Part shown: one piece after another, positions 1-38,971 of the stretch
Layout: each line of letters begins with the position of its first letter
Position numbering within the stretch: position 1 is the first letter of the stretch
Assembly: GCA_043818055.1 (NCBI GenBank)
Contig: JBDRGF010000031.1
Location: 1-38,971, forward strand
DNA from: Pseudomonadota bacterium
GTDB taxonomy: Bacteria > UBA10199 > 2-02-FULL-44-16 > JBDRGF01
Direction of reading: 5' to 3'
DNA length: 38,971 nt
The notes under the pieces: model-generated
What the model saw: the letters and a program-made list of their open reading frames with translations, nothing else
The model's database searches: none
What the model was told of the DNA's origin: nothing
Translations under genes and position numbers: made by a program

Positions 1-281
1 AATCCAACTCGATTCCTAATTAAGTAAACCTCGCAATGAAAAACTACGACCAGAAAACAGACTACATCTCTTTCACTCGCGCGCTCTCTCCTACCCGTTT
101 TCAATAACTTACCCCTTCTTTCCCCGACAGGCACTAATTAGCATTAGAATGAACTAAAGTCCTTAAAAACATGCAATTAAGGACAAATTCATATTCCCTT
201 TTTCCAAAAAATCGGTTATAAATGCTTATCCAGAATTTTCAAAAGGTTCCGTAACTTAAAATCATAAAATTGGAGGTTGAT

Positions 282-959
282 ATGGAAGATTTGACGAAGT
301 CGCCGTTGTTTTCAGGATTGAGCAGCGCTGAGATAAAGAAGCTAACCAAAAACTTTGTTTCTAAGAATGTTAAGACGGAGCATATCATAATCGAACAGGG
401 GAAGCCGGCTGAAAAGGCATATATTTTGACTGAAGGGAGGGTAGAAGTCTTTTATATTTCGAAGGGTGGGCATAAGACCACTGTCATATATCATAAGGCG
501 CCATTCATATTCGGTGAGATCGAGCTATTGCAAAATCGCCCATATGTGGCCAGTGTTGTAGCCACGGGGTCGTGTAAGTTTTTGGAAATTACACAGGAGG
601 AGTATCTTGAACTTCTGAACGCCAATCAAAAGGTGGCAGTCAATATGGTGAAGTTGCTCTCCGCGTTGTTATACAGGTTTGGAGAGGATCATCGTGTGAG
701 ATATTTTGGCAAGATCGAGCATCTGCTCGCAAACCTGATTTGCTATTACGCCGATATGTATGGAGAGGAACTCGATTACGGCGTTATGATAGGCAAGAGG
801 ATCAGCAAACGAAGGTTTGGAGAGGTCTTGGGAGTCTCCCGCCAGAACGTCGTCAAGGCTTTCGACAGCCTCTCAGAAACAGGTCTCATCTGTTTTGAAG
901 GAAAACAGATCATCATCCCCGATATACTATTGTTGAAGAAAAAGGCGAGTTACGTTTGA
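282..959 (+). CDS. Crp/Fnr-family transcriptional regulator
   Basis: N-terminal cNMP-binding domain (IIEQGKPAEKAYILTEGRV...FGEIELL...RPYVASVVA) and C-terminal HTH (FGEVLGVSRQNVVKAF). ATG 282 follows GGAGG at 272-276. Confidence 0.9.
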   Translation: MEDLTKSPLFSGLSSAEIKKLTKNFVSKNVKTEHIIIEQGKPAEKAYILTEGRVEVFYISKGGHKTTVIYHKAPFIFGEIELLQNRPYVASVVATGSCKFLEITQEEYLELLNANQKVAVNMVKLLSALLYRFGEDHRVRYFGKIEHLLANLICYYADMYGEELDYGVMIGKRISKRRFGEVLGVSRQNVVKAFDSLSETGLICFEGKQIIIPDILLLKKKASYV

Positions 960-969
960 GGTATAGTGC

Positions 970-995
970 GTAGGGGTAGCCCCCTGTGGCTACCC
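970..995 (+). repeat. GTAG-family REP-like palindrome
   Basis: GTAG + GGGTAGCC-ccctgt-GGCTACCC hairpin between convergent genes. Confidence 0.7.
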
Positions 996-1014
996 GCAAT
1001 AATAGCTATCCGCT

Positions 1015-2265
1015 CTACGCTATTTTTTCCAGCTTCAATGCTTTGAAATAAGCAAATATTGAGATCAGTATTATTATCACCGAGGCCAGGACTATAGTTG
1101 CCGGCGCGCCGTATTTGTTTGCTAACAGACCCGATCCCAGACTTCCGAAGGGGGCTAGTCCCATGAAGGCTGTTATAATGAGGCTCACCATCCTGCCCCT
1201 CAATCGGTTTGGTGGTATGTGTTGCACTAGGGTATGAATAGCTGTGAAGTTGACAGTGACCGTATATCCAACGCACGCTAGCATGATGAGGGCCGGCCAG
1301 ATGCTCTTTTGGAGTGCGAAGACCAGAAGAAAAATCCCGAAGAAGAATGAATGTTTCATGGCGAGCGTGAGAAGCCTTCCCTCTTTCCTTCTCTGAGCCA
1401 GAAACCAGGCGCCTGAGAGTGCGCCAAACGCGCCGGCTGCCATGAGGTATCCAAGCTGCTTTGCCCCCCCGCCAAAAATCTTGTCCGCGAATATTGGCAT
1501 AAGCGAGATGTATGAAAATTGCACCATGGCGACTATCGCGATTGTGAAAAGGGCGAGTCTCAATTCGGCATTTTGTTTGATGAAGGAGAGACCCTCTTTA
1601 AGCGATTTGTAAAAATTATCCCCTGTTGACTCCATCTTCACCATGCCGGAACGTTTTACAAGAAGGATTGTGAATATGAGTGGCAAAAACGTAAGCGCAT
1701 TGAAACCAAAACACCAACCCTCGCCGAAGCGACTCACTATGAAACCGGCGATGACAGGGCCAATGAGGCGAGTGCCATGAAACATGCCGGAGAATATCGA
1801 AATTGCGTTCACGAGATCGTGCTTGCCGACCAGATCCATCGTGAAGGCGTTTCTCACTGGGATCTCCAGCGCCAGCACCACTCCGATCATGATGTTGAGT
1901 ACGATAATATAGGATATGCTTATCATCCCTGTAAGTGTGAGGATGGAGATGATCACCGCCTGAAGTGTGAGAAGGGATTGCGTGATGAGCATCTGAAATT
2001 TACGATCATATTTGTCGGCTAAAACGCCACCGATCAGTCCGAAAAAGAGCAGCGGAATGTGTGTTACGAAGTTGGAAATGCCCAGCCACTTTGCCGATTC
2101 CGTGAGTCGCCAAACGAGCCAAGATATGGCGATGATCTGCGACCATGTGCCGAGCATCGATATGGTCTGCCCCGCAAAGAATACGCTGAAATTATAGTGG
2201 CGAAATGCCCGCGTAGCATGTTTCCAGCGTGAAATTTCGGTGATTTCACTGATCCTCGTCGACAT
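1015..2265 (-). CDS. MFS transporter (DUF894/EntS-like)
   Basis: About 12 hydrophobic segments, motif A-like GGVLADKYDRK, N-terminal FFAGQTISMLGTWSQ typical of this family. Confidence 0.9.
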   Translation of the reverse strand: MSTRISEITEISRWKHATRAFRHYNFSVFFAGQTISMLGTWSQIIAISWLVWRLTESAKWLGISNFVTHIPLLFFGLIGGVLADKYDRKFQMLITQSLLTLQAVIISILTLTGMISISYIIVLNIMIGVVLALEIPVRNAFTMDLVGKHDLVNAISIFSGMFHGTRLIGPVIAGFIVSRFGEGWCFGFNALTFLPLIFTILLVKRSGMVKMESTGDNFYKSLKEGLSFIKQNAELRLALFTIAIVAMVQFSYISLMPIFADKIFGGGAKQLGYLMAAGAFGALSGAWFLAQRRKEGRLLTLAMKHSFFFGIFLLVFALQKSIWPALIMLACVGYTVTVNFTAIHTLVQHIPPNRLRGRMVSLIITAFMGLAPFGSLGSGLLANKYGAPATIVLASVIIILISIFAYFKALKLEKIA

Positions 2266-2306
2266 AAAATGCGGATAACATTTTTATTCAAGTTGGGCAA
2301 AGCAAA

Positions 2307-2371
2307 AGCAGCATGTAGCATGTGGTGAAAATCTAGTTAATCGAGCTTTTGCCTACATGCCACATGCTGCT
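2307..2371. repeat. Heptamer-based inverted repeat (GCATGTA/GCATGTG family)
   Basis: Arms AGCAGCATGTAGCATGTGG (2307-2325) and CTACATGCCACATGCTGCT (2353-2371), 17/19 complementary. Related copies at 8176-8196 and 37268-37304. Confidence 0.75.
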
Positions 2372-2404
2372 CTTTATCCCTTGACCTTCCGACAAATATC
2401 TGGT

Positions 2405-2570
2405 TTTTGGTATCTTACATATTGGGCTAAGGGAAGTGGGTGCGAATCCCACACGGTCCCGCCGCTGTAATCGGGGACGAAAGCTTATCATGATGTCACT
2501 GTCTCAATTGGTGGGGATGGGAAGACGATGAGCGAGTAGAGCGATCCGAAAGTCAGAAGACCTGCCCAAA
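2405..2570 (+). ncRNA. Cobalamin riboswitch
   Basis: Conserved AAGGGAA-GTGGGTGCGAATCCCACACGGTCCCGCCGCTGTAA ... GTCACTG ... TGGGAAG ... AGTCAGAAGACCTGCC (B12 box), directly upstream of a BtuB-like gene. Confidence 0.95.
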
Positions 2571-2630
2571 GAATATAACAGCACATCCCCGGGAATAGGG
2601 ATCGCTGCTGAATCGGGTATGAAAAACGGC

Positions 2631-2668
2631 AAACCCCGGATCATGATGATCCGGGGTTTTTTTATTTT
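2631..2668 (+). terminator. Intrinsic terminator in cobalamin riboswitch expression platform
   Basis: AAACCCCGGATCA-tga-TGATCCGGGGTTT followed by a T-run. Confidence 0.85.
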
Positions 2669-2751
2669 TTTCGCATACGCGAAAAAAATAATCCACCGAT
2701 GCCTTAGTGGCGAATATTTTCAACACCCGGTGTTGAAATGAAGGGTTAGGT

Positions 2752-4578
2752 GTGAAGCGATCGGTTATTTTTACAGCGCTGTTTTTTGTCGTGCTGGTTC
2801 AGGCTGTTTTTGGCGCAGATGACGATTCGGAGACGATCATCGTCACGGCGACGAGAATAGAAACCCCTTCCGGGGAAGTGGCAAGTTCTGTCTCCGTTGT
2901 TACCCATGAGGATATCGTCGACAAACAGCAGGTGGATGTCGTCGATCTCATCAGGGATGTCCCGGGTATCGATGTCACAAGGGCTGGTGGGCCGGGACAG
3001 GCGTCGAGTATCTACATCAGAGGGGCGAAGCCGAGCTACACTAAGGTGTTCATCGACGGGATCGAGATGGATGACCCGATCGCGCCCGACAGCGCTGCCA
3101 TACTCGATCATCTTACCGCCGACAACATCGAGAAGATCGAGATCGTTCGTGGTCCTCAGAGCACGCTCTATGGATCGAGTGCTGTAGGCGGAGTAATTAA
3201 TATCTTTACGAAGCGCGGAAAGGGTAAACCTAAATTTTATCTCAAGGGGGAGGGTGGATCCTTTTACACATGGAGGGCAAGCGCAGGCTCAAGCGGTGGG
3301 TGGAACCTTATAAATTATTCTGCCGCGGCCTCGTGGCTCGAATCGAAGGGGATATCTGCTGCCAACAGGGCCGATGGAAATACGGAGAGGGATTCTTATA
3401 GAAACCTGACAGTATCGACGCGTCTTGGCATCACGCCCAGCGACACCTTTGAAACAGATCTCTTTTTGAGATTCATCGCGTCGAAGACGAATATAGATCG
3501 GTCAGGCGGGCGAGGTGGTGACAGCTATCCCAATAGCTCAGTCTCAAAGGAAATATATTCAAAGGCGTTGACCAAAATCACTCTCTTCGACGGGCTTTGG
3601 GAGCAGAGATACGGCCTCTCGGTTACGATGCACGACAGGGATTTTACGCTAAGCCCTGCTTATGACAGCTATCTAATCAAGCTTGAGACGCAACAGGATT
3701 TTTTCATCCACAAGACGAACACGCTGACATTCGGAGTTGAAGGGAAGGACGAGCGGGGAAACAGTGTCGATGAGAAGGTGCGATCGGGAAGTTTATACAT
3801 ACAGGATCTGATCTCTCTTTGGGATATCTGGTCCACGACCCTGGGGATGCGAGTCGATAAGTACGACTATGAAAAGGCCGAAATTACTTATCGCCTCGGT
3901 TCGGCGGTGCATATAAAAAAGACAGGGACTAAGCTCAAGGCGACATACGGCACAGGTTTCAAATCGCCGACCCTCTTTCAGCTCTATTCGTCATATGGAA
4001 ACAGATACCTAAAATCGGAGAGGATGTATGGATGGGATGCCGGAGTGGAGCAGTCCCTTTTCGATGAGAGGCTTCTCTTAGGCATAACATATTTCAGGAA
4101 TGCATTTAACGACATGATCGAATGGGAGCAGTCGAGATCATCATATATGAATATAGACAAGGCCATAAGTTGGGGAATAGAGTCGACCGCAGCGGTTCGT
4201 CCGATCGATAATTTAAAACTCACATTGGGGTACACCTATTTGAATACGAGGGACAAGAATACAAATCTCAAACTGATCAGACGGCCGACTAACAAGTTCG
4301 ATTTCGGCTTCAACTACCGGTTTCTCAAAAAGGGAAATGTCAATTTGACTGCAAGCTATGTCGGCAAGAGGGACGATCTGACATTCACAGGCACAGGATC
4401 GGGAAGGGTTGTCCTACATGGATATGTATTGATGAACCTTGCGCTCTATTATGATATCAATAAATACTTAAGGGTCGAGGGCAGGGTTGAAAATATGCTC
4501 AATCAGCAGTATGAAGAGGTAGCAGGATATGGCACGCCCGGAATTGCAGGATATTTGGGATTAAAATTGTCCTTGTAA
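2752..4578 (+). CDS. btuB: TonB-dependent cobalamin receptor (BtuB-like)
   Basis: Signal peptide, TonB box ETIIVTATR, plug motif IEKIEIVRGPQSTLYGSSAVGGVINI, C-terminal beta strand; under a cobalamin riboswitch. Confidence 0.88.
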   Translation: MKRSVIFTALFFVVLVQAVFGADDDSETIIVTATRIETPSGEVASSVSVVTHEDIVDKQQVDVVDLIRDVPGIDVTRAGGPGQASSIYIRGAKPSYTKVFIDGIEMDDPIAPDSAAILDHLTADNIEKIEIVRGPQSTLYGSSAVGGVINIFTKRGKGKPKFYLKGEGGSFYTWRASAGSSGGWNLINYSAAASWLESKGISAANRADGNTERDSYRNLTVSTRLGITPSDTFETDLFLRFIASKTNIDRSGGRGGDSYPNSSVSKEIYSKALTKITLFDGLWEQRYGLSVTMHDRDFTLSPAYDSYLIKLETQQDFFIHKTNTLTFGVEGKDERGNSVDEKVRSGSLYIQDLISLWDIWSTTLGMRVDKYDYEKAEITYRLGSAVHIKKTGTKLKATYGTGFKSPTLFQLYSSYGNRYLKSERMYGWDAGVEQSLFDERLLLGITYFRNAFNDMIEWEQSRSSYMNIDKAISWGIESTAAVRPIDNLKLTLGYTYLNTRDKNTNLKLIRRPTNKFDFGFNYRFLKKGNVNLTASYVGKRDDLTFTGTGSGRVVLHGYVLMNLALYYDINKYLRVEGRVENMLNQQYEEVAGYGTPGIAGYLGLKLSL

Positions 4579-4655
4579 AATTAATTAATATCCAATTATC
4601 AATAATCAATTAACAATAGATGAATTGGATATTGGATATTGTTAATTGGAGATTT
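4578..4655. repeat. AT-rich heptamer-period imperfect inverted repeat
   Basis: CCAATTATCAATAATCAATTAACAAT ... ATTGGATATTGGATATTGTTAATTGG. The 17-mer TGGATATTGTTAATTGG (4633-4649) recurs exactly at 19278-19294. Confidence 0.65.
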
Positions 4656-4663
4656 TAGTTGTT

Positions 4664-5278
4664 ATGAAATTAACACTTAGAAGAAAAAATTGTTATTTGT
4701 CCTTTTCGATTATTGTATCGGCTTTTATTCACATCACAGCATTCGGTTCGATATACTATTTTGTGCACGGTATAAATCAACCTGCTCAAGTTCAGCTAGA
4801 ACAGGGAGTCTCCGTGATCGATGTAGCGATTGTAAATTCCTACTCACAACCCCCATCAACCGAAAAACCCGACACCGGGTGTACCCCCAACACCCGGTGT
4901 CGGGAAAAAGTAAGCAAGTATCGTGCCAGGGTTGTTTCAAATAGAAGTGTTAGACGATTAAGACCTAAAGGCGGGGATGGTGATACGAAGTTAAAAGGTG
5001 TTGTCAACGCCAGGGCCATCGGCATCGTTCGGCCAAAATATCCACGTGCCTCTAGGGTGAATGGCGAAGAGGGGAGTGTGACGTTGTCGGTGCTTATCAC
5101 GGAAGATGGAGAGGGAAAAAATGTCGAGGTCATAAAATCGAGCGGGTTTGCAAGGCTAGATAACGCCGCTATCGATGCCCTGAAAAAAGCAACCTTCACA
5201 CCCGCACAGCATCTAGGTATACCTGTTTCCACAAAAAAGAGCCTTACCTTTGTGTTCAGGCTGGATGATCAATCTTAA
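4664..5278 (+). CDS. tonB: Energy transducer TonB
   Basis: N-terminal TM with SAFIH (SxxxH) and C-terminal TonB domain (PKYPRASRVNGEEGSVTLSVLI...SSGFARLDNAA). Confidence 0.9.
   Translation: MKLTLRRKNCYLSFSIIVSAFIHITAFGSIYYFVHGINQPAQVQLEQGVSVIDVAIVNSYSQPPSTEKPDTGCTPNTRCREKVSKYRARVVSNRSVRRLRPKGGDGDTKLKGVVNARAIGIVRPKYPRASRVNGEEGSVTLSVLITEDGEGKNVEVIKSSGFARLDNAAIDALKKATFTPAQHLGIPVSTKKSLTFVFRLDDQS
4868..4904. repeat. Perfect 15-bp inverted repeat inside tonB linker
   Basis: CCCGACACCGGGTGT-N7-ACACCCGGTGTCGGG; shares CAACACCCGGTGT with the palindrome at 2718-2738. Confidence 0.8.
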
Positions 5279-5343
5279 AACATCTCCAGCTTGATTTAAT
5301 ATTAAAAATGAAATACTCATATGCTATACAAAGGAGATCGCCT

Positions 5344-5895
5344 ATGAAACCGATTCTGCTTTTAGCACTTTTGACCCTCGTCTCATGTGTCAGCCAGACT
5401 GGAACGACGAACAACCAAGCCAATGGAGGAATTACTGCTGATGAGGAGATTGTCTCAGCGCCGGCTACAGCGACCGATCAGGAAAAGGGTGTCTTTACTT
5501 CAGTCAATGAACAGCGGGCGAACGGCGGATTGAATGCGCTTCAGTGGTCGAGTGGACTTTATAATCTTGCGAGCGCGCACGGTAACGACATGTGTGACAG
5601 GACATATTTCTCACATTATAATCCTGAAAATGAAGATCATTACGCAAGGGCCCAAGCCGGACATGCCGGAAACTACACATTCGCAGCGATGGCGCCTGCT
5701 CCATATAATACAGTTGGAGAGAATCTCGCTCAGGGGCCGACCGATTCCACCACTGTGATGAACGGCTGGATGAATTCCGTCACGCATCGTAACAATATCC
5801 TCGATACCGATTACACCCACACGGCTATCGCCTACGTAACCTGCTCCGCCTGGGCTGACGGTGCCCTCTGGGTGGAGATATTTGGGAAGAGATAA
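5344..5895 (+). CDS. CAP/SCP domain lipoprotein
   Basis: Lipobox LVSC; CAP motifs VNEQR...L...H..DM...YFSH, GENLA, WMNSVTHRNNIL. RBS AGGAG before ATG 5344. Confidence 0.88.
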   Translation: MKPILLLALLTLVSCVSQTGTTNNQANGGITADEEIVSAPATATDQEKGVFTSVNEQRANGGLNALQWSSGLYNLASAHGNDMCDRTYFSHYNPENEDHYARAQAGHAGNYTFAAMAPAPYNTVGENLAQGPTDSTTVMNGWMNSVTHRNNILDTDYTHTAIAYVTCSAWADGALWVEIFGKR

Positions 5896-5934
5896 TGACC
5901 AATGGGCTTTGTTTTGGTGATGACGGCGATTTTT

Positions 5935-7011
5935 TTATTTAAGAGCGTTGCATGCTTCTATGGTTTTAATCAGACCTGTCGTATATCCCGCTTCTCCATC
6001 GGGAATGTTGCGTAATTTTATATAAAGTCCCGATCCAATTGAATTGAATAACTTTGGAAGTTGCCGCAGATATGTTAAATCAGAGCGGGCCTTTATGAGA
6101 ACATCCTCAAATAACTCATTCTTTTTTGTAATGGCCTCAAATATCAGTGCAGCAGGTAGTTGGATGACGCCCTTCCTTTCATTCTCTTCCGTTAAATACA
6201 AATATTTGATGGGGCAAGTAGTATCAAAAGGCGTTCCATCGAGTGAAAAAAAAGTCATTTCAAGGCTTGTGGATAATGGGAGCCCTTCTTCAAGTGCCAG
6301 ATTCTTAGATAAGAGTTTTCTTTCTTCGGGCGAACTCATTTCCAGCACATACTTTCCTCTGAAATATTCAGCGAAGCCCTCTTCAAAAATGCCCCCAGAA
6401 CTAAGCCATCTCCCTCCAAAACCAATCTTGGGACACCATACAAATTTAGCGCCATCGACGACCTGTCTGTCCACCGGAAAACCAAAATAATAATCAAAAG
6501 CAGACGTGCCGTGGAACAGTTCATGGACTATCATGCTTTCAGTATATATAGTGCCATTTTTTTCTTCCATTATCGGATTTCTGATTACAATTGAAAGTTG
6601 CAATTCCGGCAGATACCTTCCTGTTACATCACCAGTCAGCAAGCATATTAAGGAAGGGATTGAACCAACAATATTATTTAAACGTGAAAGATCAGTTTGT
6701 GATATCACCAGTAAATCAGGCACGCGCAAACCTTGATCTCGAACGAAACTTTTTGCTCTACTGATATTTAATCCACTTTCCCATGAAGGAATGGAGCTTA
6801 AGATTTTTTGTTTTAAATTTCTGAATACCTGAGGCATTTCATGGGAGAAACTATGTCCTTTGTTATCCACGCCGGGAATTTCAGCACATGTAGGTCGTGG
6901 GTATATTATAGATGAACCTGTCGATCCTCCTAAGGAACGGGCTGTTGTTTCGCCTATGCTACCAGATGTTAATACTCCAGGCGCGTTTGGAAATTTAGTG
7001 CTTAAACTCAT
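5935..7011 (-). CDS. Hypothetical protein with zinc-metallopeptidase motif (HELFH ... EEGFAE)
   Basis: 358-aa ORF with HExxH plus downstream EEGxAE (gluzincin-like third ligand); no signal peptide; S/G/T-rich N-terminus. Confidence 0.65.
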   Translation of the reverse strand: MSLSTKFPNAPGVLTSGSIGETTARSLGGSTGSSIIYPRPTCAEIPGVDNKGHSFSHEMPQVFRNLKQKILSSIPSWESGLNISRAKSFVRDQGLRVPDLLVISQTDLSRLNNIVGSIPSLICLLTGDVTGRYLPELQLSIVIRNPIMEEKNGTIYTESMIVHELFHGTSAFDYYFGFPVDRQVVDGAKFVWCPKIGFGGRWLSSGGIFEEGFAEYFRGKYVLEMSSPEERKLLSKNLALEEGLPLSTSLEMTFFSLDGTPFDTTCPIKYLYLTEENERKGVIQLPAALIFEAITKKNELFEDVLIKARSDLTYLRQLPKLFNSIGSGLYIKLRNIPDGEAGYTTGLIKTIEACNALK

Positions 7012-7056
7012 AATTCATCATCTCGGTTGTTTTTTAATGCTATGGGACACAGTTAT

Positions 7057-7084
7057 ATTATCGGCATATATTCAAATTTGTTTC
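7057..7084 (-). promoter_or_regulatory. Putative sigma28-like promoter (GAAAC-N15-CCGATAAT)
   Basis: Minus strand GAAACAAATTTGAATATATGCCGATAAT, about 45 nt upstream of ATG 7011; matches a motif seen before several other genes. Confidence 0.6.
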
Positions 7085-7150
7085 GTGTATGAGTGATATA
7101 TTTTAATATCAATATGTGAAATGTTTAGACCCGTGCGGGTTGATAGATTG

Positions 7151-7567
7151 CTATTCCCCTATAATCTTCACCAACACGCGCTTTTTCCTTTTGCCATCAA
7201 ATTCGCCGTAGAAGATGCGTTCCCAGGTACCCAGATCTAGTCTTCCATCTGTTATCGCCACCACCGATTCCCTTCCCATTATCTGTCGCTTCATGTGGGC
7301 GTCGGCGTTGTCCTCACCGACGTTGTGCTTGTATTGAGAAACCGGTTCATGTGGAGCGAGCTTTTCTAGCCATTTATCGTAGTCGTGATGCAAGCCCGAT
7401 TCGTCGTCGTTGATGAAGACGCTTGCTGTTATGTGCATCGGATTGACGAGGACCAGACCCTCTTTGACACCACTCTCGTCGATGCACTCCTGTACATCAT
7501 CCGTGATATTCACAAATGCTCTTCGCGTTGGGATATTGAAGAAGAGTTCCTTTCGGTAGCTTTTCAT
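7151..7567 (-). CDS. yjbQ: YjbQ/UPF0047 family protein (secondary thiamine-phosphate synthase)
   Basis: Motifs [35 protein letters not shown]. Confidence 0.92.
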
Positions 7568-7586
7568 GGGCCCCCCGGTTTAATTT

Positions 7587-7655
7587 GTAGGGGCAGGTTT
7601 CAAACCTGCCCGTGAATGGTTGCAGATGGCGGGCGGGTTTAAAACCCGCCCCTAC
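7587..7655. repeat. GTAG-family REP doublet (REPIN-like)
   Basis: GTAGGGGCAGGTTTCAAACCTGCCC ... GGGCGGGTTTAAAACCCGCCCCTAC, two REPs in inverted orientation. Confidence 0.85.
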
Positions 7656-7667
7656 GCATGGCTTGTT

Positions 7668-8147
7668 TTAACTTAATTTCTTCACCAAATCTGCCACGCG
7701 CTTGCCCATGAGGCGCGCGTTTTCTATCGTCTTTCCTTCCGGCTTGCCGACGCATGCTACGCCGTAGTGGCCGGTGGCACTTATAGGGTCGCCGACTATG
7801 ACCATGCCGTAGATCAACATCGCTTGAATGATAGAGAGTATCGTAGTCTCCTTCCCACCTGTCGCATCGCCAGCGGTTGTGAATGCTGCGCCTACCTTTC
7901 CCTCCATCTCCTTACGAACGCCGACATATTTGTCGAAGATGAGTTTTAACTCCGCTGCCATCGAGCCGAAATAGACGGGGGATCCCGCGATGATTCCATC
8001 CGATTTCACAAAGTCATCCTTTGTAACCTCAGCTGTCGATCTTGTGATGCAATCGATCCCCTCGACTCCATTTACCCCTTCGGCGATAAATTCCGCCAAC
8101 TCCTTTGTATGACCAGATCGAGAATAATAAAGAATAAGAATTTGCAT
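7668..8147 (-). CDS. WrbA-like flavodoxin / NAD(P)H-dependent oxidoreductase
   Basis: YYSRSGHTKELA FMN-phosphate loop, GSPVYFGSM, GKVGAAF, GGKETT. Start moved to the ATG after GGGGG. Confidence 0.9.
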   Translation of the reverse strand: MQILILYYSRSGHTKELAEFIAEGVNGVEGIDCITRSTAEVTKDDFVKSDGIIAGSPVYFGSMAAELKLIFDKYVGVRKEMEGKVGAAFTTAGDATGGKETTILSIIQAMLIYGMVIVGDPISATGHYGVACVGKPEGKTIENARLMGKRVADLVKKLS

Positions 8148-8175
8148 TATGCCCCCTTTCAAAAGAGCGCACATT

Positions 8176-8196
8176 ATGTAGGATGTAGCATGTGGT
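8176..8196 (+). repeat. Heptamer tandem repeat (ATGTAGG ATGTAGC ATGTGGT)
   Basis: Same family as 2307-2371 and 37268-37304. Confidence 0.6.
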
Positions 8197-8233
8197 GTCA
8201 AAAACAATGAGCTCCATTTCCACACTGTTATAG

Positions 8234-8605
<372 letters not shown>

Positions 8606-8629
8606 CGTCTCACGTTTGCACTTGGGGGA

Positions 8630-10822
8630 GTGATGAAAATTCAAAGTAAGCTTCTTTTATCTATCCTGTCATCGGTCATCGTTATTATGATCGCTGTCAT
8701 CTATATCAACAAAACTTACAGTGAAAAGATAATGGTGGGTGAAATTGAAAAGTATGCCAAGAGCATGCTGGATTCTTATTCGAATGAGTTAAATGATGAT
8801 ATCGCATCACTTCAGGATGTTGCTCAAGGGCTCGCGTTTTCCGTTGAAGCGCTAAAACCTGAATCTGAAGATCAAATTAAGGATCTCATAAAAAAATTCC
8901 TAAACTCAGCTTCTGACGCGTTCGGTTCAACGATAGCCTTTGAGCCCGGGGTTTTTCACGAGAAGGAGTATTTTGCCCCATACTATTATAAGACAAAGGA
9001 TGGGATAAAATATAAAAATTTGATCGACCCAAAGTATAACTATCCAAAATTGGACTGGTATCGGATTCCAAAGGAGACAGGAAAGCCGTTCTGGACAAAT
9101 CCTTATGAAGATGTGGGTGGCGGCAATGTCGTCATGATGACTTATTCTTATCCCCTCTTCAACGATGGAGTATTTTTAGGAGTTGCAACTGTCGATGTAG
9201 CGATCAAAGATCTGACAGACATAATAGAAGCGATTAAGGTCGCAAAGACCGGCTATGCCTTTCTGATCAGCAAGGATGGAACGATCATATCGTCGCGTGC
9301 GGAAGATTGGAAACTTAAGAAAAATATCATCGCTGCTGAAAAGAAGAGCAAAGTGTCGGATATGGAAATGATAGGTAAGAGGATGCTTTCTGGAGAGAAG
9401 GGATTTGTTCTAACAGAGGAGGCTATCTCCGGTGTTCCGGCCTGGTATGCCTTTGGAGCTATTCCTCTTACAGGATGGTCGCTCGGCATAGTATTTCCAA
9501 AGGATGAGCTGCTCGCCGATCTCACCAAATTGAGCCGGCATATTATTATAATGTGGATTGGTGGAATTTTGCTCATTTCGATTATTATAATCATCATCTC
9601 GATACGGATTAGCAAACCGATCACCAAACTGGCCGGCTGCGCTGAAAAAATAACTGAGGGTGATTTCACAGGGGAGCTAAGCTTTCCAAAAATCACCAGC
9701 GATGAGACAGGCATTCTCACACGGGCTTTTATCAGAATGAGGGGGTCACTCTCAAAAACGCTTCAAGCGCTTAAGTCAGAGAAAGAAATGTTTCAGATCG
9801 GATTCTCTCACATGTCGGATGGTATATTGATTCTCGATGCGGATTGGAAGCCGCTTCAGTATAACCAATCAGCCTCAAAGTTTTTAGCCCTTCCGACCGA
9901 AACCCCGCTCATCGAGCACATACAAGCACACTACGAGAGCTCCATCCCATTCAGTCAGATGACCAGCTTGTCTAACAAGGGCGGTTCTTTTAAATTATCC
10001 CGCCTTGAAAGGGACAATATAGGGTCACTGCACCTCTCTTGTGTGTTGAATCCGATCTACGATGACAGCAAAAAGCTGGTCGAACAGGTCTTAAGCATCA
10101 CCGATGTGACATCGAGTGAAATTGAGGAATCTGCAAAGAGGAATTTCCTCTCGCTCATCTCACACAAGCTCATGACTCCTCTCACCGTTCTAAACGGCAT
10201 CGTCATGCTCTTGAAGGATGGCCTTCTCGGAGTGCTCAATGATAAGCAGCAGAACAATGTTAATCAGATGTCAAACCAGACAGGGAAGTTGCAGGGTCTT
10301 ATTCAGAAGCTCGTCAACTTCGTGTTGATCGAGGAGTCGAACATCGATATGTCGAAGGAGACCATCGATCTCGATGAATTTTTTACGGCCCTTTCCAAGG
10401 AGGCCGCAAACTGGTTTCCGGAGAAACACGCTGTGATAGATGTGCATGTCGATGAAGCGGCAAAGCGTTTTTCATTCAAGAAACAATATCTCCACCTGAT
10501 ATTAGGCCAGGTTGTTGATAACGCGTTGAAATTTAATATGAGCGATCCCGCGAAGGTATCGATTGATTGCAAATCGGCAGGCGAGAACACCATCTTCGCT
10601 ATAACCGACAACGGCATCGGGATACCGCCCGAATATACGGATAAGATATTCGAAAAGTTCTTTCAGATCGAAAAATATTTCACGGGAAATGTCGAAGGGG
10701 TGGGCTTGGGCCTGTCATACGTTAAAAGGATAGTAGAATATATGGGTGGAAAGGTTGAACTCAAATCCGAGATTGGTGTGGGAAGTACCTTCACAATCAT
10801 ATTGCCGAATACTTATGCGTGA
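8630..10822 (+). CDS. Sensor histidine kinase (TM-dCache-TM-HAMP-PAS-like-HisKA-HATPase)
   Basis: dCache motif DWY...KPFWTNPYED...FLGVATVD, HAMP, H-box ISHKLMTPLT, N-box VVDNALKF, G-boxes DNGIGI and GVGLGL. Confidence 0.92.
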   Translation: MMKIQSKLLLSILSSVIVIMIAVIYINKTYSEKIMVGEIEKYAKSMLDSYSNELNDDIASLQDVAQGLAFSVEALKPESEDQIKDLIKKFLNSASDAFGSTIAFEPGVFHEKEYFAPYYYKTKDGIKYKNLIDPKYNYPKLDWYRIPKETGKPFWTNPYEDVGGGNVVMMTYSYPLFNDGVFLGVATVDVAIKDLTDIIEAIKVAKTGYAFLISKDGTIISSRAEDWKLKKNIIAAEKKSKVSDMEMIGKRMLSGEKGFVLTEEAISGVPAWYAFGAIPLTGWSLGIVFPKDELLADLTKLSRHIIIMWIGGILLISIIIIIISIRISKPITKLAGCAEKITEGDFTGELSFPKITSDETGILTRAFIRMRGSLSKTLQALKSEKEMFQIGFSHMSDGILILDADWKPLQYNQSASKFLALPTETPLIEHIQAHYESSIPFSQMTSLSNKGGSFKLSRLERDNIGSLHLSCVLNPIYDDSKKLVEQVLSITDVTSSEIEESAKRNFLSLISHKLMTPLTVLNGIVMLLKDGLLGVLNDKQQNNVNQMSNQTGKLQGLIQKLVNFVLIEESNIDMSKETIDLDEFFTALSKEAANWFPEKHAVIDVHVDEAAKRFSFKKQYLHLILGQVVDNALKFNMSDPAKVSIDCKSAGENTIFAITDNGIGIPPEYTDKIFEKFFQIEKYFTGNVEGVGLGLSYVKRIVEYMGGKVELKSEIGVGSTFTIILPNTYA

Positions 10823-10831
10823 TAATCAAAT

Positions 10832-11467
10832 ATGAAACTTTTAAGAGATAAATATAAATTGATATTAAAGCTGGTAATACCTGTGATTTTGATAATTCTT
10901 TTATCAATATTCTATGGGACTTATATCTCGCAACTCAAATCCAATGTCAGATTTAATGTTCACGGAATAGTTAATAAATCATTTTTTGTCTTTGCTGTGA
11001 TCATCATATCGTACTGGGTGAAAACGATCATCAACGCTCTATTCTCAGTCTACGCCTCAAGCTTTGCAAACAGGACGAGTGCGATGCTTGATAACGATTT
11101 TATACCACTCATTCGCAGGCTTGTGTCTATTTTTTTATGGATCATAGCTTTCACTATCATTCTCAGCTATCTGGGTGTGAACATAAGCGCGCTGATAGCA
11201 ACGCTCGGAGTTGGATCGCTTGCAATAGCGCTTGCTGCCCAGGATACTATTGCCAATATCATCGCTGGATTTCTGATTATGATCGACAGGCCATTTAAAA
11301 TAAACGACAGAATAAAATTGCCAAGCGGTGAAGATGTCGTTGTGCTCAACATCGGCATCAGGCGGTCGATCTTTCGTTCCCAGGATGGAGCTACTGTCAT
11401 CGTTCCGAACCTCGATCTGAGTAAGAGCAAGATAATAAATTATTCATACGATAAGCCGGTATTGTAA
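10832..11467 (+). CDS. MscS-family small mechanosensitive channel (short form)
   Basis: LGVGSLAIALAAQDTIANIIAG, RPFKINDRI, VIVPN motifs; lacks the usual C-terminal alpha/beta domain. Confidence 0.85.
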   Translation: MKLLRDKYKLILKLVIPVILIILLSIFYGTYISQLKSNVRFNVHGIVNKSFFVFAVIIISYWVKTIINALFSVYASSFANRTSAMLDNDFIPLIRRLVSIFLWIIAFTIILSYLGVNISALIATLGVGSLAIALAAQDTIANIIAGFLIMIDRPFKINDRIKLPSGEDVVVLNIGIRRSIFRSQDGATVIVPNLDLSKSKIINYSYDKPVL

Positions 11468-11474
11468 TTAAAAA

Positions 11475-11499
11475 GGGCGGGTTATAAACCCGCCCCTAC
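11475..11499 (-). repeat. GTAG-family REP
   Basis: GGGCGGGTTATAAACCCGCCCCTAC, nearly identical to 7631-7655. Confidence 0.85.
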
Positions 11500-11518
11500 A
11501 AATATTATTTCAATTTAT

Positions 11519-11920
11519 TTATTCTGCTTCTGCTTCGTAGTCGGAATCATCGTCCATGTCATCATCCATATCCATATCATCGTCCATATCATCGTCATAA
11601 TCATGATCGACATCGGCGATTCCGTCATCATGATCGATGCTGTCCAGCATCTCATGTGTGTCGGCGATCATATCATCGGTATCGGCAAAGAGATCGCCTG
11701 TCGATTCGGCTTCATCGCTTTCTGCTATACAGTCGTCACAGCCTGCTCCTTCCGATTCGTATGCGACATTTTCAACCTCGACGCCTTCAGCCCTCTCTGT
11801 GACTGAATCATTGTCGCTTCCTACAGAGACTGAGATGCCAAATTCAACTCCACCAGCGTATGCCCACATCGGTACGACCATCAACGCCATCAAAACCATC
11901 ATCATCCTAACCTGTTTCAT
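11519..11920 (-). CDS. Secreted, extremely acidic low-complexity protein
   Basis: Signal peptide ending AYA, CDDC, D/H/M-rich tail; strong RBS AGGAGG. Confidence 0.75.
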   Translation of the reverse strand: MKQVRMMMVLMALMVVPMWAYAGGVEFGISVSVGSDNDSVTERAEGVEVENVAYESEGAGCDDCIAESDEAESTGDLFADTDDMIADTHEMLDSIDHDDGIADVDHDYDDDMDDDMDMDDDMDDDSDYEAEAE

Positions 11921-11958
11921 AAATCCTCCTTTTTACTGTTTAATTTTCACTCATGGTT

Positions 11959-11987
11959 ATTATCGGTTATCCTTCATCAAAAGTTGC
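11959..11987 (-). promoter_or_regulatory. Putative sigma28-like promoter (GCAAC-N16-CCGATAAT)
   Basis: Minus strand GCAACTTTTGATGAAGGATAACCGATAAT, about 39 nt upstream of ATG 11920. Confidence 0.7.
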
Positions 11988-12058
11988 TACCGGTTACAAT
12001 TTTTTATCGTTTATAATCTATTTGTGATGGTTTGATGGAAAAGGTTGCCTGGAAAGGC

Positions 12059-12182
12059 AGTGAATAGTGTTTAGTGCGTAGTGTTTAGTGAAAAAACCTT
12101 AATTTATTCATAGTTAAGGTTTTTTGGTTATTTGAACATTTGAAATTTATTTGAGTTTTGGGATTTGTTATTTGGAATTTTT
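12059..12182. repeat. Heptamer-period intergenic repeats
   Basis: AGTGAAT AGTGTTT AGTGCGT AGTGTTT AGTG, then TTTGGTTATTTGAACATTTGAAATTT...TTGGGATTTGTTATTTGGAATTT. Confidence 0.6.
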
Positions 12183-12183
12183 T

Positions 12184-13236
12184 TCAAATCCACTTCTTTT
12201 TTCTGAAAAAGATGAGCATGACGACGACTACGGAAAGCATGATGGCAAGGGCGAATGGGTAGCCGTATTTCCATTTGAGTTCGGGCATGTATTCGAAATT
12301 CATGCCGTATACGCCGGCGATGAATGTCAGGGGTATGAAGATAGTTGCGATGATGGTTAGCACCTTCATGATGCTGTTCATCTTATTGCTGATCGTCGTC
12401 AGATACATGTCGAGCATGCCGGAGAGGATATCCCTGTATGTTTCGACCGCATCTATGATCTGGATCGTGTGATCGTACACATCACGGAAATATATAAATA
12501 TCGATTCTCCGATGAGTGGCGATTCGCTGCGTTGCAGACCACCTATCAACTCCCTCAGCGGCCATACTGATTTTCTTAAGACGATCATCAACCTTTTCAG
12601 GCGGTGAATGTCTTTTAGCAGCGCCGGGGTTGTTACGGAAATTAGCGTGGTTTCGATCGATTCGATCTTGTCACCTATTTCCTCAAGTACGACAAAGTAG
12701 TTGTCGACGACAGCATCGATCAAAGAGTAGTAGAGGTAATCAGCGCCCATTTTTCGCATGCGCCCCTTACCGTTTCGGATTCTCTCCCTTGCGTTGTCGA
12801 AAACATCCCCCTCCTTCTCCTGAAAGGTGATGACGCAGTTTTTGCAGAGCAATAAACTCACCTGTTCGAAATCGACATTCTTGTTCAGTGTGAGCATCCT
12901 GAGCACCGAGAATATGTACTCCTCGTAGTCCTCCATCTTTGGGCGCTGGTCGGTATGGAGAATATCTTCGAGGACGAGCGGGTGGATGTTGAAAATCGCC
13001 CCTATCTTTTCAATTATGCCGACATCGTGTATGCCGTTGACGTTAATCCATTTGACGGAGGGTTTATCTAAGAACTCTTTACAATCTTCTATATTGTGGA
13101 TTTTTTTTTCTTCGTAGGCCGCATCGTTGTAGTCAAAAATGGTGATTGAAACATTCTGTGCCTTTTTTTCACCTACATGTTTTAACGTTCCGGGTGCTGT
13201 CCACACCTTCTCTTTTCTGCTTCTGAATAAACGCAT
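12184..13236 (-). CDS. corA: Magnesium/cobalt transporter CorA
   Basis: HPLVLEDI..TDQRPK, YFRDVYDH, signature YGMNF and MPEL. Confidence 0.96.
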   Translation of the reverse strand: MRLFRSRKEKVWTAPGTLKHVGEKKAQNVSITIFDYNDAAYEEKKIHNIEDCKEFLDKPSVKWINVNGIHDVGIIEKIGAIFNIHPLVLEDILHTDQRPKMEDYEEYIFSVLRMLTLNKNVDFEQVSLLLCKNCVITFQEKEGDVFDNARERIRNGKGRMRKMGADYLYYSLIDAVVDNYFVVLEEIGDKIESIETTLISVTTPALLKDIHRLKRLMIVLRKSVWPLRELIGGLQRSESPLIGESIFIYFRDVYDHTIQIIDAVETYRDILSGMLDMYLTTISNKMNSIMKVLTIIATIFIPLTFIAGVYGMNFEYMPELKWKYGYPFALAIMLSVVVVMLIFFRKKKWI

Positions 13237-13272
13237 GGTTTTCCCCCTGTTTGTTTCGCATCAGAACCTGTC

Positions 13273-14871
13273 TCAAGAAGATGGTTGGACGAAAATATCT
13301 TTTCCCATGGAAGAGATGTCTCCATATTTTGAGATAAATTCAGAATTTTCCTCTTCCGCGTAATCTGCATTCTGATGTACAATAAGCGCCCCGGAATTTG
13401 TAGCCTTAGTGGTGTAATGTGATTGTTGTATCGCGCCAAGCCTTTTCTGTACGTAAGCATACACCCCTGTCGGCATCACATCCGGAATATCGTCGCGCTG
13501 GTAGCTCTCTGTCTCGCCGTTGTTGTTAAAACCGCCGCCACCTAAATTTCCTCCTCCGGATTCTTCCTCAGTGACGATACGCTGGGAAGATACGATCTTC
13601 TTCATCCTTCCCAAGAGCTCCCCAACAAAGGCACCGGCCAAGGATGTGGCTATCCATCCCAGCTCAAGATCTACTAGCGGGATATATTCATACCAGCTAT
13701 TTATCTGATCGTGCTCGAGTCCCAAGGCCTTTCCCGCTTTTATAAGACCAATAACGAAGGCGCCAAAGACCGCTCCTCTGAAGATATAGTTATCTTTAAT
13801 ATATTTATTGATGAAGCTGAAGAATACTATCACGATGACCATCGGGTAGAGCGCCACCAGCGGGGGGACGGCGAACTGGACGATCTTTCCCACTCCCAAA
13901 TTCGATACGATGAGGCTGACGACACAGGCACCGACACATGTCCATCTGTAGCCGAGTTTGCCTTTGGATACCTTGCTTAAATATTCCCCGTTGAGAACTG
14001 TTAGGGCGACAGCCGTTGTGAGACAGGCAAAGCTCACCAGTACCGAAAGGGCTATCTTGCCATAAGGACCCAGCAAAGAGTTTGTGATGAAGACGAGAAG
14101 TCCCGGCCTAGTGAATTCCCCTGCGACAGAGCTGGTAGTTGCGCCCAAATATAAAAGGCCGCCGTAGACGAAGGCGAGGCATATGGCGGAGACGACTCCA
14201 GCGAGTGCGAGCATCTTCACCTGATCCGACTTGTTATTGTACCCCTTGCGTATCAGTTGATTGAGAATCATCATCCCCATGACCGTCGATCCTATGAGAT
14301 CCATCGTTTGAAATCCCTCTAGGAAGCCATGCCCAAAGGGGTGGGGGAGGCTGTTAGCATCGATTGTGGAGATGGGATAGATAACGCCGGCAACGATTAA
14401 AAGTAAGACTGTGAGAAGTATCACAGGCGTTAGATATTTTCCGATGCGGTCGATCGCTGATGAAGGATTGATCGCAAAAAATAATGTGACAGCAAAATAG
14501 ATGAATGAAAATATCCAGGAATTGATCCAGGGGAGGTTTGGCAGTATGGAGAGCTCAAATGTCGTTGCGCAGGTCCTCGGTATGGCAAACAAGGGGCCTA
14601 TGATTAAAACTATGATGACTGCCAAAACACTTCCAAAGATCGGGTGAATTCGCTCCGACATCTTCTCGACACCGCCGCGGCTGATGGCAACGGCTATGAT
14701 GCCCAAAAGGGGAAGCCCCACACCTGTCATCAGAAAACCGATCATGGAACTAAAATAACTTGAATTGGAAAAGCGTCCTAAGAATGGAGGAAAAATCAGA
14801 TTGCCCGCGCCGAAGAACATCGCAAACAGAGCGAATCCGAGGATAAGAATCTGGCCTTTGTTTTTAATCAT
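13273..14871 (-). CDS. brnQ: Branched-chain amino acid carrier BrnQ with long C-terminal extension
   Basis: FALFAMFFGAGNLIFPP, GPLFAIPRT, EGFQTMD, ACLTTA motifs; about 110 extra soluble residues at the C-terminus. Confidence 0.93.
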   Translation of the reverse strand: MIKNKGQILILGFALFAMFFGAGNLIFPPFLGRFSNSSYFSSMIGFLMTGVGLPLLGIIAVAISRGGVEKMSERIHPIFGSVLAVIIVLIIGPLFAIPRTCATTFELSILPNLPWINSWIFSFIYFAVTLFFAINPSSAIDRIGKYLTPVILLTVLLLIVAGVIYPISTIDANSLPHPFGHGFLEGFQTMDLIGSTVMGMMILNQLIRKGYNNKSDQVKMLALAGVVSAICLAFVYGGLLYLGATTSSVAGEFTRPGLLVFITNSLLGPYGKIALSVLVSFACLTTAVALTVLNGEYLSKVSKGKLGYRWTCVGACVVSLIVSNLGVGKIVQFAVPPLVALYPMVIVIVFFSFINKYIKDNYIFRGAVFGAFVIGLIKAGKALGLEHDQINSWYEYIPLVDLELGWIATSLAGAFVGELLGRMKKIVSSQRIVTEEESGGGNLGGGGFNNNGETESYQRDDIPDVMPTGVYAYVQKRLGAIQQSHYTTKATNSGALIVHQNADYAEEENSEFISKYGDISSMGKDIFVQPSS

Positions 14872-15000
14872 CGGGCAATGACCCTATATGAAAATATTTT
14901 TAAAAGCAAGTTCGACGGTTGGCGAACAGCCGTCAGTTATAAGCTTTTGGCTTCTTTTATATATATTCAATTGAGTTTTTAGGCCTAAGGTGATAGGAAA

Positions 15001-15423
15001 ATGGCCATGAGGGTAAGATTGAACATTTCAAAAGAGAAACAACAGGCCCTGGAGGAGCTCGGAGTGGGTGTCTTGTTTTTGTTTGGGTCCAGGGCTCAGG
15101 ATATAGCCAAAGCAAATAGCGATTACGATATCGGGCTTTTAATGACCGACTCCGATTTAATTAAAAAAGGGAATCAGGAGTTGTATCAGGCAATCTTTGA
15201 GATCTTGTCTGAAGTGATAGGCGAACTTGTGAACATTGATATCGTTTTTCTGGATAGAGCCTCTCTTCAGCTTTGCTACCATGTGGTCAAACATGGAAAG
15301 GTAATCTTTGAAACAAACCCAAATATGAGGGTAAAGTTTTTTGAACGTGTTATCAGAGAACATGCCGATTTTGAAGAATATCGCAAATTATTTGAGGAAA
15401 CGACGCTTAAGAGAATCGCATAG
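15001..15423 (+). CDS. MntA-type minimal nucleotidyltransferase antitoxin
   Basis: GSX10DXD motif (GSRAQDIAKANSDYD) and IDIVFL; upstream of a HEPN gene. Confidence 0.9.
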   Translation: MAMRVRLNISKEKQQALEELGVGVLFLFGSRAQDIAKANSDYDIGLLMTDSDLIKKGNQELYQAIFEILSEVIGELVNIDIVFLDRASLQLCYHVVKHGKVIFETNPNMRVKFFERVIREHADFEEYRKLFEETTLKRIA

Positions 15424-15432
15424 GAGAACAAG

Positions 15433-15894
15433 ATGGTTCCAGTTCCATTGGATAAAGAGACGTTGGTTGTGAGATTGAATGGCATAGAGGGTGAAATGGC
15501 AGAACTCAAGCGCTTAGCCAAAACCCCCTTTAATGATTTTAAAGACTCAGATCCATTTAAACTTGCGCAATATCATCTTCACAGGGCTCTTGAAGGAGTG
15601 TTCAATATAACAGCGCATATTCTTTCCAGAATTCCCGGTGGGGGACAAGCCAGCAGCTATAAGGATATGGCTATTGCCCTTGGTGAACATGGAATTGTTG
15701 ATAAGAATTATGCTAATAATAAGCTGAGGTTGATGGCTGGGTATAGAAATCGTCTCGTTCATTTCTATGCCGAAATCACTTCGGAGGAGATGTACAAGCT
15801 GATCAATAAAGATTTGGAAGATTTTGATGTTTTTCTTTCAGGCGTGAAAAAAGTTCTTGAAGATCCACAAAAATGGAATCTTGAAGTGGAATAG
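15433..15894 (+). CDS. HepT-type HEPN (DUF86) RNase toxin
   Basis: RX4HXY motif RNRLVHFY; paired with MNT. Confidence 0.9.
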   Translation: MVPVPLDKETLVVRLNGIEGEMAELKRLAKTPFNDFKDSDPFKLAQYHLHRALEGVFNITAHILSRIPGGGQASSYKDMAIALGEHGIVDKNYANNKLRLMAGYRNRLVHFYAEITSEEMYKLINKDLEDFDVFLSGVKKVLEDPQKWNLEVE

Positions 15895-15911
15895 CATCTC
15901 ACGAGTGTAAT

Positions 15912-18575
15912 CTAATACAAATTATTTCCAAACTTGAAAATCCTTCCGGCTATGGCAGGGACTGCTACGAGGGCTGAGATGGTAATGAGGATCGAGCCGA
16001 TCGTCATGATCTGACCGAGGCTGAATATTCCGCGGTGGGATGCTATCATCATGGCGCCAAATCCTATCGCATTTGCTATGCCGGTCAGAAGAATTCCTCT
16101 GCCGGTCGAGCCGCCGATTGCGTAGACGATTCCCTCCTCCTTGATTCTGTGGATCAGATGAATTCCAGCATCGATGCCGATTCCGATCAGTATGGGAATG
16201 CCGAAGAAGTTGGCCATATTGAACTGAATGCCAAAGCTTCCCATCGCCGCTACGAGCCAGATCAGCCCCAGCGAAAGGGGCAGGACAGCGAGAAGGCTCT
16301 CCTTGATCTTTCTAAAATGAATGAATGAGATGATGAGGATCAGAACGTAGGCGATAATGGCAGAATAAATAAATGTCTGCCTCATCAGCTTGCCCGATTC
16401 ATAGACCTCGATGGGGACTCCAGTGACGAGAGGATCGATGCTTCTGATATCAGCCACAAAAGTTTCGAGTTTTTCCGGCTCCCAAATGTTTTCCTTTGGG
16501 ATTGCATATACAGCGAATTTTCCATTGGGGCTTAAGTATCTCTCCTTGAGCTCTTCTGGTAGATCGTCGAGAGAGATCGTCGAGGGATCCATCCCGCTTT
16601 TGAGCAGGTCGAATTTTTTGCTGAGGTCCTTTAAAATTGCAATCTGGTAGTCTGAGAGTGAACTTAAATTCATCTGAGGATCGATCAGCTTGTTGATGAG
16701 CTCACTCACCTTTGTGATGAATTGTTCGAGCTCCCCTACTGCGTCAGCGCGTCCACCGGAGAAGGCCTCTTCCTGAATTTCGCCGAGTCGGTTTCTGAAT
16801 TTTAATAGCTCACTTTTGAGCTCGTCTGAATTTATTTTTTCGGAAGGCTCCAGGAACTTGAAAGAATCAAAGATCGGCTTGATCTTTTGCACCAAACTGA
16901 TTCGCTTCTCCTGATCAGGAGGAAAGAGCGTCTCAATGCTGTCGACGCGCTTTACAGTCGGAAGTGATTTGAATTTCTGGGCCAGCCCATTCGATTTTTC
17001 TATATCACTTGCTATGCTGATCGAGAACCAGCTCGATTCGTCACTTTCGTCGATCAGCCGCTTTTCGTATTCGACCGATTCGAGGCCTGTGGCCTGCAAA
17101 TTCAAAAGGTTGTTATCGAACTTCACCTTTGCCAGAAAAAATGGCGAGATGAGAGTGATCAGGATTACAAATGTTATGATAGTTCTAGGATAATGCTGAA
17201 GCTCCACGAATCTATTGAGCCTCGGCAACGGCTTGTGATCCTTAATATACCTCTGTCTCGAATCGACGATGATGAGCAGGGCGGGTAAAACAAAAGTCAT
17301 AGAGATGAGGCAGAGTATAACTCCGCTTGCTGCTATAAAACCAAGCTCGCCGAGTGCTATGAATTTCGACCAGGATATAGCCGCAAAGGCAAGTGCGGTG
17401 GTCAGAGCGCTTGTGAGATTGGCCGGTCCGACATGTAAGAGAGTCTCCTTGATTGCTACGTTAGGATATCCGAAGCGTGCGAGCTCTTCGCGATAGCGCG
17501 CGACGATATGAATGCCATATTCTATAGTTGCACCTACAAGGACGAGAGCGAAGACGCTGGAGAGCAGGTTGAGCCTGCCAAAGGTGACGGCCAAAAGGCC
17601 AAAACTCCAGCTGATGCCGATGATGAGAGAGATAACGGCAAGCGCCGGTCGATGGATTCCCTTCAAAAAGATGCTAAAAATTATGCCGACTAAGATGATG
17701 GCAAGAATTGTCGCCTTGGTCATGTCACCTGTTGTCGTTTTCATCTCGTCAGCGGAAAGAACGGGCCTTCCGGTGAGTCCTGCTTTTACATCTGGAAATT
17801 CTTGTCTGGTATCATCGAGGGCACTGCGAATTATTTTCAGCGGCTTATCGATGACCTCCATCGTTGAGTAGTCCTTCTGAGGCATCACGAGAGAGACAAG
17901 GAATTTGCGGTTCTTGGTTATCAAAAATCCATCCTCATCGAAACTGCCATTTCCGCCGAAAAACACCCCCTCGAGAAATGGCTCGTATTCTTTTTTATTA
18001 TCGAGAGCCTCTGTCATCCCCGATATCAGCTTGTCGATGAATGTGAAACCAGCGGTCCATCGCTTCTCATCCTCAGAACTCAACGATCCCTCTATTCCTC
18101 TGTTTATCAATCCGAAGAGTTGTGAGAGGGTTGTGACCTGAGAGAGATCCTTGACGGCAAATGGCGGGTTACCAAGCATCTGGTGCAGGTTTTCAAGCTC
18201 ATCCTCCGTAAGGTAGATCATGAAATTCTTTTCCAGTTGCTTGTTTTCTATCTTGTAAAGAAAACGCTTTATCTCGGGAGCATCTTTCAGACGTGTGGCT
18301 AAGGACTCCGTAAACTTTTTCGCATCTTTTATATTACCGTCAGCTTCGACTATTATATAAAGATATTCCTGATCTCCGAATTCCCGCATGAAATCTTTAT
18401 AGCGCTTATGATATTCGAGCTTTTCGCTGACGAGGTTGTCCTGATCGGCATCAACCCTCATCAATGTGACGGATAGAATGATAGATATCAGAGAGAGAAT
18501 CAGAGCAACAGCTACGATCTTGCGGGGATATGTAGTGATGAATTCACTTAATTTTAAAAATAATATTTTTTGCAA
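15912..18575 (-). CDS. hpnN: MMPL/RND transporter, HpnN-like hopanoid exporter
   Basis: Two RND halves (LTGRPVL..DE; VTGVPIEVYES...GIGIDAGIHLIHR) and FDNNLLNLQA..LESV; adjacent to an hpnO-like gene. Confidence 0.8.
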   Translation of the reverse strand: MQKILFLKLSEFITTYPRKIVAVALILSLISIILSVTLMRVDADQDNLVSEKLEYHKRYKDFMREFGDQEYLYIIVEADGNIKDAKKFTESLATRLKDAPEIKRFLYKIENKQLEKNFMIYLTEDELENLHQMLGNPPFAVKDLSQVTTLSQLFGLINRGIEGSLSSEDEKRWTAGFTFIDKLISGMTEALDNKKEYEPFLEGVFFGGNGSFDEDGFLITKNRKFLVSLVMPQKDYSTMEVIDKPLKIIRSALDDTRQEFPDVKAGLTGRPVLSADEMKTTTGDMTKATILAIILVGIIFSIFLKGIHRPALAVISLIIGISWSFGLLAVTFGRLNLLSSVFALVLVGATIEYGIHIVARYREELARFGYPNVAIKETLLHVGPANLTSALTTALAFAAISWSKFIALGELGFIAASGVILCLISMTFVLPALLIIVDSRQRYIKDHKPLPRLNRFVELQHYPRTIITFVILITLISPFFLAKVKFDNNLLNLQATGLESVEYEKRLIDESDESSWFSISIASDIEKSNGLAQKFKSLPTVKRVDSIETLFPPDQEKRISLVQKIKPIFDSFKFLEPSEKINSDELKSELLKFRNRLGEIQEEAFSGGRADAVGELEQFITKVSELINKLIDPQMNLSSLSDYQIAILKDLSKKFDLLKSGMDPSTISLDDLPEELKERYLSPNGKFAVYAIPKENIWEPEKLETFVADIRSIDPLVTGVPIEVYESGKLMRQTFIYSAIIAYVLILIISFIHFRKIKESLLAVLPLSLGLIWLVAAMGSFGIQFNMANFFGIPILIGIGIDAGIHLIHRIKEEGIVYAIGGSTGRGILLTGIANAIGFGAMMIASHRGIFSLGQIMTIGSILITISALVAVPAIAGRIFKFGNNLY

Positions 18576-18585
18576 GATTCACCTG

Positions 18586-18972
18586 TTAAGTTAATTCGAG
18601 GTATCCTTTATCAACATGAAGGGTTAATTTATAGCTTCTTAAAAAGTTAAGACCCAAAAGGCCATCCGCGGGAACCCTTGGAGGTAGAGAATGGGATGCG
18701 ACTTCAATATTATCGATTTCTTTTCCCAATGCGGATACTTTTTGTATTTTAAAGAAGGGGGTGTATTCAATGCTGCTGGCAGTTGTGATAGCCAATTTTC
18801 GACAAGGTTGTGTCAGGTCATATCCAACATCATCAAGTATTTCAGGGCATATCATAGTGTATGTTGCCCCCGTGTCCAGAATCATTCTCGCATATCTTGT
18901 GTTGGCTGGGCCCAGGATTTTAACGGGCACTATTATTGATTGGCTGTTTTTTGGGAAAATAAATTTACTCAT
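18586..18972 (-). CDS. Retropepsin-like (clan AA) aspartyl protease
   Basis: ILDTGATYT catalytic motif and GLLGLNFL. Confidence 0.88.
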   Translation of the reverse strand: MSKFIFPKNSQSIIVPVKILGPANTRYARMILDTGATYTMICPEILDDVGYDLTQPCRKLAITTASSIEYTPFFKIQKVSALGKEIDNIEVASHSLPPRVPADGLLGLNFLRSYKLTLHVDKGYLELT

Positions 18973-19202
18973 ATTGATTTAAAACAGGCTGCTAAATCAT
19001 CAGGCCAGTCTTCAGAATAAACAATATACGCAATTCCGGAATATTTTTTAGATTTCTGGTGGATATCTTCGCGCCTGGGGCTGTGAGCTATGAGCTGACC
19101 TGTAAGTGGCGTGCCGGTTTTTTCATCGACTTCATCAACTGAAATCAACAGCCATTCATTATTATGTTTTTTCCTTATTTTTTCTATAGTTTCGTTCTTC
19201 AT
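18969..19202 (-). CDS. Small hypothetical protein (DUF5678-like) coupled to aspartyl protease
   Basis: 77 aa, KKHNNEWLLI...GQLIAHSPRREDI; 4-nt ATGA overlap with the protease gene. Confidence 0.7.
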   Translation of the reverse strand: MKNETIEKIRKKHNNEWLLISVDEVDEKTGTPLTGQLIAHSPRREDIHQKSKKYSGIAYIVYSEDWPDDLAACFKSI

Positions 19203-19212
19203 GTCTTTTAAT

Positions 19213-19241
19213 TTGATAACATTGGTTTTTCACAATGTCAA
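19213..19241 (-). promoter_or_regulatory. Putative sigma70 promoter for the small-protein/protease cassette
   Basis: Minus strand TTGACA-N17-TATCAA with extended TG, 10 nt upstream of ATG 19202. Confidence 0.55.
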
Positions 19242-19298
19242 TGTAGATGAAAATGTTGGGAGATGTGGATTGTAAACTGGATATTGTTAATTGGGTAT

Positions 19299-20711
19299 TT
19301 ACATTCCCTGTGGTTCATACGCCGGCATCTTGCTGCTCGACATTGCTGCGACTGCCAGATCCTTTCCGACCTTCCATGCTGTGCCCGGCATCTTGTGGCA
19401 TTCGATCATCACCTCTTCGAACGACTTAAGAAAATAATCCGCATGCTCATCTGTGATGATGAGAGGAGGCAGTATCTTGACGACGTTGATGTTGTGGCCG
19501 GCAACCTGAGTCAGGATCTTATAGTTCTTCATCAGCGGAATTACCACCATCTGTGCGAAGAGTCCTTTTTTCGCTGCCTGCAGCATCATCCAGCTCGCCT
19601 TGAGCTTCAATGATTTGGGGGAGCCAAACTCTATGGCGATCATCAGACCCTCTCCCCTAACGGCTTTTATCAGTTCAAATCTGTTTGCCATCTGGGTGAG
19701 CCCCATCCTGATCTTGTAGCCGATCGAAGCGGCGTGCTCGACGATGCCTTCTTCTTCGATCAGATCGAGGGTGGCCAGTCCCGCAGCCATGGCGAGCGTA
19801 TTTCTTCCGAATGTGTTGGAGTGAACGACGCACTCCTCCATATTTGAAAACACCTTCTTATATATATTTCTGCTGTAAGCGATCGCGCCGATCGGCACAA
19901 AGCCGCCGGAAAGAGCCTTCGCAACGGTGACGATATCCGGCTCGATCTCCCAGTGGTGATGCGCAAACATTTTTCCTGTTCTTCCAAAGCCTGTCTGCAC
20001 TTCATCGGCGATGAGAAGGGCACCATATTTTCTGCAGACCCTCTCAGCCTCTTTGTAAAAGTTGGGGTCGGGAATATTCACACCCTTTCCCTGTACCGGT
20101 TCGAAGATGAACGCAGCGACATCTCCTTTGGATAGCTCATGATTTAACGCGGTGAGATCGTTGAAGGGAATCATGGTTGCCCCCGGAAGTAGCGGACCAA
20201 AACCCTTTTTGAATTCATTGTTGCCATTGAGCGCGAGCGAGCCTGTTGTCAATCCGTGGAATGCATGATCCCAAAAGAGGATTCTCGGCTTTTGCGTCGC
20301 CTTTCTTGCAAATTTGATAGCGCCTTCGTTTGCCTCCGTTCCGGAGTTCGTCCAGAATATCATCTCGACCCTTCCTCCGATGAGGTTGACGAGCTTTTCG
20401 GCAAGCACTCCTGCCAGAAGTGGGGAATCCATCTGTACCATGTTGGGCAAATCGAGATCGAGAGCCTGTCTTATGGCATCCTTTATCTTTGGGTGATTTC
20501 TTCCGAGCGCGAAGACTCCATAGCCGGCCAGAAAGTCGAGATATTTATCCCCATTGCTATCATAGAGGTAAACTCCCTCTCCCTTTACATAGTTCTTATC
20601 AAAACCGATCGTCTTCAGGACGCGGGCAAGCTGTGTGTTTATAAAATTTCCGAAGAGCTGATGCTGCTTACCCTGATATCTGTTGACGATTTCTTTTAGG
20701 TCGAATGTCAT
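19299..20711 (-). CDS. hpnO: Class III aminotransferase, HpnO-like (aminobacteriohopanetriol synthesis)
   Basis: YLDFLAGYGVFALGRNHP, FEPVQGKGV, LIADEVQTGFGRTGK, AKALSGG (PLP Lys); hpnN neighbour. Confidence 0.8.
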   Translation of the reverse strand: MTFDLKEIVNRYQGKQHQLFGNFINTQLARVLKTIGFDKNYVKGEGVYLYDSNGDKYLDFLAGYGVFALGRNHPKIKDAIRQALDLDLPNMVQMDSPLLAGVLAEKLVNLIGGRVEMIFWTNSGTEANEGAIKFARKATQKPRILFWDHAFHGLTTGSLALNGNNEFKKGFGPLLPGATMIPFNDLTALNHELSKGDVAAFIFEPVQGKGVNIPDPNFYKEAERVCRKYGALLIADEVQTGFGRTGKMFAHHHWEIEPDIVTVAKALSGGFVPIGAIAYSRNIYKKVFSNMEECVVHSNTFGRNTLAMAAGLATLDLIEEEGIVEHAASIGYKIRMGLTQMANRFELIKAVRGEGLMIAIEFGSPKSLKLKASWMMLQAAKKGLFAQMVVIPLMKNYKILTQVAGHNINVVKILPPLIITDEHADYFLKSFEEVMIECHKMPGTAWKVGKDLAVAAMSSSKMPAYEPQGM

Positions 20712-20815
20712 CGTTCACCTCCGCTATGAGAGCGGCACTATCAGAAAGAGATAGCAAGCGCAAAGGAAAATTAAGATGCTTGACCAAACTTTCATCCTCG
20801 GTTAAACCTACGCAT

Positions 20816-21055
20816 ATGCCAAAGAAGAATAGTTCATTAGATACCGCTGTAGCTGAAGATCCACTTATTCAGGGACTTTTGGAGGCCAAAGGGAAGAGGG
20901 TGGAAGTCATCGCCTTCGGAATCGCCTATCAGGGAACGCTGCAGCAGATTGATCCCGATGAAGGAACTGTCGTCATAGTGTCAGGGGATGACAGGGCTAC
21001 ACTGGAACTCGAAAGAATCGAATCCTTATGCATTCTCAAAGACAATGGGGAATAA
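20816..21055 (+). CDS. Small hypothetical protein, possible Sm/LSm-like beta barrel
   Basis: 79 aa from ATG 20816; GKRVEVIAFGIAYQGTLQQID resembles an Sm1 pattern. Confidence 0.55.
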   Translation: MPKKNSSLDTAVAEDPLIQGLLEAKGKRVEVIAFGIAYQGTLQQIDPDEGTVVIVSGDDRATLELERIESLCILKDNGE

Positions 21056-21393
21056 TCCTCCCTCTTTTTATCGCCATTTTAATATCATCGACTGCGTTAT
21101 CCCTCGATGAGAATTTCTCGATATCGATAATCGGAACGACTCATTTTCAGGACGTCGCTGTGATCAAGAACGGGCTCGCAAATTTAAAGGGAAGGGTTTT
21201 GAATATCTATCCGGCTCAGGAGAACAAGGGGCTTGTGATATTGAGAGGGACCTATATTGGCGACATCAAAAACCTTCTTTATGATATTCGATCCCTATCC
21301 ATCGATCGCTTCAATGTGGAGGTCGTACAGTCAGATACCGTTCTCAACGTAAACTTGAGAAAGCTCACATCCGATATCCCTTCGAACGAATGA
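21028..21393 (+). CDS. Hypothetical exported protein
   Basis: N-terminal hydrophobic signal (IILPLFIAILISSTALS); overlaps the upstream ORF. Confidence 0.6.
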   Translation: MHSQRQWGIILPLFIAILISSTALSLDENFSISIIGTTHFQDVAVIKNGLANLKGRVLNIYPAQENKGLVILRGTYIGDIKNLLYDIRSLSIDRFNVEVVQSDTVLNVNLRKLTSDIPSNE

Positions 21394-21532
21394 AACAAAA
21401 TTAATATCTTCATAAAAATCAAATTATCATCACTTTTGTTGATCTGAGCAAAGTCTGTCGAGATCTTTTGTGCCTCTTAACATCTTGATTATTAATGTCT
21501 TTTTCCTAAATTCAATTTTCAAAAAAAAGTAC

Positions 21533-21560
21533 GCAACTTTTATCAAACTCATCCGATACA
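21533..21560 (+). promoter_or_regulatory. Putative sigma28-like promoter (GCAAC-N15-CCGATAC)
   Basis: GCAACTTTTATCAAACTCATCCGATACA, about 50 nt upstream of the porin ATG. Confidence 0.6.
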
Positions 21561-21609
21561 TATCTCGGGAAATGAAAACTTTTGGGGGATTCTTAAAAGG
21601 AGAAAGATA

Positions 21610-22758
21610 ATGAAGAAGGTATTAGCGTTTATCCTGTTGGTATCATTGATCATTCCATTTGTCGCATCCGCTGAAAGTGATGACATCGTTGGCTATCACA
21701 AAGGTTTTTTCATCAAGAGCCGCGATGGAAATTTCAAGCTGACAATCACGAGTAAGACGCGAGTCAAATGGCAGCTCTTGAGAACAACGAAAGAGAGTAC
21801 AAAACAGACATTTCGTATAAGGGGTGCAGATTTACAGTTCAAAGCTGACATCTACAAAAAATATTACACATTCTTAAAGCTTTATCACTCCACAAAGAGT
21901 CAATATTATTCAGGCGTCAATATTCTCTACGGCGGAATCGGTGCAAGATTCAGTCCTTACTTCAATCTTGAAGCGGGCATCGTTGATCTTCCATTGCAAT
22001 TTCCAAGTGGTGATTCACTCCTCTCTGAAGGTTCGCTCGTTGTTACTCAGGCAGATGGTCAAGTTGAGCTGACGCCACTACGTTCAAGCTTCGGTTCACC
22101 GACCGGCCTTGGCGTTTGGGCGGATGGTGGCATCGACAAGTTCTTCTATCAAGCAGCGGTGATCAATGGAAACGATGACCCTTATATTTTAAATGTCAAC
22201 AAGTGGGTATCTGCAGGTTTCCTGGTCGGTTATCATATTTTGGGAGATGCTAATACAAAAGATGATTACGCATGTTCAGTTACACCTCAGCTCACAGTCA
22301 CAAGCGGTTTTAACTATCAGGGCAAGAGATATCAGATGGATGCCACAAATACCAACGTTACCGCGAGGATCAACTATCTTCTGACCGGTTCGATGGGCGC
22401 GGGATTCAGGTATTCAGGTTTTTCGGCGACGGGTAACGCATTTTTAAGAAAGACTAATGTTCCATGGTCTAATCTGGTGTGGACGAGGTCGAATCTTACA
22501 GATTTCGGTTACTATTTAACGCTTGGCTATTACATCTTCCCGAAAAAGTTGCAGGCAGTTCTTCAGGGTGGACAGATCTTTCGTCAGGGACCGGATAATA
22601 ACTCCAATCAGCTGGGCGGTGGTTTGAACTACTACATTGTCGGACAGAATATCATGCTCACAGCCGATTACATCTGGACAGAGGATTATGATGATGTCGC
22701 CGGCAGAAAGAACAATCAGGAACATATGTTTGGCATCATGATGACAGCCAAGTTCTAA
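21610..22758 (+). CDS. Outer-membrane porin, OprO/OprP-like
   Basis: Signal peptide (ASA), N-terminal GYHKGFFIKSRDGNFKL typical of phosphate-selective porins, amphipathic strands, GGGLNYY, C-terminal Phe. Confidence 0.75.
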   Translation: MKKVLAFILLVSLIIPFVASAESDDIVGYHKGFFIKSRDGNFKLTITSKTRVKWQLLRTTKESTKQTFRIRGADLQFKADIYKKYYTFLKLYHSTKSQYYSGVNILYGGIGARFSPYFNLEAGIVDLPLQFPSGDSLLSEGSLVVTQADGQVELTPLRSSFGSPTGLGVWADGGIDKFFYQAAVINGNDDPYILNVNKWVSAGFLVGYHILGDANTKDDYACSVTPQLTVTSGFNYQGKRYQMDATNTNVTARINYLLTGSMGAGFRYSGFSATGNAFLRKTNVPWSNLVWTRSNLTDFGYYLTLGYYIFPKKLQAVLQGGQIFRQGPDNNSNQLGGGLNYYIVGQNIMLTADYIWTEDYDDVAGRKNNQEHMFGIMMTAKF

Positions 22759-22779
22759 CATTTACAACATAGATATTTT

Positions 22780-22813
22780 AAAAGCGCTCTCTTCACGAGG
22801 GCGTTTTTTTTTT
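22780..22813 (+). terminator. Intrinsic (likely bidirectional) terminator
   Basis: AAAAGCGCTCTC-ttcac-GAGGGCGTTTTTTTTTT between convergent genes. Confidence 0.75.
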
Positions 22814-22833
22814 GTGCGCGGCACAAGTGGAGC

Positions 22834-23967
22834 TTAATGTATAGGTGAGCCATACTGATTGACGTCGATATACCGGTCGCCACTTCGCGGCCTTAACTGG
22901 ATATCCACTTTTTCTCCGGTCCCGGCCGATTTGATTGTCACAGTTACATCGTTGTCTCCGCGGCTCGACAATACATACTGATAATAAGGATCCGACACAC
23001 GATAGTTATCTGAGTTAGGTATATACCAGAGGCTTTGCGGCACAAATGTGCCCACGCCCTCGCCGTTGATCTTAACCAAAGTATCGCCAATTTTTATACC
23101 TTTTTCTGCCGCTGGAGAATTAGGCTCGACATAGCGGATGACGCGCCAGTTATCAGGAGCAAAACCAAGACCTAGCCAGCCGTAGCGAAAATGTCTCACA
23201 AAACGTACCGGTGCTTGAGGTGATTGTGCTGGGAATTCTTCAATGAGTTCGTTGAACATGACCGGCGCAACACTGCGGATATCCGAATTGTAACCCTCGG
23301 TGTCGGCTTCACCTAACCATATTATCGGTGGAGTTTCAAGCTTTGCGGCTTTGGTCAGCCTGGCACGGTTCAAAAAATTAAGTCTGATATTGGTGTAATA
23401 GCTGATCGTTGTATAACCGGGCGTGGTAGTGGAAGTTGTGACTGGAACCTGCGAACTAAAGCCTGCGGCACTCCATCCGACAAAGCCGGTATTCCAGACA
23501 GATTTGATCTCTGTGTTTGTAACTGTCGCCGGTGGTGTATATTGTTCTCTCTTTCCAAGGAAGAAATTCATACTGATGACAATCTGAGGATTCTTCTGGT
23601 TTCGCGTGAATCCATGTTTCTGTAAAACTTTTTCCAGTTGTCCGAAGAGCTCTTTTTCAAGAAGGGGATTTGCTTTATTCGTATAGTCAAAATTGTAAGT
23701 ATTGAATGAGGCGAGCGGTTCTTCATTATCTCTGTAGGCCTTGATGTTTATCGCTTCAGTGGGAAAGACGACGGGAAAATCCTGTGAAGCGGGATCGGAA
23801 GTATAATTAGCCAGGGTCAGCATTAAATCAGCTTCGGTTTTATATTGAGTTTTGGGATCGACAGCGGTTTTGCTATGCCCGGCACCGCCCGTCGTCATAC
23901 AGGCCACAAACACCAGCCCAATACAGCAGATTAAAAACACAGCTTTTAAAATGTTTTTATTGATCAT
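22834..23967 (-). CDS. Lipoprotein with DUF4136-like domain and C-terminal PDZ domain
   Basis: Lipobox FVAC; FNTYNF...LQKHGF...PQIVI; PDZ GWLGLGF...VEPNSPAAEKGIKIGDTLVKING. Confidence 0.75.
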   Translation of the reverse strand: MINKNILKAVFLICCIGLVFVACMTTGGAGHSKTAVDPKTQYKTEADLMLTLANYTSDPASQDFPVVFPTEAINIKAYRDNEEPLASFNTYNFDYTNKANPLLEKELFGQLEKVLQKHGFTRNQKNPQIVISMNFFLGKREQYTPPATVTNTEIKSVWNTGFVGWSAAGFSSQVPVTTSTTTPGYTTISYYTNIRLNFLNRARLTKAAKLETPPIIWLGEADTEGYNSDIRSVAPVMFNELIEEFPAQSPQAPVRFVRHFRYGWLGLGFAPDNWRVIRYVEPNSPAAEKGIKIGDTLVKINGEGVGTFVPQSLWYIPNSDNYRVSDPYYQYVLSSRGDNDVTVTIKSAGTGEKVDIQLRPRSGDRYIDVNQYGSPIH

Positions 23968-24263
23968 AACCCCCCCCGATAATTTAAGGACTTTATACCC
24001 CTATTTTCTAAAATCGTAAACAAGATTGTAACACCTGACCTGCTTCATCGTGGGAGGATTATTAATAAAAGCATTTCAACATTGGGAAAACCATGATGGT
24101 GGAAGGCTGGTCCTCAAGGGCACTCGCAGGACTGGCGTTGGCACAAAACCGCGCGGATACAATTTGAATTGTGACACAGTCTCTGATTTTCCACTATCAC
24201 GATCAGATATTTCATCTTGTATTCATTAATAAATAAGAGTAAGAAGCTACAAAATTAATTGAG

Positions 24264-24345
24264 ACTGCTAGGGGTGCTCCTTATGCGGGAGCTGAGATAA
24301 GACCCTTATCACTTGATCCGGATAATGCCGGCGAAGGGAAGCGGA
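24264..24345 (+). ncRNA. TPP riboswitch
   Basis: CTAGGGGTGC...GCTGAGA...ACCCTT...ACTTGATCCGGATAATGCCGGCGAAGGGAAG, upstream of thi genes. Confidence 0.95.
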
Positions 24346-24365
24346 TAGACTGTTGATTCAGTTAT

Positions 24366-24390
24366 GCCACCCACGTCGGGTGGTTTTTTA
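24366..24390 (+). terminator. Terminator of TPP riboswitch platform
   Basis: GCCACCC-acgtc-GGGTGGT followed by a T-run. Confidence 0.75.
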
Positions 24391-24548
24391 TTACCACCCA
24401 AAGCATTCCTCCTAGTGCTTCGTCAATTTAATTTCCACCGGTGGAAATATGATAATATTAAATTGTTACGAGCACTTGTGCCCTTCCTCAGTATAAAAAA
24501 TTTAATAGATGAGGTGCTAAGCATCTCTACAAACCAAAGGAGGAACTC

Positions 24549-25313
24549 ATGTTCCAAAATATCAGTGAAGCACAGATCAGTAAGGCAATCGTCGGTGAAT
24601 TTAACGAGTGGTTTCAGGATTATATCATTTCAGATGTAATCATTGTTGGTGGTGGCCCAAGTGGTCTTATCGCCGCAAGAGATCTCGCAAATTCAGGAAT
24701 GAAGACGCTTGTAGTTGAAGCTAATAATTATATCGGCGGTGGTTTTTGGGTCGGTGGTTATTTAATGAACACACTAACGTTTAGATCTCCTTCTAATGAA
24801 ATCCTCGATGAGCTTAAAATTCCATACAAAAGGGCAGATGAAGGACTATTTACAGCAAACGGCCCTCACGCATGTTCAAAGCTTATCTCTGCCGCATGTG
24901 AAGCTGGCGCGAAAATATTAAACTTAACTAGTTTCGATGATGTAGTCTACCGTAATGGAAAAGTTGAAGGAGTTGTAATAAACTGGACTCCTGTCAAAAG
25001 TATGCCAAGACAAATCACTTGTGTAGATCCAATATCGATAGAAGCTAAAATAGTAATTGATGCCACTGGTCACGATGCACATGTCTGTCGAAGTTTAGAG
25101 AAAAGAAAAATAATCAAGTTAGTTGGTTTTGGACCAATGGATGCAGATAGTTCCGAATCACTCGTTGTAGAGAAGACTGGCTTTATTCATCCAGGCCTTG
25201 TCGTAACAGGTATGGCGGTTTCGACTGCATACGGTGTTCCACGCATGGGCCCAACTTTTGGTGGGATGTTATTTTCAGGCAGAAAAGCAGCTAAGGCTAT
25301 TAAAGAGTTATGA
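24549..25313 (+). CDS. thi4: Thi4-family thiazole (ADT) synthase, Cys-type
   Basis: DVIIVGGGPSGL, GGGFWVGG, TCVDP (Cys158), IDATGHDA, PRMGPTFGGM. Confidence 0.93.
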   Translation: MFQNISEAQISKAIVGEFNEWFQDYIISDVIIVGGGPSGLIAARDLANSGMKTLVVEANNYIGGGFWVGGYLMNTLTFRSPSNEILDELKIPYKRADEGLFTANGPHACSKLISAACEAGAKILNLTSFDDVVYRNGKVEGVVINWTPVKSMPRQITCVDPISIEAKIVIDATGHDAHVCRSLEKRKIIKLVGFGPMDADSSESLVVEKTGFIHPGLVVTGMAVSTAYGVPRMGPTFGGMLFSGRKAAKAIKEL

Positions 25314-26335
25314 ACACGTTCATTCGAATTATAGATGTAAACCTTAATCGCCTGCGAGAGGGATTGCGACTTCTTGAAGATGTTGCACGTTTTATAATTG
25401 AAGATGATGTTTTAACTTTTAAATTAAAAGAGTTTCGTCATAAGATAAAAAATCTTATTAAAGAAGATCTAATCTCTCATCGGAATAGTATAAATGATTT
25501 TGGTAAAAATATTCACACAGAAGAAGAGCTTAGTAGGTCTGGTTTGCTTGATTTGACTTGCACCTCTTTTAAACGAGTTCAAGAGTCGCTTCGAGTTTTA
25601 GAGGAAATTGTAAAAGTTACAAATAGTAATTCTGCAATTTCATTTAAAAATTTGAGATTTGAAGCGTACGATCTTGAGAAGTTCTTCGTTAAATCAATTG
25701 TCCCCTTTGTGCGCAAAAAAGTACCCAATCCACTGCTTTATTTAGTTCTTTCTTTAGAGGATTGCGGTGACAACGATCCACTGGAAATTGCCGAAATAGG
25801 GCTATCTGCCGGCGTTAAAATGTTGCAACTCAGATGGAAAATTTTGCCAGACTGCAAAATTCTAGAGCTTGGAAAAAAACTAAAATCAATTTGTAATCAA
25901 TATAATGCTCTATTCATTGTAAATGACCGTCCAGATATCGCGCTCTTGCTTAAATCAGACGGCCTTCACCTTGGTCAAGATGATATCAAGCCTTCTATAG
26001 CCAGAAAAATTGTCGGTAGTGAAGCGGTAATAGGTCTATCGTGTCATAACATAAAACAATTAAAAAAAGCGCATAGTGAGCCAATAGACTATGTAGGAGT
26101 AGGCCCAATCTTTTTCACAAAGACAAAAAGAAATCCATCTCCTACAACGGGAGCTGGGCTTCTAGCAGAGATTCACAATATCAAAATTCCCGCAGTGGCA
26201 ATCGGAGGCATTACGCCAAAAAATCTAAATGAAATAGTTCAGTTTGGATGTCGTAGAGCAGCAGTGGTTACTGGAATCACAATGGCCGCTGACATTAGAC
26301 TTAAAACAAAAGAATATTTGGAGGTATTACAGTGA
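25310..26335 (+). CDS. thiE: Thiamine-phosphate synthase with N-terminal ThiD2-type helical domain
   Basis: N-terminal RIIDVNLNRLREGLRLLED...RVQESLRVLEE; C-terminal QLRWK, NDRPD, HLGQDD, AIGGI. Confidence 0.92.
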   Translation: MNTFIRIIDVNLNRLREGLRLLEDVARFIIEDDVLTFKLKEFRHKIKNLIKEDLISHRNSINDFGKNIHTEEELSRSGLLDLTCTSFKRVQESLRVLEEIVKVTNSNSAISFKNLRFEAYDLEKFFVKSIVPFVRKKVPNPLLYLVLSLEDCGDNDPLEIAEIGLSAGVKMLQLRWKILPDCKILELGKKLKSICNQYNALFIVNDRPDIALLLKSDGLHLGQDDIKPSIARKIVGSEAVIGLSCHNIKQLKKAHSEPIDYVGVGPIFFTKTKRNPSPTTGAGLLAEIHNIKIPAVAIGGITPKNLNEIVQFGCRRAAVVTGITMAADIRLKTKEYLEVLQ

Positions 26336-27258
26336 CTCAACTTTCAGCAGCAAAACACGGTGTTACTACAAATGAAATGATAGAAGTATCAAAGTATGAA
26401 GGGATTCCAGTAACTAAAGTCAGAGATTCGATTGCTGATGGGAATATAGTAATCCCGTACAATCCTAAGCATGCACCAAGTAGAGTGCGCGCTATCGGAG
26501 AAGGAACGAGGGTTAAAGTTAATGTTAATCTTGGAACATCCGAAAATAATGTCGACTTAGATCTTGAACTGAAAAAAATTGAACTTGCACAAAACTTAGG
26601 GGCTGATGCAGTCATGGACTTAAGTACCAGCGGCGATTTAAAAATGATTAGAAGCGAAATCCTCTCAAGATCTGAAATTCCAGTTGGGACGGTCCCTTTA
26701 TATGAAATTTTTGAGCTGGCAAAAAGTCGTGATGGTGATTTTGCTGACATGTCCATAGATGACATCTTTGAAGTAATAGCCCGGCAAGCTGAAGATGGAG
26801 TCGATTTTATGACAATACATGCCGGTATCAATCGATCTAGTTTAGAGAAATTGCACAAACAAGAAAGAATTTTAGGTGTTGTAAGTCGGGGAGGTGCTCT
26901 GCTTTCCTATTGGATGAAAAAAAATAATAAAGAAAACCCACTATTCGAACATTATGATGATTTATTAAATATTATGGCAGACTATGATGTGACTCTGAGT
27001 TTGGGTGACGCGCTTCGTCCAGGTTGCATCAATGACGCAACAGACAGAGGGCAAATGGAAGAATTGCTCATACTTGGAGAAATGGCAGACAGGGCTCGCG
27101 ATAAAAATGTGCAGGTAATAATAGAAGGTCCGGGACATATTCCACTCGACCAGATTGCTTTAAATATCAAAATTCAAAAGTGTGTCAGTCGAAACACGCC
27201 TTTCTACGTTTGTACGATGTGTGGCAACTTCTGTGCAATCAAACTAGGCCAATCTTAA
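26332..27258 (+). pseudogene. thiC: Phosphomethylpyrimidine synthase ThiC with internal in-frame deletion (or assembly collapse)
   Basis: KVNVNLGTS, MDLS, GTVP, HAG, VSRGG, SLGDALRPG, EGPGH present, but PFYV is joined directly to the terminal CTMCGNFC. Only 308 aa versus roughly 420-440 for short-type ThiC. Confidence 0.8.
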
Positions 27259-27369
27259 AAAATCAATTATGACATAGCCTCGTTGTTCAGGATGACATCT
27301 ACAAGGCGTTTTTCAACAGCCCTTTGTTCTTATCAAACGCAGGACGGGCGTCGGCTGATAAACCATATT

Positions 27370-27654
27370 TTATTTATTTTTTCTCTTACTTAGATTTTTC
27401 AACATTTCCAGCTCACCTTTTATTAAAGCTTCTTTTTTTGCGCGGGACCAGCGTTTGAGCTGGGATTCACGTTTGAGAGCATCCATTTTATTTTCAAATT
27501 TTTCATGATGAAGAAGTTTTACAGGTCTTTTAATACGGGTATTGTGACCTCCACTGCCTTGATTGTGTTCCTTAATGCGTTGTTCGAGGTTAGTCGTGTA
27601 ACCGATATAGTAAGAATTGTCTGAACATTGAAGAATATAAACAGTATGTTTCAT
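27370..27654 (-). CDS. Small GIY-YIG nuclease (UPF0213-like)
   Basis: VYILQCSDNSYYIGYTTNLEQRIKEHNQG...ALKRESQLKRWSRAKKEALI. Confidence 0.92.
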   Translation of the reverse strand: MKHTVYILQCSDNSYYIGYTTNLEQRIKEHNQGSGGHNTRIKRPVKLLHHEKFENKMDALKRESQLKRWSRAKKEALIKGELEMLKNLSKRKNK

Positions 27655-27659
27655 ATGTG

Positions 27660-27788
27660 CCCTTCGACTCGTCGCTTTGCTCCTCGCTCAGGACCATTCG
27701 ACGCTAATGACTTGGATTTTCCCTTATCACAGGGCTGCGCCATGAGCAAGCCCCTACCAGCTTTTGCTGGCAGGGGCGCGTCGAATGG
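27660..27788. repeat. REP-like palindromic cluster between GIY-YIG gene and tRNA 3' end
   Basis: CCCTTCGACTC...CGCTCAGG; CCATTCGACGC (27694-27704) is the inverse of GCGTCGAATGG (27778-27788); internal hairpin GCCCCT.CCAGC-tttt-GCTGG.AGGGGC. Confidence 0.65.
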
Positions 27789-28094
27789 CTCCGCAGGACG
27801 GACTCGAACCGCCGACCCAGTGGTTACACGTGATCCAACTGTTTCCAGTGGCGTGGACTATCTCATCATCCTTGAAGGATGGCGGGCGCTTGTGAGGGAT
27901 TATTGATCGCTTTTCTCACCCTCTAGTCTCTGCACCTTCCAGGTTACATTTTCAAGCTTCGCCTGGCTTGGCTCAGGATTACCATGCTCTCATCGAGGTT
28001 AGGCTTCCCTGAATTCACCCGCTTTTCACCTCGCTGTTGCCAACGAGGGCTGCCTATTGACAGCCACTTGCTCTACCGACTGAGCTACTGCGGA
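27786..28094 (-). tRNA. tRNA-Asn(GUU), intron-containing; exons 28094-28060 and 27826-27786
   Basis: Spliced 76 nt: TCCGCAGTAGCTCAGTCGGTAGAGCAAGTGGCTGT|TAACCACTGGGTCGGCGGTTCGAGTCCGTCCTGCGGAGCCA. Acceptor stem TCCGCAG/CTGCGGA, discriminator G, encoded CCA. Confidence 0.95.
27827..28059 (-). ncRNA. Group I intron (IC3-like), 233 nt, no ORF
   Basis: 5' exon ends in U and intron ends in G; P1 GGCUGU/GCAGCC with U.G wobble; core motifs GAATTCAGGGAAGCC, GGTAATCCTGAGCCAAG, GGTGCAGAGACTA, GATAGTCC (P7 GACUA/UAGUC). Confidence 0.92.
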
Positions 28095-28367
28095 ATATTT
28101 AATTATCAATAAAACTGTCCAAAAATTTACGTCCCTGCCCGTTTTTAAAAGCCTGATAACTTTTGCAAATCCATTGGCAACTTATGTATCGTAAACCAGC
28201 ACTAATAAAGCAGATACACTTATTATATCGTAAAAAATGACTTGCTTCTCTATCACCATAGATTCTCCTTGTAAAGAGGCAAAAAGGGGGTTATTCAACG
28301 TTCTCATATGCTTTGAATTCAATATGTTCACGTGGGTTGTTCTCAGGTCATTTTCTTAAAAAAATAA

Positions 28368-28394
28368 GCAACATTTTCAGGAAATTGCCGATAA
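28368..28394 (+). promoter_or_regulatory. Putative sigma28-like promoter (GCAAC-N15-CCGATAA)
   Basis: GCAACATTTTCAGGAAATTGCCGATAA with a perfect GCCGATAA, about 42 nt upstream of ATG 28437. Confidence 0.72.
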
Positions 28395-28436
28395 GTTGAG
28401 TGATACTCTATAATAATATTAGCATCGGGATAATAC

Positions 28437-31400
28437 ATGCCATATATCATAAGAAATCAATTGGCGAGCGGGCTAAAATTTGCGTTTCAGCCACCCGCCG
28501 GTCAAAGCTCAACGCAAACCTATGCGAAGCCATATTTTATCGACCAGGAGGGTTTGAGAATAGCAAGGGCGCAGCAAAAAGAAATCAATCTGCTTGAAAG
28601 AAATGTCGGCTGGCGTTTCTGGAAGGGATGGGGGAATAAAGATGAATATCAAAAGGGAGATCACTTAAGAATCGAAGGCGAAGAGTATCTCCTCACAGGA
28701 CCGATCGAATCCCTAAGTGAATTCTATTCGCCATTATGCCCTCACACGATAGATGAACGATCCCCGATCGAAAGCTTTTTCAACCAAAAGGGAGAACAAT
28801 ATTTTGCTGCGAATTACTTTGCTGCTGATGTAGCGGAATCTTCAACAGGTGAAGAGGTTGCAATTTTTCGAAACAACGGAGCTTGCATAACGATAGTGCC
28901 GATGATCGAAGGGGCACTTAAACTTAATGGTAGCATTCTCACGAGCCCCCATCCTTTGAATGACCGTAATATTCTGGAGATCGATGAAAGAAAATTTACA
29001 GTATTTTTAAATGCTCATTCAGGCGATTTACCTCTCTGGAGTGCGATGAGGTTGTATAGGAGAGCGGAACAACAGAAGCCAAAAGAACAGAAGCAAGAAG
29101 TCAGAGGCAAGAAGCCAGAGACAACAGGATCGGTTGAAGAGGGACAATTGGGGGCAGAAAAAGCGCCGGCGGTGGCTCCGGCAACAGATGAGACAGAAGC
29201 CGGAGGCAAGAAGCCAGAGGCAAGAAGTCAGAGGTCAGAAGAGGGACAAGGGATAAGTGGCCAGGGGCCAGAAAAAGCTGTAACACTCAAACATAAAAGA
29301 AGAAAAAAAGGGGGATTGCCCTATAAATATGTATGCACGCAGCAAAAATTAAAAACAAGGTCTGTTGTAAAGCCGCTTTTACAGGCTAAACCAGCCGTTG
29401 AAGAGTTTGTGCCTGTTATTCCAGTTGAAGAACTTGAACCTGTTGCTCCAGATGAAATACCCGGGCTTGTTTTAGGAGGGGGATCAGTTGTTGTAGATTT
29501 GAAACGATTAACTGAAAAAGATATTCCTGCTGTATCTGCCGATACAGCTCCCGGACTAGCAGTTCCAGCGGAAATTGCAGATGGAACTTTTGGTGTTTTG
29601 GAAAGGTTGGCAGAAGAAGCACAAAAGATGACGACGCCCTTTTTGTCTCCGATTGAACCTCCTGTTGTACAGCTTGAACCAGTTGAACCGCTTAAACCTG
29701 TTTCAAAAGACACAGGGGAAATAGTTGCAGCTACCGATGCTCTTTTAGAAGGGCCGCAGGAAAAAGATGCATTTCCTCCAGGTACAGCTCAAATGCAGCC
29801 AGATGAAATAGCGGTGGCACTTGATGAGTTGTCTGAAATAGCTGAAACACAATCGACTGGCGCTGATGCCTCCGGCTCTCAAGATCAAAGGGGACAGGAA
29901 CCACTCCCCGTTGCAGATGAGGTTTTACCTGTCGAAGAATCAACAGAAGATGTGGTTGTTCCTCCGTCACTTACTCCACTCGACCAAGGTGAAGCAGATG
30001 CTCAAACAGCTTGGGAATTGAGAGAAGAAGAACTTCCATTTACATTTAATGAAGATCCTGCCGAACTTCTTCCAGCAGGTGATGGATTAGTTTTAACTGT
30101 TAATGTTGACGGTTATTTGCCTCTTGTTGAAGATCCAAATGTTATACCCGCTTCTGATAAACAATCAACTACAACATTCGATTCTTTTAGCCTTGATGGT
30201 ACATCGTTGCCAGAAGAAGAACCGCTTTCTCCGGACGGGCAATTGCAAGAACTTCCTAGTCCAGAGGAATCACTCTCTAAAAGTCCGAGCTCGCCCGCCT
30301 CTGATAGGACAAATCCAGAGCTGCTTGGTGCGCTAGATAGACATATTCAATCTTTACCACAATCATCCGATGGTCCGACGGTCCAACGTCCGATTGTAAT
30401 TTCAAATGATCGCGCTGCACCTCCGGCATGTCCGGTGCATGTGGCGGATGAGTCGGTAGCGGCCGTCTATCCAAAGATTTTCAAAGATAAAGTGTATTAT
30501 GAGATTGTGGGAGGAGGGGGTATTATTCCGGGTCCCAAATTACAGGAATTCGGAAATAGAGTAGTGGGGGTAATGGAGGTTCATTATTTTCCATCAGGTC
30601 TGGAGGCGCGTGAGCAGAGAAGGTTCGTTGGTCTATTGCCGATGAGGTTGGATGGTGACTCCCGTGAGATTGTCATAGGTCGTGAGGAAATTATTACAGT
30701 CGATACACCAGCCCTTTCGCGCAAGGGCAGAATTGGCATATCCCAGCTTGGTGCTTCGAGCAACCATGTTAAGCTTATTTTTAATGAAGGTCGTGTAATG
30801 GTGGAGGATATGCAATCTACCAACGGAACGATTATTCGAAATGTTGATTCGAATCAAAAAGCTTCTGTTCAGGTTTTAGGTTTGACTAGTGGAGTATATG
30901 AAAATGAGATTTTGGATGGCAGCTCTATTTTTTTGAAGGGGACGAATGTTGTTTTGCATGTGCGGCTCATTCCGGAAGAAGTATGGAATTTTCAAGAAAG
31001 CGGATCTGCCATTCCTTTGGACGAACAGACAAAACGATATCCTGTTAACAGCAATGTTCCCGAGAAGCCGGTGTTTGAAGTGAGTTCCGGCGAAATAGAT
31101 GCTTTTATGGAACAAGAGGAGGGATCAAAGTCGACTGCTCCGGTTTCTTCGAGTGCAAAAACCAGTGTGGTTGAAGCCGCTGTTCAATTACAAGACCTCA
31201 AAAAATTTATTCCTCAAGATTCTTCAAAGGGACCTGTGCTCTCGTTTACGCCACCTGTTGGAGAGGGTGTTCAATTAGGAGGTGCCTCTACGAGAATCGA
31301 TCCAAAAACTGAGACGACGGATTTGTCGGCTATTCCAGAGCTGGAGCCTGCAGATTCCGTTCCAATAAAAACCAGAGAGGAAAAACTTGCGACATTCTTG

Positions 31401-32699
31401 CGTCGGACTCGATCTAATGAACTTGCATCTCATGGATTGATCTCTGGAGATAATTCACCCTTCGAAAGGGATGAGAATGGGAGAGTTAGACCGATTCGAG
31501 GAAAGAATCCTAAGGAAATCATAGCAGGCTACCTACAGGTTTCTAAAGGGGGAAGTGCGATTGGATGGTTGCCGGTTATTTTGTCTGAAGATGGATCGAA
31601 AGTGCTTTTTGGCAGGAAATTTGCCGGCAAGGGTAAGGACGCCTCATTGAAAATTGGTGAAAAATTCTCAGTTTATTCTGCCAAAAACTCTGTCGCCTTT
31701 GCGGGTGACATGGCCATATCCGGTAAACATTTCAGTCTCAATTTTGACGGAGAAAATACAACGATTGTCGATGAAGGCTCAACAAACGGAACTTTTGTCA
31801 ATGGTAAGAAAATTGAGCCGAATCAATCGGTCGGTTTGGAGAACAATGATGTAGTTTTAATTGCTGAGGATTTAAGCTTTGTTTTTACGGCAGTCTCCCC
31901 AAAATATCGCCGATCGATGGTGGATGAAGCAGAAACCGGCAGATCGATTAGTCAAACCCCCGCCCCAGCACAAGCACTCTCTCGCGGACAAATTTTGACG
32001 AAGACAGGAAATGTCGGTGTCATAATAAATGGATCAGAATATATGCCGGGGGTGAGGGTTTATAAAGAGGGTGATAAATTCATATTGGAGTTGCCAGGAT
32101 CATGTACTGGTTTGAATGATTTTGGAAAGAAAAATTTAACAATAGGGTGTAATGAAGGTTATTGTATTCAGATAGCTGGCATATCACAACCGGAAGAATT
32201 AAATGGGCTGCTGGCGACAATTGCTTTGAAAAAAAATGGTAAGCCACCCTTTTTGCAAATCATCTCAAAGAACAGGGGGGTCACTCTTGATACAAAGAGC
32301 CCGTCGGCTTGGATGAAGCTTAAGAATAATCAGGTATTAAGCTTTGATGGCCATATGGAATTGACAATACGACTTGTCAAAGGCGTTCCTTCTCAAGATG
32401 ATGGAAATGATCCGAAAATGCCATCCACTTATCTTATGGATGTGGAGACAAAGGAAAAACTGCCCCTGGTTTTTAGAAAAAATGGAGTGACCATAGGGAG
32501 AGTGGCAAAGATCGATTCAGGGACACTCTTTTTAGATGTAGAAGATAGAGTTTTAATCAGGAGAAAAGAAGGAACCTTTACAGTTAAAATAAATAAACTG
32601 ACACCTCAATTATTAGATTTTCGTCAAACCTTAAGGATTGGAGAAAGAAGTTATAGGTTTATGAGTACGGGAAAAGACGAGGTGTCTGATTTTTCCTAA
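28437..32699 (+). CDS. Large multi-FHA-domain protein with long acidic/Pro-rich disordered linker
   Basis: Two canonical FHA domains (IGR...SSNH...DMQSTNGT; FGR...ISGKH...DEGSTNGTFVNG), further degenerate FHA-like beta regions, and a roughly 450-aa E/P/D-rich linker. Confidence 0.85.
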   Translation: MPYIIRNQLASGLKFAFQPPAGQSSTQTYAKPYFIDQEGLRIARAQQKEINLLERNVGWRFWKGWGNKDEYQKGDHLRIEGEEYLLTGPIESLSEFYSPLCPHTIDERSPIESFFNQKGEQYFAANYFAADVAESSTGEEVAIFRNNGACITIVPMIEGALKLNGSILTSPHPLNDRNILEIDERKFTVFLNAHSGDLPLWSAMRLYRRAEQQKPKEQKQEVRGKKPETTGSVEEGQLGAEKAPAVAPATDETEAGGKKPEARSQRSEEGQGISGQGPEKAVTLKHKRRKKGGLPYKYVCTQQKLKTRSVVKPLLQAKPAVEEFVPVIPVEELEPVAPDEIPGLVLGGGSVVVDLKRLTEKDIPAVSADTAPGLAVPAEIADGTFGVLERLAEEAQKMTTPFLSPIEPPVVQLEPVEPLKPVSKDTGEIVAATDALLEGPQEKDAFPPGTAQMQPDEIAVALDELSEIAETQSTGADASGSQDQRGQEPLPVADEVLPVEESTEDVVVPPSLTPLDQGEADAQTAWELREEELPFTFNEDPAELLPAGDGLVLTVNVDGYLPLVEDPNVIPASDKQSTTTFDSFSLDGTSLPEEEPLSPDGQLQELPSPEESLSKSPSSPASDRTNPELLGALDRHIQSLPQSSDGPTVQRPIVISNDRAAPPACPVHVADESVAAVYPKIFKDKVYYEIVGGGGIIPGPKLQEFGNRVVGVMEVHYFPSGLEAREQRRFVGLLPMRLDGDSREIVIGREEIITVDTPALSRKGRIGISQLGASSNHVKLIFNEGRVMVEDMQSTNGTIIRNVDSNQKASVQVLGLTSGVYENEILDGSSIFLKGTNVVLHVRLIPEEVWNFQESGSAIPLDEQTKRYPVNSNVPEKPVFEVSSGEIDAFMEQEEGSKSTAPVSSSAKTSVVEAAVQLQDLKKFIPQDSSKGPVLSFTPPVGEGVQLGGASTRIDPKTETTDLSAIPELEPADSVPIKTREEKLATFLRRTRSNELASHGLISGDNSPFERDENGRVRPIRGKNPKEIIAGYLQVSKGGSAIGWLPVILSEDGSKVLFGRKFAGKGKDASLKIGEKFSVYSAKNSVAFAGDMAISGKHFSLNFDGENTTIVDEGSTNGTFVNGKKIEPNQSVGLENNDVVLIAEDLSFVFTAVSPKYRRSMVDEAETGRSISQTPAPAQALSRGQILTKTGNVGVIINGSEYMPGVRVYKEGDKFILELPGSCTGLNDFGKKNLTIGCNEGYCIQIAGISQPEELNGLLATIALKKNGKPPFLQIISKNRGVTLDTKSPSAWMKLKNNQVLSFDGHMELTIRLVKGVPSQDDGNDPKMPSTYLMDVETKEKLPLVFRKNGVTIGRVAKIDSGTLFLDVEDRVLIRRKEGTFTVKINKLTPQLLDFRQTLRIGERSYRFMSTGKDEVSDFS

Positions 32700-32704
32700 A
32701 AAGA

Positions 32705-32733
32705 GCAACATTTTTACGATATTAACCGATAAT
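32705..32733 (+). promoter_or_regulatory. Putative sigma28-like promoter (GCAAC-N16-CCGATAAT)
   Basis: GCAACATTTTTACGATATTAACCGATAAT in the 63-nt gap between the two large FHA genes. Confidence 0.72.
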
Positions 32734-32762
32734 AATGTAACAACAGAGATTTGGAGGAAGTT

Positions 32763-35700
32763 ATGGTTGTAAAATTAATAAGGCCGGGCGGGGGTTTTGC
32801 GAATCCTTTTTTGAACAAGCAGATGGGTGCCGGAATCTCATCGCCCACAGCTGGTGACCAGTCTGTTTTTTCCCAACATCAGGGTAAGAACTATTTGGTA
32901 TATACTCAGGGTGATTATGAAAATTCGATACTCTATGGTAATAATAAGAGTGCCGCTACTTTTTCCCCCTCGGGAAAAGACCGCCTCAGCATTCAATATA
33001 ATAGCCTTGTAGAAATAAAAGGGGCTGCAAGGGCTCAAAACGAAGATGAATATCAAATTTCAAAGCTCCGTTTCGGTGACACGCTCAAAATCTCCGGCGA
33101 GGAGTTTATGCTGGTCGATGGCGATCGCTTCGGCGAGAGAAAACTGGAAGTTCCGCCATTTCAATCACTTTATGAAGATTTGCGACAAGTGGATGTAAAA
33201 ATTTTCTCCCTCACGCAATCAGCCGAAGGTAATTTAGAGATCGATGGTACAGGGAGTGAGAAGGGTTCGATCAGTTACAAAAAATCGTGGTTGCCGCTTA
33301 GCTGGAATTTACGTGCGCCTGATTGGAAATTTAGCACTGCTGGCTTTGCGTTTGGAGCTTTTCTCATCTGTTGTACGGATTTCGATATTCCGCTTACTTA
33401 TTTCGTCCCTTGGGCTGTAAGATCAGCTCTCAGGGTGTTTTCTGGTTTTCACTTTACCCCGAAAAAACCCAGGGTTGAGCTTTCTGATAAAAAATATAGA
33501 ACTCTTCCATCATTAGAAGGTAGCCGCGAGTTTTCGACGCCGCTTTATGCACAATGCAACTCTAAACTCTGGCAGGCGCCAATTGACAGGAAGAAGATGG
33601 AGATTTATGGCGCAGGTGTTGAGAGAACACCAACATTTGATGGCGAACAGGTCGCAAGGCTTGTGGTGGAGAGGCCAAATCTAAAGAGGTTCGGTTTGGG
33701 GCTATTAAATATTGTATCATGGCCTCTCAGATTTCCGTTCGGTATTCAGAGGATGAGAAAGTGGGATGTCAGACTCTATCCTAATAGTGAAGGTGCTGTG
33801 AGTGTGATGCGAGGAAATGAGACTTTTGATGTTGAAGAGAAAGGAATTGTTCTTCGAGATAGAGACTTGGTTAGTATCAACGGGAAGAAATTCGTAGTTG
33901 ATTTTAAAAAATGGAATCACAAACTGCCCCCTTGGTCGGAGGTGAGGGTTTTGAAAGAGAAGTCAGAGGTAAGAAGCCAGATGTCAGAAACACCAGCACC
34001 CGCAGCTGAGACAGCGCCTGCAACAACGACACCGCCACCAGAAACAGAGCCGGCGGATTCGTCAACATTGACATCCCCACCGCTGCCGACAGGAGGTTCA
34101 GGATTAGCAGAATCAACGTCAACAACACCAATGGCTCCAGGGACAAGTAGCCAGGGTCCAGGGGGAGAGCCTCCTGCAACTGAAACAGCGCCTTCAACAA
34201 CAACACCTCCGTCAACTTTGGTACCCCCGCCACAGCCAGTAGAAGATACTGATCCGGAATTTGAGATACCTATGGGCTTTGCTGTGGATGAAGCAATATC
34301 AGCTGCCTTGAGTGGAATTAATCTACCTCCCCCTCAGGAAGAATCATCTGCATCATCTGCAGGATTAGAGCCGATGAAACCTGAAGAAAAGAAAAAAACA
34401 GGCGAATCTTTTGCTATAGACGGAGCACCACAACCGGCATCTGAAGCTGGCGCAGGAGAAGGTCAAAGTGGAGATGAAAGTGGACAAAGGCAGGAACGAG
34501 ATAACATTTCTGAACCTGCTAAATTTGGAGAAAAACCAACTAATGAGAAAGAGGATGCCGAATTTTGGAGAATGCATGATGAACTAGCTCAAAAAGAGGT
34601 AGCATTAAAAGGCTTGCAACAAGCTTCCCCTGAGACGAGTGTGGATGAAGAGTTGCAACTAGGTACCTCCGACCGCATTCCGGCGGCAAAAGGCACGTCA
34701 GGTGGGTTTAAAGCTGCAATACAACAAGGAATGAAATATAAAGAATCTGAGGGTGGTGCAGCATCAAATATCCTGAGAGATTTAGGTTTACTGAGCGAGG
34801 AATTTGCTGTTAGTAACGTTTCAGAAAACGATAGAGAGGGTAGTGGTAGTGGGCTTGATAAAGTGGATGAATTTTTAGGTAGACCAGAAACACCGAAAAA
34901 TACGAATGATGCTGACCCTGTAGAGAGCCTCATAGGTCAACATAAAGCTGCACAAAATCTTATGACCGGCAGTGATAATCGCCCAGTTGTTGGGACTCTA
35001 GAATTGAATGTTGATGATGTGGTGGAAGATGAAGCTTTACCTTCCATGTCCCATGCGACTGAAGATATAGATGTCTCGGAATTGCTTGCACAGATCACCG
35101 GAGATTTTGCTGCGGTGAGGCTCATCACGCCTGTAAAGAGCAAACAACTTTTTAGCAAGGGAGTAGATGAAAAAAACAATCCGGATTATAATGCAATAGG
35201 TTTAAGACCGGGTGAGATTGTGCAAACCGTCTTTGAAGTCTATTTAAAGCTGCAAGATGGTCGAGTCACACGTTTGGGCAGTTTTCCCGTAATCACTCCT
35301 GCAACAGAAGATGATGTTGCGATCTCCGTGGGCAGTTTTGGGGATCCCGGAAGAGACCCTGTCCTGTTCAATGGAAGCGAAATTAAACTGATCGAACCAA
35401 ATCTTCCACATAACTATGCACAACTGACATTCAATAAGAGAGGTAGCGTATGGATAAGCAAGCTTTCCGGTAAAGAGGTAAAGGTGATACGAAGCGGTGG
35501 AGTCGAAGAACAGGCCTATGAAATAGGCGCCCAGCAAAACATCGTGCTGGCTGACAATAATCAATTGGAATTCGGTCGATATATATTCCGCTATCACCAC
35601 ATAAGCCCCGAACACCGCTTGCACCCGGATGATCAGGCGGCAGCGGCAGTATCGGCAGTAAACGCTTCATCAAATCAGCAAAAAAAAAAGGTAAACCCCA

Positions 35701-36503
35701 CAGGGATAGAGATTGATTATATGAATCTAGAGCATTCACCGGATATATATCATGAACATTATAAGGGAATAAGCTGGCCTGTTCTTGTGATTAAAAATGA
35801 TTCTAAATCTACAAATTGGAATAATCCTATAACTGTGGGTACGGAAGACTCAAATTGTACGGTCAGGCTGTTAGGTGTTTATAAAAGGGATGTGGGGAAT
35901 GACGTATTGTTTCAAATAGCTTCACCGATGGATTCATATAATCCTATTCGCAGTTTTGCAATAAAGTTTAATTCAGGTTCGATCGAGAACAGATTCAATG
36001 GAGCAAAAATAGGTGATAATGAATATAAGGGGCTAGGAGACAAAAATATAATCATGATAGGTGGGTATAAGATAAATATTACGTTTATAGAGAGAGGAAC
36101 CTCTGCCACTACAGATCTTCAGGCTGTTTTTAATGGAGTAAACCAAACTCCACCACCGATGAGTTATCTGATGGATGTCGAAACTGAAAAGAGACATCCG
36201 GTTTTCATGGGGAAAAAGGGGTTGGGGTTTGTAGTCGGTTCAATGCCGGATTCTCGTGGTGGGCACTGGGCGTTGACTCTGAATCATGCCGGAGTTTATC
36301 CAAAGCACTTGAAGATCACATGGGATGCTATCAATGAGAAGTTTTCAAAACAATATGCATATGATCAAAATGGAGTAGAAACCTGGACTGACAAGGTTGA
36401 TTTGAGTCACGATGAAGAGATTGACATAGCGGGCAGGAAATATAGATTTGAAATTGATGACACCCAGCTCAGTTCACCGGAAGATGCAATTAACGACTTT
36501 TGA
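32763..36503 (+). CDS. Large paralogous protein with degenerate FHA-like domains and P/T/E-rich linker
   Basis: Shares DEYQ..GD.L.I.GEE..L, LP.WS and YLMDVET segments with the upstream ORF; FHA-like ends such as LADNNQLEFGRYIFRY and LSHDEEIDIAGRKYRF; RBS GGAGG before ATG 32763. Confidence 0.75.
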   Translation: MVVKLIRPGGGFANPFLNKQMGAGISSPTAGDQSVFSQHQGKNYLVYTQGDYENSILYGNNKSAATFSPSGKDRLSIQYNSLVEIKGAARAQNEDEYQISKLRFGDTLKISGEEFMLVDGDRFGERKLEVPPFQSLYEDLRQVDVKIFSLTQSAEGNLEIDGTGSEKGSISYKKSWLPLSWNLRAPDWKFSTAGFAFGAFLICCTDFDIPLTYFVPWAVRSALRVFSGFHFTPKKPRVELSDKKYRTLPSLEGSREFSTPLYAQCNSKLWQAPIDRKKMEIYGAGVERTPTFDGEQVARLVVERPNLKRFGLGLLNIVSWPLRFPFGIQRMRKWDVRLYPNSEGAVSVMRGNETFDVEEKGIVLRDRDLVSINGKKFVVDFKKWNHKLPPWSEVRVLKEKSEVRSQMSETPAPAAETAPATTTPPPETEPADSSTLTSPPLPTGGSGLAESTSTTPMAPGTSSQGPGGEPPATETAPSTTTPPSTLVPPPQPVEDTDPEFEIPMGFAVDEAISAALSGINLPPPQEESSASSAGLEPMKPEEKKKTGESFAIDGAPQPASEAGAGEGQSGDESGQRQERDNISEPAKFGEKPTNEKEDAEFWRMHDELAQKEVALKGLQQASPETSVDEELQLGTSDRIPAAKGTSGGFKAAIQQGMKYKESEGGAASNILRDLGLLSEEFAVSNVSENDREGSGSGLDKVDEFLGRPETPKNTNDADPVESLIGQHKAAQNLMTGSDNRPVVGTLELNVDDVVEDEALPSMSHATEDIDVSELLAQITGDFAAVRLITPVKSKQLFSKGVDEKNNPDYNAIGLRPGEIVQTVFEVYLKLQDGRVTRLGSFPVITPATEDDVAISVGSFGDPGRDPVLFNGSEIKLIEPNLPHNYAQLTFNKRGSVWISKLSGKEVKVIRSGGVEEQAYEIGAQQNIVLADNNQLEFGRYIFRYHHISPEHRLHPDDQAAAAVSAVNASSNQQKKKVNPTGIEIDYMNLEHSPDIYHEHYKGISWPVLVIKNDSKSTNWNNPITVGTEDSNCTVRLLGVYKRDVGNDVLFQIASPMDSYNPIRSFAIKFNSGSIENRFNGAKIGDNEYKGLGDKNIIMIGGYKINITFIERGTSATTDLQAVFNGVNQTPPPMSYLMDVETEKRHPVFMGKKGLGFVVGSMPDSRGGHWALTLNHAGVYPKHLKITWDAINEKFSKQYAYDQNGVETWTDKVDLSHDEEIDIAGRKYRFEIDDTQLSSPEDAINDF

Positions 36504-36529
36504 TCTTATATCGGAGAATCTTTATTTCT

Positions 36530-37282
36530 ATGGCCAAAGATAATAACTTAAAAGACCTCTTCTCCCCCGATGATTATCTCTATTTCTATAGCGATCTTTT
36601 GAATGAGAAGCGCTCTGAAAAGGAGGTCGGCTTTCTCGTTGATAAATTAAGACTCAAGGCACCGATGAAGCTTCTCGATCTCCCTTGTGGATTCGGCCGA
36701 CACTCAAATCGCCTGGCAAAGCTTGGGCTCGATGTGACGGGGGTGGATGTCACGGAGGGGTTTTTAAAGATCGCTAAAACAAAAGCCGCCTCTCTCGGAG
36801 TTGAAGTGAAATATCTCAAAGGGGATATGCGAAAGGTGAAATTCAAAAGGGAGTTCGACAGGGCGATCATGATCTTCACCGCCTTCGGATATTTTGATGA
36901 CAAGGATAATTTCAGGGTGCTCAAAAATATCCATCGCGCCCTCAAGGATGATGGCATCTTCTGCTTCGATACGGTCAATAAGGATGTCTTTTCAAAACAA
37001 TATCTTCCCTTCGTCGTGAATGATAAGGATGGCGATCTGATGATCGATCGGAATCATTACGACGAAAAGAAAAGCAGGATATACAACGAGAGAATCATAG
37101 TGCGGGATGGCGTAAGGCGGGACGTTGATTATTTCCTGCGATTGTATAACCCGAATGAAATCAGAACCCTTCTCAAGAAGGCTCATTTTTCAAATGTCGC
37201 GATCTATGCCGATTGGGATGGAGCCCCTTTTACAGATGAAGATATGAGGATGATCATCGTGGCTCATAAAAGCAGCATGTAG
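36530..37282 (+). CDS. Class I SAM-dependent methyltransferase
   Basis: LLDLPCGFGRH, VTGVD, GDMR, FTAFGYF, LKDDGIF motifs. Confidence 0.92.
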   Translation: MAKDNNLKDLFSPDDYLYFYSDLLNEKRSEKEVGFLVDKLRLKAPMKLLDLPCGFGRHSNRLAKLGLDVTGVDVTEGFLKIAKTKAASLGVEVKYLKGDMRKVKFKREFDRAIMIFTAFGYFDDKDNFRVLKNIHRALKDDGIFCFDTVNKDVFSKQYLPFVVNDKDGDLMIDRNHYDEKKSRIYNERIIVRDGVRRDVDYFLRLYNPNEIRTLLKKAHFSNVAIYADWDGAPFTDEDMRMIIVAHKSSM

Positions 37283-37304
37283 CATGTGGCATGTAGTATG
37301 TGGT
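37268..37304 (+). repeat. GCATGTA/GCATGTG heptamer repeat overlapping methyltransferase stop
   Basis: 37268-37289 is identical over 22 nt to 2304-2325. Confidence 0.75.
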
Positions 37305-37317
37305 GGAAAACAAAAAT

Positions 37318-38781
37318 ATGAAGATTCGAGATTTTTTTCCCAAACCAATTTCCCCGGTTTCAGCCGATAAACAAACAATCGTGGGGGGGAGTGTTCCTTC
37401 GCCTGAGATGAGCAGGAATGTCGGGGATAATGTATTTGTGTCCAGGTTTGTTGGTTGGACTGTCAACGCTTCGAAGAATTCCGACATCAAGATTTGTCGG
37501 GATGAATTCAATTTTCCAAGACTTCTGATTTCTAATCGCAGTGTTTTTTTCTTTGGAGGAGATCATACGAGCGACGATATTCTGATTCTCAATGCCAGCG
37601 ACAGGCTTTTGGAAATCGAACCTGCATTGATATCGGGTATGAGGATCAGGCGAACAAAAGGCGATATAGAGATAAATATGTTTGAAGAGATTGAGACCAG
37701 CAGGGGAAAAAGGATCAACAAGGTCGAAATCGGAGATAGGTGGAAAAGGCTAAATCCAGAGGGTTTTATCGAGATAGATGGTCTGAGGATTAATTACAGA
37801 ATTTTAAGGGAAGAAAAGAAAGAGGCAGCTCACTCAGACTTTTTTTATGCATCACTTGTCGCCCCTGATGGTGAGGTTATTCCCATTCGACTTTTTGAGA
37901 AGTGCGCTGAGCGCAAAGGAATCGTTTTGACGAATTTTCTCTCGCCTAAGTTCGACGGTTTTTTTCCGGTCATGCTTTACGGCGAGTCCCCCTTTGCTGT
38001 GACGATATCTGTCGGAGATGCAAGTCTTGGTTCTACAACATACAGAGTTCAAAAATATATCATGGGCGGTGATGAACATTTTTCGATAGGTAATGGGTTG
38101 AGCCTTATTGAGGGGGATGGTTTTGAGCTTGAGAATGGAAAAGAATATTTCATAAGGGAATATGATCCCATCATAAAGATGCCTATTGAAATCGATTTTG
38201 AGAGAGAGGATGTGAGACAGGAAGAACCTGTCATAGTCTCTCTTAAATCCGATGCAGGTAAGATATCAAGTTTGGAAAAGGATGTACGGGATGTATCAAA
38301 TAAATCTCCCCTCTCTCCGGTGGCGCGTCCAAATCCTGAATCAGCGCATCCGAGGGCGTTCTTTGTATTTTCATCAGGCGATATGGTAGAGATTTCATTT
38401 AAAAAAGGAGCATGTCTCATCGGCTCTGAAGTGCCTGAAGGTAGGGATGGCTTTATCAAGGTCGATGATCAGAGCGTCTCACCTCAGCACGCAGGCATAA
38501 TGAGGAGAAGGGATGAAGAGGGTTTTAAGTACTTTCTAGTAGATATGGGGTCTGAGAAGGGGACTTTTCTGAATGGAGAGCAGCTTGCCCCCAAAGTCGA
38601 ACCCCAAGCGCCAAATTTATTTGAAAATGACGGAATCAAAATAGGTGATCAGTTATTTTTCTTCTATGCAGATGAAGGGATGGCTAAAAATAAGGCTGAA
38701 GAATTAAACATGAGCGATGAAGAGCGCGGGTTATGGAATGAACTTGAAGCTGCTCTTTCAGACTCTGAGAGGGATAAGTAA
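37318..38781 (+). CDS. FHA-domain protein (start may be ATG 37408)
   Basis: C-terminal FHA (LIGS...VSPQHA...LVDMGSEKGTFLNG...DGIKIG) plus N-terminal degenerate FHA-like regions. GCCGATAA at 37363-37370 suggests a later start. Confidence 0.8.
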   Translation: MKIRDFFPKPISPVSADKQTIVGGSVPSPEMSRNVGDNVFVSRFVGWTVNASKNSDIKICRDEFNFPRLLISNRSVFFFGGDHTSDDILILNASDRLLEIEPALISGMRIRRTKGDIEINMFEEIETSRGKRINKVEIGDRWKRLNPEGFIEIDGLRINYRILREEKKEAAHSDFFYASLVAPDGEVIPIRLFEKCAERKGIVLTNFLSPKFDGFFPVMLYGESPFAVTISVGDASLGSTTYRVQKYIMGGDEHFSIGNGLSLIEGDGFELENGKEYFIREYDPIIKMPIEIDFEREDVRQEEPVIVSLKSDAGKISSLEKDVRDVSNKSPLSPVARPNPESAHPRAFFVFSSGDMVEISFKKGACLIGSEVPEGRDGFIKVDDQSVSPQHAGIMRRRDEEGFKYFLVDMGSEKGTFLNGEQLAPKVEPQAPNLFENDGIKIGDQLFFFYADEGMAKNKAEELNMSDEERGLWNELEAALSDSERDK

Positions 38782-38971
38782 ACAGCCGATTCTCAAACGG
38801 TTTTTCGTTGTAACCAGCTGTAATTTTTATAAAAAACTTAGCAATTAACCGGCCAATCGGGTCAGGGATTTTGTGTAGGGAGGATGGGGAAATTGGTTGG
38901 GAGATTGTTTTTTTGGATTTCGATGGCAAGCCTTGTCAACCTTCTGACGAGGTTTTTCTGATTAGAGGGTT

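Follow-up and report, generated by a model that had tools for sequence, protein, structure and literature searches.

The window, meaning the whole analyzed stretch of 38,971 nt (contig JBDRGF010000031.1 of genome GCA_043818055.1), carries five full copies of a bipartite promoter-like motif, GCAAC-N15/16-CCGATAA, on the strands that a sequence-only reading of this DNA had given them (Table 1). A scoring matrix built from the remaining 165 contigs, with the window contig left out, recovers all five at 22.4–30.8 bits, the next-best site in the window scoring 11.3, and none of the window's housekeeping genes is preceded by a site of 12 bits or more, as that reading had noted. It had placed the sites 30–50 nt before start codons; the distances are 39–51 nt, and 31 nt for the site at 32705, and the site at 21533 ends in C rather than A. 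The exact pattern CAAC-N14-17-CCGATAA occurs three times in the window versus 0.11 expected, with 0 of 100 shuffles reaching three, and CCGATAA alone shows no enrichment there (8 versus 5.1 expected). A sixth copy had been proposed at 37363, where a strong -10 element is indeed present but no upstream box is found at spacers of 13–20; because this box is absent, the copy stays unconfirmed. Ten intergenic occurrences of GCCGATAA lack the box, a small sample in which four precede a same-strand start and two an opposite-strand start.

Table 1. Promoter-like sites in the window and the genes that they precede
Feature	Position	Strand	Details
Promoter-like site GAAAC-N15-CCGATAA	7058..7084	-	28.1 bits; 47 nt before HExxH orphan
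358-aa orphan, HELFH at residue 163	5935..7011	-	no signal peptide
Promoter-like site GCAAC-N16-CCGATAA	11960..11987	-	27.3 bits; about 40 nt before acidic protein
133-aa acidic protein, 45 D/E	11519..11920	-	N-terminus hydrophobic, signal-peptide-like; no Pfam
Promoter-like site GCAAC-N15-CCGATAC	21533..21559	+	22.4 bits; 51 nt before porin-like gene
382-aa porin-like protein	21610..22758	+	signal-peptide-like N-terminus; weak ExtI porin match, E 5e-4
Promoter-like site GCAAC-N15-CCGATAA	28368..28394	+	30.8 bits; 43 nt before FHA protein 1
1420-aa protein (FHA protein 1), two FHA domains	28437..32699	+	
Promoter-like site GCAAC-N16-CCGATAA	32705..32732	+	29.5 bits; in 64-nt gap, 31 nt before ATG 32763
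1246-aa orphan ("FHA protein 2")	32763..36503	+	distant paralogue of 1420-aa protein, 20% over 506 aa
GCCGATAA only, without upstream box	37363..37370	+	-10 element at 15.2 bits; upstream box at most -8.5 bits
457-aa FHA protein (FHA protein 3)	37408..38781	+	distant relative of motif-led gene on contig C60

The HELFH orphan has no Pfam match at E ≤ 1 and no NCBIfam match, and its N-terminal 25 residues hold 12 S/T/P/Q/N and one D/E; the corresponding counts for FHA protein 1, which finds no match in the other 92 genomes of the phylum (E ≤ 1e-12), are 11 and 0. Together with the 1246-aa orphan, both are candidate T3SS substrates. The name "FHA protein 2" did not hold up for this last protein, in which neither Pfam (E ≤ 1) nor a genome-trained FHA profile finds an FHA domain, and FHA protein 3 has a single weak match among the other 92 genomes. 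The N-terminus of the acidic protein marks it as a predicted Sec-type rather than T3SS-type target. The porin-like protein has homologues in 73/93 genomes of the phylum, with a site in front of 4/24 homologous genes in relatives; it is a labile target and is ruled out as a core member of the regulon. By analogy with the register of fliC in the accessible part of PMC12784957, transcription from the site at 28368 is predicted to start near 28402.

Genome-wide, the motif stands in front of about 120 places. GCAAC-N-CCGATA has 84 copies at spacers of 15, 16 or 17 versus 0–4 per spacing at seven others (0, 1, 1, 1, 37, 40, 7, 0, 0 and 4 copies for N = 11 to 20). The FliA-like pattern TAAAG-N13..18-CCGATA gives 0–4 copies per spacing and no peak. 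Among the 77 copies with N15/16, 75 are intergenic, and a start lies within 100 nt on the same strand in 61 versus 10 on the opposite strand. Matrix sites of at least 17 bits are intergenic in 118/127 cases in a genome that is only 11.5% intergenic, and those of at least 18 bits number 126 versus 2–8 at five shifted spacings in the genome scan. The scan that the sequence-only reading had proposed thus finds a strong position and strand bias relative to starts; this enrichment and a sigma28-family factor, the two predictions that could be checked, are both present. A groundwater RNA run contains this DNA as contigs only, with cover that is flat and includes intergenic stretches; because of this, DNA carry-over is possible and no transcription start can be read from it.

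Four sigma70 proteins with both regions 2 and 4 are encoded in the genome: RpoD, an RpoH-like protein, an ECF factor and one that best matches FliA/WhiG. The last, the only one of its kind here, answers to the factor that had been postulated, and its gene (C90:4080-4994) lies between sctJ and sctL/N/O/Q/R/T. It matches Pfam r2 and r4, its top four NCBIfam matches are all FliA/WhiG, and its closest PDB structures are WhiG and FliA. Scores under the curated cut-offs (TIGR02479, 138.6 versus 189.6; PRK06986, 117.1 versus 201) point to a divergent subfamily and not an equivalog; there is no Sigma70_r3 match, and region 3 is shortened. In the P. aeruginosa sigma28 structure, as described in the accessible text, S224 and Q228 are the -35-reading residues, and R97 reads the extended -10 (PMC12784957). 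D109, F/Y119 and R140 of our protein align with D66, Y76 and R97, so that FliA's -10-reading residues are kept, R140 invariantly. S260 and R264 align with S224 and Q228, a Gln-to-Arg change invariant in 26/26 sequences. The postulated altered region-4 specificity is matched by a change in region 4.2 at one of the positions that recognize the -35 in that structure. The recognition helix is SKSWxSR here versus xESRxSQ in FliA, and SKSW..R recurs in 119/120 close homologues. Pfam and NCBIfam recognize no anti-sigma among the cluster genes; a hypervariable gene of 110–140 aa lies directly 5' of the sigma gene, and co-folding of its product with the sigma scored 0.00, 0.41 and 0.02. A plasmid search matched only ordinary FliA and ThiC.

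The surrounding cluster encodes a T3SS. SctR scores 239 with the SctR model (cut-off 208.6) versus 200 with FliP (217), the genome's SctV 785 (692) versus 681 with FlhA (772), and the ATPase exceeds the cut-offs of both SctN and FliI clade 2. SctJ is the best model for the YscJ-sized ring protein, with a score under cut-off, and SctU is present in the genome. The SctR, SctV and SctN scores are those of an injectisome rather than a flagellum and indicate a non-flagellar T3SS, which retains FliA-, FliG-, FliM-, FliO- and FliK-like genes. In this fragmented assembly the cluster (C90) contains no secretin gene; the genome's three secretins lie in a pil/T2SS-type locus (C127), in a Tad locus (C20) and next to a T2SSE ATPase (C15). 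Known needle, tip and translocon families have no match in the cluster. A 167-aa needle-like gene precedes a TPR chaperone gene (weak SycD/CdsG matches); the C-terminal helix of its product is conserved, 11% of the members of a neighboring Atlas cluster carry T3SS_needle_F (PF09392), and the product has no PDB sequence match and a low-confidence AlphaFold model (pLDDT about 52).

The motif is best conserved in this cluster. A site stands before the needle-like gene in 14/14 loci and at the head of the sigma operon in 27/27, hence in 41/41 orthologous loci taken together, with a 17-nt spacer in 38/41; five other cluster genes, taken as a control, have a site in 1/116 loci. In this genome sctV, sctU and the sigma gene itself have no site within 400 nt, and in the relative G009 sctU does have one.

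Most targets elsewhere in the genome are orphans: no Pfam family exceeds its cut-off in 78/102 first targets, versus 24/26 non-target window genes that do have one. Of 53 targets in two relatives, 44 lack a Pfam match at E ≤ 1e-5 and 41 lack a match in this genome, and for seven the best match is one of this genome's own motif-led genes. T3SS signals are marked by an N-terminal composition low in D/E and high in S/T/P/Q/N. Across residues 2–26, targets without a signal peptide have 6.0% D/E versus 12.4% in the comparison proteins and 34% S/T/P/Q/N versus 24% (81 versus 1600 proteins, p about 1e-16), with start codons taken from our own gene caller and with orphan ends that may be disordered for other reasons. 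The bias is confined to the first ~50–100 residues, fades by residue 100–200 and persists against other operon-leading genes (71 versus 753). It was replicated in G009 (S/T/P/Q/N p = 4e-5, D/E p = 0.12) and, over the first 25 residues, not in the relative G006 (p = 0.62 and 0.09). A hydrophobic N-terminus (Sec or membrane) is found in 17/102 first targets, and some targets are ordinary, including YidC, an MFS protein, a DEAD helicase, uridine kinase, a serpin and OmpA. A search for hallmarks of a eukaryotic host found no ankyrin; one partial TLC match (E 5e-13) was recorded.

Our preferred explanation, which we regard as probable, is that the motif is the promoter of the FliA-like sigma encoded in the T3SS cluster, which would switch on the late parts of the machine and about 80 mostly orphan proteins, predicted to be its exports. 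Conserved region-2 residues would read GCCGATAA as a -10/extended -10 box, and the changed recognition helix would read GCAAC, which occupies the position of TAAAG in FliA promoters. The 17-nt-spacer subclass heads the operon holding the sigma gene, with possible positive feedback, as well as the needle-like subunit gene, and the 15/16-nt sites head the genes of the putative substrates, which turn over fast, and of some proteins exported by Sec. We infer the sigma-promoter pairing, and with it the transcription start, autoregulation, secretion of the targets and a predatory or host-attached lifestyle.

A close published parallel is the FliA regulon of Bdellovibrio bacteriovorus, whose promoter is given as TTAAG-N16-CCGATA in the accessible text of PMC3627812 and PMC5430801. 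There, as proposed here, a sigma28 has become a global regulator that serves some 100 promoters, many before uncharacterized genes, with the same -10 and spacing, but three of the five bases of the upstream box differ, and the Bdellovibrio factor is flagellar and drives a Tad operon whereas ours is T3SS-encoded. The sequence-only reading had proposed a similar attack-phase program; its lineage-specific targets and sigma28-like factor are borne out. Unlike the Bdellovibrio regulon, however, the one here has no site at the loci for Tad and type IV pili that we examined. Since the sigma gene and the most conserved targets lie in the T3SS cluster, a regulon of the T3SS and its substrates fits better than a generic attack-phase program.

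The same sigma and promoter could nevertheless run a general life-stage program that includes the T3SS as one of several clients and has mostly orphans that are not its substrates, a reading that overlaps with ours, differs solely in the fraction of targets that is exported, and seems to us unlikely while deserving serious attention. Targets such as Sec-type lipoproteins, the porin, c-di-GMP proteins (GGDEF, PilZ) and proteases, a strong site inside dnaG and 5' of rpoD, and the signal-peptide proteins among the targets common to relatives all suit it, as do the N-terminal bias that is not clearly replicated in G006 and the precedent of Bdellovibrio FliA, said to drive 92/140 attack-phase promoters, many of non-flagellar genes (PMC3627812, accessible part). 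The conservation of the T3SS-cluster sites, the lack of sites at the examined Tad and pilus loci and the restriction of the bias to the N-terminus argue against it.

It is quite improbable that another factor reads the motif, be it the RpoH-like sigma, the ECF sigma or RpoD with an activator. The AAC of the upstream box is similar to ECF -35 boxes, the genome does encode RpoH-like and ECF factors, and it is from sequence that we infer binding by the FliA-like sigma. Yet the -10 columns of the matrix agree with the sigma28 consensus (PMC12784957) at the N16 spacing of Bdellovibrio FliA (PMC3627812), as both appear in the accessible text, the sigma28-like gene co-occurs with the motif phylum-wide and sits downstream of a conserved site, and the scanned targets include no chaperone or stress genes. 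An origin of the motif in mobile elements, as their target sites or ends, is scarcely credible and largely refuted by the orthologous T3SS sites kept across families without elements: repeated DNA lies within 200 nt upstream of 42/127 sites and 11/11 ends of one element abut GCAAC, but 85/127 sites have no such repeats, the intron-like element occurs in few genomes against 93/93 for the motif, and the motif lies outside the repeats, as its spacers differ between copies.

Mobile elements do sit at these promoters, group II intron-like and IS1380 elements being inserted just upstream; an IS1380-family element inserts 13 nt upstream of the promoter, and the EBS1 loop of the group II-like intron matches the upstream box. 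An 816-nt ORF-less copy of the intron in the relative G045 begins GTGCG, ends AT and folds two terminal hairpins. Rfam D1D4-3 and D1D4-1 align to it in order, under threshold (E 0.39 and 0.24), RF00029 does not match it, and its cognate RT was not identified; two metagenome scans found no match to its hairpin, and there was no plasmid match. It is the elements that make use of the promoters rather than the other way round. TnGBS/ISLre2 similarly insert at a fixed distance from sigmaA promoters, 15–17 bp upstream (PMC3942029), and leave the promoter intact, but here the elements are of the IS1380 family and group II-like. Known class C group II introns target motifs such as terminators and attC, and promoters are not among the three target specificities in the review (PMC4424553).

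The motif occurs in 93/93 genomes of the phylum, an uncultured one, at 3–95 copies versus 0–3 for reversed-pattern controls, and a looser pattern gives 13–109 copies versus 0–9 in 61 of the phylum's genomes. The sigma is present in 91/93 genomes (63/63 of high quality), sctJ in 88/93 and flagellin in 11–12/93; this genome, 93.6% complete, has no flagellin, in line with the non-flagellar regulon that had been claimed. FliA/WhiG promoters of E. coli, P. aeruginosa and Streptomyces share GCCGATAA with the motif, but FliA promoters pair it with TAAAG instead of GCAAC, and FliA/sigma28 normally controls flagellin and is held by FlgM or RsiG, whereas here FlgM was not identified. Flagellated relatives carry a second, canonical FliA, and TNAAG-N15/16-CCGT precedes 10/13 of their flagellin genes, the GCAAC type 0/13; because these 13 sequences also supplied the flagellin pattern, its shuffle control overstates. 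The ancestral promoter appears to have been divided there between two sigma28 paralogues, one with a changed -35 and the other with a changed -10, a natural example of sigma orthogonalization.

Judging by Atlas taxa and named homologues, the T3SS cluster resembles the myxobacterial kind. The nearest Atlas clusters of the sigma and of the needle-like protein are mostly Myxococcota, and Hyalangium and Stigmatella sigma homologues share the SKSWASR helix. The accessible text of PMC3459982, PMC12075869 and PMC12428579 describes the "needleless" T3SS* of Myxococcus xanthus (mxan_2434-2464) as an early-branching Myxo NF-T3SS restricted to Cystobacterineae, and mentions no sigma factor. Both systems are non-flagellar and secretin-less, and a Tad locus is found in this genome too; unlike the published distribution, the system here is phylum-wide, in small genomes (1.1–4.6 Mb) of which only 28/93 have Tad.

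A search of a literature collection without most subscription articles, the first reports on T3SS* and SigF among them, turned up no account of the motif or of its regulon. We advance a broader proposal tentatively, as possible and somewhat short of probable: a phylum-wide myxobacterial-type T3SS would be run by a sigma28 that came with it from the flagellum and whose rewired -35 tags each genome's complete, fast-evolving effector set (up to ~100 genes), its small-genome bearers would be predators or parasites of other cells, and, as cultured myxobacteria have the same sigma subfamily, the same promoter there would reveal the Myxococcus T3SS* effectors of prey lysis. The cluster would extend to a whole phylum a kind of T3SS so far reported from Cystobacterineae alone, and its retained flagellar-like genes bear on the transition from flagellum to injectisome. 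The regulon hints at the way of life of this phylum, which the literature found mentions only in passing. As the targets are orphans, homology search fails for such substrates, and across the 93 genomes of this uncultured group the motif offers a sequence tag for candidate T3SS substrates. For the M. xanthus T3SS*, the accessible parts of PMC12075869 and PMC12428579 present effectors as a hypothesis only; since cultured myxobacteria share the recognition helix, the promoter makes the question of their T3SS* substrates testable.

We recovered all five full copies of the bipartite promoter-like motif GCAAC-N15/16-CCGATA that the sequence-only reading had placed in the window: they score 22.4-30.8 bits with a two-block matrix trained on all contigs except the window contig (consensus N(A/C)GCAAC(T/A)TTT ... 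(T/A)GCCGATAATA), while the next best window site reaches 11.3. The exact form CAAC-N14-17-CCGATAA occurs three times in the window versus 0.11 expected, and CCGATAA by itself is not enriched there. Two details of that reading fell away: the sixth copy, at 37363, lacks the upstream box, and the 1246-aa "FHA protein 2" has no detectable FHA domain. Across the source genome (2.93 Mb, 166 contigs, 93.6% complete, 2568 genes with our own gene caller), GCAAC-N-CCGATA counts for spacers of 11 to 20 nt are 0, 1, 1, 1, 37, 40, 7, 0, 0 and 4. Nearly all N15/16 copies are intergenic (75 of 77), with a same-strand start within 100 nt downstream in 61 and an opposite-strand start in 10. The matrix finds 126 sites of at least 18 bits at the true spacing versus 2-8 at five shifted spacings; 118 of the 127 sites of at least 17 bits are intergenic, with spacers of 15 (69), 16 (51) or 17 nt (7). 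One site lies within dnaG, and sctV stands directly upstream of the rpsU-yqeY-dnaG-rpoD run on the same contig, C159.

Features located in this analysis (C, contigs of the source genome G000; L, sequence stretches studied; G038 and G045, related genomes)
Feature	Location	Remarks
FliA/WhiG-like sigma, 304 aa	C90:4080-4994	best families FliA/WhiG, scores below cut-off
142-aa protein heading sigma operon	L006:2849-3277	conserved; Gly/Ala-rich hydrophobic segment
Gene just upstream of sigma	L006:3291-3695	110-140 aa in most loci; position conserved, sequence hypervariable
30-bit motif site within dnaG	L095:3406 (G000:C159:83405, -)	1.3 kb upstream of rpoD
Tad pilus locus	L155:1039-5967 (G000:C20)	RcpA-type secretin, RcpC, TadE/G
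Group II-like ORF-less intron	G000:C165:39290-39656 (L100:12429-12795)	antisense, directly upstream of GCAAC box; 10 other ends
G045 copy	L175:1-825	
G038 copy	L176:187-640	
Conventional group II intron with RT ORF	L172:1-1807 (G000:C30)	directly downstream of motif-led operon
IS1380-family transposase	L153:323-1783 (G000:C16:16122-17582)	with related short repeats
rve_3 transposase	L070:5153-6403	
Partial TLC (ATP/ADP translocase-like) match	G000:C141:49301-49879	E 5e-13
Paralogous gene family	G000:C109:11289-14027	similar stretches on C34, C99, C87, C38, C100, C103, C35
ThiD2-ThiE fusion and ThiC ORF	window 25310-27258	ThiC ends at model position 290 of 420
Nucleotidyltransferase-HepT toxin-antitoxin pair	window 15001-15894	

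Four source-genome proteins carry both sigma70 regions 2 and 4: RpoD, an RpoH-like factor, an ECF factor and a FliA/WhiG-like sigma whose best solved-structure relatives are WhiG and FliA. The open complex of P. aeruginosa sigma28 is described as reading the -35 box through S224 and Q228, the extended -10 through R97 and the flipped base through D66 and Y76; the boxes of fliC are given there as (-36)TCTAAAG(-30) and (-15)GCCGATAA(-8) (PMC12784957). Aligned with that protein (chain numbering minus 5), our sigma keeps D109, Y/F119, R140 and S260, and Q228 becomes R264, a residue invariant in 26 orthologues and set in a helix, SKSWxSR, present in 119 of 120 close homologues. A 15-nt spacer puts GCAAC on -34 to -30, the position of TAAAG; the consensus given for Bdellovibrio is TTAAG-N16-CCGATA (PMC3627812). 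The residues thus fit the altered region-4 specificity that had been proposed, and we infer that this sigma reads the GCAAC motif. Among 149 distant representatives, 124 have an SKSW..R-type helix; a Hyalangium/Stigmatella cluster and MAGs of Acidobacteriota are among them (taxa looked up for 20 of the 149).

The sigma gene sits in a cluster of type III secretion (T3SS) genes that runs sctJ, sigma, a putative inner-rod-like gene, then fliG-like, sctL, sctN, sctO, fliK-like, fliM-like, sctQ, fliO-like, sctR and sctT; sctV (C159) and sctU (C88) lie apart. SctR and SctV score as injectisome-type rather than flagellar, the ATPase passes both, no flagellin was found in the source genome, and its three secretins all lie outside the cluster. 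Upstream of the sigma, the hypervariable gene is a candidate anti-sigma (by position only) or substrate, and the 142-aa operon leader is a translocator-like candidate by appearance only. In the Atlas, both the sigma and a 167-aa needle-like protein have mostly Myxococcota as neighbours, and the cluster resembles the myxobacterial T3SS, both being secretin-less and non-flagellar. That system is placed as the first branch among non-flagellar systems (PMC3459982) and is described as needed for prey lysis by M. xanthus, with effectors hypothesised only (PMC12075869, PMC10849154, PMC12428579). The source genome also encodes a Tad pilus, at whose locus no motif site was found; its pairing with a Myxo-like T3SS has been published as restricted to Cystobacterineae.

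Among 93 genomes of the phylum, UBA10199, all from one class, the strict motif occurs in every one (3-95 copies; reversed control, 0-3), and a looser pattern gives 13-109 copies per genome in 61 genomes (control, 0-9). The sigma is present in 91 of the 93 (63/63 high-quality genomes), sctJ in 88, usually about 2 kb away on inspection of the coordinates, and Tad RcpC in 28. A site precedes the needle-like gene in 14/14 loci and the first gene of the sigma-containing run in 27/27, with a 17-nt spacer in 38 of these 41, versus 1/116 for five other T3SS-cluster genes taken as control: these sites are phylogenetically fixed. An SLT lytic transglycosylase likewise has a 17-nt site in the source genome and in the relative G006.

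Flagellin occurs in 12 of the 93 genomes (11 over cut-off), and a second, canonical FliA is present in 11/11 flagellated genomes (9 aligned). Their flagellin genes (L131-L141) carry TNAAG-N15/16-CCGT in 10/13, a pattern derived from the same 13 sequences, and the GCAAC type in 0/13; five further copies lie in the flagellar region of G076. These promoters, TNAAG-N15/16-CCGT(T/C), mirror the GCAAC promoter in having a canonical -35 and a changed -10, which suggests two sigma28 paralogues that are orthogonal within a single cell.

For 102 source-genome sites, a same-strand target gene lies within 260 nt. Among these targets, 78 lack a Pfam family over cut-off, which 24/26 non-target window genes have, and 15% exceed 800 aa versus 5% genome-wide. 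A hydrophobic N-terminus is present in 17; the 81 other targets over 100 aa, compared with 1600 non-targets, are poor in D/E at residues 2-26 (6.0% versus 12.4%) and rich in S/T/P/Q/N (34% versus 24%; p about 1e-16), a bias that has faded by residues 101-200 and stands against other operon-leading genes. In about 0.45 Mb around known sites in G006 and G009, the bias was replicated in G009 and, over the first 25 residues, not in G006. Of the 53 targets in these two relatives, 44 have no Pfam match and 41 no match in the source genome. FHA protein 1 was found in none of the 92 remaining genomes (E<=1e-12), and FHA protein 3 has one weak match; homologues of the window porin are widespread, with a site before only 4/24 loci. 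Annotated targets include proteases, lytic transglycosylases, helicases, HEAT/TPR/FHA proteins, GGDEF and PilZ proteins, a serpin, YidC and an MFS transporter. There are weak hints that the partner is bacterial rather than eukaryotic: a search found no ankyrin repeats, and among the G006 targets is one with an RNA-polymerase alpha-CTD-like domain. We also observed a TLC match, a paralogous family of at least eight genes (~2.3-2.7 kb, 75-82% DNA identity, one with a subtilase domain), a toxin-antitoxin pair and a possibly truncated window ThiC ORF that ends just before an opposite-strand GIY-YIG gene.

Repeated DNA lies upstream of 42/127 sites. All 11 ends of one element adjoin ACGCAAC; read on the other strand, it has a 5' GTGCG and a hairpin with the loop GCGCAAC. 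This hairpin aligns with the EBS1 stem in Rfam group-II-D1D4-3, and its loop is the complement of the 7 bases that precede the junction and matches the promoter box. At the same promoter position, G045 has a copy of 816 nt that lacks an ORF, bears hairpins at its termini and ends in AT; G038, from another family, has a partial copy at the promoter (Rfam scores under threshold). The element is possibly, on these sequence features, a promoter-homing intron; the three target types described in PMC4424553 do not include promoters. EBS1 pairing plus selection could explain 11/11 without reading of the -10, because 14/21 other intergenic ACGCAAC-W-W sites are GCAAC-type promoters. The conventional group II intron on C30 could supply reverse transcriptase in trans. 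The IS1380-family element and its short derivatives have 8/15 ends exactly 13 nt upstream of GCAAC (2/15 at contig ends), much as TnGBS/ISLre2 are reported to insert at sigmaA promoters (PMC3942029). Two more families end 11 nt (4/5) and 15-16 nt (2/2) upstream, the latter carrying the rve_3 transposase.

The most likely mechanism is one in which the T3SS-cluster sigma would load polymerase at GCAAC-N15/17-GCCGATAA, transcription starting about 8 nt past the box. The 17-nt sites would drive the needle-like subunit and the sigma-containing operon, with possible positive feedback, and the 15/16-nt sites rapidly replaced substrates and some envelope proteins. Counting against it, no site was found before sctV or sctU in the source genome, the cluster has no secretin or proven needle, and the N-terminal signal bias was replicated only in part (in G009, and not in the first 25 residues of G006 targets). 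In the literature searched, we found no earlier description of such a regulon. The lineage-specific gene programme under a FliA/WhiG-like sigma that the sequence-only reading proposed is supported and sharpened: our findings point to a sigma28 subfamily that has diverged, has a new -35 box and governs a probable regulon centred on the T3SS, in which the flagellar logic of sigma28 driving late genes and export substrates would have been copied onto an injectisome-type machine.
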